Notes under the pieces: model-generated
Databases searched by the model: none
What the model was told of the DNA's origin: nothing
Seen by the model: only the letters and a program-made list of their open reading frames with translations
In this document: positions 1 through 64,000 of the stretch, piece after piece
Layout of the letters: the number at the start of each line of letters is the position of its first letter
Position numbering within the stretch: position 1 is the stretch's first letter
Assembly: GCA_042408215.1 (NCBI GenBank)
Contig: JAYFMW010000007.1
Location: 1-64,000 of the forward strand
Origin: Microcoleus sp.
GTDB taxonomy: Bacteria > Cyanobacteriota > Cyanobacteriia > Cyanobacteriales > Microcoleaceae
Direction of reading: 5' to 3'
Length of the DNA stretch: 64,000 bases
Translations under genes and position numbers: made by a program

Positions 1-3000
1 GTAGTGCCGGCATAATTATTACCAGCTAAGTCTTTAATTGCACCCGCAGCAATTTCAACGTAATAACCAGTACCTTGCGCTAAATCTGCCGTGGGATTAA
101 CTGTGACTGTACTACCGCTAACAGTAACATTAGCTGCGGTAACATTTATAGTTTCAACAACTGAGTTATCCGAGACTTTCTTGATGACAATATTGCCAGT
201 GCCTTTCTGTACGGCTTCACTCAAGGTGACAACTAAATTATCAGTAACTGCAACAGTAGTGGCGTTGTCGGCGGGGGTGAAAGTGGCGGCTGTGGGTGCT
301 GTAGTATCAGCCACGGTGGTGAAATTCCAAGTGGTTGCGCCTGTAGTGCCGGCATAATTATTACCAGCTAAGTCTTGAATTGCACCGCTGGCAATTTCAA
401 CGTAATAATCAGTACCTGGCGCTAAATCTGCTGTTGGATTAACTGTGACTGTACTACCGCTAACAGTAACATTAGCTGCGGTAACATTTATAGTTTCAAC
501 AACTGAGTTATCCGAGACTTTCTTGATGACAATATTGCCAGTGCCTTTCTGTACGGCTTCACTCAAGGTGACAACTAAATTATCAGTAACTGCAACAGTA
601 GTGGCGTTGTCGGCGGGGGTGAAAGTGGCGGCTGTGGGTGCTGTAGTATCAGCCACGGTGGTGAAATTCCAAGTGGTTGCGCCTGTAGTGCCGGCATAAT
701 TATTACCAGCTAAGTCTTTAATTGCACCCGCAGCAATTTCAACGTAATAACCAGTACCTTGCGCTAAATCTGCCGTGGGATTAACTGTGACTGTACTACC
801 GCTAACAGTAACATTAGCTGCGGTAACATTTATAGTTTCCACAACTGAGTTATCCGAGACTTTCTTGATGACAATATTGCCAGTGCCTTTCTGTACGGCT
901 TCACTCAAGGTGACAACTAAATTATCAGTAACTGCAACAGTAGTGGCGTTGTCGGCGGGGGTGAAAGTGGCGGCTGTGGGTGCTGTAGTATCAGCCACGG
1001 TGGTGAAATTCCAAGTGGTTGCGCCTGTAGTGCCGGCATAATTATTACCAGCTAAGTCTTGAATTGCACCCGCAGCAATTTCAACGTAATAACCAGTACC
1101 TTGCGCTAAATCTGCCGTGGGATTAACTGTGACTGTACTACCGCTAACAGTAACATTAGCTGCGGTAACATTTATAGTTTCAACAACTGAGTTATCCGAG
1201 ACTTTCTTGATGACAATATTGCCAGTGCCTTTTTGCACGGCTTCACTCAAGGTGACAACTAAATTATCAGTAACTGCAACAGTAGTGGCGTTGTCGGCGG
1301 GGGTGAAAGTGGCGGCTGTGGGTGCTGTAGTATCAGCCACGGTGGTGAAATTCCAAGTGGTTGCGCCTGTAGTGCCGGCATAATTATTACCAGCTAAGTC
1401 TTTAATTGCACCCGCAGCAATTTCAACGTAATAACCAGTACCTTGCGCTAAATCTGCCGTGGGATTAACTGTGACTGTACTACCGCTAACAGTAACATTA
1501 GCTGCGGTAACATTTATAGTTTCAACAACTGAGTTATCCGAGACTTTCTTGATGACAATATTGCCAGTGCCTTTCTGTACGGCTTCACTCAAGGTGACAA
1601 CTAAATTATCAGTAACTGCAACAGTAGTGGCGTTGTCGGCGGGGGTGAAAGTGGCGGCTGTGGGTGCTGTAGTATCAGCCACGGTGGTGAAATTCCAAGT
1701 GGTTGCGCCTGTAGTGCCGGCATAATTATTACCAGCTAAGTCTTGAATTGCACCCGCAGGCAATTTCAACGTAATAACCAGTACCGTGCGCTAAATCTGC
1801 CGTTGGATTAACTGTTACTGTACTACCGCTAACAGTAACATTAGCTGCGGTAACATTTATAGTTTCAACAACTGAGTTATCCGAGACTTTCTTGATGACA
1901 ATATTGCCAGTGCCTTTCTGTACGGCTTCACTCAAGGTGACAACTAAATTATCAGTAACTGCAACAGTAGTGGCGTTGTCGGCGGGGGTGAAAGTGGCGG
2001 CTGTGGGTGCTGTAGTATCAGCCACGGTGGTGAAATTCCAAGTGGTTGCGCCTGTAGTGCCGGCATAATTATTACCAGCTAAGTCTTTAATTGCACCCGC
2101 AGCAATTTCAACGTAATAACCAGTACCTTGCGCTAAATCTGCCGTGGGATTAACTGTGACTGTACTACCGCTAACGGTGACATTTGCTGAGGTAACATTG
2201 ATAGTTTCAACAACTGAGTTATCCGAGACTTTCTTGATGACAATATTGCCAGTGCCTTTCTGTACGGCTTCACTCAAGGTGACAACTAAATTATCAGTAA
2301 CTGCAACAGTAGTGGCGTTGTCGGCGGGGGTGAAAGTGGCGGCGGTGGGGGCTGTGGTATCAGCCACGGTGGTGAAATTCCAAGTGGTTGCGCCTGTAGT
2401 GCCGGCATAATTATTACCAGCTAAGTCTTTAATTGCACCCGCAGCAATTTCAACGTAATAACCAGTACCTTGCGCTAAATCTGCCGTGGGATTAACTGTG
2501 ACTGTACTACCGCTAACAGTAACATTAGCTGCGGTAACATTTATAGTTTCAACAACTGAGTTATCCGAGACTTTCTTGATGACAATATTGCCAGTGCCTT
2601 TCTGTACGGCTTCACTCAAGGTGACAACTAAATTATCAGTAACTGCAACAGTAGTGGCGTTGTCGGCGGGGGTGAAAGTGGCGGCTGTGGGTGCTGTAGT
2701 ATCAGCCACGGTGGTGAAATTCCAAGTGGTTGCGCCTGTAGTACCGGCATAATTATTACCAGCTAAGTCTTTAATTGCACCCGCAGCAATTTCAACGTAA
2801 TAACCAGTACCTTGCGCTAAATCTGCCGTGGGATTAACTGTGACTGTACTACCGCTAACAGTAACATTAGCTGCGGTAACATTTATAGTTTCAACAACTG
2901 AGTTATCCGAGACTTTCTTGATGACAATATTGCCAGTGCCTTTCTGTACGGCTTCACTCAAGGTGACAACTAAATTATCAGTAACTGCAACAGTAGTGGC

Positions 3001-5420
3001 GTTGTCGGCGGGGGTGAAAGTGGCGGCTGTGGGTGCTGTAGTATCAGCCACGGTGGTGAAATTCCAAGTGGTTGCGCCTGTAGTACCGGCATAATTATTA
3101 CCAGCTAAGTCTTTAATTGCACCCGCAGCAATTTCAACGTAATAACCAGTACCTTGCGCTAAATCTGCCGTGGGATTAACTGTGACTGTACTACCGCTAA
3201 CAGTAACATTAGCTGCGGTAACATTTATAGTTTCAACAACTGAGTTATCCGAGACTTTCTTGATGACAATATTGCCAGTGCCTTTTTGTACGGCTTCACT
3301 CAAGGTGACAACTAAATTAGCCGCCACTGCAACAGTAGTGGCGTTGTCGGCGGGGGTGAAAGTGGCGGCTGTGGGTGCTGTAGTATCAGCCACGGTGGTG
3401 AAATTCCAAGTGGTTGCGCCTGTAGTGCCGGCATAATTATTACCAGCTAAGTCTTTAATTGCACCCGCAGCAATTTCAACGTAATAACCAGTACCTTGCG
3501 CTAAATCTGCCGTGGGATTAACTGTGACTGTACTACCGCTAACAGTAACATTAGCTGCGGTAACATTTATAGTTTCAACAACTGAGTTATCCGAGACTTT
3601 CTTGATGACAATATTGCCAGTGCCTTTCTGTACGGCTTCACTCAAGGTGACAACTAAATTATCAGTAACTGCAACAGTAGTGGCGTTGTCGGCGGGGGTG
3701 AAAGTGGCGGCTGTGGGTGCTGTAGTATCAGCCACGGTGGTGAAATTCCAAGTGGTTGCGCCTGTAGTACCGGCATAATTATTACCAGCTAAGTCTTTAA
3801 TTGCACCCGCAGCAATTTCAACGTAATAACCAGTACCTTGCGCTAAATCTGCCGTGGGATTAACTGTGACTGTACTACCGCTAACAGTAACATTAGCTGC
3901 GGTAACATTTATAGTTTCAACAACTGAGTTATCCGAGACTTTCTTGATGACAATATTGCCAGTGCCTTTCTGTACGGCTTCACTCAAGGTGACAACTAAA
4001 TTATCAGTAACTGCAACAGTAGTGGCGTTGTCGGCGGGGGTGAAAGTGGCGGCTGTGGGTGCTGTAGTATCAGCCACGGTGGTGAAATTCCAAGTGGTTG
4101 CGCCTGTAGTGCCGGCATAATTATTACCAGCTAAGTCTTTAATTGCACCCGCAGCAATTTCAACGTAATAACCAGTACCTTGCGCTAAATCTGCCGTGGG
4201 ATTAACTGTGACTGTACTACCGCTAACAGTAACATTAGCTGCGGTAACATTTATAGTTTCAACAACTGAGTTATCCGAGACTTTCTTGATGACAATATTG
4301 CCAGTGCCTTTTTGTACGGCTTCACTCAAGGTGACAACTAAATTAGCCGCCACTGCAACAGTAGTGGCGTTGTCGGCGGGGGTGAAAGTGGCGGCTGTGG
4401 GTGCTGTAGTATCAGCCACGGTGGTGAAATTCCAAGTGGTTGCGCCTGTAGTGCCGGCATAATTATTACCAGCTAAGTCTTTAATTGCACCCGCAGCAAT
4501 TTCAACGTAATAACCAGTACCTTGCGCTAAATCTGCCGTGGGATTAACTGTGACTGTACTACCGCTAACAGTAACATTAGCTGCGGTAACATTTATAGTT
4601 TCAACAACTGAGTTATCCGAGACTTTCTTGATGACAATATTGCCAGTGCCTTTCTGTACGGCTTCACTCAAGGTGACAACTAAATTATCAGTAACTGCAA
4701 CAGTAGTGGCGTTGTCGGCGGGGGTGAAAGTGGCGGCTGTGGGTGCTGTAGTATCAGCCACGGTGGTGAAATTCCAAGTGGTTGCGCCTGTAGTGCCGGC
4801 ATAATTATTACCAGCTAAGTCTTTAATTGCACCCGCAGCAATTTCAACGTAATAACCAGTACCTTGCGCTAAATCTGCCGTGGGATTAACTGTGACTGTA
4901 CTACCGCTAACAGTAACATTAGCTGCGGTAACATTTATAGTTTCAACAACTGAGTTATCCGAGACTTTCTTGATGACAATATTGCCAGTGCCTTTCTGTA
5001 CGGCTTCACTCAAGGTGACAACTAAATTATCAGTAACTGCAACAGTAGTGGCGTTGTCGGCGGGGGTGAAAGTGGCGGCTGTGGGTGCTGTAGTATCAGC
5101 CACGGTGGTGAAATTCCAAGTGGTTGCGCCTGTAGTACCGGCATAATTATTACCAGCTAAGTCTTTAATTGCACCCGCAGCAATTTCAACGTAATAACCA
5201 GTACCTTGCGCTAAATCTGCCGTGGGATTAACTGTGACTGTACTACCGCTAACAGTAACATTAGCTGCGGTAACATTTATAGTTTCAACAACTGAGTTAT
5301 CCGAGACTTTCTTGATGACAATATTGCCAGTGCCTTTTTGTACGGCTTCACTCAAGGTGACAACTAAATTAGCCGCCACTGCAACAGTAGTGGCGTTGTC
5401 GGCGGGGGTGAAAGTGGTGA
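1..5420 (-). repeat. About 16 near-identical 342-bp (114-aa) coding tandem repeats
   Basis: Unit DTTAPTAATFTPADNATT...TWNFTTVA recurs every 342 bp. Confidence 0.97.
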
Positions 5421-6610
5421 CAGTAGGCGGTGCATCGACCGTCTCGTAGATGAGATTGCGGATTTCGTGAACGTCTGTAGAACCTCCCGTTGAGGCGGCA
5501 AAGCCAAATTTGAGGGTAGTTGGTACAGCGCCATTGCTAGTAGTAATGTCGAAGGGAGCGATAATGGTTTCACCCGCATCAGTAAAGCTGCCATTGTTAT
5601 TAAAATCCATCGCTACCGACAGCCGATTTGGGGAAGCCGCATTGCTTGGCGTTAAGATGATCTGTGCCCGTCTCAAGGCGGTGTTGCGGTTAGCTACAGT
5701 CCCAGCATCTATACCACCTTGACCGGCCACACTCACCGATTGCAACAGAGTGTTGCTACTGGCTGTAGATCCGCGAATCGCTACTGAATCTTGTCCGGTG
5801 CTGCCAAAACCGCCATACTCATCGAAGCCGATCCCTACATAGCCACCAATCAAAGTGTTGTAACCAAGACCTCCTCCACCGTTTCCAGCCGAAGTCGGGT
5901 TAGCTGTACCATCAACTAGGAAGAAGCTGAGCCCATCCCCTGGTGGAGATCCGACACCATTGTAGGCAAAGAAGTCAAAGGTAACTTTAACGCCTTCTGT
6001 GGAAGAAAGCGGGTTGTTGTAAAGAACAAAGCCGGCTTGACTTGTGTTAGCTGAAGTTAACCGCAAAGCACCATTACCCGCCGTATCGAGGTTCAAATTT
6101 TGCAGGGGGGTGTTAGGGGCAGAGCCAGCAGTTAAACCAGGGGGAGTGGAAGCACCAGCCAGCGCCCAAATCCAAGGCCCAGTAACGCTCGACCCTGTAA
6201 AAGTTTCGCTAACAAGAGTACCGAGGGTAGACTGGTAATCTTTTAGCACCGTTGACTTAAAGGCTAAGGGGCTTTCAATTTTTCCGGTGCTGTATTCCAA
6301 ATTCCAGTCGCCGCCTAGTGCTGCATTCCCCGTCTTATTAGTAGATGCTGCCACATCCGCCCCGGTGATTTCACTAAGGCGCTTTACGAAGTTTTCTCCA
6401 ACTTCTCCGGCTGCTACATCGCATCCATAAAGTAGGATGTCGCCATTTGCTGTCAGGGCATTTCCCCACTGTTTTATTTGAGTGCTGAAAGTTTCTAGGT
6501 TATGCTCATTGAGTACGTCAGCACCGAGTTTTAAACTGCCTTCGCTGCCGTGAGAAACTATATGAACTGCTTCAATATCTTTTTGATCTGCCAAGGCGTT
6601 AGTAATTTGG

Positions 6611-6659
6611 TCGATGGCGCTCAAATTGTCATTTTAAATGACAATTTGAGCGCCATCGA
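6611..6659. repeat. Perfect 24-bp inverted repeat with 1-nt centre, containing the premature TAA
   Basis: TCGATGGCGCTCAAATTGTCATTT-T-AAATGACAATTTGAGCGCCATCGA. Confidence 0.97.
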
Positions 6660-6914
6660 TGCCTTGAATCAGGCTTTGATAATCCTGTACAGAGGAGTCT
6701 ACGAAAATAATTTGCTTGTTCATAGTTGATAAGTTCATAATTGCTGAAATCCTTTATATCTATTGTTTACATCCAAGTCTGGGCGGGGTTGAAACCCCCG
6801 CTTCACAGATTCAGTCCTCGTTATGAGAACTGAAGAATTTATTAGTCCTATTGCTCAAATCAATCGATCGGTACAATTGTTAGCCCGTTCCCCTTTTTCA
6901 CGGGAAATGAACGT

Positions 6915-7520
6915 GGAAAACTGATTGTCTTTGCTCATGGCTGACAACATTCGATCGACTTGCGCCTCCCAGGGCGATCGTCATCGCAGTGTGAAACGCG
7001 GATTTTGGCGCAACAAAGCCGCCAGCAAAGTAGAACCCGATCGAGGTAATCCTGATATGAAGTGACCTTTCACTTACCTCGCGTTGGAATGGGTGTGAAT
7101 AACTTAGATGCGAGCTAACTATATCATACTAAAGGCATATTTGTTCTCCAGATTTTTATTTAATATTTCGCAACACAACATCAAGGTTTACGATATCTTT
7201 ACAATCTAGACATCGTGGGTTGACTTTCCCTATCTCTATCATTGCTTCCTGTCCCTGCCTTTGTAAAGTCGGAAAAGTCGGATCTTAAAGTCGGAAAAGT
7301 AGGATCTTTGCCATGAGGACATAATTACTTGACAATTTTTACCGCAGATGGTATTGCGGTTCTCAAGAAAGTGAGGTATGCCCTATGCCCTATGCCCTAC
7401 GCCCTACGCCCTATGCCCTATGCACGTCGGGTATCTCATGTTACTGAGAAAGGCTATAGCGGATGTACGCGGATGTACGCGGATGAATGTTGATTTGGAT
7501 TTAAGGGCGATCGCCCTTTT
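6915..7520 (-). promoter_or_regulatory. Duplicated upstream promoter/leader block, copy 1
   Basis: Near-identical to 18689-19293; candidate -10 TATGAT (minus, 7128-7123); 22-bp direct repeat 7264-7307; hairpin 7042-7081. Confidence 0.7.
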
Positions 7521-7566
7521 TGATCTTTTTTGTACTTAAGGGCGATCGCGCTTTTCCTTCCTTTCC

Positions 7567-10500
7567 TTAAACCAGCCTGAAATTAGCCGATGTTATCGCA
7601 GTCGGACTCACTCCAACCATAACACCTAACTGCTCCCCTGTCAAGAGGTTTTTAATGAGAGTTCCCTGAGTATTTTGAGTGATTGCTAACTGACTAAAAC
7701 TCAAACCTCCGCTTAATCCAATCAAATCTTGACCCAGGGTAAAATCAGCGATGATATCAAATCCTTGACCCGCTTTTAAGACAAAGATATCGTTGCCGCT
7801 ACCGCCAATTAAACTATCATTCCCCATACCTCCGTCAAGCAGATCGTCGCCTTTCCCACCCGTGAGAGTATCGTTATCTGCGCCTCCGTAAAGAGTATCA
7901 TTTCCGGCACACCCTCCCAGGATATCTGCTCCTGCGTCACCGTTGATTAAGTCATTACCTTCGCCACCGCAGATGGTATCATCTCCATCCTGTCCAAACA
8001 GGTTGTCATCACCTTGACTACCAAGCAGGATGTCGTTACCTTTGCCTCCATATAAGGTGTCATTATCCTTACCACCATCGATGAAGTCATCATCTTTATT
8101 GCCATAAATGATGTCAGTACCTTCGCGACCATGTAACAAGTCATTGCCTTTGCCTCCATACATTAAATCGTTCCCAGATTCGCCAAGGATGATGTCGTTT
8201 CCTTCGTCTCCATAGAGGATGTCGTCACCTTTGCCTCCGGTGATGAAGTCGTTGCCTTGGTTGCCGTTAAAGATGTCGTTGCCGGCTCCACCATATAGGT
8301 TGTCATCGCCGGATTGGCCATTGAATATATTGGCAGTGTTGCTACCCAGTAATTCATCGTTTTTGGCAGTACCTATTTGAATTGCCGCTCCACCGATGAT
8401 GGTGTTTTCAACTGCATTGGGTTGATTGAATTTGGGATAGGTAATTCGATCGCAGATGCAGTCATCGTCTGAGAGGTTATTAGTTGTTTCCGATGGTGTC
8501 GGTGTTTCCGATGTTGTTGCTGATGGTGTTTCTGATGGGGTCGAAGTGGTCTTTGGTGTCGGTGTTACCAATGGAATCGGTGTCGGTTTTCCTGATATCG
8601 CAGTGGTTGATGTTGGGGTGACGGTGCCGGGGGTGGTGTCGGGGGTGGTGTCGGTGTCGGTAGAGCTCTCCGAGCCATATTGTACATTTTTGACAGTCAG
8701 GGGGCTTTCAACATTCGCCTCTGCAATCATCTTGTCAAAAGCAGCACCGGTGTTTTCAGAAAGCGCCTCCTCAATGTTCTTCGTACCAGCCCCCACTTGC
8801 TGGAGGTCTTTAGCCACCTCAGCTAACATCGCCTTTTCCACTTGAGCGATGCGAAGCGCTGCCTCGGCGATCGAGATATTGCTGGCTGCAATATCGCTGA
8901 TGCGCTGATTGCCAGCAGCAATGATTTTTGCCACATTGCCTGCTAGACTGGCAACTTCTGGCTTTTGCACGCTTTGGGCAACTGACTCAATCAACCTCTG
9001 CAACAGAGCCGGATCGCTCAAGTTTACAGGAGTTCCCGGCTCTACAACCTTCGATAACTCGCCAATGACCTTTGTGGCAATCTCCACCTTAGAAAGATTG
9101 GAGGCGTTAGCGAATAAATTGGTCACCAAGACAATTGCAACTTGAACCTGAACGTGCGGGCTGTAGATAATTAACCCAGTAAGTTCATTGTCCCGCATCG
9201 CTTCGATGGCATCGTAATTGCCCAAGTCAACATCTGCCGGAATTCCCAAAGCCGCCTGCACCTTGGCTTGAGCCTCTTCTGCATCCATTCCTTTGCGCTC
9301 TAACTCGCTGACCAAAGTCGTAAGCGGAGTGATGGTCGTACCTTCAGAAGCAAACAGGGGCGTTTCCAGAGGCAAATTCGTGGCAGTATTGATGCCACCA
9401 ATTCCCACCACACGGCCCTCTTCCGGGTCTAGGAAACCGCTTTGGTTGGTATCGAAATTGGGAACAAAAATATCTAAATCATAGGTGCCGTCAGCGTTAG
9501 TAATGGTAAAAGGTTCGTCGGGATCTAAAATTCCATTAAAGTTGGCATCGAAGAAAACCTCAGCCCCAGTCACTTCACTGTTAAACAGCTTTCCAATACT
9601 TTTACCGATAGATTTGCCTACTTTGGCGACTGCCTTCACACCACTGCTAAAGCTCTGAACGGTATCCTTAATAGCCGCTTTAGGACCCTGGCTAATCACG
9701 TTGAAGGGTAGACTAAGCACCGAACCCACAACGTCTCTGCCAGCGTTAGCTAACGTGTTGATCGGTCCTAATATGGGAGCCGGAAAAATCCTTTTGATAA
9801 CAGGGTTATTTGTTATAGCAACAGCTAAGTTTAAAGCGCGGTAAGCCGGACTATAACTCAATTTTGTCTGGCCGAAAGCCTTAGCGAATCCTCCAACTGT
9901 AAAGGATTTTGGCAGAACTGGAAAGGGCACAAACACATCGAACAAGCTGGGAGATTTCGATGTCCCTTGGGGGGCGGTGGAGTTTCCAGTTTCCCAACCA
10001 AATTTTGCCAGTGGGAAAGTTGCTAGGTTGTTCTGGTACAGGGTTGTCTTTAACGGCCCAATACCTGCTGTGGCTCGAATATCCAAGGAACCATTAATTG
10101 TGCCGGAAACTGAATTGATGATATTCCAAGGTTGGGCGCTGTTGAGGACAGTATCTATCTCGGAAGCTCGCAATTTTCCATCGCTTCTACCTTCTCGCTC
10201 TCCAACATCTCGCAAATCGACGTTGACATTTCCCTTGATTCCGCCCAGGATGTAAAAATCGGCTACCTTAATATCTGGGCCAGCTTTGGCAGCGAGATTT
10301 GCGGAGATTGTCAGTTCTGGAACATCTTGGCCAGTTCCGTCAGCGTTCTTGCGATCGCTGACATAAAAGCCATCTCTTAACAATTGGATTTTATCCGAGG
10401 CGTAGTTCGTTGCTTTCCACTGTTGCAGCCCGTAGGTGTCGTAGCCAAATTTTAGGTCAGCCTTTGCTTTCAAGTTTCCTTCAAAGCCTACACTCACCGG

Positions 10501-13500
10501 TGGGAAAGGAGGCAGAGGCTTTGTAATATTTATCGGCACATCCAAATCCAGATTGTCCAAATTCAGGGTCACAATTGGGACATCTGGTTTGCCTAAAAGT
10601 AGCTGGATGGCTGTTTCTGGCTTAGTGATAATTGGCACGTCCAGTCCATCAACCACCTCTAACGCTGTCAAAACTGCGGCAGCTTTCGGATCTTTTTTCT
10701 TAAGCTCTTCCTTGCCTATTTTAACGATAGCTTTAGCCTGCGGAGATGTTTTCTCGAACTCTTCTATCCGTTTTAACGGGTTGTAATTATCTAGCTTAAA
10801 AGAGCCGAGATCCATCAAAATAGTGTCATTGTTTTTGATGGAATCGTTAACCAGCTTAGTCACCCGGTCTAACTTGACGATTGTTTCTATGAAGCCCGTG
10901 GATATTGGTCGGCCTGACAAACTGGAAAGGGTAGAGACCATTTCGATGACACTGACCCGCTTCCGATTGTTATCTATATCCTTAAACAAATTCTCCATCC
11001 CGATTTTGGAAAATATCTGCGTGTCCGCATTCAGGAAATCAATAACTGGCCGAAAGGGTTTAAGAACCTGGTCAACCTTAGTGAAAACAGGTTGGGCAAT
11101 GCCGGTTATAAATTCGCCAAAATCCAGTTTTGCATTATTGACCTCAACATTGGGTATGCTAGCAGAACTGACGGAGTTACCGTTGACGTAATCAGCTTTT
11201 GGAAACCCGAACTTCATCTCGAAGACCAAGTTGGGGAATGCTTTGCTGACCACATTTGTCCGGCCTTTCAGGCTCAGATCCCCACTGGTGGAGAAGGTAG
11301 ACTGTGATAATTTTTGCGGGTTGTAGGAACTATTGAGTTCTGCCTCGGTCAGGCGATCGCCATCATTGATACCTCCCAGATTATCTAAGTCATTCAGCTT
11401 GAGCTGATATGTGCCGCCAATTTGAGTGCGCTTGCCTTGGGTGGTATTTTCGTTGAGGGTGGCTGGGAAAAATCCTAGTTTTGCAGAAGTCTTGAACGAG
11501 TCATTTAGACCAAACCCCAGGTTAGTCGTCAGATTCGTTTTGCTGGTATTGATATAGTTGCCAAAAGTTTTGCTGTTACCCAGGCTGAAGTTTAACTGAT
11601 AATCGAGGTTGGCATTGCCATTACCATCGGCGTTAAAGCCAAGGGCAGGCATTCCTATGTCTTTGAGGACGTTAACTGTACCGAGTTGATATTTCCGGCC
11701 TACTGCAATATCCCAGGTGCTTTCCTCATTAGTGGTATTCTTTTGAACCGTAATGTTGAAGTTAGCTCCTAGAGAATTCCGCAGGTTGGTTTGCAACTGC
11801 TCTGCCGTTAAATCGCTTCCTGTTTTCAGCGCATTAACGAGGCTATTTTTGAAGCTACCAATAAAATCTTGATTGAGGTTCTGGAAGGGGCCGACAATGG
11901 GGAGTTTAATACTTTGCTGTTCTTTTTTTACGATTTCGTCCAGCTTGGCCAATCCCTTTTCTACAATATCGGCGGGGGTGAAACTGGCGGCTGTAGGTGG
12001 TGTGGTATCAGGGGCGACAGCAGTGGTAAAATTCCAAGTAGTTGCACCTGTAGTGCCGACATAATTATTACCTGCTAAGTCTTTAATTGCACCGGCCGCA
12101 ATTTCAACGTAGTAACCAGTACCATCAACTAAATCTGCCGTGGGATTAACTGTGACTGTACTACCGCTAACAGTAACATTAGCTGCGGTAACATTGATAG
12201 TTTCTACAACTGAGTTGTCGGAGGATTTTTTGATGACAATATTGCCAGTGCCTTTTTGTACGGCTTCACTCAAGGTGACAACTAAATTAGCAGCAACTGC
12301 AACAGTAGTGGCGTTATCTGCGGGGGTGAAAGTGGCAGTAGGTGGTGTGGTATCAGGGGCGACAGCAGTGGTAAAATTCCAAGTAGTTGCACCTGTAGTG
12401 CCGACATAATTATTACCTGCTAAGTCTTGAATTGCACCGGCCGCAATTTCAACGTAGTAACCAGTACCATTAACCAAGTCGAGAGTTGGATTAACTGTGA
12501 CTGTACTACCGCTAACAGTAACATTAGCTGCGGTAACATTGATAGTTTCTACAACTGAGTTGTCGGAGGATTTTTTGATGACAATATTGCCAGTGCCTTT
12601 TTGTACGGCTTCACTCAAGGTGACAACTAAATTAGCAGCAACTGCAACAGTAGTGGCGTTATCTGCGGGGGTGAAAGTGGCAGTAGGTGGTGTGGTATCA
12701 GGGGCGACAGCAGTGGTAAAATTCCAAGTAGTTGCACCTGTAGTGCCGACATAATTATTACCTGCTAAGTCTTGAATTGCACCGGCCGCAATTTCAACGT
12801 AGTAACCAGTACCATTAACCAAGTCGAGAGTTGGATTAACTGTGACTGTACTACCGCTAACAGTAACATTAGCTGCGGTAACATTGATAGTTTCTACAAC
12901 TGAGTTGTCGGAGGATTTTTTGATGACAATATTGCCAGTGCCTTTTTGGACAGCTTCACTCAAGGTGACAACTAAATTAGCAGCAACTGCAACAGTAGTG
13001 GCGTTATCTGCGGGGGTGAAAGTGGCAGTAGGTGGTGTGGTATCAGGGGCGACAGCAGTGGTAAAATTCCAAGTAGTTGCGCCTGTAGTGCCTGCATAAT
13101 TATTACCTGCTAAGTCTTTAATTGCACCGACCGCAATTTCAACGTAGTAACCAGTACCTTGTGCTAAATCTGCCGTGGGATTAACTGTGACGCTACTACC
13201 GCTAACTGTGACATTTGTGGAAGTAACATTGATAGTTTCTACAACTGAGTTGTCGGAGGATTTTTTGATGACAATATTGCCAGTGCCTTTTTGGACAGCT
13301 TCACTCAAGGTGACAACTAAATTAGCAGCAACTGCAACAGTAGTGGCGTTATCTGCGGGGGTGAAAGTGGCAGTAGGTGGTGTGGTATCAGGGGCGACAG
13401 CAGTGGTAAAATTCCAAGTAGTTGCGCCTGTAGTGCCTGCATAATTATTACCTGCTAAGTCTTTAATTGCACCGGCCGCAATTTCAACGTAGTAACCAGT

Positions 13501-16500
13501 ACCTTGTGCTAAATCTGCCGTGGGATTAACTGTGACGCTACTACCGCTAACTGTGACATTTGTGGAAGTAACATTGATAGTTTCTACAACTGAGTTGTCG
13601 GAGGATTTTTTGATGACAATATTGCCAGTGCCTTTTTGGACAGCTTCACTCAAGGTGACAACTAAATTAGCAGCAACTGCAACAGTAGTGGCGTTATCTG
13701 CGGGGGTGAAAGTGGCAGTAGGTGGTGTGGTATCAGGGGCGACAGCAGTGGTAAAATTCCAAGTAGTTGCGCCTGTAGTGCCGACATAATTATTACCTGC
13801 TAAGTCTTGAATTGCACCAGCGGCAATTTCAACGTAGTAACCAGTACCATCAACTAAATCAAGATTGGGATTAACGGTGACGGTACTACCACTAACTGTG
13901 ACATTGGCTGAAGCAACATCAATGGTTTCCACCACTGAGTTATCAGAGACTTTCTTGATGATAATATTGCCAGTGCCTTTTTGGACTGCTTCACTCAAGG
14001 TGACAACTGCATTAGCAGCAACGGCAATATTAGTGGCGTTATTTACAGGTGTGAAAGTGGTGGCTGTAGGCGCTGTGGTGTCAGCAGTGGTGAATTTCCA
14101 AGCAGTTGCACCTGTAGTGCCGGCGTAATTATTACCAGCTAAGTCTTTAATTGCACCGGCCGCAATTTCAACGTAGTAACCAGTACCATCAACTAAATCA
14201 AGATTGGGATTAACGGTGACGGTACTACCACTAACTGTGACATTGGCTGAAGCAACATCAATGGTTTCCACCACTGAGTTATCAGAGACTTTCTTGATAA
14301 CAATATTGCCAGTGCCTTTCTGTACAGCTTCACTCAAGGTGACAACTACATTAGCAGCAACGGCAATATTAGTGGCGTTATTTACAGGTGTGAAAGTGGT
14401 GACAGTAGGCGCTGTGGTGTCAGCGGTGGTAAAATTCCAAGTAGTTGCACCTGTAGTGCCGACATAATTATTACCTGCTAAGTCTTTAATCGCACCGGCC
14501 GCAATTTCAACGTAGTAACCAGTACCTTCTGCTAAATCTGCCGTGGGATCAACTGTGACGCTACTACCGCTAACTGTGACATTGGCTGAAGTCACATCGA
14601 TAGTTTCAACAACCGAGTTGTCGGAAACTTTCTTGATGACAATATTGCCAGTGCCTTTTTGCACCGCTTCACTCAAGTTGACAACTACATTAGCAGCAAC
14701 TGCAATATTAGTGGCGTTATTTACGGGGTTAAAACTGGTAACAGTTGCCCCGGTTTTATCAATTGTATAAATCTGACCGGTGCTATTGCCGTTACCAGCT
14801 CCCGTACCGCCCAAAGGAACACTTAGACTGTTAAGAATACTGTCGTTATCTGTGAGATTTAGCTGTACTGTGCCATCAGCCGTGCCACTATTCACTGCAA
14901 CGGCATAAGTGCTGCCAGTACCAGTGACGCTAGTAATAGCTGCATCGGTAATACTGACCGCCGCTAAATTAAAGTCACTTGTATCAACACCAGTAACGTT
15001 TTCGCTAAAGGTGACAGTATAGTTGACTGTAGCAGCGTTGCTGGGGTTTGCATCAGTGCGAACAATGCTGGCAACAGTCGGGATGGCATTATTGTAATTA
15101 ACTTGGTTATCTGTGCTGGTGCTGGCGGTAGAAGTATTGCCCCCAGCATCGCTGGCTGCATCGGCTTTCACGGAAGCTGTCACCGTACCAGCGGCAGTCA
15201 TTCCCGTGACGGCAACATTGTAGGTAGTGCCGCTCCCGCTGACAGTGGCAGTGGTAGCCCCAGCAGTGCCACCCAAAGTGATATCGGTACTATCAAAACC
15301 CGTTACGGTTTCGGAAAATACAACGGCAAAATTGACAGTTGAGGCAGCGGTGGGATCGGGTTGTCCCGCATCTTGGTTTATGGTGACAGTAGGAGCAGTG
15401 GAGTCAAAAGTACGGGTTAAGGCGGTGGTGGCGGTGTTGTTATTTCCAGCCGCATCGGTGGCCACACTGCTAGGGACATCAACTGTAACGGTTCCCTGGC
15501 TGGTGGGGGTGACGGTGAAGGTGTAGGTAGTCCCAGAGCCACTCAAGCCGCTGACGGTGCCGTTGGTGACGGTGATATCGGTGTCAACAAAGTTGGTTGT
15601 GCTTTCGCTGAAGGTGGCCGTGACGGGAAATGGGGCGTTGACTGTGGCTGCGGTAGCCGAAGTTAAAGCGACTGTAGGGGCTGCACTGTCAAAAGTACGG
15701 GTTAAGGCGGTGGCGGCGGTGTTGTTATTTCCAGCCGCATCGGTGGCCACACTGCTAGGGACATCAACTGTAACGGTTCCCTGGCTGGTGGGGGTGACGG
15801 TGAAGGTGTAGGTAGTCCCAGAGCCACTCAAGCCGCTGACGGTGCCGTTGGTGACGGTGATATCGGTGTCAACAAAGTTGGTTGTGCTTTCGCTGAAGGT
15901 GGCCGTGACGGGAAATGGGGCGTTGACTGTGGCTGCGGTAGCCGAAGTTAAAGCGACTGTAGGGGCTGCACTGTCAAAAGTACGGGTTAAGGCGGTGGCG
16001 GCGGTGTTGTTATTTCCTGTCTCATCGGTGGCTACCCCAGCCGGAACATCAACTGTAACGGTTCCCTGGCTGGTGGGGGTAACGGTGAAGGTGTAGGTAG
16101 TCCCAGAGCCACTCAAGCCGCTGACGGTGCCGTTGGTGACGGTGATATCGGTGTCAACAAAGTTGGTTGTGCTTTCGCTGAAGGTGGCCGTGACGGCAAA
16201 TGGGGCGTTGACGGTGGCTGCGGCAGCGGAACTGAGGCTGACAGTGGGAGCTAAAGCATCAATAGTTAAACTATTACTTGCTATGGGTGTACCGGTTTTG
16301 GTACCACTATCAAAGGTAATATTAGTTAAACTGGGTGCTGCTAAATTGATGGTATCAGCATCAGTAGGCGATGCAGCAATATCAGTAGTGACGAATAGAT
16401 AACCAGTGCTACCTTTAGTAATAGCTTGAGTTAATCCTGTGAAAGACAAACTACCACCTGATGCTACGGGTGCTAGGCTTGATAGTTGGGTATCGCCTAC

Positions 16501-18420
16501 ATCAAATGTGCCATCAGCCGAATACCACAATTTGAAATTAGAGACATCAGCCGCTTGATAAGTACCGCCTGTAGTGAGAGTTAAACCTGTAAGTTTGGTA
16601 TCCCATCCTGTCACTGCTAAGTTGACTTGATAGAGCAATTTATTGGTATTACTGGGGCCGACTGTCGCAGCGGAGATGGCTGGTGTGGTGACGACAATAT
16701 CGGGACTACCATAGCGGGCTAAAGCAAAGTCATTGTTACTGCCATTGTTAGCAAATCCAGCGACGACAATTTTCCCACTACTATCTAGGCTTATGGCAGA
16801 GATAATATCGTTGCTACTGCCGATCGCAGTAGTGACTTTACCATCAGTATCAAAAGTGGTATCCAAGCTGCCGTCACTGTTGTACCGGGCGAGGCCAAAG
16901 TCATCGTTACTGCCATTGTTGGCATACCCCGCCACCATTATTTTCCCACTACTATCTATGGTCAGGGCACGGCCTCGGTCGTTGCTACTGCCAATAGCAG
17001 TAGTGACTTTACCATCGGTATCAAAAGTGCTATCCAAACTGCCGTCACTGTTATACCGCGCGAGGGCAAAGTCATCGTTACTGCCATTGTTGGCATACCC
17101 CGCCACCACAATTTTTCCACTACTATCTGTGGTGATGATATCGCCTTCGTCGTTCCCAGGGCCAATAGCAGTAGTGAGTTTACCATCGGTATCAAAAGTG
17201 ATGTCCAAGCTACCGTTAGTGTTGTATCGGGCGAGGCCGAAGTCAAAGTTACTCCCATTGTGAGTAGGCCCTGCTACCAGGATTTTTCCACTACTATCTA
17301 TGGTTATGGCATTGCCAAATTCGTTGAAACTGCCGATCGCAGTGGTGACTTTACCATCGGTATCAAAAGTGGTATCCAAGCTACCATCAGTGTTGTACCG
17401 GGCGAGGGCAAAGTCAAAGTTACCGCTATTGTTGGTAAACCCCGACACCAGGATTTTTCCACTACTATCTATGGTCATGGCATTGCCAAATTCGTCGCTA
17501 CTACCGATCGCAGTAGTGACTTTACCATCGGTATCAAAAGTGGTATCCAAGGTGCCGTCAGTGTTGTAGCGGGCGAGGGCAAAGTCATTGTTACTACCGT
17601 TGTGAGCATACCCTGCTACCACGATTTTCCCACTACTATCTATTCTCATGGCATTGACTTGATCGTTCCCCGGGCCGATAGCAGTAGTCACTTTACCACC
17701 AGTACCAAAACTGGTATCCAAGGTTCCGTCAGTGTTGTACCGAGTGAGGGCAAAGTCAAAGTTACCGCCATTGTCCGCATACCCCGCGACGACGATTTTG
17801 CCACTACTATCGATGGCGATCCCTCGGCCTTCGTCGTTACCACTGCCGATCGGAGTGATGACTTTCCCTGTACTATTAAAACTGGTGTCTAAATCCCCTG
17901 CACCTAATACGCCTTGATAAGTTAATTGCAGATCCGGGGTAATAATACTAGGTGCAGATATTTCTCCTAATTTTACTTCTAATTCCCAATCCCCACCGAG
18001 TGCCGCATTCCCCGTCTTGTCGGTGGATGCTGCTACATCTGCCCCGGTTATTTCGCTGAGGCGTTTTACGAAGTTTTCTCCAGCTTCTCCCGCTGCTACA
18101 TCGCATCCATAAAGTAGGATATCGCCATTTGCTGTCAGGGCATTTCCCCACTGTTTTATCTGAGCGTTAAAATTTTCTAGGTTATGCTCATTGAGTACGT
18201 CAGCACCGAGTTTTAAACTGCCTTCGCTGCCGTGAGAAACTATATGAACTGCTTCAATATCTTTTTGATCTGCCAAGGCGTTAGTAATTTGGTCTATGGC
18301 GCTGGAATTTTCCTTTAAAATGACAATTTGAGCGCCATCGATGCCTTGAATCAGGCTTCGATAATCCTGTACAGAGGAGTCTACGAAAATAATTTGCTTG
18401 TTCATAGTTGATAAGTTCAT
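7567..18420 (-). CDS. 3617-aa DUF4347 / delta-60 repeat propeller / Ig-like repeats / RTX Ca-binding surface protein (likely type I secreted)
   Basis: DUF4347 N-terminus; about 7 LDTTFDTDGKVTT..GKIVVAG..FALARY repeats; two classes of Ig-like repeat; GGxGxD nonapeptides; RTX-type C-terminus. Confidence 0.92.
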   Translation of the reverse strand: MNLSTMNKQIIFVDSSVQDYRSLIQGIDGAQIVILKENSSAIDQITNALADQKDIEAVHIVSHGSEGSLKLGADVLNEHNLENFNAQIKQWGNALTANGDILLYGCDVAAGEAGENFVKRLSEITGADVAASTDKTGNAALGGDWELEVKLGEISAPSIITPDLQLTYQGVLGAGDLDTSFNSTGKVITPIGSGNDEGRGIAIDSSGKIVVAGYADNGGNFDFALTRYNTDGTLDTSFGTGGKVTTAIGPGNDQVNAMRIDSSGKIVVAGYAHNGSNNDFALARYNTDGTLDTTFDTDGKVTTAIGSSDEFGNAMTIDSSGKILVSGFTNNSGNFDFALARYNTDGSLDTTFDTDGKVTTAIGSFNEFGNAITIDSSGKILVAGPTHNGSNFDFGLARYNTNGSLDITFDTDGKLTTAIGPGNDEGDIITTDSSGKIVVAGYANNGSNDDFALARYNSDGSLDSTFDTDGKVTTAIGSSNDRGRALTIDSSGKIMVAGYANNGSNDDFGLARYNSDGSLDTTFDTDGKVTTAIGSSNDIISAISLDSSGKIVVAGFANNGSNNDFALARYGSPDIVVTTPAISAATVGPSNTNKLLYQVNLAVTGWDTKLTGLTLTTGGTYQAADVSNFKLWYSADGTFDVGDTQLSSLAPVASGGSLSFTGLTQAITKGSTGYLFVTTDIAASPTDADTINLAAPSLTNITFDSGTKTGTPIASNSLTIDALAPTVSLSSAAAATVNAPFAVTATFSESTTNFVDTDITVTNGTVSGLSGSGTTYTFTVTPTSQGTVTVDVPAGVATDETGNNNTAATALTRTFDSAAPTVALTSATAATVNAPFPVTATFSESTTNFVDTDITVTNGTVSGLSGSGTTYTFTVTPTSQGTVTVDVPSSVATDAAGNNNTAATALTRTFDSAAPTVALTSATAATVNAPFPVTATFSESTTNFVDTDITVTNGTVSGLSGSGTTYTFTVTPTSQGTVTVDVPSSVATDAAGNNNTATTALTRTFDSTAPTVTINQDAGQPDPTAASTVNFAVVFSETVTGFDSTDITLGGTAGATTATVSGSGTTYNVAVTGMTAAGTVTASVKADAASDAGGNTSTASTSTDNQVNYNNAIPTVASIVRTDANPSNAATVNYTVTFSENVTGVDTSDFNLAAVSITDAAITSVTGTGSTYAVAVNSGTADGTVQLNLTDNDSILNSLSVPLGGTGAGNGNSTGQIYTIDKTGATVTSFNPVNNATNIAVAANVVVNLSEAVQKGTGNIVIKKVSDNSVVETIDVTSANVTVSGSSVTVDPTADLAEGTGYYVEIAAGAIKDLAGNNYVGTTGATTWNFTTADTTAPTVTTFTPVNNATNIAVAANVVVTLSEAVQKGTGNIVIKKVSDNSVVETIDVASANVTVSGSTVTVNPNLDLVDGTGYYVEIAAGAIKDLAGNNYAGTTGATAWKFTTADTTAPTATTFTPVNNATNIAVAANAVVTLSEAVQKGTGNIIIKKVSDNSVVETIDVASANVTVSGSTVTVNPNLDLVDGTGYYVEIAAGAIQDLAGNNYVGTTGATTWNFTTAVAPDTTPPTATFTPADNATTVAVAANLVVTLSEAVQKGTGNIVIKKSSDNSVVETINVTSTNVTVSGSSVTVNPTADLAQGTGYYVEIAAGAIKDLAGNNYAGTTGATTWNFTTAVAPDTTPPTATFTPADNATTVAVAANLVVTLSEAVQKGTGNIVIKKSSDNSVVETINVTSTNVTVSGSSVTVNPTADLAQGTGYYVEIAVGAIKDLAGNNYAGTTGATTWNFTTAVAPDTTPPTATFTPADNATTVAVAANLVVTLSEAVQKGTGNIVIKKSSDNSVVETINVTAANVTVSGSTVTVNPTLDLVNGTGYYVEIAAGAIQDLAGNNYVGTTGATTWNFTTAVAPDTTPPTATFTPADNATTVAVAANLVVTLSEAVQKGTGNIVIKKSSDNSVVETINVTAANVTVSGSTVTVNPTLDLVNGTGYYVEIAAGAIQDLAGNNYVGTTGATTWNFTTAVAPDTTPPTATFTPADNATTVAVAANLVVTLSEAVQKGTGNIVIKKSSDNSVVETINVTAANVTVSGSTVTVNPTADLVDGTGYYVEIAAGAIKDLAGNNYVGTTGATTWNFTTAVAPDTTPPTAASFTPADIVEKGLAKLDEIVKKEQQSIKLPIVGPFQNLNQDFIGSFKNSLVNALKTGSDLTAEQLQTNLRNSLGANFNITVQKNTTNEESTWDIAVGRKYQLGTVNVLKDIGMPALGFNADGNGNANLDYQLNFSLGNSKTFGNYINTSKTNLTTNLGFGLNDSFKTSAKLGFFPATLNENTTQGKRTQIGGTYQLKLNDLDNLGGINDGDRLTEAELNSSYNPQKLSQSTFSTSGDLSLKGRTNVVSKAFPNLVFEMKFGFPKADYVNGNSVSSASIPNVEVNNAKLDFGEFITGIAQPVFTKVDQVLKPFRPVIDFLNADTQIFSKIGMENLFKDIDNNRKRVSVIEMVSTLSSLSGRPISTGFIETIVKLDRVTKLVNDSIKNNDTILMDLGSFKLDNYNPLKRIEEFEKTSPQAKAIVKIGKEELKKKDPKAAAVLTALEVVDGLDVPIITKPETAIQLLLGKPDVPIVTLNLDNLDLDVPINITKPLPPFPPVSVGFEGNLKAKADLKFGYDTYGLQQWKATNYASDKIQLLRDGFYVSDRKNADGTGQDVPELTISANLAAKAGPDIKVADFYILGGIKGNVNVDLRDVGEREGRSDGKLRASEIDTVLNSAQPWNIINSVSGTINGSLDIRATAGIGPLKTTLYQNNLATFPLAKFGWETGNSTAPQGTSKSPSLFDVFVPFPVLPKSFTVGGFAKAFGQTKLSYSPAYRALNLAVAITNNPVIKRIFPAPILGPINTLANAGRDVVGSVLSLPFNVISQGPKAAIKDTVQSFSSGVKAVAKVGKSIGKSIGKLFNSEVTGAEVFFDANFNGILDPDEPFTITNADGTYDLDIFVPNFDTNQSGFLDPEEGRVVGIGGINTATNLPLETPLFASEGTTITPLTTLVSELERKGMDAEEAQAKVQAALGIPADVDLGNYDAIEAMRDNELTGLIIYSPHVQVQVAIVLVTNLFANASNLSKVEIATKVIGELSKVVEPGTPVNLSDPALLQRLIESVAQSVQKPEVASLAGNVAKIIAAGNQRISDIAASNISIAEAALRIAQVEKAMLAEVAKDLQQVGAGTKNIEEALSENTGAAFDKMIAEANVESPLTVKNVQYGSESSTDTDTTPDTTPGTVTPTSTTAISGKPTPIPLVTPTPKTTSTPSETPSATTSETPTPSETTNNLSDDDCICDRITYPKFNQPNAVENTIIGGAAIQIGTAKNDELLGSNTANIFNGQSGDDNLYGGAGNDIFNGNQGNDFITGGKGDDILYGDEGNDIILGESGNDLMYGGKGNDLLHGREGTDIIYGNKDDDFIDGGKDNDTLYGGKGNDILLGSQGDDNLFGQDGDDTICGGEGNDLINGDAGADILGGCAGNDTLYGGADNDTLTGGKGDDLLDGGMGNDSLIGGSGNDIFVLKAGQGFDIIADFTLGQDLIGLSGGLSFSQLAITQNTQGTLIKNLLTGEQLGVMVGVSPTAITSANFRLV

Positions 18421-18540
18421 AATTGCTTAACTCCTTGATATATATCGTTTACATTCAAGTCTGGCCGGGGTTGAAACCCCCGCCTCATATCAATTCCGGT
18501 TGCACCGGAATAATATAGAGGACACGGCAGTGCCGTTTCC

Positions 18541-18687
18541 CTACCCAAAATAATCTTGTAGGGACACGGCATTGCCGTGTCCTAATTAACTACCCAAAAT
18601 AATCTTGTAGGGACACGGCATTGCCGTGTCCTAATTAACTACCCAAAATAATCTTGTAGGGACACGGCATTGCCGTGTCCTAATTAA
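18541..18687. repeat. 3 x 49-bp tandem REP-like palindrome
   Basis: GTAGGGACACGGCATTGCCGTGTCCTA core; units start 18541, 18590, 18639. Confidence 0.9.
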
Positions 18688-18688
18688 C

Positions 18689-19293
18689 GGAAAACTGATT
18701 GTCTTCGCTCATGGCTGACAACATTCGATCGACTTGCGCCCCCAGGGCGATCGTCATCGCAGTGTGAAACGCGAATTTTGGCGCAACAAAGCCGCCAGCA
18801 AAGTAGAACCCGATCGAGGTAATCCTGATATGAAGTGACCTTTCACTTACCTCGCGTTGGAATGGGTGCGAATAACTTAGATGCGAGCTAGCTATATCAT
18901 ACTAAAGGCATATTTTTTCTCCAGATTTTTATTTAATATTTCGCAACACAACATCAAGGTTTACGAGATCTTTATAATCTAGACATCGTGGGTTGACTTT
19001 CCCTATCTCTATCATTGCTTCCTGTCCCTGCCTTTGTAAAGTCGGAAAAGTCGGATCTTAAAGTCGGAAAAGTAGGATCTTTGCCATGAGGACATAATTA
19101 CTTGACAATTTTTACCGCAGATGGTATTGCGGTTCTCAAGAAAGTGAGGTATGCCCTATGCCCTATGCCCTACGCCCTACGCCCTATGCCCTATGCACGT
19201 CGGGTATCTCATGTTACTGAGAAAGGCTATAGCGGATGTACGCGGATGTACGCGGATGAATGTTGATTTGGATTTAAGGGCGATCGCCCTTTT
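18689..19293 (-). promoter_or_regulatory. Duplicated upstream promoter/leader block, copy 2
   Basis: Near-identical to 6915-7520. Confidence 0.7.
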
Positions 19294-19341
19294 TTACTTA
19301 ATGGCGATCGCCCAAATCGCGAATTCTACACCGAAGGGATA

Positions 19342-20181
19342 TCAAGTATTAAAATTCAATAGCCAAAACCCAGTGTAAGTCATGCCGCTATCATCAGGCT
19401 GTACTAACAAAAAATGTAATCCTTTACTTAGTTGTTTGCGCTGTTGATAAATTTCGGCCGCCGCTTTCACCTCATCATCTGCAAAAGTCGCAACCACAAA
19501 CCTATCTGCTAACCCAGCTTCCAATATCAACCCATCGGGAGCTCCAGCAATATAATTTAAAGCGAAAGGTTTAGCATCCTGAAGCCATCTAGCCAAGCGC
19601 ATAGACTGTCGCCCGCCGTCAATGACAACTCCCGGTACAGCTACTGTTGAAGACAATCCCAAATTCAGTGGTAGCAGGGATTCTGGCATCTCCAAAATAG
19701 GCAGCGGACGCCCTTGGAAAGCATCTTCAATATCGCCGGCGGGAAGGGAAGCAAAACGCCAGCTATCGCCCCACAAGTTTTCTGGTAAAGGTAGGGGTGG
19801 TGGTGACTCAAGGGCGATCGCATTGTAGGTTTCGCCAGTATAATTCGGCATGATTGGGTATTCCTTGGCCCGTGATTGTAGCAGCAATTTCAGGGCGGGG
19901 GTGCGACGTGTTGCTTCTACTTTGATGCCCAAAACTTTGCCCGCAGCTTCGATTAGACTGAGAGATTGAGGTCTAAATACTTGCAGGCGATCGGGCTTTT
20001 TATGAATTTGACTTTGTTGCTGCAACTGCGATGCTAGCCAAGTAGAATTAGCTTGCGATTGGCTACAAAAAGCGCTGAATTCAAAACTTCGCGCCGCATC
20101 GCAAATTAAGAGTTCCCACAGTGGTTTTCCCGCTTCGTCTTGGAGAGGGCGACGGTAAAAATCGGCTTGCCAAATTTGCAT
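19342..20181 (-). CDS. Tab2/Atab2 family RNA-binding protein (DUF1092)
   Basis: MQIWQADFYRRP..WELLICD and GLHFLLVQPDDSGMTYTGFWLL motifs. Confidence 0.85.
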   Translation of the reverse strand: MQIWQADFYRRPLQDEAGKPLWELLICDAARSFEFSAFCSQSQANSTWLASQLQQQSQIHKKPDRLQVFRPQSLSLIEAAGKVLGIKVEATRRTPALKLLLQSRAKEYPIMPNYTGETYNAIALESPPPLPLPENLWGDSWRFASLPAGDIEDAFQGRPLPILEMPESLLPLNLGLSSTVAVPGVVIDGGRQSMRLARWLQDAKPFALNYIAGAPDGLILEAGLADRFVVATFADDEVKAAAEIYQQRKQLSKGLHFLLVQPDDSGMTYTGFWLLNFNT

Positions 20182-20241
20182 AAACAATTAAAAATAAACT
20201 CAACAACTGTATTATTTTAATATAACTGTGCAACAATGATG

Positions 20242-21465
20242 TCATTTAATACCGCGAACTAAATACATATCCAGTTCGCCCTTATTTTTAGCAGAAATTT
20301 TGCCTCGGTGTTCGCATTCAAAAAAATCTTTGACTAATTCAAATGTTGCGTGAGAGATATTGATATTTCCCGGTACGCCAGAAGATTCCATCCGAGATGC
20401 GGTATTAACTGTATCTCCCCAGACATCATAGACAAACTTTTTATTGCCGATTACTCCAGCTAGCAAAGGGCCGGAATGAATGCCGATGCGGAGATCCCAA
20501 TAAGGAATATTTTGAGCGAATTTATGCTGTTTTCGCAGTTCCATGAACTGTAGAATTTCTCTGGCCGCCAGCACAGCGTCTAGGGCGTGTGTGGGGCTGG
20601 GTTGAGGAATTCCTGACGCACACATATAACTGTCGCCAATGGTTTTCAATTTTTCCAAGCAGTATTTATCCACCACCTGATCGAAATAAGAAAAACAATA
20701 GTCAAGTTCGTCCACTAACTCTCGTGGTGTCATTTTTTCTGATAACTGAGTAAAGCCTTGAAAATCGGTAAATAAAACCGATACGCTGTCATGATGAACT
20801 GGTTCCACTTTGCCGTTATTTTTGAGTTCATTGGCAATTTCAACCGGGAGCACATTCAAAAGTAGCTTGTCTGATTTGTGCTTTTCGGCATTTAGTTCAG
20901 CATACAGTCTATTGATCTCTTTGAACCGTTCAGCATTGCGGATGGCTGAGGATAGTTGCAAAGCTAAAAGATAGCCAATCCGCACATCTTCTTGGTTGTA
21001 AGAATGCGGCTTGGTTGTGGCAAAAAGAATTGTCCCCAAAACCTTACCTTCGCTTGCTAAAGGAATGATAATTTGGGAGGCGTAGCTGGACCCAATATCA
21101 GCAGCAAATCCTTCGTGAATTAGTTGCGGTTGTGCTGTTTTGAAGGCTTTTTTTATGGGAGCGTTTTCTGGGAAGCTGGCAAGATCTAAATTGATGGCTT
21201 TGCCAAACAGTGTGGTGCAAGAGTTTATGCTGTGCAGGCAAATGCTACAGTGTTCAAAGTCTAGCAGCCATTTGGCTTGCTTGCCTACTACTCGAAAAAT
21301 TAAATCGATATCGAGGGTGCTGTTAATTGCGGTGGCAATTTCATTGACGGCAGCAATGCGTGTGGAAAGGGACTGAGCTTCTGCTAATAAGCTGCGCGCT
21401 GTTAGCAGAAGTTCTTCCCGGTTTTGATCTTCTAGTCGATTACCCATATTAGGGATGTGGGACAT
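20242..21465 (-). CDS. GAF-domain class III adenylate cyclase
   Basis: VLFTDFQGFT, KTIGDSYM and YDVWGDTVNTASRMES motifs; N-terminal GAF-like region. Confidence 0.9.
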   Translation of the reverse strand: MSHIPNMGNRLEDQNREELLLTARSLLAEAQSLSTRIAAVNEIATAINSTLDIDLIFRVVGKQAKWLLDFEHCSICLHSINSCTTLFGKAINLDLASFPENAPIKKAFKTAQPQLIHEGFAADIGSSYASQIIIPLASEGKVLGTILFATTKPHSYNQEDVRIGYLLALQLSSAIRNAERFKEINRLYAELNAEKHKSDKLLLNVLPVEIANELKNNGKVEPVHHDSVSVLFTDFQGFTQLSEKMTPRELVDELDYCFSYFDQVVDKYCLEKLKTIGDSYMCASGIPQPSPTHALDAVLAAREILQFMELRKQHKFAQNIPYWDLRIGIHSGPLLAGVIGNKKFVYDVWGDTVNTASRMESSGVPGNINISHATFELVKDFFECEHRGKISAKNKGELDMYLVRGIK

Positions 21466-21468
21466 AGA

Positions 21469-22011
21469 TTACAACGCATCTATTTCGAGGTCAATAGCAT
21501 CAGTATATCTGTTGACACTGCTAAACAGGTCTGCCGTCGCAATCAATTCAAAGATTTCTGCATTATCTAGTCCTAAATCCCGCAGGTTTTGGTAGTGAGT
21601 TGCTGTGAGCTGCTGGGGAGTGGTGGCGGCTTGCAAACCAAAGGTAATTACGGCTTTTTCGCGATCGGGCAGGGGGCAGTTGGCAAAGTCTGAAACCAGC
21701 AGATGCAGGACTTCTTCGCTAATTCCCAAAGCTGAGAGTCCGTGGAGGTGAACTTTTAAGGCGTACTGGCTATTATTTGCTTGGGAAATGGCGACTCCGA
21801 TCATTTCTTTGAGGGTGCGGGGCACATCTCCTTGCAGGATTGTAGACCGAAATTTTTTCCAGTTTGCTTCTAATAAGTCTGGGTTGGTGGCCATTGACTT
21901 GAACAGGTTTGGTACGATGCCAAATCCTAGTTCTGTCAAGATTTCGTCGTATACTGCTTGAGCTTTTGGATCGGTGAGTTGCTCGTATTCGGCGATCGGA
22001 AAGTGTGTCAT
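21469..22011 (-). CDS. AhpD/carboxymuconolactone decarboxylase family protein lacking CxxC
   Basis: LGFGIVPNLFKSMA..LKEMIGVAISQANNSQYALKVH pattern. Confidence 0.8.
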   Translation of the reverse strand: MTHFPIAEYEQLTDPKAQAVYDEILTELGFGIVPNLFKSMATNPDLLEANWKKFRSTILQGDVPRTLKEMIGVAISQANNSQYALKVHLHGLSALGISEEVLHLLVSDFANCPLPDREKAVITFGLQAATTPQQLTATHYQNLRDLGLDNAEIFELIATADLFSSVNRYTDAIDLEIDAL

Positions 22012-22308
22012 GTGTATTATAGTTTTTACTACTGTTGATGGTCAGATGCACCGCTTTATACAAACCACAAGTAGTGAATATGAGCTAGCAGGGGGTAGGA
22101 TTTTTGCTACTCGATTCAATATCTACATTATTACAGCCGAAAAATTTAACATCCGGATTTTAACACATACTTCCGCATTTTGAAACAAAAAATCTTGGTC
22201 GATCGACCAAGAACACCCGCTCTACGCCCTCAATTTTCCCCTCTCCTGCAACCAAACAAGGTTATTATAGGTAAACTGTAAACTTCTATCCTTGTCGCTG
22301 CATTTGCT

Positions 22309-23625
22309 ATGAACCCTGCCCTGACTCAATTTGGCACTCAAATGTCCCACCTCACCGGGGTTCGGGCAATTATGAAAGATATTATTGAAACCCTGAGAGC
22401 CGGTAGCGGGCAGGAGTTTATTAATTTGAGCGCCGGAAATCCGGTGATTTTGCCGGAAGTCGAGCAGTTGTGGCGCGACAGCACTGCGGAACTTTTGGCG
22501 AGTGCGGAATACGGCGAGGTGGTTTGTCGCTACGGTTCGAGTCAAGGCTATCAGCCGTTTATCAATGCGGTGCTGGCGGATTTTAACCGACGCTACGGAC
22601 TGAATTTGACCGATCGCAATATTCTAATTACTCCCGGTAGTCAATCGATCTACTTCTACGCAGCCAATGCTTTCGGTGGCTACACCGCACCCCCCCCATC
22701 CCCCCCTTACCAAGGGGGGGCGAGGGGGGGTAGCCTTAAACATATTGTTTTACCCCTCAGCCCGGATTACACCGGTTATGGCGGTGTCAGCTTGATTCCC
22801 GAAGCTGTAATTGCTTGTAAGCCAACTCTCGATATTGACGAAGCTGCTCACAGGTTCAAATACCGCCCGGATTTCAGTCAATTGTCGATCGATGAAACCA
22901 CTGGTTGCATAATATTTTCCCGTCCCTGTAACCCCACTGGGAACGTCCTCACCGATGACGAAGTGAAGAAAATTGCAGCTTTGGCGGCTCCTTTCAACGT
23001 GCCGATTTTCATTGATTCTGCCTACGGGCCTCCCTTCCCGGCCTTGAATTTTACCGAGATGACGCCGATTTTTGGCGACAATATTGTCCACTGCATGAGT
23101 TTGTCGAAAGCGGGATTACCGGGTGAGAGAATCGGAATTGCGATCGGCGATCAAAAGATTATTCAAGTTTTAGAGTCTTTTCAGACCAATATGTGCATTC
23201 ACTCGCCTAGATACGGACAGGCGATCGCCACTCGTGCCATTAATTCCGGCGCTCTTGCCGACATTGCCCTCAACGTGATTCGGCCGTATTATCAAAGCAA
23301 ATTTGCTGTAGTTGAAACAACTTTAGAACAAGCAATGCCGAAGGATTTGCCGTGGTTTTTGCACCGTGGCGAAGGGGCAATTTTCGCATGGCTGTGGCTG
23401 AAAGATTTGCCAATGACTGATTGGGAATTTTATCAGGAATTGAAGAAGGTCGGCGTGATTGTCGTGCCGGGAAGTTCTTTCTTTCCTGGTTTGCGCGAAG
23501 ATTGGCGGCACAAGCAGGAGTGTTTGCGAATTAGTTTGACAGCGACTAATCAGGAGCTTGAAACTGCGATGAAACGTTTGGCTCAAATGGTGGAAAAGGT
23601 TTATAAGTCAGCAGTTATTGGTTAG
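22309..23625 (+). CDS. avtA: Valine--pyruvate transaminase (PLP class I/II)
   Basis: LSAGNP, SRPCNPTG, IDSAYG and SLSKAGLPGERIG motifs. Confidence 0.88.
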   Translation: MNPALTQFGTQMSHLTGVRAIMKDIIETLRAGSGQEFINLSAGNPVILPEVEQLWRDSTAELLASAEYGEVVCRYGSSQGYQPFINAVLADFNRRYGLNLTDRNILITPGSQSIYFYAANAFGGYTAPPPSPPYQGGARGGSLKHIVLPLSPDYTGYGGVSLIPEAVIACKPTLDIDEAAHRFKYRPDFSQLSIDETTGCIIFSRPCNPTGNVLTDDEVKKIAALAAPFNVPIFIDSAYGPPFPALNFTEMTPIFGDNIVHCMSLSKAGLPGERIGIAIGDQKIIQVLESFQTNMCIHSPRYGQAIATRAINSGALADIALNVIRPYYQSKFAVVETTLEQAMPKDLPWFLHRGEGAIFAWLWLKDLPMTDWEFYQELKKVGVIVVPGSSFFPGLREDWRHKQECLRISLTATNQELETAMKRLAQMVEKVYKSAVIG

Positions 23626-23795
23626 TTGTTATTGGTTAGTTGTTATTGGTTAGTTGTTAGTTGTTATTGGTTATTGGTGAGTTGTTAGTTGTTAGTTGCT
23701 ACCAATTCCCAATTCCCAATTCCCAATTCCCAATTCCCAATTCCCAATTCCCAATTCCCAATTCCCAATTCCCAATTCCCGATTCCCAATTCCCA
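23612..23795. repeat. STRR tracts (GTTATTG/GTTAGTT, then CCCAATT x about 13)
   Basis: Direct inspection. Confidence 0.95.
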
Positions 23796-23868
23796 GTGAC
23801 CGATTACAATGACTTCTTCCTTTGTAGATCGACTACAATTTAAAAAATAATTAGCAGCGCGGTGGGTT

Positions 23869-24433
23869 ATGGCTGTGCAATTACTCAAAAGGTTGTTGAC
23901 TGTAGAAGAATATCACTTAATCAGCAAAGCTGGTATTCTTTCCGAGGGCGATCGGGTAGAATTGATAGAAGGAGAACTTGTACAAAGGGCAGCAATTGGA
24001 ACTCGTCATGCTTCCTGCGTGAGATGATTCATCGGACTGTTCAGCGAAATTCCCAAAAACCGGGCTTTTCTGGATATGCAAAACCCCATTCATTCAGTTG
24101 AGCGATCGCACCGAACCTCAACCTGATGTAGTATTGCTGTAACCCCGCGCTGATTACTATTCAACAGTACATCCAGTACCATCAGAAGTTTTGCTGTTGG
24201 TAGAGGTATCCGATAGCACGGTTGATTACGATCGAGATGTGAAAGTTCTGATTTACGTGCGATCGCTCATTCAAGAAGTCTGGCTCGTAGATCTAGAGGC
24301 ACAATGTTTAGAAGTTTACCGCCAGCCAACTCCTAATGGTTACAGTTTAATCCAAAAGTTTTGGCGGCGTCAACAAGTTTCGCCGTTCGCATTTCCTGAG
24401 TTGGAAGTGAAGAGCGATTTTGTACTTGGATAG
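23869..24433 (+). pseudogene. Uma2 family endonuclease pseudogene
   Basis: [26 protein letters not shown], then TGA; PQPDV followed by TAA; LLVEVSDST..EVWLVD in 3' part. Confidence 0.85.
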
Positions 24434-24469
24434 ATGGGGATTTGATATTATTCCCTAAATGGCGATCCC

Positions 24470-24632
24470 CCTTTTTTACTTAAGGGCGATCGGACTTTTC
24501 CTTCCTTCCCTAAATCCGCCGGAAATTGACCGATATTATCCAATTCGCAATCACTCCAATCATAACACCTAACTCCTCCCCTGTCAAGAGGTTTTTGAGA
24601 ATTGTTCCATGATTATTTGGAGTGATTGCTAA
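24470..24632 (-). pseudogene. Remnant 3' end of an RTX/DUF4347 paralogue
   Basis: Degenerate match to 7530-7690, including the shared stretch CCCCTGTCAAGAGGTTTTT. Confidence 0.75.
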
Positions 24633-24673
24633 CAGTCCAAACAGGGAGGATTTCGCCTCCCTGTGATGACTTA

Positions 24674-24815
24674 TACCAATTTAATGTAAAGTTGCACATA
24701 TTCCGATCCCCCTAAATCCCCTTAAGAAGGGGGACTTTGATTGGACTCTTGTCCCCCCCTTCTTAAGGGGGGTTAGGGGGGATCGAATTCTATGCAGCTT
24801 CATAAAAAATTGGTA
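24674..24815. mobile_element. MITE-like element with TACCAATT terminal inverted repeats around a GC-rich palindrome
   Basis: TACCAATTTAATGTAAAGTTGCACA...TATGCAGCTTCATAAAAAATTGGTA. Confidence 0.7.
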
Positions 24816-24839
24816 TTAGCAGTATCTTCCCCAGCAATC

Positions 24840-27800
24840 TTACAAGAAAGAGCCACTATTAAGAGCAGTTTGATTCACATTATAAACCACTCCCAAGTAG
24901 TTATTTCCCGATTTAATCGCCGTTGAAGCTACAGCAGTTGCACCATCTAAGATGATATTAACAGACTCAAAGGTTAGTTGACTGAAATTGACACCAATCA
25001 ACTTGATTTTATCATCGGAAGTGAAGTCAGCGATCGCATCAGCTTGAGATGGGTTAGTAGCGGTATATTGTAATACAAAGGTATCATTACCCGCACCACC
25101 GGTGAGCACATCGAAACCTCGATCGCCCCACAATTCATCATCCCCATTCCCACCAATCAAAACATCATTTTCCTTACCCCCGCGTAAGAGATCGTTACCC
25201 CCGCCACCAGTGACAGTATCATTGTCATTATTTGCACTCAAGAAGTCATTCCCATTACCACCAGACAATTGATCCGATTTTTTCCCCCCAAACAATTGAT
25301 CGTTACCATCACCGCCATCAATCGTATCAGCACCTTCGTTACCAGAGATGGTGTCATTATCGGCACTTCCCGTCAACTTATCATTACCTGATAACCCGAA
25401 TATAGGTTTACCAAAGGCTGATTGTGGGATACTGGTATCATCTCCATCACTCAGTAGATATTGGTTATCTACCACTTGATTTTGTGGGAAATTAGTTGGT
25501 TCACCGCGATCGATTTTATTGACGGGTGGTGTGTCAATTACGATCGCCGTGGGTGTCGGTGTGGGTGTTGGTGTTGTCGGTGTTTCTGTGGGAACAGGTG
25601 TTACCGATGGTGTGGGAGTTGGTGTCACCGTTGGTGTCGGTGTTACCAATGGAATTGGTATTGGCGTTGGTGTCGGAACCGGAACCGCAACATTAACGTT
25701 AAAAGTCCCTAAACTGGTAGCAGCATTAAAATTGCCAAGTGCATCTTTAACCTGACTTCCTTGTAACTTGACAGTGTAAGTTCCATTGTCAGTATCATCC
25801 CAACTTCCACCAGGAGGAATAAACGAATAAGTTGCTGTACGCGGCGTACCATTACTATTAGTATCGACACTGACAAATTTTGCAGGAATATCACCGCCAG
25901 ACCAATTTATCAAAACATCAGAACTATCCAAACTTGAAACATCAACAGCATTACTATCGCTGAAAGTCACAGTCAAAGTTTGACTGGTTCCTCCTGCTGT
26001 AGTAATGTTAGAAATTGCACCAAAGTTAGCAGTTGGGGCGGTAATATTAGCAGTGCGAGAAAGTTGAGTTGCTGCGGTATTATTATTACCCGCAGTATCT
26101 GTAGCTTTAGCCGCCGGAATATCAACTGTGACATTTCCATCCGCAGTGGGAGTCACATCAAAGATGTAAGTTTTTGCATTTACTTTAACAAAGTTACTCG
26201 CCGTTGCATTGGCTACGGTAATATCAGTATTATCAAAGCCGATGACATCTTCACTGAAGGTAGCAGTGACGCTAAATAAACCGTTAACTGTTGGTGTGGA
26301 AGTGGATGTTAAAGTAACAGTTGGTGCGGTAACATCAACAATTGGTGTGGTAATATTAGCAGTGCGAGAAAGTTGAGTTGCTGCGGTATTATTATTACCC
26401 GCAGTATCTGTAGCTTTAGCCGCCGGAAGATCAACTGTGACATTTCCATCCGCAGTGGGAGTCACATCAAAGATGTAAGTTTTTGCATTTACTTTAACAA
26501 AGTTACTCGCCGTTGCATTGGCTACGGTAATATCAGTATTATCAAAGCCGATGACATCTTCACTGAAGGTAGCAGTGACGCTAAATAAACCGTTAACTGT
26601 TGGTGTGGAAGTGGATGTTAAAGTAACAGTTGGTGCGGTAACATCAACAATTGGTGTGGTAATATTAGCAGTGCGAGAAAGTTGAGTTGCTGCGGTATTA
26701 TTATTACCCGCAGTATCCGTAGCTTTAGCCGCCGGAAGATCAACTGTGACATTACCATCCGCAGTGGGAGTGACATCAAAGGTGTAAGTTTTCGCATCAA
26801 CTGTGGCAAAGTTACCAACAGTTGCATTGGCTACGGTGATATCAGTAGTATCAAATCCCGTGACATTTTCATTGAAGGTAGCAGTGACGCTAAATAAACC
26901 GTTAACTGTTGGTGTGGAAGTGGATGTTAAAGTAACAGTTGGTGCGGTAACATCAACAATTGGTGTGGTAATATTAGCAGTGCGAGAAAGTTGAGTTGCT
27001 GCGGTATTATTATTACCCGCAATATCAGTTGCTTTAGCCGCCGGAATATCAACTGTGACATTACCATTCGCAGCGGGAGTGACATCAAAGGTGTAAGTTT
27101 TCGCATCAACTGTGGCAAAGTTACCAACAGTTGCATTGGCTACGGTGATATCAGTAGTATCAAATCCCGTGACATTTTCATTGAAGGTAGCAGTGACGCT
27201 AAATGGTGCGTTAATTGTGGTGGCTGATGCGGAGGTTAAAGTAACAGTTGGTGCGGTGAAATCAGCAGTGCGAGTTAATTGAGTAGCTGCGGTATTATTA
27301 TTACCCGCAATATCAGTTGCTTTAGCCGCCGGAAGATCAACTGTGACATTACCATTCGCAGCGGGAGTGACATCAAAGGTGTAAGTTTTCGCATCAACTG
27401 TGGCAAAGTTACCAACAGTTGCATTGGCTACGGTGATATCAGTAGTATCAAATCCCGTGACATTTTCATTGAAGGTAGCAGTGACGCTAAATGGTGCGTT
27501 AATTGTGGTGGCTGATGCGGAGGTTAAAGTAACAGTTGGTGCGGTGAAATCAGCAGTGCGAGTTAATTGAGTTGCTGCGGTATTATTATTACCCGCAATA
27601 TCAGTTGCTTTAGCCGCCGGAAGATCAACTGTGACATTACCATTCGCAGCGGGAGTGACATCAAAGGTGTAAGTTTTCGCATCAACTGTGGCAAAGTTAC
27701 CAACAGTTGCATTGGCTACGGTGATGTCGCTAGTATCAAACCCTGTGACATTTTCATTGAAGGTAGCAGTGACGCTAAATGGTGCGTTAATTGTGGTGGC

Positions 27801-29897
27801 TGATGGGGAGGTTAAAGTAACTGTTGGTGCAACAGTATCAATAACTATGGCTTTACTACCACCGAGAGAGTTAGCTGTAGCTAAGGTAGGAAGAGTTAAG
27901 TCGGCATTCGTAGCCAAATTATCTTGAATTTTGCCACCGTTGAGAGTAAGGGCACTTGTGGAGAGATATTCTAAGTCGGTAGAAGAATCCCCGGCTTGCA
28001 CTACATAGTTGAAAGTGAGTACAGTACCGCCACTACCACTGGTATATGTGGCAAAACGGTCAGTTGTACCTGTTTCTAATTGCAGTTGCGGCGTGCCAGT
28101 GACAGTCACAGCAGCATCGAAGGTGACGGTGATGGCGATAGTAGAACCTACACCGTAACTGTTGTTAGTGTTGGTAGCAGTTACCGCAGTCACTTTGGCG
28201 GTGGTGTTGAGCAGGATGGAGGCGGTGTCGCTGACCCGGTTCGCCACAGCTAAGTCCGGTTTGCCGTCGCCGTTGAGGTCGCCGATGCTGACGTAGCGGG
28301 GGCCACTGCCAGTGGTGAAATCAACTTTAGGGTTGAAAGTGGGGGCGGTGGCGTTGGTGGCGGTGGTGTTGATCAGGATGGAGGCGTTGCCGCTGCCGTA
28401 GTTCGCCACAGCTAAGTCGGGTTTGCCGTCGCCGTTGATGTCGCCGATGCTGACGGAGCGGGGGCTACTGCCAGTTGTGAAGTCAACTTTGGTGGCAAAG
28501 GTGGGGGTGGTGGCGTTGGTGGCGGTGGTGTTGAGCAGGATGGAGACGTTGTTGCTGCCGGTGTTCACCACAGCTAAGTCCGGTTTGCCGTCCCCGTTGA
28601 TGTCGCCGATGCTGACGGAGGCGGGGCCAGTGCCAGTTGTGAAGTCAACTTTAGTGGCGAAGGTGGGGGTGGTGGCGTTGGTGGCGGTGGTGTTGAGTAG
28701 GATGGAGGCGGTGCTGTCGTTTTTGTTCGCCACAGCTAAGTCGGGTTTGCCGTCGCCGTTGATGTCGCCGATGCTGACGGAGTAGGGCTTAATGCCAGTG
28801 GTGAAGTCAACTTTGGTGGCGAAAGTGGGGGTGGTGGCTCCGGTGGCTGTGGTGTTGAGCAGGATGGAGGCGGTGTTGCCACTGTAGTTAGCCACAGCTA
28901 AGTCCAGTTTGCCGTCGCCGTTGAAGTCGTCAATGCTGACGGAGATGGGTAAACCGCCAGTGGTGAAGTCAGCTTTAGGGTTGAAGCTGGGGGTGGTGGC
29001 GTTGGTGGCGGTGGTGTTGAGTAGGATGGAGGCGCTGGGGCTGCTGTTGAAGTTCGGCACAGCTAAGTCCAGTTTGTTGTCCTTGTTGATGTCGCCGATG
29101 CTGACGAAGTAGGGCCTAGTGCTAGTGGTGAAGTCAACTTTAGGGTTGAAGGTGGGGGTGGTGGCGTTGGTGGCGGTGGTGTTGAGGAAGATGGAGGCAG
29201 TGTCGCTGCCGAGGTTCGCCACAGCTAAGTCCGGTTTGCCGTCGCCGTTGATGTCGCCGATGCTGACGGAGACGGGTTGATCGCCAGTTGTGAAGTCAAC
29301 TTTGGGGGCGAAGCCTAGTATGCCACTGTAGGTTTTGAGGCTGGTTTCGGTGAGGGCAAGTTTAGGCCTTTGGGGGGATGGGGGGATGAGTTGGATGATG
29401 TCCCAGGTGCCGCCTTTTTTCCCATTCCCGGTGGGGTTGGGGTTGGCTGCGATGTTGGCCCCGGTGAGTTGGTAAAGTTGAGTCAAGAATTGGCTACCGG
29501 AGTCCCCCTCGGCTACGTTGCATCCATATAATATGATCCTGGCATCAGGTGTGAGGGCGTTTCGCCATTGTCGCAACTGTTGGCTGTAGTTTTCTATGTT
29601 ACGGCTATTTAGTTCTGTTGTCCCTAGGTACAGGTGGCCGGGGCTACCGTGGGAGATGATGTGTAGGGCTTCGATGCCTGTATGTTGAGCTAGGAGTGTG
29701 GTGATTTGCTCTATGGCGTTAGGCTGGCTTTCGAGGATGTAGGTTTCCGTGCCTGGTTTGATGCCTTGGGCTATATGATTACTATCGGGTACTGTGGGGT
29801 CAACGATCGCAATTGAATTGGGATTTTTGCTTTAGCAAAAATCCCAATTCAAAAAATTTTTTTTGGGGGTGTGGTTAATTTGAGGTAGAGTTTTCAT
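24840..29897 (-). pseudogene. DUF4347 / FG-GAP repeat / Ig-like repeat / PT linker / RTX surface protein with premature TAA at codon 22
   Basis: ATG at 29897 is in frame with ORF 29576-24840; IAIVDPTV..ALHIISHGSPG DUF4347 residues lie upstream of the ORF-track start; GDINGDGKPDLAVAN-type repeats x about 6; TAA at 29834-29832. Confidence 0.85.
29813..29852. repeat. Perfect 19-bp inverted repeat with 2-nt centre, containing the premature TAA
   Basis: TTGAATTGGGATTTTTGCT-TT-AGCAAAAATCCCAATTCAA. Confidence 0.97.
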
Positions 29898-30108
29898 TGG
29901 TTTTTGCTTGGGGTAGATGATCCTGTCTGGCTCTGTAGCCCGATTTTAGTTACGAGGCGGTATTTCTACCTTGGGACAGATGACACGCGAGATTCTTGAC
30001 AGCAATAACTTAGCAATGTTCCTTTCTCCTGTCAGTGATTCAGAACACTCATTTACAAGTCTTTAATATTTCTCTGGGTTATTTTACAGGAATTATAAAA
30101 GTCGCAGC

Positions 30109-30408
30109 GATTTATGGTTGGGTGGGGGCGGGTTTATGAGATTGTGGGTTTTAGGCAATTCTGGTTGGTAAAACCCGCCCCTACGGGATTTGTGATTTAT
30201 GGTTGGGTGGGGGCGGGTTTATGAGATTGTGGGTTTTAGTCAATTCTGGTTGGTAAAACCCGCCCCTACGGGATTTGCGATTTATGGTTGGGTGGGGGCG
30301 GGTTTATGAGATTGTGGGTTTTAGGCAATTCTGGTTGGTAAAACCCGCCCCTACGGGATTTGTGATTTATGGTTGGGTGGGGGCGGGTTTCTGAGATTTT
30401 GGGTTTTA
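30109..30408. repeat. 3.5 x 85-bp tandem REP-like repeat
   Basis: GGGGCGGGTTT...AAACCCGCCCCTAC units start 30109, 30194, 30279, 30364. Confidence 0.92.
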
Positions 30409-30718
30409 TGTGTTTGTGTTATAGTCAAAAATAGCTGATTTATCCAGTTGGCTAGAAACTAATTGCCCTAAGTGAACATAACTGAGGCGATAGTCCAATT
30501 CTTCAAATTTGAGCCATCCTTTTAGTTCGATCTCTGAAAGAGAATATTATGCTCAAAAATTTATCGCGACTGTTCTGGATGTGCTAGAATTGCTAACAGG
30601 TGCTAACACTCAAGAAACAGAATATTTTTTACGCCGAAAAGTAGATTATTTTAATAAAAATTGTACTTGGACAGTTCGGTCATTAGAATGGGATAAATGC
30701 TTGAAAAGGATTAAGAAA

Positions 30719-33700
30719 ATGTCTCAGCAAATTTCTGTGGAAAGCCTCTATGATAGAGCGTGGGCTATGCAAAAACAAGGCGACTGGGAAGCAGCCAGTA
30801 GGGAATATCTACAGGTTATTGCGCTGCAACCTAATTATGCACCTGCTTATTTTCAATTGGGAAATGCTAAGTTAGTTAAGGAAGAATGGGGAGAGGCGAT
30901 CGCGCTTTACCGCCAAGCTTTAAATTGCGAACAGCGCTACTCTCAGTGTTGGTATAATTTAGGCGTATCGCTGGAAAATATAGGGGAAGATGAAGAGGCG
31001 ATCGCGGCTTACCAACAAGCTGTTACCTACAATCCCAATTACGCGATCGCCTTCAATAGTCTAGGAGGCTTGCTCACAAAACAAGAAAAGCTAGAAGCAG
31101 CGAAAATTTGCTATCAAAAAGCTTTAGCAATTCAACCAGACTTGATTCCATCCTTGGGAAACTTAGCCAACATTGAATACCGATGCGATCGATATAGTGA
31201 AGCTGCGGCCAATTATCAAAAAGTCTTGCAGCTAGACTCGAATAATATCAGTGCAATGGCAGCTTTGGTGAAAATTAACCAGGGGATTTGCGAGTGGGAG
31301 AATTTAGCAGCCGAAAGCGAAAAAATGTGGCAAATCGGCATAAGTTTAATAGAACAAAATACTTTAAAAAACTTCTCGGTTTTTGACTTTATCATGTACT
31401 CGCCATTTGGGGCTGACAAACATCTCGCGATTAATCGGTACTTCTCTAAATTTGTTAGTAGTAAAGTCCCTCAAAATTACTTTCCCCCTCACATTCCCCC
31501 CGCTATACCTCCCCTAACCCTGCGAATAGGTTACATAGCTGGAGATTTCTACAGCCACGCTTTAACGCATTTAATCGGTGAATTATTCGCCTTGCACGAT
31601 CGCGCTCAATTTGAAATATTCGTCTACTCTCTCGGCCCAAATGACGGCAGTTTTGAGCGTAAAAAAGTAGAAGCAGACTGCGATAAATTTACCGACTTGC
31701 GAGGAATGGCTACCCCAGCCGCCGCCGAAAAAATATACAATGATGGCATTCACATTCTCATCGACATGGGAGCATATACCCAATATTCTAACCCAGAAAT
31801 CTTAGCCCTGCGCCCCGCTCCCATTTCAATTAACTACCTAACTTATGCAAGTACAATGGGAGCCGAATTTATAGATTATATTATCACAGATAATATTGTC
31901 ACACCTCCCCGCCTCGCCGAGTTTTTTAGTGAAAAATTTATTTGTCTACCCAATAGCTATCAGATTAATAATTATCTGAGAGTTTGTCCCGCAGAAGACG
32001 CGCAAATTAAACAGAAAAATCCCAAAGCTAAATGTGGCTTACCAGAGGATGTATTTGTCTTCGCCTGCTTTAATCACAGTCGCAAAATTGAGCCAGTGAT
32101 GTTTAGCGTGTGGATGGGAATTTTAGAGAAAGTCCCTAATAGTGTACTATGGTTATTAGAGAGCAATCCCGAAGCAACTCGAAACCTGAAATATGAGGCT
32201 AAATTGCGGGGAATTAAGGGCGATCGCCTAATTTTTGCGCCGAGATTACTACAGGAGGAACACCTATCGCGCCACATTTGGATCGACTTATTCCTAGATA
32301 CTTTATATTACAATGCTCACACGACAGGTAGTGATGCTTTGTGGATGGGAATCCCCTTTATTACCGGCCCCGGAGAAACTTTTGCATCGCGGGTGGGAGC
32401 AAGTTTATTAAATGCGGTTAATTTACCGCAGTTAATAGTTAATAATTTAGAAGAGTATGAAAAGTTGGCGGTACATTTAGCAACTCATCCTCAAGAATTG
32501 CAAAAATTGAAAGATGAGCTCAATGAAAATCGCCGCCAATTGCCTCTGTTTAATACACCTCAAACCGTGCGATATTTGGAGTTGGGATATCTTAAAGTTT
32601 GGGAACGATATCAATCGGGTGCGTCGCCGGAAGCGATACAGATCGACAAAGCAGAAGGAATAGGAAAAGAAGCAGAGGGAAGGTTGAAAACAGATTTACA
32701 ACCTGATTTGACAAGCAATTTAGTCAAGAATTTAGGAGACGGGAAAGTGGAAAAAGTAAGGGGTTTAAGGGATAAAAGTACGGAGGAAAATCAGAATGGA
32801 AAAGGGGTTGCTAGTGCGGATTCGCCACAGGATTTGATGGGCGATCGCGATTTGCCATCTTGGTTAACTTCTCAACAAATCAGCCTCGCTTGTACTACCT
32901 ATCAAACTAGCAGGTTAATGTTAATTGGTAGCAATCCCGAAACTAATACTATTTCTGGATATTGGCGAATCTTCGATCGCGCAATGGGGCTTTACTGCAC
33001 GCCAGAACGCCTTTACCTAAGCTCAAAATATCAACTCTGGCAATTAGACAATGTGTTAACTGCGGGAGCGCAACATCAAGGTTACGATCGCCTCTACATA
33101 CCAAGAATCGGCTATACTACAGGAGATATCGACATTCACGATATTGCTGTTGATAAAAATAACCAAATCATTTTTATTAGCACATTGTTTAATTGTATAG
33201 CAACTTTGAGCGATCGCCATAGTTGCAAACCTCTCTGGAAACCGCCCTTTATCTCACAATATATAAACGAAGACCGCTGTCACCTCAACGGTTTAGCAAT
33301 GGTGGAAGGGAAACCCAAATATGTCACCGCCGTGAGTCAGTCGGATGTGGTAGATGGATGGCGCGATCGACGACAAAACGGTGGTGTAGTTATTGATATT
33401 ACATCTAATGATATTATTGTCACAGGATTGTCGATGCCGCACTCACCTCGCTGGTATCAAGATAAGTTGTGGTTGTTAAATTCGGGGAAAGGAGAATTGG
33501 GTTATGTGGATTTAGATACAGGTAAATTTAACCCCATTGCCTTTTGTCCGGGCTATTTACGAGGACTAGCTTTTTGGCAAAATTGGGCAATAGTTGGACT
33601 TTCCAAACCGAGGGGAGATGACAAGACTTTTGGAGGTTTAGAATTAGATGAATTACTCGCTAAAAAAGATGCTGATCCTCGCTGTGGTATGATGGTGATT

Positions 33701-33853
33701 GATCTTAATACTGGGGCGATCGTTCACTGGTTGCGGTTTGAAGGAATAGTCACAGAGCTTTATGATGTGCAGGTGATTCCGACAGTGCAAAAACCGATGG
33801 CTTTGGGTTTTCAAACTGAGGAAATTGCTCAGTTAATTACTTTGGAATTTTAA
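30719..33853 (+). CDS. TPR + O-GlcNAc transferase (GT41/SPINDLY-like) + TIGR03032/DUF4915 fusion
   Basis: TPRs; LRIGYIAGDFYSHAL, FNHSRKI and LDTLYYNAHTTGSDALW GT41 motifs; TGDIDIHD, EDRCHLNGLAM and GLSMPHSPRW DUF4915 motifs; ATG 30719 follows AAGGA (frame open from 30509). Confidence 0.88.
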   Translation: MSQQISVESLYDRAWAMQKQGDWEAASREYLQVIALQPNYAPAYFQLGNAKLVKEEWGEAIALYRQALNCEQRYSQCWYNLGVSLENIGEDEEAIAAYQQAVTYNPNYAIAFNSLGGLLTKQEKLEAAKICYQKALAIQPDLIPSLGNLANIEYRCDRYSEAAANYQKVLQLDSNNISAMAALVKINQGICEWENLAAESEKMWQIGISLIEQNTLKNFSVFDFIMYSPFGADKHLAINRYFSKFVSSKVPQNYFPPHIPPAIPPLTLRIGYIAGDFYSHALTHLIGELFALHDRAQFEIFVYSLGPNDGSFERKKVEADCDKFTDLRGMATPAAAEKIYNDGIHILIDMGAYTQYSNPEILALRPAPISINYLTYASTMGAEFIDYIITDNIVTPPRLAEFFSEKFICLPNSYQINNYLRVCPAEDAQIKQKNPKAKCGLPEDVFVFACFNHSRKIEPVMFSVWMGILEKVPNSVLWLLESNPEATRNLKYEAKLRGIKGDRLIFAPRLLQEEHLSRHIWIDLFLDTLYYNAHTTGSDALWMGIPFITGPGETFASRVGASLLNAVNLPQLIVNNLEEYEKLAVHLATHPQELQKLKDELNENRRQLPLFNTPQTVRYLELGYLKVWERYQSGASPEAIQIDKAEGIGKEAEGRLKTDLQPDLTSNLVKNLGDGKVEKVRGLRDKSTEENQNGKGVASADSPQDLMGDRDLPSWLTSQQISLACTTYQTSRLMLIGSNPETNTISGYWRIFDRAMGLYCTPERLYLSSKYQLWQLDNVLTAGAQHQGYDRLYIPRIGYTTGDIDIHDIAVDKNNQIIFISTLFNCIATLSDRHSCKPLWKPPFISQYINEDRCHLNGLAMVEGKPKYVTAVSQSDVVDGWRDRRQNGGVVIDITSNDIIVTGLSMPHSPRWYQDKLWLLNSGKGELGYVDLDTGKFNPIAFCPGYLRGLAFWQNWAIVGLSKPRGDDKTFGGLELDELLAKKDADPRCGMMVIDLNTGAIVHWLRFEGIVTELYDVQVIPTVQKPMALGFQTEEIAQLITLEF

Positions 33854-33925
33854 CCGCAGATGGTGGCGGATGTAAGCGGATTAACGCAGATGAATTTTGG
33901 TTTGGGGAATCTGAACTTGATATTA

Positions 33926-34045
33926 TCTGACATCTTGCACTATGATCTAGAACAGGCAAGATGCCTGTTCCACAAAACTCAATTTTATTGTGGAACGGGC
34001 ATCTTTTCTGTTCCTAAACAGGTAATTGACGGTGCAAGATCTGAG
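33926..34045. mobile_element. MITE-like element with ATCTTGCAC/GTGCAAGAT ends enclosing a REP doublet
   Basis: Inverted ends; internal GAACAGGCAAGATGCCTGTTCCAC palindrome pair. Confidence 0.6.
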
Positions 34046-34063
34046 TATGATCCGAACCTGATA

Positions 34064-36292
34064 TTACTCATTCCCAATTACCCGATAAACAAAACTGAGA
34101 GTTGCCCAAATATTCACATCCAATGCAAAATCGTCAGTTGATATCCCCGCATTCATCGCCCCGGTCATGCTAGCCGCGTGCAAATCTTCCAGCACAGCCC
34201 GAGCCACCTGTAAAGGATTCAACAGCACCCGAATTGGCTGGGCATCCCTAACTTGCTGCATTCCGCCCTCCAATGCCGCCAGAGTTCGATCGAACGGAGC
34301 CTCACTAAATATAATTTGAGTTTCCACAAGTCCGATCGGCCCGGATACCTTCGAGCCGTAAGCCCCAGCCCCAGGCACGCTCAAATTTCGCCCAGGCTCG
34401 ATCGCCCCTGGTGTCTCACCAACCGTATTTTTAGCATCAGGATTCAGCACTAGGAGCCTTCCTGCGCTGTCCAAGGAAAAAACCACAAAATACACCGGGC
34501 GATCGCTCTCGTTATACAACCGATACTGAATCCGGCAGCCCTGAGTCAAACTCAGCCTCTTCGATAACCTCTTCGATAACCTCTTTGATAACAACTCAAA
34601 ACCGACCGATTGCTCAATTTCGGCGCTCAGTGGTTCCAGCCGATCGGCCTCGTCCGCCCGCACCGACGAGCGCTCTTGCACCACGCGGGATTGTGGCGCG
34701 AGAGTTGCCAGCACCGCCCGCACTTTCAGCCGCGAAGAGCCTCCCGGTGCAGTCAGCCGCAACAACTTTGCAGCCAAAAGCGTTTTCAACTGCGGAGTCA
34801 ATCGCTGCACCGCCACCTTGACTGCTTCTCCCCCATCGCCGTCAGTATTTGGAATCAGCGTTTGTCCCAAAGAAAACAAACCGTAGCGACTTGGATAAAA
34901 AGCAGGCTCCTGAGCCGAGGAAATTTGGGCTACAGTAGTGGACGGCACTCGGCCAAACCGACAGTCAGCCGATTGTTCCCCCGCTACCGCTGAAACTTGG
35001 GGAACAGTCGCGAAGGCGCTGGTAGCGTCTACCCGCTCGATGCGTTCCAAGTCAGAGTCCAAAGCTACTATCAAGCTGATATTTCGCGGCAATACCCGAA
35101 TCGCTTCTGTTACCAATTCGCCAGCAGTCAATTTTCCCTCTTTTCGGGCTGGCGCTGCTAAAATTTGGGCTTTGGCAGAAAGACCGGTGCGGCTCCGCAG
35201 CACTAGGAGCCGATCGCCCTGGGACTCAAGCAGCGCGAACACAGAAGCCCCGCAGCACTCCAAAACCTCTGGGGGCAAACCTCCCAGCCACAACTGCACA
35301 GTTTTGCCACCATCTTCCACCGCCGTCACTGCGCCATCAGCCGCAGGGGAATTCCACAGAGAACCTGCAAAACTCACAGGTAAATCGTCATTAGATACTT
35401 TCAAATCGCTGTGCATCTCCGGTTGCTGGGCTAACCCCATTTTTTGCTCTACCGCACCGGCGGCGCGACTCAAAATGACTTGCCAACTGCTAGCGGGAGT
35501 TGCCCACCACAGAGTTTGGGTGAGGGCGTAGGTAAACAAACCGGCGGTAAACCCGCTCCACGCTTGTTCGGCGGCGACTCGATCGGGGGCGGTGCCCGCC
35601 AGTACGATCGCGCCCCCAGGATGGTTATTTCTGCGGGATTGGATCTGTTCTCTAAAAGCTAATTCTGCGAGGCTTGGCTGCCCCATTACGGGGCGGGGGC
35701 GGGTGCGAATGCGAAAGTTGCCCTTTTTGTCAGAACCCGGATAGACGTAGCTATGATCGAGGATAGCGATCGCACTTTCCGTCGCGAGCGATCGCAGCAG
35801 GTGCAGCAATGTGGACTCTAAAATATCGTTGACGGTGCGATCGGCTTTTGACAGCAAAACATCATCGGCCGGCACCAAACTGTTGTGCATGACTTCGGGA
35901 GAATCGCCCAAACTGACTCGACTACCGCAGCCGCTGAAGTGAAAAACTACCGCATCTCCGGGTTTTGCTTGTTGAGTCAAGTGAGTCACAAAAGCCGTCT
36001 CGATGTTTTCCCTAGTAGCTTGAGCATCAGTTAAAGTCAGAATGTCCGAGGGTTGAAACCCAAAGCGATATATCAGTAATTCCCGCTGCAATTCCACATC
36101 TGTGACGCAGCCGTGGAGGGGCGAGTCGGGATATCGATCGACCCCCACCAACAGGGCTAATTTGCGCGCTGTCGGCTGGGCTAGGGCGTTTTGGTAGCGA
36201 TCGCCCAACCGCTCCCACCCAGCCTCGCTGATTCCCATCGCAGCCAGCACCCAGCCAGCTTGCTGTAAAAATTCCCGCCGCTTGAGTCCCAT
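34064..36292 (-). CDS. Caspase-family (C14) pseudo-orthocaspase with twin-arginine-like signal and C-terminal DUF4384-like domain
   Basis: KRREFL; KLALLVGVDRY..LHGCVTDV; HFSGCG and ILDHSY in place of the catalytic H and C. Confidence 0.82.
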   Translation of the reverse strand: MGLKRREFLQQAGWVLAAMGISEAGWERLGDRYQNALAQPTARKLALLVGVDRYPDSPLHGCVTDVELQRELLIYRFGFQPSDILTLTDAQATRENIETAFVTHLTQQAKPGDAVVFHFSGCGSRVSLGDSPEVMHNSLVPADDVLLSKADRTVNDILESTLLHLLRSLATESAIAILDHSYVYPGSDKKGNFRIRTRPRPVMGQPSLAELAFREQIQSRRNNHPGGAIVLAGTAPDRVAAEQAWSGFTAGLFTYALTQTLWWATPASSWQVILSRAAGAVEQKMGLAQQPEMHSDLKVSNDDLPVSFAGSLWNSPAADGAVTAVEDGGKTVQLWLGGLPPEVLECCGASVFALLESQGDRLLVLRSRTGLSAKAQILAAPARKEGKLTAGELVTEAIRVLPRNISLIVALDSDLERIERVDATSAFATVPQVSAVAGEQSADCRFGRVPSTTVAQISSAQEPAFYPSRYGLFSLGQTLIPNTDGDGGEAVKVAVQRLTPQLKTLLAAKLLRLTAPGGSSRLKVRAVLATLAPQSRVVQERSSVRADEADRLEPLSAEIEQSVGFELLSKRLSKRLSKRLSLTQGCRIQYRLYNESDRPVYFVVFSLDSAGRLLVLNPDAKNTVGETPGAIEPGRNLSVPGAGAYGSKVSGPIGLVETQIIFSEAPFDRTLAALEGGMQQVRDAQPIRVLLNPLQVARAVLEDLHAASMTGAMNAGISTDDFALDVNIWATLSFVYRVIGNE

Positions 36293-36377
36293 TGATGATT
36301 CCCGATCGTCGTACTCTTACTTAATCTTCTCACCAGAATGTCGAGCATTAACCGCTGCAAACAGCCAACTTCGACTT

Positions 36378-37559
36378 TTAAATTTCATAACTGAAAATAT
36401 TCATAGCCTTAGCCAATTCGGCGGCGACTTCCGGGCGAGAAAACTGCGGAGGCGGCAATTTTCCCGCACGCAGCATTTCCCGCACTTTTGTTCCCGACAA
36501 ATGCACCCGCTGTTCGGGAGTGCTGGGACTTGTTTTAGTTGTAGCCATTTGTTCCGTCAGCGTGCAATAGAAAGCGTGCTCGAATTTCATCGGCACAATT
36601 CCCAATTCTGAGGGTTCAAATTCATCAAAAATGTATTGGGCATCGTAAGTACCGTAGTAATCGCCAACTCCAGCATGATCGCGCCCGACAATAAAGTGAG
36701 TGCAGCCGTAGTTTTTGCGAATTAAAGCGTGAAAAATTGCTTCCCGCGGCCCCGCGTAGCGCATCGCCGCCGGATTGATCGCTAAAATTACCCGGTCTTG
36801 GGGATAGTATTTTTCTAGCAGAATTTCATAGCAACGCATCCGCACGTCAGCGGGGATGTCATCGTCTTTAGTCGCCCCGACTAGAGGGTGAAGAAACAAG
36901 CCATCTACTGTTTCTAAGGCGCATTTTTGGATGTATTCGTGAGCCCGGTGGATGGGATTGCGGGTTTGGAAACCGACTATCGTTTTCCATCCTCTTTCTT
37001 TGAACAGTATTCTCGATTTCGCCGGGTCAATTTGGTATTCGGGAAACCGGGAATCGAGTTCCCGTTCCAGCAGCCAAACTGGGCCTGCGAGGTTAACGGG
37101 CCCGGACTTGTCTAGTACCTGGACGCCCGGATGTTTAAGATCGTCGGTGCGATAGACGTTGACAGCTTCTTCTTCTTTGCTGTAACGATATTTTTCTGTC
37201 AGTTCTAATACGCCGACAAATGTGCCGTTCCCGGAGTCGAGGCGTACTAATGTGCCTGCGGTGAGGGGGGCTGCGACTTCTTCACTGACTGAGAGGGTGA
37301 TCGGAACTGACCAGGGGAGGCCGCTGGAGAGGCGCATTTCTTTGACGACCGATCGATAATTCGCCTCGTCCATGAACCCTGAAAGGGGACTGAAGGCGCC
37401 GATCGCAATCATTTGCAAGTCAGAGAGCGATCGTTCAGAAAGCTGAACTCGCGGCAAGGCCTCTGCTTTGTCGAAAAATTCCTGTCTTTGGTCTAGTGTG
37501 GCAATGCGGTTGACCAGGATGCCACCGTGAGGGGCAATGCGGTCTGGATGCTGGCTCAT
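36378..37559 (-). CDS. sat: Sulfate adenylyltransferase
   Basis: [21 protein letters not shown] and VGRDHAG motifs. Confidence 0.97.
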
Positions 37560-37833
37560 GTCGATTTGGGATTTTAGATTTAAGATGTTGGACTTTAGCT
37601 GCCAGACTATATCCTACCAAAGTATTGTTACAATTAATGAATTTTCCTATTTATCCATATGAATCTATGTCAAATGAGGTGAATAGAGCGATATCAAAGT
37701 CAATCAAAATCTCTTCAAATCAATCACTTTTTTTTTGACAATCTGCTCTGGCATGACAATCAAGCAATTTAGTTCTGCCCCCCGGATTCATCCGTGCAAG
37801 TAATTCTAGAATCTCAAATCCAAAATCCAAAAT

Positions 37834-38946
37834 CTAAAATCGGCTGACCATTTTGTCATGAATCATCTTCATCTGTGACAATTCTTCCAGGAGTCCCTGG
37901 GGTAGGGGAATTTTCACAGCTTCCAGCATACTCTGAATCCGATGTCTCCAATCGTGACGGGCTAAACTCTCAACATAATTGCGTTTGTAGATAGAATTAA
38001 GCCTCACCTCGTCCAGTAAAAGTTCATTAATGAATTCAACACTTTTTTGCGGGTCATCGGGTAACTCAATAGTAGCATCTTCCCAATTCAGCAACTCATC
38101 CATTAGATGGGTAGTCGGACGCTTCCCAACCACTGCACCGCCCGTCGCAGTACCGTAAAACCAACGCAGTGTAATCAAAGAGTAAGGAAACTGACGCATA
38201 CCAGGATAGATCGTGTCAAATGCCAAGGTGAGTTTGCTATGTCTGAGAATGTGAAATAGCATCAGAGTATCTGACTCGTCTTTACGCATTTCGTAAGGCA
38301 ATTTCGGAAATTCCTCTCCTGTTCTGGGCGTAGATTTATAGTAAATTTGTTCGGAACCAGGTAGATTGAATTTATTGCAAAACACAGTGTCATACTGTGA
38401 GGGTATGCGCCCAAAGCTAGTTAAATCTATGGAACGCTTCAGTTGACAGGAACCCTGAGTGAGAACATCAGCAGCAAAGGGGATTAGCGATACTGGTATA
38501 CCAAATCTTTGCTTCAACTCATCTATAACTTCTGGAAGTGCAACGAATAAATGATCTAAATGATAGACATTTTTTGAATAAATTTCAGGTGCCCAAGAAT
38601 CGAAAATATAAGCGATGACAACATCAAAACGCTCCCTCCACTTAGGTATACTTGAGAGTAGTTCCAGATCGACTCCTGATATACCAATCATCAGTAAAAC
38701 ATTGGGTTTGTCCGACAATTCAGGTAAAGGTGGTAACTTATATAAACCTGTAGTAGACTTAACAACTTTACGGACTATTCGATCGGCTAGCGGATAAAGT
38801 GTGGATGACCACTGGATTACATCGCGAGCCGATGGTGCCAAAAGTTGTGCGTTGCAGGTTCGTACAACAATATTTTCTAATTCAAAAACTGGGTCACAGG
38901 ATACATTTGAGACTAAAGCCCGTGAAGAAAGTACAAAAATATTCAT
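37834..38946 (-). CDS. Putative glycosyltransferase (GT-B-like)
   Basis: 370-aa ORF; C-terminal LRWF..G.AVVG and HDWRHRI motifs. Confidence 0.6.
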   Translation of the reverse strand: MNIFVLSSRALVSNVSCDPVFELENIVVRTCNAQLLAPSARDVIQWSSTLYPLADRIVRKVVKSTTGLYKLPPLPELSDKPNVLLMIGISGVDLELLSSIPKWRERFDVVIAYIFDSWAPEIYSKNVYHLDHLFVALPEVIDELKQRFGIPVSLIPFAADVLTQGSCQLKRSIDLTSFGRIPSQYDTVFCNKFNLPGSEQIYYKSTPRTGEEFPKLPYEMRKDESDTLMLFHILRHSKLTLAFDTIYPGMRQFPYSLITLRWFYGTATGGAVVGKRPTTHLMDELLNWEDATIELPDDPQKSVEFINELLLDEVRLNSIYKRNYVESLARHDWRHRIQSMLEAVKIPLPQGLLEELSQMKMIHDKMVSRF

Positions 38947-39181
38947 GGCTCGATTTAATTTTTATTAAATGGCTCCGCTGATTAGGCCAACCACGAGGGG
39001 ATTAGGGTCAATTGAATTAAATTTGAAATGTCGATTCAAAGGAATCGACTTCTCAATTTACCTAGCTACTAGCTAGCAAATCTAGCCGCACTTAGGGCAG
39101 CACTTGCAGTGGGTGAATTTCTCTCATGATTGGGAAAAACAATAACACATCTATGGCCTTAATGTCAATAATTAAATCAAT

Positions 39182-40651
39182 CTAAACATTCAACCACTGC
39201 ACCAGTATCCGGGGCGCGGGTAACAAAATAATTAACAAAAGCCCGATCGCCACCAAGCCCACAAAATCCCGCCAATCATCCAATTCGCTAACATCGTTCA
39301 GCGCCGGTTCATCATTGATCGGCATCAAAAACAAAATAATTGCCCACAGCAACAAACCCGGTTCCAAGAAAGAAAGCAGCAGCATACAAAGTCTAGCAAA
39401 TTGCCCGATCGCCATACTTGCCCGTTGACCGAACATCGCGTGAACGATGTGCCCGCCGTCGAGTTGTCCCACCGGTATTAAATTAAACGCTGTCACGATC
39501 AAACCTAAATAACCCGCTATTGCTACCGGATGCAAATTAATCGCAGTTTCTGTATTTAAAGCACCGCCTAAAGTTAACTTGCTCAACAGAGTCATCAGCA
39601 GCGAAAAATCGGGATTGAAAGACTCAAAATTTAACATTCCCGACTTCGGTGACAGCGGTACAATCCTAGAGTGGTACAAGCCCCAAATTAACAAAGGTAC
39701 TGTTGCTACCAAACCCGCCAATGGCCCGGCAATACTGATGTCAAATAAAGCTCTGCGGTTGGGAACCGGACTTCGCATTTGAATAAATGCGCCAAAGGTT
39801 CCCAGGAAAAAGGGAACGGGAATAAAATAAGGCAAAGTTGTCCGAATTCTGTAAAATACGGCAGCTAAATAGTGTCCCGATTCGTGAATTCCCAAAATTG
39901 TGATGAGGGCGATCGCATAAGGCAAACCTTTCGTTAACATTAACGGGTTAGACTGCAAAACTTTTTCACTAACTCCGGCAATTTGCGCCCCCACAATTGT
40001 GGTTGTAAATAGCGTAATTAGCAACAAAGCTAAAGCAAAAACTGGTCTTGTCAAAGATTCAGGTTTGACAGGATTTTCGCCCCTTTGGTAGCTGGGATTG
40101 GGAACTATGGCAAAAAAATGCTGACCGCTCAAGCTCGTTTGAAATACTACTAAAAAGCGATCGCCAAAATGCCTCTCGACATTCTCCCGAACAGCCTGAT
40201 AAGCCGCCTCCGGGTTCGTCCGCAATTGTCCGCGACAAATCACCGCCTGCGGCCGAAATTCTAAATTTTGCAAGAAGTAAATAGACCAAGGAAAACACTC
40301 TCGCAAAGTTGCTTCTTCTGCTCGATCGATCGGGCGCACCGGTGGCTGTGGCTTGGAGGGTTCAGTCCCATCACCCGCTACTTCAGGAGTTTCGCTGACA
40401 ATTTCCTTGCGCCCCAACTGTACCAAGAACCAGTACACAAAAGGGGAAACCACAAAAGGTATAATTAGCAACTCTGGCGGTGCAGTTTTGCTCGCGCCGT
40501 GAACTAACAACCAAGCGCTCCAAATCAGTGCCGGCGACATGATTACCAGCCACAGCAGCCACACCGGAGTTGTGGTGATGCGACTGATGTTTTGTTCCAA
40601 CAAATAGTAGGAGATTAGTCCCAATACGAACAACCATAATAAAAACAACAT
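39182..40651 (-). CDS. Site-2 protease (peptidase M50)
   Basis: HESGH, AGPLAG and NLIPVGQLDGG motifs; multiple TM segments. Confidence 0.93.
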   Translation of the reverse strand: MLFLLWLFVLGLISYYLLEQNISRITTTPVWLLWLVIMSPALIWSAWLLVHGASKTAPPELLIIPFVVSPFVYWFLVQLGRKEIVSETPEVAGDGTEPSKPQPPVRPIDRAEEATLRECFPWSIYFLQNLEFRPQAVICRGQLRTNPEAAYQAVRENVERHFGDRFLVVFQTSLSGQHFFAIVPNPSYQRGENPVKPESLTRPVFALALLLITLFTTTIVGAQIAGVSEKVLQSNPLMLTKGLPYAIALITILGIHESGHYLAAVFYRIRTTLPYFIPVPFFLGTFGAFIQMRSPVPNRRALFDISIAGPLAGLVATVPLLIWGLYHSRIVPLSPKSGMLNFESFNPDFSLLMTLLSKLTLGGALNTETAINLHPVAIAGYLGLIVTAFNLIPVGQLDGGHIVHAMFGQRASMAIGQFARLCMLLLSFLEPGLLLWAIILFLMPINDEPALNDVSELDDWRDFVGLVAIGLLLIILLPAPRILVQWLNV

Positions 40652-40683
40652 AATATTTATCTCAGTCCCTTCTCAATACTTCC

Positions 40684-41352
40684 TTGAAACAACAGAGTTC
40701 CCTCTCCAAACAGCCCAAGCCCGTACTGGAAAATATCTTTGCTTTCCCACCTAACCGGGATACCTTGGGTGCGACTGCTTATTTCATTGTAGAAAACCAA
40801 ACTAACATCCTGGTGGATTGTCCCGCTTGGGATGAAACTAATCAAACCTTTTTGCGGGAACGTGGTGGCGTGCGGCTGCTGTTTCTCACCCACCGTGGCG
40901 CGATCGGCAAGGCGCGGGAGATTCAGTCAGACACGGGCTGCGATATCCTGATCCAAGAGCAGGAAGCTTATTTGCTACCGGGATTGAAGGTGACGGCTTT
41001 TGAGCGAGAATTTGCCCTAAGCGATCGAACTTTCGTATTTTGGACTCCCGGCCACTCTCCCGGTTCCTCCTGTCTCTATGATACCCGCAATGGCGGAGTG
41101 CTGTTTGCGGGCCGACACTTGCTCCCCAACCGAGAAGGTAGCCCAGAACCGTTGCGGACAGCGAAAACTTTTCACTGGGCCAGGCAAATTAACAGCGTTC
41201 AGTTAATCATCGATCGATTTTCGCCAGAAACTCTACATTATATTTGTCCGGGCGCAAATACTGGTTTTTTGCGGGGGAAAAGTGCGATCGATCGAGCTTT
41301 TGAGCAATTAGCCAATCTGGATTTAGCTGTTTGTTTGCAGTCAAAACCTTGA
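40684..41352 (+). CDS. MBL-fold metallo-hydrolase
   Basis: LVDCP, LFLTHRG and TPGHSPGS motifs. Confidence 0.85.
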   Translation: MKQQSSLSKQPKPVLENIFAFPPNRDTLGATAYFIVENQTNILVDCPAWDETNQTFLRERGGVRLLFLTHRGAIGKAREIQSDTGCDILIQEQEAYLLPGLKVTAFEREFALSDRTFVFWTPGHSPGSSCLYDTRNGGVLFAGRHLLPNREGSPEPLRTAKTFHWARQINSVQLIIDRFSPETLHYICPGANTGFLRGKSAIDRAFEQLANLDLAVCLQSKP

Positions 41353-41360
41353 CTCTAAAT

Positions 41361-42502
41361 ATGACAGAAATCCTAAATCCTATGGGAAAAACCGAAAAAC
41401 AGAAAATGCTAGCCGGCGAGTTGTATTTAGCCACCGATGAGGAATTGATTGCAGAACGCCAGCGAGCTCGTCGCCTCACCAGAATCTACAATTCTACCCG
41501 CGAAGACGAACCGTCCAAGCGATTAGAAATTCTCGCCGAATTATGCGGTGCCGCAGGCCCGAAAATTGACATCGAGCCACCTTTCTACTGCGACTACGGG
41601 AGCAATATTTATGCTGGAAATGGCTTGTACATGAATTTTGGCTGCGTGATTCTCGACTGCAATCGAGTTAACATCGGCGAAAATTTACTATGCGGGCCAC
41701 AAGTGCAAATTTACACGGCTTTTCACCCCACTGACCAATAATTTCAAAGGTGGTACAAGCCCCCGGATTGATCCGTGGAATCAATCCAAAATCCCAAATC
41801 TAAAATCCTCAAGCCCCCGCATTTATACGTGGGGTAAATCTAAAATCTCAAATCTCAAATCTCAAATCGATTGACCAATAATTTCAAAGGTGGTACAAGC
41901 CCCCGGATTGATCCGTGGAATCAATCCAAAATCCCAAATCTAAAATCCTCAAGCCCCCGCATTTATACGTGGGGTAAATCTAAAATCTAAAATCTCAAAT
42001 CTCAAATCGATTGACCAATAATTTCAAAGGTGGTACAAGCCCCCGGATTGATCCGTGGAATCAATCCAAAATCCCAAATCTAAAATCCTCAAGCCCCCGC
42101 ATTTATACGTGGGGTAAATCTAAAATCTAAAATCTCAAATCTCAAATCGATTGACCAATAATTTCAAAGGTGGTACAAGCCCCCGGATTGATCCGTGGAA
42201 TCAATCCAAAATCCCAAATCTAAAATCCTCAAGCCCCCGCATTTATACGTGGGGTAAATCTCAAATCTCAAATCTCAAATCTCAAATCGATTGACCCGGA
42301 AATTAGACTTTCTGGCAGAGAACTCGCCAGCGAGATTAATATTGGCAATAATGTGTGGATTGGTGGTGGCTGTATTATTTGCCCCGGAGTTACGATCGGC
42401 GATCGTAGCACGATCGGCGCCGGCAGTGTTGTTGTCAAAAATATCCCCGCAAACGTCGTGGCTGCGGGGAATCCTTGCCGAATTATCCGGCATCTAGCTT
42501 GA
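41361..42502 (+). pseudogene. maa: Maltose/sugar O-acetyltransferase split by a 560-bp insertion
   Basis: EKQKMLAGELY..PPFYCDYG..AFHPTD, resuming at 42297 with PEIRLSGRELA..NVWIGG..GAGSVV..GNPCRIIR, TGA at 42500-42502. Confidence 0.92.
41737..42296. mobile_element. Four tandem copies of a 140-bp palindrome/STRR element bounded by TGACC
   Basis: Units start 41737, 41877, 42017, 42157; removing them restores the maa frame. Confidence 0.92.
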
Positions 42503-42590
42503 TGTGGTACGATCGACACACAGGTCCGATCGACTCTCAGCGGTTTGACTTTTCGCTCCAGGTTTTGAACTCCCACTCAAAAGATTTTAT

Positions 42591-43055
42591 ATGGCAACTG
42601 CAACAGTTTATCCCAACGCTCCCGATCTCTGCACCTCCGACTATGTAGCAGTTGGTTTGGCCACTTGCTTCGTGAAAGAAGAAGGTGAAGTTCTCCAAGT
42701 ACAAGTAATTGAAGCTATCCCCTCAGCAGCTTTGGAAGCAATTGTCAAGGGAATTCCCACATCTTATCAAATGATTTGCGGGACAACTTTAGGGGCAGTG
42801 ATCGACGGTGAAGCACCCAAAATGCTGCCCGAATTCCCCACATCAGCTCAGTTTTGCGAAGAATTTGGCTTTCGGGCGATCGCGGCCGCCCGCACTTACA
42901 AAATCCGCCCGCAAGCTCAATCTCACATTCCCTTGGGAACAGTTCGCAGCGACTTTTCTTATTCCCTAGAACGCAAAAGAGTTCTCAATACCCAGCGCGT
43001 TGTTCGCACTGAAGACAATGTAAAACAACACGAACACACTCACAAAGTTCTTTAA
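42591..43055 (+). CDS. Conserved cyanobacterial hypothetical protein
   Basis: 154-aa ORF ending DNVKQHEHTHKVL. Confidence 0.75.
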   Translation: MATATVYPNAPDLCTSDYVAVGLATCFVKEEGEVLQVQVIEAIPSAALEAIVKGIPTSYQMICGTTLGAVIDGEAPKMLPEFPTSAQFCEEFGFRAIAAARTYKIRPQAQSHIPLGTVRSDFSYSLERKRVLNTQRVVRTEDNVKQHEHTHKVL

Positions 43056-43389
43056 ATGAATAAGTTTTCAGGTTTGACAGAGTTGTAAATTAAATAATTT
43101 TTAACTCTCAAATCAGCGGAAATTTAGCATCGCATTAGCCCAGGGATGTAGTGGATAGATTAGCAGCCAGGATTTGACTCCTTCTCTGATTCGCTGCATC
43201 CGTTTTATTGAGCAATAAATTATTCACAAAAAAAATCATTCCCCTGCTTAGGGAAACAACAGCGGTGCAACCAATGCAAACAGCCAACCTCCCATCACCA
43301 AGATTTCCACAAATATCAGAATAATATTTTTTTTCATAGCTCAAATGCAACCTCAAATATCAAACAAATTTCCTGATTTTACCCCTGTT

Positions 43390-43965
43390 TTATTTCCCTT
43401 CTCCTGCTTGATTCCCCTTAACCTTCGTGAAATCAAACATCGACAAAATCAACGGGAAACCCCCCACCTTTGCACTCATCAACAAGTGCATTGCCAGACA
43501 CAATACTAATATTATCCACCCCGAAGCGTGCAAATAATACCAAACCTGCGTCAATTCTCCCGCCGGTAGCCATTCTTCCTTAACCATACTCCCAGAGGCG
43601 ATCGAAAAAGTCATCGCCACCAACATCAGCGTATTCACAATCCGATGCAAACTGTACCACCAAATCGGTTTTCGGAATTGCGTCAATTTCCCAAAAGAAT
43701 CCGGCTGTACCAAGCGTTTTTGGCCCCTGTGGAAACTGTATAAAGCAAAAGCCGGCATGACGCCTAAAATTAACAGCTTGCCAAAAGTCCCATGAATCCC
43801 GATAATATCTGCAATCTGGGGCACTGGTACTTTGCCGAAGCGCCCGTCGTAAGTGTTGTACACTAGAAATGCGGTGATGATTGCTAAAAGGGCGATCGCA
43901 GCGTTAACCCCGTGCAGTAACCTGAGCAACAATGGTTGGTATGGTTTAGATTCCGGCATCGTCAA
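43390..43965 (-). CDS. Cytochrome b/b6 domain membrane protein
   Basis: RLLHG, GIHG, YLHA and AMHL histidines in 4 TM helices. Confidence 0.8.
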   Translation of the reverse strand: MTMPESKPYQPLLLRLLHGVNAAIALLAIITAFLVYNTYDGRFGKVPVPQIADIIGIHGTFGKLLILGVMPAFALYSFHRGQKRLVQPDSFGKLTQFRKPIWWYSLHRIVNTLMLVAMTFSIASGSMVKEEWLPAGELTQVWYYLHASGWIILVLCLAMHLLMSAKVGGFPLILSMFDFTKVKGNQAGEGK

Positions 43966-44246
43966 TTCTGCTAGTTGATAACTCTTCCTATAATACAGCT
44001 TGGTACAACTTTTTTCAATCCCGCAAATTATGAAATAAATGTGATTTGAAAATGAATGAATTATGAGAAAAATGCAATTTCAGAAAAATTTAGTGTAAAG
44101 TTAAAGAGTTTAGGACTAAGGCAAAAAAACCCGGTTTGTCCGAAAAATAATGCCTCGAACCGAGAGATTGACACAGAAACCGGGTTTTTGACCCCGTTAA
44201 AAATTAAGAGCAATACTTTACCCATAACATCAAACAGTTCACAAAA

Positions 44247-44825
44247 ATGGATGCAGCCACTACCGTCTTACTTTCCTTGGGACTAGCAGCAGATGCTTTT
44301 GCTGTTTCGATTTCCAGCGGTTTAGCAATTAAACACATGAAAGTCAATAAAGCTTTAAAAATTGCTTTATTTTTCGGTGGTTTTCAAGCTTTGATGCCGG
44401 TAATCGGATGGTCTATCGGTCTGACTTTCAGTTTCTTGATATCTGCGATCGACCATTGGATAGCTTTCGGGCTTTTGAGTTTCATAGGCGGTAAAATGAT
44501 TTATGAATCCCTGCAAAAGGACGAATGCGAAAAGAAATTCAATCCTTTAGATACGGGTACTTTGATCGCGCTGTCGGTGGCGACAAGTATAGATGCTTTA
44601 GCAGTGGGAATTGGATTTGCTGTACTGAAAGATTCTATTGCTCCTGCGGTGACTGCCATAGGATTCATTACTTTCTTTTTAGCATTTGCCGGTGTGTTGA
44701 TCGGTCACAAATGCGGCAATTTATTTGCCAATAAAATAGAGATGTTGGGCGGAGCAATTTTAATTTTTATTGGTAGTAGAATCTTGTTTTTGCACTTAAC
44801 TGAATTGCCAGTCATTAGTCATTAG
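44247..44825 (+). CDS. mntP: Manganese efflux pump MntP
   Basis: LAADAFAVS, DHWIAF and ATSIDALAVG motifs. Confidence 0.9.
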   Translation: MDAATTVLLSLGLAADAFAVSISSGLAIKHMKVNKALKIALFFGGFQALMPVIGWSIGLTFSFLISAIDHWIAFGLLSFIGGKMIYESLQKDECEKKFNPLDTGTLIALSVATSIDALAVGIGFAVLKDSIAPAVTAIGFITFFLAFAGVLIGHKCGNLFANKIEMLGGAILIFIGSRILFLHLTELPVISH

Positions 44826-44959
44826 TCATTAGTCATTAGTCATTAGTTATTAGTTACTGGTTATTATTGGTGATTGGCGAGACTCTGCCTGGTCACACAT
44901 AGTGGGAAGAGCTGCCTCTAATTCCAATTCCCCGAAAGGAGGAGAAAAAAAAATGAGCA

Positions 44960-45042
44960 AATAACCAATAACCAATAACCAATAACCAATAACCAATAAC
45001 CAATAACCAATAACCAATAACCAATAACCAATAACCAATAAC
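44960..45042. repeat. STRR tract (CAATAAC)n
   Basis: Direct inspection; a (TTAGTCA)n tract also lies at about 44812-44850. Confidence 0.95.
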
Positions 45043-45082
45043 AAATGCTACAATAATAATATTGCGTTAAAGGAAAAAAACG

Positions 45083-45637
45083 GTGCTGAAACTGTACGGT
45101 GGAGCTCGCAGCAGAGCATCAATTGTCAAGTGGTATTTAGAAGAAATAGGCGTTCCCTATGAATTCGTGACGCTAGATATGCAAGCAGGAGCGCACTTGC
45201 AGCCAGATTATCTCGAAATTAACCCGATCGGCAAAGTACCCGCGATCGCCGATGGAGATTTTAAACTTTGGGAATCCGGCGCAATTCTGATCTACTTGGC
45301 TCAAAAACATGGTAAAATGCCGGAGACTGTGGAGCAACAAGCTCAAATCGTGCAGTGGGTAATGTTTGCTAACGCTACCCTAGGGCCGGGAATATTTGTG
45401 GAAGCAAGTCGCGATCGCGAAACTCCCAAATTGTTAACACCCCTCAATAACATCTTCGAGAAACAGCCGTTTTTGATGGGCGATGAATTCAGTGTCGCCG
45501 ACGCAGCAGTCGGAGCAATTTTAAACTACATTCCCATGATGCTAAAACTAGACCTCAGCGCTTATCCGGCGGTTTTGGAATATATCAAGCGAATTGCAGA
45601 AAGACCTGCATTCCAAAAAGCGATCGGCGGGGGCTAA
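45083..45637 (+). CDS. Glutathione S-transferase
   Basis: INPIGKVP, LWESGAI and FSVAD motifs. Confidence 0.93.
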   Translation: MLKLYGGARSRASIVKWYLEEIGVPYEFVTLDMQAGAHLQPDYLEINPIGKVPAIADGDFKLWESGAILIYLAQKHGKMPETVEQQAQIVQWVMFANATLGPGIFVEASRDRETPKLLTPLNNIFEKQPFLMGDEFSVADAAVGAILNYIPMMLKLDLSAYPAVLEYIKRIAERPAFQKAIGGG

Positions 45638-45755
45638 ACAGAACATATCAGAATTATTCATCTCTCTGGGATCTTTCTCTGCGCTCTCTGCGCTCTCTGC
45701 GGTTAAATAATTCCAAAACAACCGTAAACGAGATCAGCCCAAAAACTCAACAGCT

Positions 45756-45791
45756 AAAAGCAGGGACAATTTTGGAATTGCCCCTGTTTTT
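45756..45791. terminator. Probable bidirectional rho-independent terminator between GST and psbK
   Basis: AAAAGCAGGGACAATT..AATTGCCCCTGTTTTT hairpin flanked by A/T tracts. Confidence 0.65.
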
Positions 45792-45804
45792 AGTAAAATC
45801 AGAG

Positions 45805-45942
45805 TTATCTGAATCCGACAGCCGCTTGCCAAACAAAAGCCAGCAGCAAGAAAAACACGGGAATCACTGGCAAAACATTAATCAAAGGGTCAAAGATCGC
45901 ATAAGCTTCGGGCAGCTTTGCTAAAAGTAATGCAGCTTCCAT
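45805..45942 (-). CDS. psbK: Photosystem II reaction centre protein K (absent from ORF track)
   Basis: Manual translation: [45 protein letters not shown]. Confidence 0.97.
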
Positions 45943-46002
45943 GAATCAACCTACCTATCCAAAACAATTTTAATAATTGTCGCATATCTTAAGCAAAGGC
46001 AA

Positions 46003-47172
<1,170 letters not shown>

Positions 47173-47193
47173 TTAGTCGAGCTAATTTTGACC

Positions 47194-47278
47194 AAAAATT
47201 TCTTGATGGTACAAGCTCCCGAATTTATCCGTGGGGTCAATCCAAAATCTCAAATCTCAAATCTCAAATCGAATGACC
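47194..47278. mobile_element. Solo copy of the TGACC-bounded palindrome/STRR element
   Basis: TGACC at both ends; GGTACAAGCTCCCGAATTTATCCGTGGGGTCAA core plus AAATCTC repeats. Confidence 0.75.
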
Positions 47279-47299
47279 TTAGCCTTAGCCAACGATCCT

Positions 47300-47749
47300 T
47301 TAAAACGGCGAATCGTCGTCATCCAATTGAAAATCCCAGTTACCTGAGAGTACCTGATCGACAACTGCATCCAAAGCAGCAGCATTTAAGTTCCGGGCGA
47401 CTTGCTCTTGTAAAGGATTGGAGAGGGGAATTAACCGCAACAGTCGTCCATCTTGAATCAGGTCAAAATAAGCTCCCTCGACTGCGGACTGTTGGAGTTC
47501 CAGATAATCAAAACTGAAAACATTCAAATAAAGGGCATGATTGGCAATCAGGGTGGAACGGTGGGGGTTCGCGAAGACTTCGAGTACATAACCTTCTCCT
47601 TCGCTGTAAATCTGGCCATCCTGTATGTGAAGGTAGCGGACACGTCCTAAATCAAACAGCAATCTTTGGATATCGCGCTTGTTGACAACAATGCCCCTAT
47701 CGATGATACAAGGAGCAGCCACCCTGTTATTTAATTGGTCGTGACTCAT
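47300..47749 (-). CDS. Conserved cyanobacterial hypothetical protein
   Basis: 149-aa ORF. Confidence 0.75.
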   Translation of the reverse strand: MSHDQLNNRVAAPCIIDRGIVVNKRDIQRLLFDLGRVRYLHIQDGQIYSEGEGYVLEVFANPHRSTLIANHALYLNVFSFDYLELQQSAVEGAYFDLIQDGRLLRLIPLSNPLQEQVARNLNAAALDAVVDQVLSGNWDFQLDDDDSPF

Positions 47750-48011
47750 GGAGCAAAAGCCTCTGGTGTAGTATGTTCCCCTGGTCGGAAATCAGGGAGT
47801 TAGCTAGAGTTTCTAGAAGGGAAACGCTTGTCTTGAGTTGAGTTTCAGTAGATACGGAGCTTCGGGATCGCTGTCGGTAGCAGTTTTCTTAGGAAAAGAG
47901 CGATCGGCAGTGGTCATGTCCGATCCAAAAGACGAAAGGGTGTTACCGATCCAATTCTGGCATACGCTAATGGATTCACAACTGGATCAAATGTGAAAAA
48001 ATTTCTATCTT

Positions 48012-48809
48012 ATGGTGGATGATAAGTTGGTTCGCTCGCTCGAAGAGTTTTTCAGGAATCAGGGGGCTGCCCTAGCCGCCGCGATCGCCTTTTATACTTG
48101 TTTGCCGGTACCGATGTCTTGGACTTTGGAATTTCGCGGTATTGCTCGCTTTGCACCGGCGATCGGGCTGTCGATCGGGGGGATACTAGGAATTGCCGAT
48201 CTAGGGCTACGGTTGCTGGGGATGCCTGCTCTGACTCGATCGGCCTTAGTAGTAGTATTGGGCATTGCCGTGACTGGCGGGCTGCACCTAGATGGGGCTA
48301 TGGACGCGGCGGACGGCCTGGCTGTACCAGACCCCGTGCGCCGGCTGGAAGTGATGAGGGACAGCGTTACAGGGGCCTTTGGGGCGATGGCTGCGGTGTC
48401 GCTCCTGTTGTTAAAAACAGCGGCTCTGTCGGACTTGAATAACTATCGGTGGTTGGCTTTGATGGGTGTCGCGGGTTGGGGAAGATGGGGGCAATTAGTG
48501 TCGATCGCCCGCTATCCCTATCTCCGGGCCCAGGGCAAAGGAGCTTTTCACAAAGAATCAATTTATTCTCCTTTTGATTTGATCCCTGGAGTGTTATTGC
48601 TACTGAGCTTAAGTGTATTGCAAGTGGTACTCGATGGCGATCGCTGGCTGTTAGCGGTGGGGATGGCTTTGGGGGGAAGTTCGATCGGGATTCTGACCGG
48701 TGCATGGTTTAACTACCGTTTGGGCGGGCACACGGGCGATACCTACGGTGCCGTAGTTGAGTGGACGGAGGCTTTGTTGTTATGTCTGTTGGCCGCGTTG
48801 GAAGGGTAA
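48012..48809 (+). CDS. cobS: Adenosylcobinamide-GDP ribazoletransferase (cobalamin synthase)
   Basis: [21 protein letters not shown] and [10 protein letters not shown] motifs. Confidence 0.94.
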
Positions 48810-49213
48810 TCTCAGTGGTCAGAAACCGGGGTTTTTTACGAAAATACCTCGTTTGTACCCGTAGATTTGGTAAACACATTCGGCTTCGCGAGCGTGCTTT
48901 GTCGAAGACGCATAGGCTCTCAGAAACCGGGTTTTTTTACTAAATCCTTGATTTTTACCCACAAATTTGGTAAACACATTCGGCTTCGCGATCGTGCTTT
49001 GGTCTGTGTGCGTAAGTTTTGTGGCTGTAATATTTATCGGCTGAGCCGATGTTAACTTAAATTCTACCGCCCTGTAAAGTAGAATAGATACATATTACGG
49101 ATACCTTCGCTAAGCGAGCATTAACAGGGCGATCGGTTTGTAGTAAGGACTTCAGTCCTGATTAATTAAAACTCAGAAATGAGGACTAAAGTCCTCACTA
49201 CAAACATTGATTT

Positions 49214-50968
49214 TTACCCCTTAGCCTCAACCCAAACAGTCACCCCTTCAACCCTCAAACCTTTGCCACGAGTGCCGCAGTATTGACCGTTAGCAGTAAC
49301 AGGAGTATCACCGACATTCTGGATGTGAGCCGTATAAAATACGTCGTATTTATCAGCTTCTGAGCCAGTCAGCCGCACGGCAAATCCCTCAATCCGCTTC
49401 GCTTTGCCGCGGAATCCAGCTAAGTCTCCTTCCGATATCCAAGCAGTGTCGCCAACTCCTTCGACATGAGCCATGTACTGCAAATTTAAACCGGCGACGG
49501 GAGGCTCTATTTTAATTTGAAATCCTTCGACGCGACGCCCTTGAGCGCGAGTGCCGGCATATTCTCGATCGCTAAAAGTTCGATCGCCAATTCCTTGAAT
49601 ATGCGCCAACACTTTTAACCCCACAGGTGCCACTGGTTGAGCTGCTGATGCCGATCGCACGATCCAAACCTTCAAACCCTCCACCCTCAAACCTTTGCCA
49701 CGAGTGCCACAATATTCGCCGTTAGAGGACACCTCGGTATCGCCGACATTCTGAATGTGAGCAGTGTAAAATACGTTGTAATTAGCAGCTTCCGGGCCGC
49801 TCAACCGCACCGCAAACCCTTCAATTCGTTTTGCTTGGCCGCGAAAACCAGCCAATTCCCCCTCATTGATCCAAGGAGTATCGCCAACACCTTCGACATG
49901 AGCCATGTACTGCACGCTCAAACCGGGAATTGGCGGGTCGATACTAATCTCAAATCCTTCAATGCGACGCCCTTGAGCGCGAGTACCCGCGTATTCCATA
50001 GCACCAAAAGTGCGATCGCCAATCCCCTGAATGTGAACCAACACTTTCATAGCTAAAGCCCCCTCTAGTTGCACCTGTTGAGTGCGGGGAGGTTCGCCAA
50101 AAACAATGTTCCCGGAGATCGTAGTCAGTCGGGACTGGGGTATCTCAATACTGGGAACAATAATTACCTCGTGCACCGGGGCTGAAGGTGAGGGGGATTC
50201 CAAAATTTTGATCTCAGGCCGAACTACCACTTGTTTCGGTGGTGCAACATTTCCCGACGGGATGACGATGACTTCTGGCAAGGGTTGGGCGCTGATTTTG
50301 GGCTCTACCGCAGCCGCTTTGAATGCGGGTTCCAGTTGAGCAGGCTCCTCGATCTCGGCAACGGTTAATTTGCCTCGGAAAATGGCTACAGCTAATTGTT
50401 TACCAAAGGAGGCGCTGACTATTTCTTCGAGGATCACCCACTGTTCGTCATCTAGTTTGTCTTGCTGTGCCACTAGGGCCAGCACTGCTGAAACTGGGTG
50501 TTTCCCACTGACTAAGGATTCTGCGTCGGAATGCAGTTGAGTCGGGGTTGATTCGGAAATCGCGCGATAAAGTTCGCGGGCTTTGGTATGAACTGATTGT
50601 AATGGGGCAAAATCGCTTTGTTCGCGGTGGGCGATGGCTAAAACTCGATCGAGCACTTTTAAGGCTTGCGATCGAATTTCTGCTTTTCCTTCTGAGGCTG
50701 CTACCATCTCGACTAAGTTTTGAATGTCTTTGAGGGAAGCAATTTCGCTGGGCGATTGAACGGAACTTGGCCACATCTTGAGAGCTTGTTTTTGGACCAC
50801 TGCAAAGTTGCGGCTGTAGGTGGCGATTTCAGCGAGCAAGCTTTCTGAGGGTGGAATGCCGGAGTTTTGGAGTTGCTGAGCCGCTTGCAAGAGCCGATCG
50901 GCTAAATTAGGATAATTTTCAGATAATCTGGCTATTTGTTGTAGTAAATCTTTATGAACTGGTTCCAT
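49214..50968 (-). CDS. Protein with helical N-terminus and two C-terminal clostridial hydrophobic-W (ChW)-like repeat blocks
   Basis: Six Y.AH(V/I)(E/Q).VGD...GT.G...R(I/V)EG-type repeats. Confidence 0.75.
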   Translation of the reverse strand: MEPVHKDLLQQIARLSENYPNLADRLLQAAQQLQNSGIPPSESLLAEIATYSRNFAVVQKQALKMWPSSVQSPSEIASLKDIQNLVEMVAASEGKAEIRSQALKVLDRVLAIAHREQSDFAPLQSVHTKARELYRAISESTPTQLHSDAESLVSGKHPVSAVLALVAQQDKLDDEQWVILEEIVSASFGKQLAVAIFRGKLTVAEIEEPAQLEPAFKAAAVEPKISAQPLPEVIVIPSGNVAPPKQVVVRPEIKILESPSPSAPVHEVIIVPSIEIPQSRLTTISGNIVFGEPPRTQQVQLEGALAMKVLVHIQGIGDRTFGAMEYAGTRAQGRRIEGFEISIDPPIPGLSVQYMAHVEGVGDTPWINEGELAGFRGQAKRIEGFAVRLSGPEAANYNVFYTAHIQNVGDTEVSSNGEYCGTRGKGLRVEGLKVWIVRSASAAQPVAPVGLKVLAHIQGIGDRTFSDREYAGTRAQGRRVEGFQIKIEPPVAGLNLQYMAHVEGVGDTAWISEGDLAGFRGKAKRIEGFAVRLTGSEADKYDVFYTAHIQNVGDTPVTANGQYCGTRGKGLRVEGVTVWVEAKG

Positions 50969-51014
50969 AGTCTTGCCGTAAATATTTAACTTGCCAATTA
51001 TAGAGGAAGAAGTC

Positions 51015-51278
51015 TGTTGGCTGTTGGCTGTTGGCTGTTGACTGTTGGCTGTTGGCTGTTGGCTGTTGGCTGTTGGCTGTTGGCTGTTGACTGTTGGCTG
51101 TTAACTGTTAACTGTTAACTGTTAACTGTTGGCTGTTGGCTGTTGGCTGTTGGCTGTTGGCTGTTGGCTGTTGACGGTTGACTGTTGGCTGTTGACTGTT
51201 TACTGTTGTCATTAGTTACCAATGCCCCATGCCCCATGCCCCATGCCCCATGCCCCATGCCCGATGCCCCACGCCCAT
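51015..51278. repeat. STRR tracts (CTGTTGG)n and (CCCATGC)n
   Basis: Direct inspection. Confidence 0.95.
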
Positions 51279-51451
51279 AGAGTGATCTGGGTCACACCTG
51301 AACCGATCGCCGGTCACAATCCATGAATCAGTCCGTCACAAGCAACTGCTGAAAATGTCACACAAACCGAGCAATAGCCGTCACTGCGGAGTCAGTGAAA
51401 ACAGTTGATACTGAAGATCTTGATCTTCAACTAATCCAACTTACAAGTGTA

Positions 51452-51685
51452 ATGGTAATGATTCGCGACCTCTCCCAACAAGCTCTGGCAATGGGCTATC
51501 TAACTCTTGAAGCCGAAAATCAACTGCGGCGGATGTTAACTACCACGAAGTATGACTTGGAAGACTTAAATGCTTTCATGACTTTGCAGCTAGCAACTAT
51601 GTCTGGTTTGGTGAAACAAGAATCTCGCGAGTCTAGAGAATACCCAGATTTATCCGATACAGCCTCTGAGACTTCCAGTGGATAA
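51452..51685 (+). CDS. Small cyanobacterial hypothetical protein, paralogue 1
   Basis: MVMIRDLSQQALAMGYLTLEAENQLR..AFMTLQLA..VKQESRE. Confidence 0.75.
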   Translation: MVMIRDLSQQALAMGYLTLEAENQLRRMLTTTKYDLEDLNAFMTLQLATMSGLVKQESRESREYPDLSDTASETSSG

Positions 51686-51729
51686 GTAAATTGCTGTTTT
51701 TAGATGCAAACTTAGTAGGAAATATTTCG

Positions 51730-51945
51730 ATGGTGCTGATTCGGGAAGTTGTTGAACAAGCTATAAATTCGGGATATTTGACTAGGGAAGCGGAAAATCA
51801 AATGCGGGAAATATTCGCGACAACGAAGTGCGATTTGGAAGATTTGGATGCTTTTATGAGCTTGCAGTTAGCAGCTATGGCTGGCCGCGTGAAGCAAGAG
51901 TCTTTGGAATCGATCAACTCGACGGATATTTATGAGAGAAATTAA
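51730..51945 (+). CDS. Small cyanobacterial hypothetical protein, paralogue 2
   Basis: MVLIREVVEQAINSGYLTREAENQMR..AFMSLQLA..VKQESLE. Confidence 0.75.
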   Translation: MVLIREVVEQAINSGYLTREAENQMREIFATTKCDLEDLDAFMSLQLAAMAGRVKQESLESINSTDIYERN

Positions 51946-51971
51946 TTAGTTCGGCTTCTGTAGAGGAGTTT

Positions 51972-52958
51972 TCAAGCCGCGCAGTAGTAGTCTCGATACC
52001 ACTTTACAAAGTGATTGATTCCTTCCTCGATCGGCGTTACTGGCTTAAACCCTACATCTTTCATTAACTCATCTACATCCGCATAAGTAGACGGTACGTC
52101 ACCGGGCTGCATCGGTAACAGATTCTTAGTGACAGTTTGACCCATTGCTGATTCAATGACTTCAATAAAAGTCAACAATTCCACAGGGGAATTATTACCA
52201 ATATTGTAAATCTTATAGGGAGCAGTGCTTGAATTTTGTGAATTGGACTGAGGCGACTTGTACATTACCCGTACAACTCCTTCAATTACATCGTCAATGT
52301 ATGTGAAGTCGCGCTGCATTTTGCCGAAGTTGTAAACATCAATAGGTTGGTTTTCGGCGATCGCTTTCACAAACTTGAAATAAGCCATATCCGGTCGTCC
52401 CCAAGGGCCGTACACTGTAAAAAAGCGCAATCCGGTGATTGGTAAGTTGTACAAATGGCTGTAGCAATGAGCCATCAATTCATTGGCTTTTTTGGTGGCG
52501 GCGTAAAGGGATATCGGATGATCGACGTTATCGCTAACAGCAAAGGGAATTTTGGTATTAGCGCCGTAAACTGAACTGGAAGAAGCAAAAACTAAATGTT
52601 CGATTTGGCTGTGGCGACAACCTTCTAAGATGTTGAGAAATCCTGTGAGGTTGCTGTCTTCGTAAGCGTGGGGATTTTCCAGGGAGTAGCGCACGCCTGC
52701 TTGGGCGGCTAGGTGGACAACGCGGTCAAATTTTTGGTTTTGGAAAAGTTGGGATATGCCGGCGCGATCGCTCAAATCTAAATGCTGAAAAGTAAATTCT
52801 GAATGCGATTGGAGTTGAGCTAACCGCGCTTTTTTGAGGTTGACATCGTAATAGTCATTTAAGTTGTCTATACCGTAAACCTGTTCACCTTGGGACAATA
52901 ATCTTTGGGCTAAGTGATAGCCGATAAAGCCGGCAGCACCTGTTACTAAAATTTTCAT
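51972..52958 (-). CDS. NAD-dependent epimerase (UDP-glucuronate 4-epimerase-like)
   Basis: TGAAGFIG, LAAQAGVRYS, YAATK and GRPDMA motifs. Confidence 0.92.
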   Translation of the reverse strand: MKILVTGAAGFIGYHLAQRLLSQGEQVYGIDNLNDYYDVNLKKARLAQLQSHSEFTFQHLDLSDRAGISQLFQNQKFDRVVHLAAQAGVRYSLENPHAYEDSNLTGFLNILEGCRHSQIEHLVFASSSSVYGANTKIPFAVSDNVDHPISLYAATKKANELMAHCYSHLYNLPITGLRFFTVYGPWGRPDMAYFKFVKAIAENQPIDVYNFGKMQRDFTYIDDVIEGVVRVMYKSPQSNSQNSSTAPYKIYNIGNNSPVELLTFIEVIESAMGQTVTKNLLPMQPGDVPSTYADVDELMKDVGFKPVTPIEEGINHFVKWYRDYYCAA

Positions 52959-53070
52959 TGTGGTAATGGGTAATGGGTAATGGGTAATATCAATTCCGGT
53001 TGTACCGTCAGTGGTTCACTGTTGAGTGTTCACTACCGTTAGCCGTTCATAGCTTTGATTAAAATTCCTA

Positions 53071-53280
53071 TTATTCTAGAAAAATTGGTGCTATAATCAT
53101 TTCTGAGCGAGCTTTTTCGGTATTAATTGAAACAGCTAGATCCATGTTTTTTTTGATAAGAGTTGTTAATAATTCGCTGGCTTCTATTTCGGGAACATCA
53201 GCCAAGAGTAGGGAAGACTCAGTAATTGTTAATTCAAAGATTTTACTTACATTACTTAATTTGAAATCGCTGTAAGCCAT
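53071..53280 (-). pseudogene. Truncated N-terminus of a PD-(D/E)XK-like cyanobacterial hypothetical protein
   Basis: MAYSDF..TEKARSEMIIAPIFLE, then stop; I recall this family as longer. Confidence 0.55.
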
Positions 53281-53450
53281 TGCTTTTATAATTCGGATCG
53301 TCGGAATGATTTAACCGCAGAGAACGCAGAGAACACAGAGAAAGAGAAGAGAGAGGGATGAATAATTCCGATGTTAACGGATTTTATCTGAAGCGAAGCA
53401 ATGGTAGAGATTAAGCGATTGCTTCGTTTCACTCGCAATGACAAACTACG

Positions 53451-56400
53451 TTAGAATTCGCCAACTACCGCTGAAACGCAGCGTTCGCAAATTAGCGGGT
53501 GTTCGATGGACTCTCCGACGTGAGTCGAATAATTCCAGCAGCGATCGCACTTTTCGCCCTCTGCTTTGACAACACCAATCGCCAACTCTGGAGACTGGAA
53601 ACTGTAAGGCAATTCTTGCATAACTGCATTAGATTCTATCAGTTCTACTTCCGAAGTAATGAACAAGTAGCGCAATTCATCTACACCGTTGCCGGCCGCA
53701 GAATGGGGAATTACAGCTATTTTTGCCGGAGTTTCTGATTTTGGTTCCACTGCAATTAATTCTGCTTTCGGGATTTCTGGTATTTCTACAATCCCTGGTT
53801 CTACTAGGTTCGTCAGTACGATCGCCTGTTTTTCTGGTATCACAATCGCTGTGGTTTTTCCAAATACATCTGCTGTCATAGAACCAATTTCTGCTGCAAT
53901 TTCTTGACGGTTGGCGGCCAACAGCAAGTGACGGAAAGCAAACCACATTGTGAATAGGATACCGATGATTTCAAAGAGTCCTCCCAGCAGGGGAATCTGA
54001 TTCATCGTATCCAAAATCGCCAGAGTTACTTTCCCCGTTAACAACACTGAGATTAACAGCCCAAATGTTACCAGCACTGTTTGGTATTCTGTCAAAAAAT
54101 TGCCCGCGTAGCTAGGTAAATCTGCCACAAACTGGGCGGTTTTATCTAACATTTGCTGCCAATTTGAACCCGACGGTTCAACGGCCGAATACTCTATTAC
54201 CTGAGAAGGTCGATCGCCTTTTTCTCCGCCTGTTTCCTCATTAACATGAATTGTCTTTTTTGTCAAGAGTTTGGCAACTTTTGCCGCTTGTTCTTCCTGT
54301 TGAGCTTGTGCTAGTTTTGCTGTTTCCTCTGCTGCTAAATGTATTAGGGAATTTTGCGATCGCACATATTCGACTAAACCTTCGCTGCTAGGATTCAAAG
54401 CTTGCAATTGCTCTCTTTTCTCAACATCAGCAACATACAATAAAACCTTAGCTTCCAAAGAAGAGCCGATCGTCTTTTGAATCCTAGCCTGTTCCAAAAC
54501 CTTGTTAACTTCCCCGCGCACTTGCCGCAAATATTGCCAACGAGTCGCCAATTCTGGATTATGCCATGAAGCATCCAATTCCACCCAACCCGATTCAAAC
54601 ACTGATTTGTACGGTGTTGGATAGGGAATGTATTGCCAAATATCCTCAGCCATGTGGCACAACACAGGTGCGATCGCCTTTGCCAAATTCTCCACAGCGA
54701 TCGCAATCACCGTCTGACAACTGCGGCGGCGGTGAGCATCCGTAGCGCTGATGTAAAGTCGATCTTTGGCAATATCCAGATAAAAATTCGACAAATCCAC
54801 CGTGCAGAAATTCTGCACTGTTTGGAAAAACCGAGAAAATTGGAAACTGTCAAAAGCATCCTTTACTTCCGCAAATACTTCGCCCATTCTGTGCAACATA
54901 TAGCGATCGAGTTCCGGCAATTCCTCGTAAGGTACGGCATCTTTGGCCGGATCGAAGTCATGCAAATTCCCCAGCAAAAACTTAGCTGTGTTGCGAATCT
55001 TGCGGTAAACATCCGACTGCTGTTTCAGAATGTTTTTACCTAAAGGAACATCTGCCGAATAGTCTACCGAAGACACCCACAACCGCAAAACATCGGCTCC
55101 ATATTCCTTAATTACCGCCGCCGGATCGACGACATTTCCTTCAGATTTGCTCATCTTGCGGCCTTTTTCATCCAGCACAAAACCATGAGTCAAAACTGTT
55201 TTGTAAGGAGCAACGCCGTTAGTTGCTACACTGGTGAGTAAGCTGGATTGAAACCAACCGCGATGTTGGTCTGAACCTTCCAAATACATATCAGCAGGAT
55301 AGTTCAATTCCGATCGCCCTTTTGCGACTGCGGCCCAAGAAGAACCGGAATCAAACCACACATCCATCGTGTCAGTGCCCTTGCGGTAAGTGCGGCCGTT
55401 ATTGCGGTAAGATTCCGGCAGTAATTCGGCGATCGACAATTCCCACCAAGCATCGGAACCTTTGTCAGCAATAATTGCTTGTACGTGGGCGATCGTTTCT
55501 GCATTCAGTAGCGGTTCGTTGGTTTCTTCGTCGTAGAATACGGGAATGGGAACGCCCCAAGTCCGTTGGCGAGAGATGCACCAATCCGATCGATCGCTTA
55601 CCATTGCAGTGATTCTATTTTCCCCTTGGGCGGGAATCCAATTCACATTAGAAATGGCTTTTAATGCTTCATCGCGAAACCCTTCCACCGACGCAAACCA
55701 CTGTTCCGTCGCCCGAAAAATAGTCGGCTTTTTAGTGCGCCAATCGTAAGGATAAGAGTGAGCGTAACTTTCCTCTTTAATCAAACAATTTGCTTCTGCA
55801 AGGGCATCAATCACTGCGCCATTGCCGTTTCCGAGGACATTTAAACCTGCGAATACTCCGGCTTCTGCGGTGAAGTTTCCATTTTCATCTACGGGAGTTA
55901 AAACAGGCAAACCGCAGCGTTTTCCGACGATAAAATCTTCTTGTCCGTGGCCCGGTGCGGTGTGCACTAATCCCGTCCCGGAATCAGCGGTAATGTAATC
56001 GCCGCCAGCCACGATCGGACTTTCGCGATCGAACAAAGGATGTTTGTAAGTACAACCTTCTAATTCCTTGCCTTTGAAAGTCGCCAGTATTTTTAATTCT
56101 GTATTAAAAGTTGCCGACAGTCGATCGACCGCATCCAGAGCTACTAACATGAATTGTTGGGCGATGTGGGAATCTGCCGGCGGTTCCACCACGGCGTAAG
56201 TCAGTTCGGGATTGACGGCGATCGCCAAGTTAGCCGGAATCGTCCAGGGGGTAGTCGTCCAAATCGCTGCCCAGAGGCTCGGCATATAGCGCTTGAGCTT
56301 CGATTGCAAAGATTTTGACAATTTTCTCACATGAAAGCCAACGTAGATGCTGCGCGAAGTGTGGCCTTCAGGATATTCTAATTCAGCTTCAGCGAGGGCA

Positions 56401-56984
56401 GTTTTGGAACTCGGACTCCAGTGAACTGGTTTGAAGCCACGGTAGATGTAGCCTTTGAGCACCATTTCACCGAATACGCCGATTTGGGCGGCTTCGTATT
56501 CCGGCTTCAGGGTTAAATAGGGGTGTTCCCAGTCGCCCCAAACACCGTAGGTTTTGAAGGAGGCGCGTTGTTGTTCGACGGTTTGTTGGGCGAAGGCGGC
56601 GGCTTTGTGGCGGAGTTCGATCGGGGTAAGATTGAGGCGATCGTCCGATTTCATGTTTTTCAAGACTTGAAGTTCGATCGGCAATCCATGACAATCCCAA
56701 CCGGGAACATAGCGAACTTTTTTGCCGCACAACATTTGGTAGCGGTTGATAAAATCTTTGAGGATTTTGTTGAGGGCGTGGCCAATGTGGAGTTGACCAT
56801 TGGCGTAGGGTGGCCCGTCATGGAGGACGAACAAATCGCCCGGATTATTTTCCGAAAGGCGATCGTAGATTTGTTCGTCAGCCCAAAATTGTTGCAATTC
56901 CGGTTCCCGTTTGACGGCGTTGGCGCGCATTTCAAACTTGGTTTGGGGCAGGTTTACGGTGTCTTTGTAAGATTTTGCTTCCAT
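53451..56984 (-). CDS. ileS: Isoleucine--tRNA ligase with inserted CAAD/CURT1-like membrane domain
   Basis: HIGH, KMSKS, WTTTPWT and C-terminal CDRCW..CERC motifs; two-TM insert. Confidence 0.97.
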   Translation of the reverse strand: MEAKSYKDTVNLPQTKFEMRANAVKREPELQQFWADEQIYDRLSENNPGDLFVLHDGPPYANGQLHIGHALNKILKDFINRYQMLCGKKVRYVPGWDCHGLPIELQVLKNMKSDDRLNLTPIELRHKAAAFAQQTVEQQRASFKTYGVWGDWEHPYLTLKPEYEAAQIGVFGEMVLKGYIYRGFKPVHWSPSSKTALAEAELEYPEGHTSRSIYVGFHVRKLSKSLQSKLKRYMPSLWAAIWTTTPWTIPANLAIAVNPELTYAVVEPPADSHIAQQFMLVALDAVDRLSATFNTELKILATFKGKELEGCTYKHPLFDRESPIVAGGDYITADSGTGLVHTAPGHGQEDFIVGKRCGLPVLTPVDENGNFTAEAGVFAGLNVLGNGNGAVIDALAEANCLIKEESYAHSYPYDWRTKKPTIFRATEQWFASVEGFRDEALKAISNVNWIPAQGENRITAMVSDRSDWCISRQRTWGVPIPVFYDEETNEPLLNAETIAHVQAIIADKGSDAWWELSIAELLPESYRNNGRTYRKGTDTMDVWFDSGSSWAAVAKGRSELNYPADMYLEGSDQHRGWFQSSLLTSVATNGVAPYKTVLTHGFVLDEKGRKMSKSEGNVVDPAAVIKEYGADVLRLWVSSVDYSADVPLGKNILKQQSDVYRKIRNTAKFLLGNLHDFDPAKDAVPYEELPELDRYMLHRMGEVFAEVKDAFDSFQFSRFFQTVQNFCTVDLSNFYLDIAKDRLYISATDAHRRRSCQTVIAIAVENLAKAIAPVLCHMAEDIWQYIPYPTPYKSVFESGWVELDASWHNPELATRWQYLRQVRGEVNKVLEQARIQKTIGSSLEAKVLLYVADVEKREQLQALNPSSEGLVEYVRSQNSLIHLAAEETAKLAQAQQEEQAAKVAKLLTKKTIHVNEETGGEKGDRPSQVIEYSAVEPSGSNWQQMLDKTAQFVADLPSYAGNFLTEYQTVLVTFGLLISVLLTGKVTLAILDTMNQIPLLGGLFEIIGILFTMWFAFRHLLLAANRQEIAAEIGSMTADVFGKTTAIVIPEKQAIVLTNLVEPGIVEIPEIPKAELIAVEPKSETPAKIAVIPHSAAGNGVDELRYLFITSEVELIESNAVMQELPYSFQSPELAIGVVKAEGEKCDRCWNYSTHVGESIEHPLICERCVSAVVGEF

Positions 56985-57453
56985 TATTGTGAAGTGTTTT
57001 CTGTGGTTATTTGTTAGTAGTTAGCGGTTAGTTGGGAGATGATATCCAGTCCGGTTAAATAATCATAATTAGTTTGTAGTGAAGACTTTAGTCCTCTCTC
57101 GGCCTTGAACGGCGGAGCACCAGATATTCCAGTATAAGCGATCGCACGCAAATTAGATCCAACCAAATCCCTAGGCCACTCTCTCCTCTCTTCCTCTGCG
57201 CCCTCTGCGCCCTCTGTGGTTAAAAAATCTTTCATAAATCAAGGTAGCGCTACTCAATCAACCAACTGAACATCGATCTATCCGACGATCCGGCTGGGGT
57301 TCAAACCCCAGCCTCAAAGCTGAAGTCGTCTGAAGACGACTGTAAATTCTCAATTCAATATTCCTCTTTCAGAGGACTTTCGCTATGAGACAGGGAATTC
57401 ATTCCCTGTCGGACTGTCGGACTGTATGTCAGACTGTGGCAAGTGAGAAAAGC

Positions 57454-57864
57454 TCATAGAAACAGTCCGAACCCGCGGCTGACGGCATTTCCCAGGCGAT
57501 CGCACAATGAAGCATCCGGCACTTTATTTCCTTCCTGTTCCCATTTTTCCACGAGTTGGCGGCCCAGGGGCGTGAGGCGAAAACTGTCGGTAATCCCTTG
57601 TCCGTCTACTTCTCGCCGCAGTACGCCGACTTGGATCAGCCACAGCAGGGAGTTTTCGGCTGCGAGTTCGGCTACGGGCGATCGGGTGTAGCCGCGTTCG
57701 ACACCGGAATTTGAGGCGATCGTTGTCAGGAAAACGCTGTTATCGCGGATGGTCTGGAAGAAGTGTAATTGAAATGGGCTGCACCGGATCGCGCGATCGG
57801 CTCTTTTGACGGTGCGGCTGGGATAACTAATAGATTTAAACGCTTCGGATGGGATAAAAGTCAT
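57454..57864 (-). CDS. Conserved cyanobacterial protein (Npun_F0494-like)
   Basis: LLWLIQVGVLRREVDGQGITDSFRLTPLG motif. Confidence 0.75.
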   Translation of the reverse strand: MTFIPSEAFKSISYPSRTVKRADRAIRCSPFQLHFFQTIRDNSVFLTTIASNSGVERGYTRSPVAELAAENSLLWLIQVGVLRREVDGQGITDSFRLTPLGRQLVEKWEQEGNKVPDASLCDRLGNAVSRGFGLFL

Positions 57865-58038
57865 TGAGAGAACTTTTGAATAGGTACTATATTTTTAATT
57901 GTTACATATCATACATATTCGTAGGGGTAGTGCTACCCCTACTCCCCGTGCCTACCCCCGACCGATCGGGGCAACCACGGGGGGTTTGCCCCTACAAGAA
58001 TTACACAATTTATTTAGTTTACTAATTCTACACTTATT

Positions 58039-60774
58039 ATGACAGATACACTGAATAATATCAACAAATTTGTTGAATACGTTCGTACTTTGAAGGGAGA
58101 CGAAAAAGGCGAGGCACAGGTATTTTGCGATCGCCTGTTTCAAGCCTTCGGTCATGCGGGCTACAAGGAAGCGGGAGCCGAACTAGAATTTCGGGTAAAA
58201 GCGAAAGGCAAAACTACGAAATTTGCTGATTTGCTGTGGCGACCTCGGTTGTTGCTGGAGATGAAAAAACGGGGCGAAAAACTGGAAAAACACTATCAAC
58301 AAGCCTTTGAATACTGGCTGGAGCTAGTGCCGCAGCGTCCTAAATATGTGGTTCTTTGCAACTTTGATGAATTTTGGATTTATGACTTCGATCTACAGCT
58401 TCGGGAACCTGTAGATCGAGTTAATCTAGAAGATTTACCCGATCGCTTCACAGCCTTAAACTTTCTTTTCCCCGAAAATCGCCAGCCTTTATTCAATAAC
58501 AACCAAATTGATGTAACGCGAACTGCCGCTGACAAAGTTGCTCTAGTTTTCAATCGCTTGGTGGAGCGAGGAGAAAAAGTAGAAACCGCTCAAAGGTTTA
58601 TCCTTCAGTGTGTAGTAGCATTGTTTGCTGAAGATATCGATTTATTGCCTAGAGGTTTATTCACGGAATTTTTAGATATTTGCAAGACCAATCGAGAGAG
58701 TTCTTATGATTTAATTGGGGGTTTATTTCGGCAAATGGGAAGCGATCGCCCCGCACCTAAAGACAGCCGCTATCGGGATGTATCCTATTTTAATGGCGGT
58801 ATCTTCTCAGTTGTAGAACCCATCGCCCTGACTCGCAGCGAAATCGATCTGTTATTAGAGGCCGCAAAGGAACGGTGGTCAAAGGTAGAACCGGCGATTT
58901 TTGGCGCGTTGTTTGAGTCCAGTATGGGCAAAGAGGAACGTCATGCCTTGGGAGCTCATTACACCAGCGAGGCAGACATTCAAAAAGTAGTTTTGCCTAC
59001 GATTATCCGCCCGTGGCGAGAACGGATTGAAGCTGCGAAGACGCTGAAAGATTTGTTGGGGCTGCGGCAAGAATTACTTGATTTCAAAGTTCTCGATCCA
59101 GCCTGTGGGAGTGGTAATTTTCTCTATGTTGCTTATCGGGAACTGAAGCGGTTAGAGGCACAATTGCTAACCAAGATTCATGAGAATTTCTCTCGTGCTG
59201 CTAATGCGATAGGTACGATGTCGCTGGTGAAGACAAGCCAGTTTTACGGCATTGACATCAAACCCTTTGCCGTGGAATTGGCAAAAGTGACGCTGATGCT
59301 TGCTAAAAAGTTAGCTTTAGATGAAGACAGCCAGTTGCTCAATGTCGTACAGATGAACCTGCCACTGGAACTCGATCAAGCATTACCGCTCGATAATCTC
59401 GATCGCAATATCCGCTGTGATGATGCTCTGTTTTGCGAGTGGGAACAAGTTAATGTAATTATTGGCAATCCTCCCTTTTTGGGTGGTAAGCAGATGCGCT
59501 TGGTTTTGGGTGATGAATATATTGATCGCATCTTTGCTAAATTTCCTGAAGTAAAAGATTCTGTGGATTTTTGCACCTATTGGTTCCGTCTTGCTCATCA
59601 ACATTTAGGAGAAAATTGCCGCGCTGGTTTAGTCGCCACCAATTCCATTTCTCAGGGTAAAAGTCGTAAAGCTGCCCTAGATTACATTACTCAAAATGGC
59701 GGCCATATTTACGATGCCATCTCCACACAACCTTGGTCTGGTGAAGCTAAAGTACATATCAGTATTATCAACTGGCTCAAAACCTCTGACGCTCAAGAAT
59801 TAACCTACCGTATCGATCACAAAGTTGTCTCAAACATTAACTCTTCTCTAAAAGCTGAAGTTGATGTTACCCAAGCAGTGCGGCTGAAGACAAATTTGAA
59901 TCGATGTTTTGCAGGTATAACTCCTGTAGGTACGGGCTTTATTGTGTCATTGGAGCAAGCAGAAGCATGGAATAAAGTGAATCCAAAAAATCGGGAAGTA
60001 ATTCGTCCTTTTCTAGAAGGTAATGACCTCGTAGCCAACCCCTACAGAGGTCTAAAAAATTTGATTATCGACTTTAATGACATGAGCATTGAAGAGGCAA
60101 GTGAATATGTCCAGCCTTTTCAATGGGTTAAAATGAGAGTGAAACCAGAAAGAGATTTGAATCGTAGAAAGGTTTATCAAAAATACTGGTGGCAATTTGG
60201 AGAACGAAGACCCGCAATGCGTCAAGCCATAAAATCAGTTTCTCAATACTTTGCAGTTACTCAGACCTCGAAATGGGCAATTTTTCTTCCTTGTCCTATT
60301 GAATGGCTACCTAATGCTAGAACGCGAGTTGTTACCTGCGACGACTTTTATATTTTGGGAATACTCACATCTAGCACTCATCAGATTTGGATGCACGCAC
60401 AAAAATCTACACTAGAGGATCGAATTAGCTACACTCACAACACCTGTTTTGAAACCTTCCCATTTCCCCAAAATTGCCCAGAAAAAACCAAAACAGAAAT
60501 TCGAGTAGCAATGCAATCTCTCCATGACTACCGCACCGAGTATATGGAGCGCAAACAGTGCGGCATTACCCAACTATACAACCAATTTTTTGATGAACCC
60601 GCCAGCCAACTTGCCAAACTCCACGCCCAATTAGACCAACTCGTTTGCAAAGCCTACGGTATCAAAGCCAACCAAGACCCCTTAAAGTTTCTATTAGAAT
60701 TAAACTCTGAAGTTGCACAGCGAGAAAGTGAGGGCTTACCTGTTGTCGCTCCCTGTTTGCCACCTGTTGTATAA
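58039..60774 (+). CDS. MmeI-like type IIG/IIL fused restriction-modification enzyme
   Basis: FAD..LLEMK nuclease motif, GAHYT, LDPACGSGNF, NPPF and FETFPFP. Confidence 0.9.
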   Translation: MTDTLNNINKFVEYVRTLKGDEKGEAQVFCDRLFQAFGHAGYKEAGAELEFRVKAKGKTTKFADLLWRPRLLLEMKKRGEKLEKHYQQAFEYWLELVPQRPKYVVLCNFDEFWIYDFDLQLREPVDRVNLEDLPDRFTALNFLFPENRQPLFNNNQIDVTRTAADKVALVFNRLVERGEKVETAQRFILQCVVALFAEDIDLLPRGLFTEFLDICKTNRESSYDLIGGLFRQMGSDRPAPKDSRYRDVSYFNGGIFSVVEPIALTRSEIDLLLEAAKERWSKVEPAIFGALFESSMGKEERHALGAHYTSEADIQKVVLPTIIRPWRERIEAAKTLKDLLGLRQELLDFKVLDPACGSGNFLYVAYRELKRLEAQLLTKIHENFSRAANAIGTMSLVKTSQFYGIDIKPFAVELAKVTLMLAKKLALDEDSQLLNVVQMNLPLELDQALPLDNLDRNIRCDDALFCEWEQVNVIIGNPPFLGGKQMRLVLGDEYIDRIFAKFPEVKDSVDFCTYWFRLAHQHLGENCRAGLVATNSISQGKSRKAALDYITQNGGHIYDAISTQPWSGEAKVHISIINWLKTSDAQELTYRIDHKVVSNINSSLKAEVDVTQAVRLKTNLNRCFAGITPVGTGFIVSLEQAEAWNKVNPKNREVIRPFLEGNDLVANPYRGLKNLIIDFNDMSIEEASEYVQPFQWVKMRVKPERDLNRRKVYQKYWWQFGERRPAMRQAIKSVSQYFAVTQTSKWAIFLPCPIEWLPNARTRVVTCDDFYILGILTSSTHQIWMHAQKSTLEDRISYTHNTCFETFPFPQNCPEKTKTEIRVAMQSLHDYRTEYMERKQCGITQLYNQFFDEPASQLAKLHAQLDQLVCKAYGIKANQDPLKFLLELNSEVAQRESEGLPVVAPCLPPVV

Positions 60775-60804
60775 AAATGCCAGCAAGGTCGGACAAGGCA
60801 ATGT

Positions 60805-61473
60805 CCATTGGTGTCAACTTAAGCCTGAAACCCTTGATAAATATCGTTTTTATGCTAAGTCTAGATCCCCCTAAATCCCCCTTAATAAGGGGGACTTTGA
60901 AAGGACTCCTGTCCCCCCCTTCTTAAGGGGGGCTAGGGGGGATCTAGATTTAATCGTCAAACAGCATTCTGTCTCTTGTCCCCCCCTTCTTAAGGGGGGC
61001 TAGGGGGGATCTAGATTTAATCGTCAAACAGCATTCTGTCTCTTGTCCCCCCCTTAGTAAGGGGGGCTAGGGGGGATCTGGATTTAATCGTCAAACAGCA
61101 TTCTGTCTCTTGTCCCCCCCTTAGTAAGGGGGGCTAGGGGGGATCTGGATTTAATCGTCAAACAGCATTCTGTCTCTTGTCCCCCCCTTAGTAAGGGGGG
61201 CTAGGGGGGATCTGGATTTAATCGTCAAACAGCATTCTGTCTCTTGTCCCCCCCTTAGTAAGGGGGGCTAGGGGGGATCTGGATTTAATCGTCAAACAGC
61301 ATTCTGTCTCTTGTCCCCCCCTTAGTAAGGGGGGCTAGGGGGGATCTGGATTTAATCGTCAAACAGCATTCTGTCTCTTGTCCCCCCCTTCTTAAGGGGG
61401 GCTAGGGGGGATCTAGATTTAATAGTCAAACAGCCATCTCTGACTGGGCTTGAGCTTAAGTTGACACCTATGG
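60805..61473. mobile_element. MITE-like element with 20-bp TIRs containing an 8 x 67-bp tandem array
   Basis: CCATTGGTGTCAACTTAAGC / GCTTAAGTTGACACCTATGG (19/20); units start at 60911 and recur every 67 bp to 61380. Confidence 0.85.
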
Positions 61474-61529
61474 GCACTGCCATTTCCTGATTTATCGTAA
61501 TATTAATTGTGATGCCACCGGATTTGATA

Positions 61530-61751
61530 TCAGACTAAAGTCAGAAATTCGTGTAACTCATTAATAGAAAGAGGGTTGAGATAAACATTAGACTCTGATT
61601 CATAGACTTCGGAAAAAGAATCAATAGCTTGTTTGAGTTTATCAATAGATTGTTCGGGAGTATTGCCTTGTCCCACCAATCCATTTTCTAAACACAAAGA
61701 AACCCAATAATCAGCACTTTTTCTGATAATCACAGTGTAGAAATCAATCAT
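61530..61751 (-). CDS. HicB-family antitoxin-like protein
   Basis: YTVII...WVSLC.E.GLVGQGNTPEQSI..L..AI pattern. Confidence 0.7.
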   Translation of the reverse strand: MIDFYTVIIRKSADYWVSLCLENGLVGQGNTPEQSIDKLKQAIDSFSEVYESESNVYLNPLSINELHEFLTLV

Positions 61752-61825
61752 ATTTTACTTGGTAAATTAATTTTGATGTAATCACCAAATTTGGACAACA
61801 CGCCCATAATCTAACACGCGATCGC

Positions 61826-62494
61826 CCGCAAGTCAAGCGTTTAATCATCCTTGATGATGTCCAAGAATTATTTATTAAGGGAGAATTGGCAGGAGAGTTC
61901 AAAACGGAATATAAAAATCACCAAAATTTATTGACAACGATCGCAAATATAGAACATCAAAGCAGCTTCATTTTAATAAGTCAGGAACAATGTCAAGAAA
62001 TGATTAGCCTGGATGAGGAGTTATATCCTATTAAGTGCTTAGATTTACAAGGATTAGACAATACAGAAATCTTCAAAAAATGGGGACTAAAAGATGATGA
62101 CTCCTGGGCGGAGTTGAGCGATATGTACGGAGGAAATTTCGTTGATCTAAAAGATATTGCAAGTTTAATTAAAAGTATATTTGGGGGAAAAGTTGCTGAT
62201 TTTTTAAAAGAAGATAGTTTAGTGGTCACTAAGGATATAAAATCTCGGTTGACTGAATTATTCAAACGGCTATCACCCACAGAACAAGAGATTCTTTTAC
62301 AATTAAGTAAATTTGACTTACCTGTGTCAAGGGAAGATTTAAGACAAAGTTTATCTCTGTCATCAATGGACTTAATGAATGGGTTGCGATCGTTGGGTCA
62401 ACGTTATTTACTCCAAAGAATAGAAGGAGAGAAAGTATTGTTTGATTTATCTCTTGTTGTTCGAGAATATGTGAGAACTTGTTGTCAAGATTAA
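61826..62494 (+). pseudogene. C-terminal fragment of an NB-ARC/NACHT-type ATPase
   Basis: Starts at a Walker B-like LIILDDVQ; RLSPTEQEIL motif; no Walker A upstream. Confidence 0.7.
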
Positions 62495-62510
62495 TTGCGA
62501 TCGCCTATTT

Positions 62511-62843
62511 TTACAAATACTCCAAATGATTGTTCATTTCTTCAGCATTCAGTACCTCCCAAATTAATACTAATCCTTGCAAAATTTCCCCAATTGATTT
62601 ACTGGTTTGCGGACAGTAAACAATACCCGCATGAGACAAACCTGAATGATGCAGTCTTAAAAAATCCGTATCTTGGGTAAAAATTACCCGCTCTTGAGAC
62701 AGGGAAAATGCTAATTGTTGTTCGTCGGATTGCCCGATCATTCCTTGTTCTGGAGTTGTGGTGACATCAATTCCACGTCTTCGCAATCCATTCCCTATGG
62801 CAAGAGTTATATTTTCGTCGAGATGAAATTTTATCTTAGCCAT
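62511..62843 (-). CDS. DUF5615 PIN-like toxin
   Basis: FHLDEN, RVIFTQDTDF and HAGIV motifs. Confidence 0.88.
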   Translation of the reverse strand: MAKIKFHLDENITLAIGNGLRRRGIDVTTTPEQGMIGQSDEQQLAFSLSQERVIFTQDTDFLRLHHSGLSHAGIVYCPQTSKSIGEILQGLVLIWEVLNAEEMNNHLEYL

Positions 62844-63153
62844 GTTGACGATTTTTTAATTTTTGTTGCAATAGCGATGGGGTTTGAGCTTTCAATTGGC
62901 GGGCAAATTCTGCATCTGCTTCGATTGCAGATCGAATTTCATCTCGACGATCGTGATAATAAGCTAAAGCTGCATAGATATCAGATAAAGTAATACTCGG
63001 ATAGTGATACAGAATTTCGTCTGGTGACATTCCCATTTGTTCGTGCCAAACAACTATATCCTGAACTCGGATGCGGTGTCCGGCGATACGGGGTTTTCCC
63101 CCACAGATTCCTGGGGTGATTTCGATATGTTCTTTAATGACGGCGATCGACAT
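62836..63153 (-). CDS. DUF433 antitoxin
   Basis: ITPGICGGKPRIAGHRIRV..IYAALAYY; overlaps the PIN gene. Confidence 0.9.
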   Translation of the reverse strand: MSIAVIKEHIEITPGICGGKPRIAGHRIRVQDIVVWHEQMGMSPDEILYHYPSITLSDIYAALAYYHDRRDEIRSAIEADAEFARQLKAQTPSLLQQKLKNRQHG

Positions 63154-63431
63154 GGTAGGGAATTAATATAGGATGTCTCTTCTATTTTAGGACAGGTTAG
63201 ACGAGTTTGGCTGTAAAAGCGATTTTAGGCGATTAATTGTATTAACCCGCGAAGGCGGGTTTTGTTTGTGTAGACGCGATTTCCAATCGCCCGGTCTCTT
63301 TCCATCAGTCCGCGTAGGCGGACTTCGTATGTGTAGACGCGATTTCAATCGCCGATTTCAATCGCCTATTTCAATTGCCGAAGCCCAAAATGAATTACAA
63401 TACAATTATAAATCCCAAGAAACACAAAACT

Positions 63432-63866
63432 ATGCCATTAGCAGTTGGAACCGACGCCCCTCAGTTTACCGCCAAAGACACCAACGGCAACACCGTCTCC
63501 CTGTCCGATTTTCCCGGTAAAACCGTCATCTTGTATTTCTACCCCAAAGATGACACCCCCGGCTGCACCAGACAAGCTCAAAGCTTCAAAGCAGCTCATG
63601 AAGAATACAAGGGCAAAGACATTGTAGTTCTCGGTGTCAGCCGCGATGACGAAGAATCGCACCAAAAGTTTACAGAGAAATACGGTTTGCCTTTCCAGCT
63701 ATTAGCAGATGTCGATGGCGCAATTACCCAAGCCTACGATGTCGATGGAGGCGGTTATGCTAAGCGCGTTACTTATGTCATCGACGGTAACGGCAAAATT
63801 AGTCATGTTGATGACAAGGTGACTACTGCCTCTCACGCTCAAGATCTTCTCGTCACCATAGTTTAG
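63432..63866 (+). CDS. Peroxiredoxin (BCP/PrxQ family)
   Basis: LYFYPKDDTPGCT and KRVTYVID motifs. Confidence 0.92.
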   Translation: MPLAVGTDAPQFTAKDTNGNTVSLSDFPGKTVILYFYPKDDTPGCTRQAQSFKAAHEEYKGKDIVVLGVSRDDEESHQKFTEKYGLPFQLLADVDGAITQAYDVDGGGYAKRVTYVIDGNGKISHVDDKVTTASHAQDLLVTIV

Positions 63867-64000
63867 CGCCTGTTTTTCAACCCGGAGATCCCCCCTAACC
63901 CCCCTTAAGAAGGGGGGGACAAGAGTATTCTTTCGTCAACCCTACTCACACCCTACTCCCTTTTTAAGGGGGATGCGAGGGGGATCTCCGGGTTTGATTG

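Follow-up and report, generated by a model that had tools for sequence, protein, structure and literature searches.

Giant DUF4347 genes of a Microcoleus sp. carry early in-frame stop codons at the centres of perfect palindromes, and across relatives such stops track perfect arms at three sites of unrelated sequence, a relation seen as a correlation. We consider it rather likely that template-switch inversion of the palindrome spacer serves here as a recombinase-free contingency locus, that is, a candidate ON/OFF switch.

Palindrome-centred stops in DUF4347 genes

The window (the whole analysed stretch of 64,000 nucleotides) contains the following features:

1..6738, minus strand: gene 1; DUF4347 at 6223-6711, then Big_5 repeats; ATG at 6738; extends past the contig start
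6611-6659, no strand: site-1 perfect palindrome; arm 24, 1-bp spacer, centre 6635; OFF
7567..18420, minus strand: gene 2; 3617 aa, open; DUF4347, DUF5122, Big_12, Big_5 and RTX Ca-binding repeats; ATG at 18420
18293..18341, no strand: decayed gene-2 copy of the site-1 palindrome; 18/23 pairs, perfect core 3 bp, centre 18317; ON (TTA)
24840..29897, minus strand: gene 3; short leader, DUF4347, FG-GAP, Big_12 and RTX repeats; ATG at 29897
29813-29852, no strand: site-3 perfect palindrome; arm 19, 2-bp spacer at 29832-29833; OFF

Read from their ATG codons, gene 1 has TAA as codon 35 (6634-6636) and gene 3 has TAA as codon 22 (29832-29834), 5′ of its DUF4347 domain. As the original prediction held, both stops are centred on perfect palindromes and inversion of the spacer alone restores a sense codon: TTA (Leu) in gene 1, opening 1634 downstream codons, and TTT (Phe) in gene 3, opening 1663. 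The genome-wide chance expectation is 3e-7 for an arm of 24 and 3e-4 for an arm of 19. It was likewise confirmed that gene 2 is open and that the palindromes of genes 1 and 3 are unrelated; arm sequences are unrelated across three sites, the third being the sigma-factor site described below. Gene 1 bears a second lesion, one extra base near 1760 within one of its 16 Big_5 repeats, beyond which the frame stays open up to the contig start; this may be either a true lesion or an assembly indel.

All three genes match DUF4347 (PF14252) above the cut-off and share Ig-like repeats, and genes 2 and 3 share RTX repeats. The predicted DUF4347 model (pLDDT 90) has weak likeness to caspases, legumain and CHAT domains (TM 0.4-0.5), and His63-Gly64 and Cys106 are conserved, suggesting a caspase/CHAT-like fold and a putative protease. 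Judged from domains and predicted fold, the products are probably adhesins or other surface proteins with an N-terminal caspase-fold domain. The palindrome was absent from the other DUF4347 subfamilies at the loci examined, where only 5-7 of the 23 positions pair; stops there were rare (6/150 among the matches listed, of 407 in total).

In a genome-wide scan, 111 repeats with an arm of at least 15 were examined. All five perfect ones in long reading frames lie at DUF4347 5′ ends and all five are stop toggles in the OFF state, which bears out the expected enrichment of such stops in this gene class; a random 1-4 bp inversion within a coding frame yields a stop in just 5-8% of cases. Two candidates (C23:16207 and C28:265138) were discarded as simple-repeat DNA, and REP-like matches were removed by the start-codon filter as not real genes. 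Spacers of non-coding repeats in the same genome are likewise found both ways round, and REP-like hairpins, with centres occurring in both orientations, abound there.

Altogether the genome has six perfect sites, five OFF and one ON, and the sole ON copy (C20:124043) is frameshifted further down. The proposal that the switch selects which adhesin is expressed was not supported: the states of these sites showed no sign of coupling, gene 2, with its imperfect arms, is ON, and a mutually exclusive choice among genes 1, 2 and 3 found no support.

Both spacer orientations among relatives

In counts that include kin, which are not independent so that p values come out too strong, perfect site-1 copies (arm at least 20) were 37 OFF and 18 ON vs. 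4 and 40 for imperfect ones (n = 99 copies across the genus); perfect site-3 copies (arm at least 15) were 17 OFF and 4 ON vs. 1 and 46 (n = 68); and at a third site, lying in an ECF-type sigma gene and unrelated to the other two, copies with an arm of at least 10 were 8 OFF and 9 ON, with no centred stop in the remaining 45 (n = 62). Perfect copies were OFF in 54/76. Arms measure 10-25 bp and spacers 1-4 bp, with the OFF orientation reading TAA or TAG; site-3 spacers have four geometries (AA/TT, AG/CT, CTA/TAG and ATTA/TAAT), and the sigma-gene stop falls between the sigma domains. One genome (G093) was rejected as an OFF case, as its three copies read TTA with imperfect arms and its stop lies 5′ of the ATG.

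Two allele pairs, one alike over 913 bp (L224/L239) and one over 2,340 bp (L196/L197), differ at the centre only. Both orientations occur in relatives, as predicted. The events in genes 1 and 3 are not two one-off accidents: these are two family-wide conserved sites, with a third in a sigma-factor gene. On the tree, the ON/OFF state of perfect copies required 17 changes vs. a shuffled mean of 15.3, i.e., no phylogenetic signal, and the tree leaves the changes unpolarised, so that OFF-to-ON is a putative direction.

Perfect site-1 copies were distributed OFF/ON as 11/6 in MAG-titled records, 15/6 in metagenome contigs and 10/7 in isolates. Two loci (L178, L233) that mapped to a neighbouring DUF4347 gene were left out of these source-type counts; another (L172) was not long enough to cover site 3. 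Selection for adhesin loss in culture, the other explanation first offered, therefore fails, because OFF is equally common in environmental genomes and isolates.

Logan contigs from four runs read ON at 6635 in 10/11 cases and OFF in one, a point against the contingency reading; these are relatives and paralogues with many further differences and are for that reason uninformative on switching. Contigs of RNA run X9 are ON, which does not in itself prove transcription. As a side observation, the ends of two contigs of X2 fall at 6640 (T) and at 6629 (A), positions from which 31-mers turn palindrome-internal; this may be a hint.

Arm covariation and selection on OFF alleles

Among the 55 perfect site-1 copies we found 16 arm variants, and 9 of the 23 arm pairs show more than one Watson-Crick type, so the arms covary between lineages. 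Arm mispairs showed no G-U excess (42 G-U, 31 A-C, 95 other). Varied Watson-Crick pairs with no such excess point to copying at the DNA level, and a selected mRNA hairpin was rejected on the same ground.

The OFF alleles are under purifying selection. For site-1 OFF-OFF pairs dN/dS is 0.18 3′ of the stop and 0.10 5′ of it, with ON pairs alike; six OFF-OFF sister pairs give 0.29 pooled. At site 3 it is 0.31 for OFF-OFF vs. 0.30 for ON. Perfect palindromes are kept across alleles at pS of about 0.24 (dN/dS 0.18). OFF copies, about 40% of those at site 1, show no more decay than ON copies, with extra stops in 2/41 (17,659 codons) vs. 2/58 (22,579 codons). Low dN/dS would, however, also follow from repeated young knock-outs of ON ancestors, which counts against a contingency locus, and some copies may be dying, because gene 1 and C20:124043 bear further frameshifts.

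A candidate recombinase-free switch and its alternatives

In the mechanism that we propose, a short perfect inverted repeat lies inside a coding sequence, with one spacer orientation giving a sense codon and the other TAA or TAG. At replication, the nascent strand would cross the fork to reach the opposite arm and then return, re-perfecting the arms and inverting the spacer; such template switching is established as a mechanism and is here suggested to act at these sites. Symmetry of the event at a perfect palindrome would let the flip run either way, turning a gene OFF or back ON. Populations would stay mostly OFF, presumably because giant surface proteins are costly, while lineages might visit ON with sufficient frequency to maintain the observed purifying selection over the entire gene. 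Arm mutations would damp the switch, and such copies are indeed nearly always ON.

Spacer inversion with arm homogenisation is the outcome of intermolecular template switching (the Ripley model), described for yeast coding repeats (PMC8604942); template-switch inversion is also described for proteobacteria (PMC5941160) and E. coli quasi-palindrome reporters (PMC7202029). As in the material presented there, our loci combine perfect arms exceeding about 9 bp with spacers a few bases long, occur in both orientations while the arms stay unchanged, and show parallel and putatively reversed events; the arms are homogenised in concert. The yeast cases, in the portion of that report considered here, are amino-acid changes treated as non-adaptive mutation, whereas in our case each long coding repeat switches a stop codon that lies close to the 5′ end of a gene or separates sigma domains; three sites do so independently, and the stop form is in the majority. 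Both states on otherwise identical alleles, and a gene kept functional despite frequent OFF, are as in a contingency locus. Simple-sequence-repeat loci, as outlined in PMC10710837, are similarly enzyme-free, locally hypermutable and potentially reversible in switching surface genes, yet their substrate is not an inverted repeat and they change by slippage and frameshift rather than by substitution-like inversion. Slippage was rejected, since the OFF state consists of an in-frame stop with no change in length and A/C-tract frameshifts occur in only 3/68 site-3 copies. Nematomorpha mitochondrial genes also contain perfect inverted repeats with both arms encoding conserved protein; they are translated, and the available text mentions no stop/sense toggle (PMC6649704).

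PhaVa intragenic invertons, as far as the part of PMC10028968 considered here describes them, likewise produce premature stops by inversion within genes, target surface genes and are reversible. They are predicted to be invertase-driven and span tens of bases or longer (57 bp in one example), and the same text treats enzyme-independent 7-bp flips as a separate phenomenon; our loci differ in the 1-4 bp flip, covarying arms and lack of a linked recombinase. No recombinase family was found among the upstream ORFs scanned, 74 out of 75, nor in the window. An invertase-driven inverton, with conserved recombinase-binding repeats and a segment of synapsis length, does not fit such spacers and arms unrelated at the three sites. 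More broadly, an enzyme, whether dedicated to the task or borrowed (a cruciform resolvase, an HUH/REP-type nuclease or a site-specific recombinase), might flip the centres, and the abundant REP-like hairpins with centres both ways round mean that one hairpin-acting enzyme could serve all. We regard this as scarcely likely: the three sites share no arm or centre motif, and re-homogenised arms are not what recombinases produce. The original prediction of recombinase-free centre inversion at perfected palindromes was supported.

The main competitor of the reversible switch, in our view unlikely but to be taken seriously, is a one-way hotspot. A self-perfecting palindrome would then be a mutational trap, with ON sources shedding OFF mutants that rise locally owing to the cost of the giant protein before they go extinct or drop the gene, with reversal to ON being negligible. 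A single intermolecular switch that perfects the arms and inverts the spacer would account for the OFF excess in perfect copies, the unpolarised tree and second lesions in some copies fit as well, and flipping of non-coding repeats means that no adaptive reason is required. Against it stand the persistence of perfect palindromes across diverged alleles, the constraint in OFF-OFF sister pairs, and OFF site-1 copies that are common and no more decayed than ON ones; moreover, the reverse event is the same reaction on a perfect palindrome, and reversion of yeast spacer inversions is reported in the part of PMC8604942 considered.

It is very unlikely that the stop fails to silence, through downstream restart, read-through, hairpin bypass or a sigma protein in two working halves, the flip then tuning product form. 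An in-frame TTG lies four codons past the stop in 31/41 site-1 OFF copies and seven codons past it in the sigma gene, downstream frames are intact, and the mRNA folds as a strong hairpin with the stop in its loop. Nevertheless, the start codon 5′ of the stop is kept in 41/41 OFF copies under strong constraint, that segment encodes the two N-terminal strands of the DUF4347 fold, the first start 3′ of the site-3 stop comes only after 65-75 codons, and the arms lack the G-U excess of a selected RNA stem. We give hardly any credence to a consensus artefact in which read correction or assembly randomises the centres of genes that are truly ON. It would also produce absent phylogenetic signal, identical flanks and normal dN/dS, the Logan contigs, made without read correction, are mostly ON, and the L224/L239 pair may stem from related data assembled twice. 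If ON genes were flipped at random, however, OFF could reach one half at most, and the observed OFF fraction exceeds that; OFF also occurs on imperfect arms at sites 1 and 3, in one Logan contig, and in records of varied contig-name styles including the near-finished genomes G051 and G042. By our reasoning, the sigma and site-3 repeats extend over just 25-45 bp and differ at 2-3 bases, which means that every k from 27 upwards should cover flank and spacer.

Our literature search found no publication describing such palindrome-centre stop toggles. We see an even chance that they form an undescribed class of phase variation, in which self-repairing palindromes evolved repeatedly in the Microcoleaceae and, through a centre of 1-4 bp, toggle a stop without a recombinase. 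The toggles would control giant surface proteins as well as an ECF-type sigma factor (possibly with its whole regulon); arm perfection would set the switching rate, and many genes annotated as single-stop pseudogenes would in truth be switches at rest. Should the flips prove reversible in living populations, this would be a new minimal mechanism by which bacteria vary phase, in a cyanobacterium that is free-living and not a pathogen, and one that annotation and inversion finders take for a common SNP or a pseudogene. A stop centred on a perfect coding palindrome is a simple genome signature that can be screened everywhere, and palindrome toggles offer a direct test of adaptive harnessing of template switching. 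As Microcoleus is a dominant mat and biocrust former, the toggle is a candidate control of attachment vs. dispersal.

Palindrome-centred stops in the DUF4347 genes

Reading frames and palindromes in the window agree with the original prediction that genes 1 and 3 each carry an early in-frame TAA at a palindrome centre and that gene 2 is open.

Genes and palindromes in the window
ATG 6738, minus strand: gene 1, TAA at codon 35
Minus strand: gene 2, open, 3617 codons
ATG 29897, minus strand: gene 3, TAA at codon 22
6611-6659: site-1 palindrome in gene 1, arm 24, spacer 1, perfect, stop at the centre
29813-29852: site-3 palindrome in gene 3, arm 19, spacer 2, perfect, stop at the centre

As had also been proposed, inversion of the spacer only converts the stop (OFF) to a sense codon (ON), giving Leu and 1634 further open codons in gene 1, and Phe and 1663 further codons in gene 3. 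The chance expectation in the 7.36-Mb genome is 3e-7 for the gene-1 and 3e-4 for the gene-3 palindrome. A decayed version of the former (18/23 pairs), absent from the original prediction, is held by gene 2. Pfam assigned DUF4347 and Ig-like repeats to all three genes, and RTX calcium-binding repeats to genes 2 and 3. Gene 1 has a second lesion, either true or an assembly indel: one extra base at 1759-1760, in one of 16 Big_5 repeats, shifts the frame, which then runs on to the contig start. Gene 3 adjoins a TPR/glycosyltransferase-41/DUF4915 gene (30509-33853), and a sulfotransferase gene adjoins the site-1 gene (18 of 74 ORFs scanned in the neighbourhoods of loci L175-L214); these neighbours suggest modification of DUF4347 proteins.

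The window's own genome (G000) contains 15 DUF4347 genes, six of them in the gene-1 subfamily. In five of the six, the same codon is the site of a perfect palindrome of 23-25 bp, whose arm sequence differs from gene to gene (four OFF, one ON); the only perfect ON copy (C20:124043) has frameshifts in FG-GAP repeats about 180 codons in. Another gene, at C8:5304, is a mosaic of a site-1 type start and a gene-3 type DUF4347 remainder, which suggests recombination among paralogues. A scan of this genome bore out the expected DUF4347 enrichment: of 111 perfect repeats (arm at least 15, spacer 1-8), five lay inside frames of at least 200 codons, and all five were OFF and located at DUF4347 5′ ends. 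The long coding repeats are the ones toggling stops; by computation, inverting 1-4 bp at random within a coding frame yields a stop in 5-8% of cases.

Spacer inversion is not confined to the coding repeats of this genome but general, since non-coding ones flip too. One example is a tandem array:

C17:342246-343140 (L273): 212-bp tandem repeat, units with a 21-bp-arm inverted repeat, one unit imperfect

Its 7-bp spacer has one orientation in two units and the opposite one in a third. Genome-wide, the spacer is 1 bp in 106 of 258 perfect repeats with arms of at least 13, and most belong to REP-like families, in which centres of both orientations are present.

Stop state and arm perfection among relatives

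The DUF4347 sites were searched for in 79 genomes of the genus, and the palindrome site occurs in records named Microcoleus, Tychonema, Kamptonema, Oscillatoria and related MAGs. Among 99 distinct site-1 copies with at least 15/23 arm pairs and enough flank, which like the copies behind all OFF/ON counts here are kin and not independent, 37 OFF and 18 ON were perfect (arm at least 20) and 4 OFF and 40 ON imperfect; no stop was seen in the 45 copies with arms below 10 in the unfiltered set of 81. At site 3 (68 copies), arms of at least 15 gave 17 OFF and 4 ON, and shorter arms 46 ON and a single OFF, with 15/16 pairs. Site 3 has four spacer geometries with differing arms, and every one toggles a stop. 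Relatives thus display both centre orientations at both sites, as anticipated. Most copies in the clade closest to gene 1 are imperfect and ON, and of 11 Logan contigs from four runs, representing relatives and paralogues, 10 carried the ON base at position 6635. The site-1 palindrome was not found in other DUF4347 subfamilies, where stops are rare (6 among the 150 matches listed, of 407). In three site-3 loci (L111, L137, L159), C/A tract length changes upstream of the palindrome put the start codon out of frame; this leader tract is a possible second, slippage-type switch.

The genome scan revealed a third stop-toggling site; the gene concerned encodes a sigma-70 factor that has regions 2 and 4:

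C8:94702 (L272) and C17:105052 (L271) in G000, L274-L357 in relatives: ECF-type sigma-70 genes, palindrome with 3-bp spacer between regions 2 and 4

Here several genera of the family show ATG/ACG in some copies and TAG in others. Among 62 copies from 144 genomes of the family, arms of at least 10 had 8 OFF (TAG) and 9 ON, and shorter arms 44 ON and one ordinary off-centre stop. Stop toggling at palindrome centres is real and family-wide.

Origin and maintenance of the two states

An artefact of consensus or assembly is very improbable, since OFF exceeds one half (54/76) and appears also where arms are imperfect, in the near-finished genomes G051 and G042, and at repeats down to 27 bp in length in which three bases differ. 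Perfect site-1 copies comprise 16 arm variants. More than one Watson-Crick type at 9 of 23 arm pairs and mismatches without G-U enrichment (42 G-U, 31 A-C, 95 other) point to copying at the DNA level. The centre is the only difference over 913 bp between loci L224 and L239, and over 2,340 bp between L196 and L197.

On the flank tree of all 99 rows, 26 changes of the OFF label are required. The 55 perfect copies by themselves require 17, where shuffled labels average 15.3, and so show no phylogenetic signal. As this tree leaves OFF-to-ON and ON-to-OFF indistinguishable, a one-way hotspot producing repeated young knock-outs is conceivable, though we consider it unlikely. For 15 OFF-OFF pairs at site 1, dN/dS downstream of the stop was 0.18, vs. 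0.24 for ON pairs, and upstream of it 0.10, vs. 0.08-0.10; at site 3 it was 0.31 (OFF) vs. 0.30 (ON). Additional stops were present in 2 of 41 OFF copies (17,659 codons) and 2 of 58 ON copies (22,579 codons), and all 41 OFF copies kept the site-1 start codon. These results indicate that OFF alleles are not in decay. The palindrome toggle is probably a working contingency locus.

Two further ideas of the original prediction gained no support. Culture-selected adhesin loss is rejected because OFF copies outnumber ON copies not only in isolates (10/7 OFF/ON at site 1) but also in MAG-titled records (11/6) and metagenome contigs (15/6). A switch choosing among adhesins is unsupported, as the gene states gave no sign of coupling.

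Template switching perfects arms and, in its intermolecular form, also inverts the spacer, according to PMC5941160, PMC8604942 and PMC7202029; in yeast the inversion is reversible and acts on arms >9 bp (PMC8604942). The same process probably drives the centre flips in Microcoleus, which would run in both directions on perfect arms. They would need no recombinase, given that none was found among 74/75 upstream ORFs scanned or in the window and that the palindrome sites have no sequence motif in common; a dedicated enzyme flipping the centre is very unlikely.

Known systems and consequences for the proteins

The Microcoleus palindromes match the anatomy of template-switch spacer inversion and the logic of simple-repeat contingency loci (PMC10710837). 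They work like an intragenic inverton, by premature-stop inversion, but fail the anatomy of that family (PMC10028968). The literature searched, which took in few subscription papers and no supplements such as the PhaVa inverton lists, described neither stop-toggling palindrome centres in bacteria nor this Microcoleus feature. We see an even chance that the toggles are a new class of phase-variation switch.

The site-1 stop follows strand two of the DUF4347 domain; the site-3 stop lies upstream of the domain, with the next start absent for 65-75 codons. From this placement, OFF should remove the protein, and recoding or restart of translation past the stop is very improbable. The modelled domain (17866-18420, pLDDT 90) weakly resembles caspase/CHAT folds and has a conserved His/Cys pair (His63-Gly64 and Cys106), making DUF4347 a candidate self-processing protease domain. 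In the sigma gene the stop parts region 2 from region 4, and this toggle could turn a regulon on and off or divide the sigma factor in two.

Follow-up and report, generated by a model that had tools for sequence, protein, structure and literature searches.

SSR contingency loci switch surface-protein genes reversibly ON and OFF near their 5′ ends through slipped-strand errors of replication, with no enzyme required. In yeast coding DNA, intermolecular template switching homogenizes the arms of inverted repeats and inverts the spacer between them (Abraham and Hazkani-Covo 2021, PMC8604942), and template-switch hotspots at quasi-palindromes in E. coli turn an imperfect repeat into a perfect one by a templated multi-base change (PMC7202029), according to the available portions of both papers. 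A report on intragenic invertons (Chanin et al., PMC10028968), in the part of it that was available, sets enzyme-independent 7-bp flips apart. Spacer inversion itself is thus already known, from yeast; the new part, within the literature searched, is a palindrome whose centre toggles between stop and sense. That search, which placed most subscription papers outside its scope, found no palindrome-centred stop/sense toggle and no phase variation in Microcoleus, and the supplements of PMC8604942 and PMC10028968 may list cases that are short or that create stops. The palindrome-centre toggle that we describe here is recurrent and not a single accident.

The DNA that we analysed, here called the window, is the first 64,000 nucleotides of contig C7 of a Microcoleus genome (G000; 7.36 Mb, 30 contigs). 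Its genes 1, 2 and 3, all on the reverse strand, encode giant proteins in which Ig-like repeats follow an N-terminal DUF4347 domain; Pfam also finds RTX repeats in genes 2 and 3. Family membership (PF14252) was assigned by a Pfam match above the cut-off together with Ig-like and RTX repeats. From their domains only, these giants would be secreted, surface-located and adhesive. Gene 2 (7567..18420) is intact and encodes 3617 aa with DUF4347, DUF5122, Big_12, Big_5 and RTX domains. Gene 1 is broken into a 5′ part of 34 codons (6637..6738), which runs from an ATG common with gene 2 to the stop studied here, a body of 1634 open codons (1729..6633) with the remainder of DUF4347 and 11 Big_5 Ig-like repeats, and a continuation in a shifted frame (3..1769) with 5 Big_5 repeats that runs off the contig end. 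The shift is a 1-base insertion near 1760, in one of 15 near-identical 342-bp repeats, in which polishing is weak. These 15 Big_5 repeats occupy window positions 3-5200, and a single unit departs from the others at four places, one of which is the frameshift. Gene 1 may be a silent allele with a sequencing indel, or it may be a decaying copy. Gene 3 (24840..29897, ATG at 29897) has a stop after 21 codons and then 1663 open codons, which hold DUF4347, FG-GAP, Big_12 and RTX domains.

A structural model of the gene 2 DUF4347 domain (17899-18420 region; pLDDT 93) matched caspase, legumain and CHAT folds, with a solved DUF4347 protein as the best match, and His63 and Cys106 were invariant in 38 aligned ON copies. 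The model suggests that DUF4347 is probably a cysteine-protease-like domain; going by this predicted fold, it is possibly an autoprocessing protease of these RTX proteins. Elsewhere in the window, Pfam matches included Tab2 and an IleRS with a CAAD domain, both indicative of a cyanobacterium, and 34064-36292 and 58039-60774 hold a caspase-domain gene (Peptidase_C14, DUF4384) and an MmeI-type restriction-modification gene. A promoter and terminator scan around gene 1 gave no signal above chance level.

Codon 35 of gene 1 (6634..6636, reverse strand) is TAA, a state that we call OFF; its reverse complement, TTA, encodes leucine (ON). This codon sits at the centre of a palindrome, site A (6611..6659), with perfect 24-bp arms (6611-6634 and 6636-6659) and a 1-nt spacer. 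Forty-eight of its 49 positions equal their own reverse complement, and the centre is T at 6635 in the assembly. The RNA of this site was predicted to fold at -44.7 kcal/mol (z -12), with the codon itself as the loop. The matching quasi-palindrome of gene 2 (18293..18341) pairs at 19/24 arm positions, equals its own reverse complement at 38/49 positions and carries TTA at its centre (18316-18318), the ON state. Both sites lie in a near-identical 254-bp tract (6492..6745, equal to 18174-18427) whose identity is likely due to gene conversion and which holds six clustered differences within 23 bp (6613, 6622, 6623, 6628, 6631 and 6635). A sequence-only reading had claimed that five of these convert one arm of gene 1 into the complement of the other and that the sixth inverts the centre from TTA to TAA. 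Both points were exact, and the translations ILKENSSAID (gene 2) and I*NDNLSAID (gene 1) were reproduced. The flanks aligned slightly further than the claimed 118 and 85 bp, with 121 identical bp on one side (6492-6612) and a single difference (6677) in 110 bp on the other (6636-6745).

Relatives settled the polarity of this change. Near both genes in a tree of the flanks, copies carry leucine and an imperfect right arm of the ENSSAID/ENFSAID type (L085, L090 and L092 for gene 1; L081-L083, L088 and L089 for gene 2), and the perfect palindrome is not ancestral. Five of five arm changes would be complementary by chance with a probability of (1/3)^5 = 0.004, with their clustering not yet counted. 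The arm string of gene 1 occurs in the genome only in its own other arm and in the matching arm of gene 2, so import of the perfect arm from another paralogue lacks a source sequence, and the arm must have been copied from its own partner. Arm homogenization together with centre inversion supports the template-switch interpretation of gene 1 and is the signature of intermolecular template switching given for the yeast REG2 case in the available part of PMC8604942. An isolated, one-off substitution is ruled out by the five complementary arm changes and by recurrence at codon 35 across the genus. The sequence-only reading is supported but proved too narrow: both states recur genus-wide, and two further, unrelated palindromes behave likewise. 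Site A arms end at 23-25 bp at a CGAT/ATCG pair (for example, window 6611-6615 and 6655-6659), often forming CGATCG, which we take to be a HIP1-like core; protein constraint may set this limit on arm length.

A tblastn search found three more paralogues in the same genome that stop at codon 35, each centred in a 23-25-bp palindrome with its own arm sequence (C20:618723, C20:140575 and C8:5210), and one further paralogue with a perfect palindrome and TTA (C20:123952, ON). Three of these four genes are also frameshifted in their repeat arrays. In all, 5 of the 15 DUF4347 genes of this genome are stopped at a palindrome centre, and a sixth has a perfect palindrome in the ON state. We then assembled 116 copies of site A, chosen by homology and not by palindrome pattern: the 15 own copies and 101 of 108 listed forward matches from 78 other genomes of the genus, with the 7 weakest omitted. 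Codon 35 was TAA in 24 of the 116. It was TAA in 20 of the 30 copies with perfect (23/23) arms versus 4 of the 86 with imperfect arms, which are most copies, a comparison whose Fisher values overstate significance because kin and gene-converting paralogues are not independent. The frequency fell with arm pairing, from 20/30 at 23/23 to 3/13 at 20-22, 1/37 at 15-19 and 0/36 below. Gene 2 has 18/23 in these terms and so belongs to the class that was OFF in one of 37 copies; the suggestion that it is primed for the same event is plausible. No other stop was found in the first ~175 codons of any of the 116 alignments.

On the flank tree, from which the palindrome was excluded, the 24 OFF tips required 22 state changes; this tree has 106 rows, the 10 most distant copies being omitted, and gene conversion among paralogues blurs it. 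Seven of the 13 perfect arm haplotypes occur in both states, and across these haplotypes the arms covary, staying complementary though their sequence changes. The clearest pair is L106 (ON) and L113 (OFF), in which the centre base is the sole difference over 118 + 2222 nt (2.3 kb); two metagenome loci, L220 and L239, likewise differ only at the centre over 295 + 989 nt (1.3 kb). In both pairs the ON and OFF alleles are equal in length and the inversion is the only difference. Metagenome loci picked by the palindrome pattern, and hence biased toward palindromes, were OFF in 19 of 30 cases and in 15 of the 21 perfect ones. In sequencing runs X2 and X3 the ON letter was present in all 5 contigs, and in X12 it was present in 3 of 4, these contigs being from relatives or paralogues and not from one gene, so that they showed no mixture of the two letters within one gene; the OFF contig of X12 (a 2062-nt Logan contig) was attributed to record 13 by depth arithmetic (114.7 - 88.9 = 25.8). 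Run X1 does not cover 6635, the best run shares 0.53 of the window DNA, and RNA runs share <0.21 of its words. Among the matches listed (150 of 384) in an order-wide PF14252 search, site A appears restricted to Microcoleus and its close relatives. Among those same matches, in-domain stops occurred only in G000 (3), G001 (1) and G029 (1), in a search that cannot show stops of the site B type described below, which lie upstream of the domain. The stop in G029, a different genus, is a TAG in a DUF4347 gene (L286, G029:C85) that is not palindrome-centred and was rejected as an ordinary stop. Named genome records with the palindrome pattern all belonged to Microcoleus, Tychonema, Kamptonema, Oscillatoria, Lyngbya or unclassified cyanobacteria (50/50).

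A genome-wide test for coding palindromes whose stop status changes on spacer inversion identified a second site, unrelated to site A in sequence and position. Site B lies in gene 3 (29813..29852), with perfect 19-bp arms and a 2-nt spacer at 29832-29833; codon 22 (29832..29834, reverse strand) is TAA, and inversion of the spacer turns it into a sense codon. Among 49 copies (30 loci, 18 regions and L018, with weaker matches omitted), every one of the 19 whose perfect run reaches 16+ switches between a stop and a sense codon; 15 are OFF and 4 ON. Their spacers are of four types, AA/TT, AG/CT, CTA and ATTA, all of which toggle, and they are carried on several arm sequences. The other 30 copies included 1 OFF copy, with 15/16 pairs. 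Four site B OFF copies have no in-frame upstream ATG in the stretch searched or a shifted 5′ end (L245, L018 and L243: none).

Site C is a palindrome-centred TAG toggle between regions 2 and 4 of an ECF-type sigma-factor gene, with copies at C17:105052 (L241) and C8:94702 (L242) of this genome and in L262-L264. Among 21 family copies it was OFF in 4 of the 8 with arms of 12+ bp and in 0 of the other 13. L262 and L263 (OFF) have the same arms as L284, L278 and L265 (ON), and one exception, L269, has perfect arms with a spacer that does not toggle. Such a toggle could switch the whole regulon of the sigma factor. Stop and sense forms are exact reverse complements at sites A, B and C, but the three sites have no sequence in common and show no sign of a recombinase site, and arms vary within each site.

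Such stops stand apart from the genomic background. The genome has 793 candidate internal stops; all but six have palindrome arms of <=7 bp, and the six exceptions, with arms of 12-25 bp, belong to sites A, B and C. In the retrieved loci (1.59 Mb, partly redundant), 77 of 360 candidates had arms of 8+, again all at these three sites. By comparison, 6.5-7% of short coding palindromes make a stop on spacer inversion, and not one of 2848 intact ORFs (4.33 Mb) contained perfect arms of 15+ around a 1-4-nt spacer. Two unrelated long palindromes lie within the first 35 codons of the DUF4347 family, and both toggle a stop. Other long palindromes of the genome (C7:69200, C10:139707, C20:581270, C30:108855 and C20:304526) were rejected as toggles because they lie outside long frames; three of these have perfect 22-23-bp arms (C7:69200-69244, C10:139707 and C20:581270). 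At C5:673192, perfect 18-bp arms with a 9-nt spacer lie in an intact gene, presumably TnpB-like by its motifs, in which inversion would create a stop. REP-like palindrome families with 14-17-bp arms and a variable 1-3-nt centre, some of them GTAG-ended, are abundant genome-wide (for example, window 18519-18680 and 60981-61334); some form regular arrays with 49- and 67-bp periods, and some are inserted in frame in genes.

At these sites the OFF form is nearly limited to perfect arms and turns up on many branches of the tree. Each locus exists in a heritable ON and a heritable OFF state, the gene being otherwise intact. Our preferred interpretation, with a probability of roughly 60%, is that template-switch spacer inversion at the palindromes serves to turn the genes of these giant, predicted surface proteins ON and OFF reversibly. 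The centre would be flipped by DNA-polymerase template switching during replication, with no dedicated recombinase: the nascent strand would copy one arm, pair with the matching arm on the opposite strand, copy the spacer backwards, overwrite arm mismatches (as in gene 1) and then return. An intramolecular fold-back would instead perfect the arms without flipping the centre. A perfect site could flip either way, and arm mismatches such as those of gene 2 would largely lock a gene ON. In OFF cells the product would be a peptide of no more than 21-34 residues that ends ahead of the invariant His63 and Cys106 of DUF4347, and the adhesin-like protein would be missing; mixed populations could then hedge between attached and non-attached cells, or between cells visible to and hidden from phage. 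Replication template switching as the cause, reversibility within a population, a null phenotype of OFF and a benefit of switching are what we infer from these alleles. Independence from an enzyme would follow from the absence of sequence common to sites A, B and C. Reversibility is suggested by the 22 state changes at site A and by an ON copy at site B (L183) that is nested in a clade, starred in our tree, with three OFF copies.

The best-surviving alternative, which we nevertheless consider unlikely, is a non-adaptive hotspot: template switching perfects quasi-palindromes and flips centres wherever selection allows, stops are tolerated in large dispensable genes, OFF copies are young pseudogenes heading for loss, and where a reversal happens it is a by-product. 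Template switching works without selection, and the available parts of two papers describe parallel, reversible flips in yeast (PMC8604942) and self-maintaining perfect repeats in proteobacteria (PMC5941160). OFF states lie mostly on tree tips, and OFF outnumbers ON at perfect sites (20:10, 15:4 and 15:6; p 0.10, 0.02 and 0.08), an excess expected if arm perfection and knock-out arise together. A knock-out also lifts the protein constraint on the arms, which alone would enrich perfect arms among OFF copies. Against these points stand the two long palindromes within the first 35 codons that both toggle, set against a 7% null and the lack of any so long in 4.33 Mb of other ORFs, as well as the existence, over sites A and B together, of 14 copies that are perfect yet ON, and the four spacer types of site B that all toggle.

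Selection on OFF copies bears directly on this alternative. Nearest-neighbour pN/pS over 140 codons was 0.27 for OFF copies (17 tips), 0.30 for perfect ON copies (14) and 0.33 for imperfect ON copies (55), although in comparisons of young OFF copies this ratio can stem from the period that preceded the flip. It was 0.17 for the OFF-OFF sisters L096/L103, 0.28-0.32 for the site B OFF copies L185/L187/L190 and 0.22-0.67 for other site B OFF pairs, with several OFF-OFF pairs at 0.4-0.7. Within the starred clade, the all-OFF group L181/L244/L184 gave 0.26-0.30 at pS up to 0.28. Whole site B clades are perfect and OFF over several species with values near 0.3, whereas a stop fixed since their common ancestor should give a pN/pS of ~1. 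Judged by these substitution ratios, purifying selection continues on OFF copies on average.

Second lesions favour the hotspot, with more per codon in OFF copies (5 in 25,730 codons) than in ON copies (3-8 in 98,822). Among OFF frames with a seen end, 6 of 11 reach the RTX end and 5 break early (4 frameshifts, 1 nonsense), and a further 13 run open to the locus end. Among ON frames with a seen end, 20 of 28 reach the RTX end and 8 break early, 5 of these within 111 nt of the sequence end, and only 3 of the 8 breaks resemble true lesions. Three of the five OFF lesions, that of gene 1 included, are single-base indels in the tandem repeats of this genome, whose unique genes contain 1 frameshift in 29,258 codons. 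Decay may thus be under way in some of the OFF copies.

A second alternative holds that OFF alleles are still translated, by read-through or restart past the stop with the help of the mRNA hairpin, which would make the palindrome an RNA-level dial between high and low expression. We regard this as improbable. The hairpins are very stable with the codon in the loop, OFF-OFF pairs show purifying selection, and the site B stop precedes DUF4347, such that restart at a nearby Ile codon would yield the whole domain. At site A, a TTG or GTG lies four codons past the stop in 19 of 24 OFF copies, but TTT or CTG is found there in the other 5, and restart would, according to the model, yield a domain that lacks its first two strands and one helix. 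Restart at the TTG created by the gene 1 event was rejected, since that TTG is not conserved. The site C stop separates sigma regions 2 and 4, and inversion by itself accounts for three different stops whose sense alleles are their exact reverse complements.

Less probable still is that the flips are real and reversible but are catalysed on hairpins or cruciforms by an enzyme, such as an HUH/REP-associated nuclease or a resolvase, or result from inverted gene conversion that involves different copies of the chromosome. REP-like palindromes of 14-17 bp, variable at their centres, abound in the genome, and PMC10028968, in its available part, describes intragenic inversions of the invertase type that create stops. 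Sites A, B and C lack a common sequence and their arms vary within a site, and the Pfam scan of the 27 window ORFs found no linked or cognate invertase. To our knowledge, spacers of 1-4 nt are far shorter than any invertible segment, and we know of no site-specific recombinase that homogenizes arms.

Finally, an assembly or library artefact, in which assembly or polishing puts the centres of perfect palindromes in the wrong orientation while every gene is in truth ON, has very little chance of being right: it would fit the near-confinement of OFF to perfect arms (at near half to three quarters of them), arms of 23-25 bp that exceed k-1 for k=21, a base at 6635 known from the assembly alone and indels in the repeat arrays of this genome, but OFF copies also occur with perfect runs of only 10-11 (L112, L114 and L135), 17-19 (site B) and 12 (site C), too short to mislead at the usual assembly k values of 21 or more, as well as in the single-contig genome G051 (L105 and L189) and, by depth arithmetic, in the one 2062-nt contig of X12 (Logan contigs use k=31), and the artefact leaves arm homogenization unexplained, perfect non-coding palindromes being irrelevant to the coding enrichment.

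If the switch reading is correct, a replication error long seen as a mutational nuisance becomes a genetic switch and adds a mechanism to the short list of those for phase variation. A palindrome toggle is invisible to scans for repeat tracts and resembles a single nonsense SNP in annotation, and many 'pseudogenes' with a palindrome-centred stop may be silent but live alleles. A scan of internal stops for palindrome arms finds such toggles with almost no background in any genome. Microcoleus is a dominant mat- and crust-forming cyanobacterium, and in this genome a third of one large surface-protein family is OFF in this way, which offers a directly testable case of the question whether selection ever favours template-switch hotspots. 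Even as a non-adaptive hotspot, these loci would be the strongest natural bacterial example that we found of recurrent template-switch knock-outs. On a broader claim our judgement is evenly balanced. Under it, the toggles would be a separate type of phase variation, not described before, in which template switching inverts 1-4 bases without an enzyme; it would have evolved at least three times in Microcoleus to randomize giant surface proteins and an ECF sigma factor, would be tuned by arm mismatches (perfect arms switching, mismatched arms locked ON) and would be routinely mis-annotated as pseudogenes.

Among described systems, the yeast inversions come closest in mechanism. In the available part of PMC8604942 they share perfect arms of 10+ bp, short spacers and reversible, parallel flips with the Microcoleus sites, and the flip of REG2 occurred together with arm perfection, as in gene 1. 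All ten cases in Table 2 of that paper swap amino acids, none makes a stop, and its authors call them non-adaptive. By contrast, the flips in Microcoleus, a bacterium, toggle stop and sense; they do so close to gene starts and at three sites that are unrelated to each other, and as many as three quarters of the perfect copies are OFF. The E. coli hotspots resemble gene 1 in that templated multi-base changes perfect an imperfect repeat, but the available text of PMC7202029 describes them as mutational and not as maintained two-state switches. Intragenic invertons, in the available part of PMC10028968, likewise add or remove a premature stop by in-gene inversion between inverted repeats, with bet hedging proposed; they are presumed to be invertase-driven and are longer (57 bp in one example, and up to kb). 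Unlike them, the Microcoleus sites invert 1-4 nt, their arms co-convert, no recombinase site is conserved across the invertible loci, and they are known here from assembled alleles and not from within-sample reads. With SSR loci they would share an enzyme-free, replication-error-driven ON/OFF change near the 5′ ends of surface-protein genes, but the change is a base inversion at the palindrome centre, with no tandem repeat, no change in tract length and no frameshift. At sites A, B and C the derived allele is the ancestral one with its spacer reverse-complemented, and in gene 1 the arm mismatches were replaced as one cluster by a copy of the partner arm (5/5). By these two testable features of its alleles, the palindrome toggle is a member of the template-switch spacer-inversion class, and it would work like a contingency locus.
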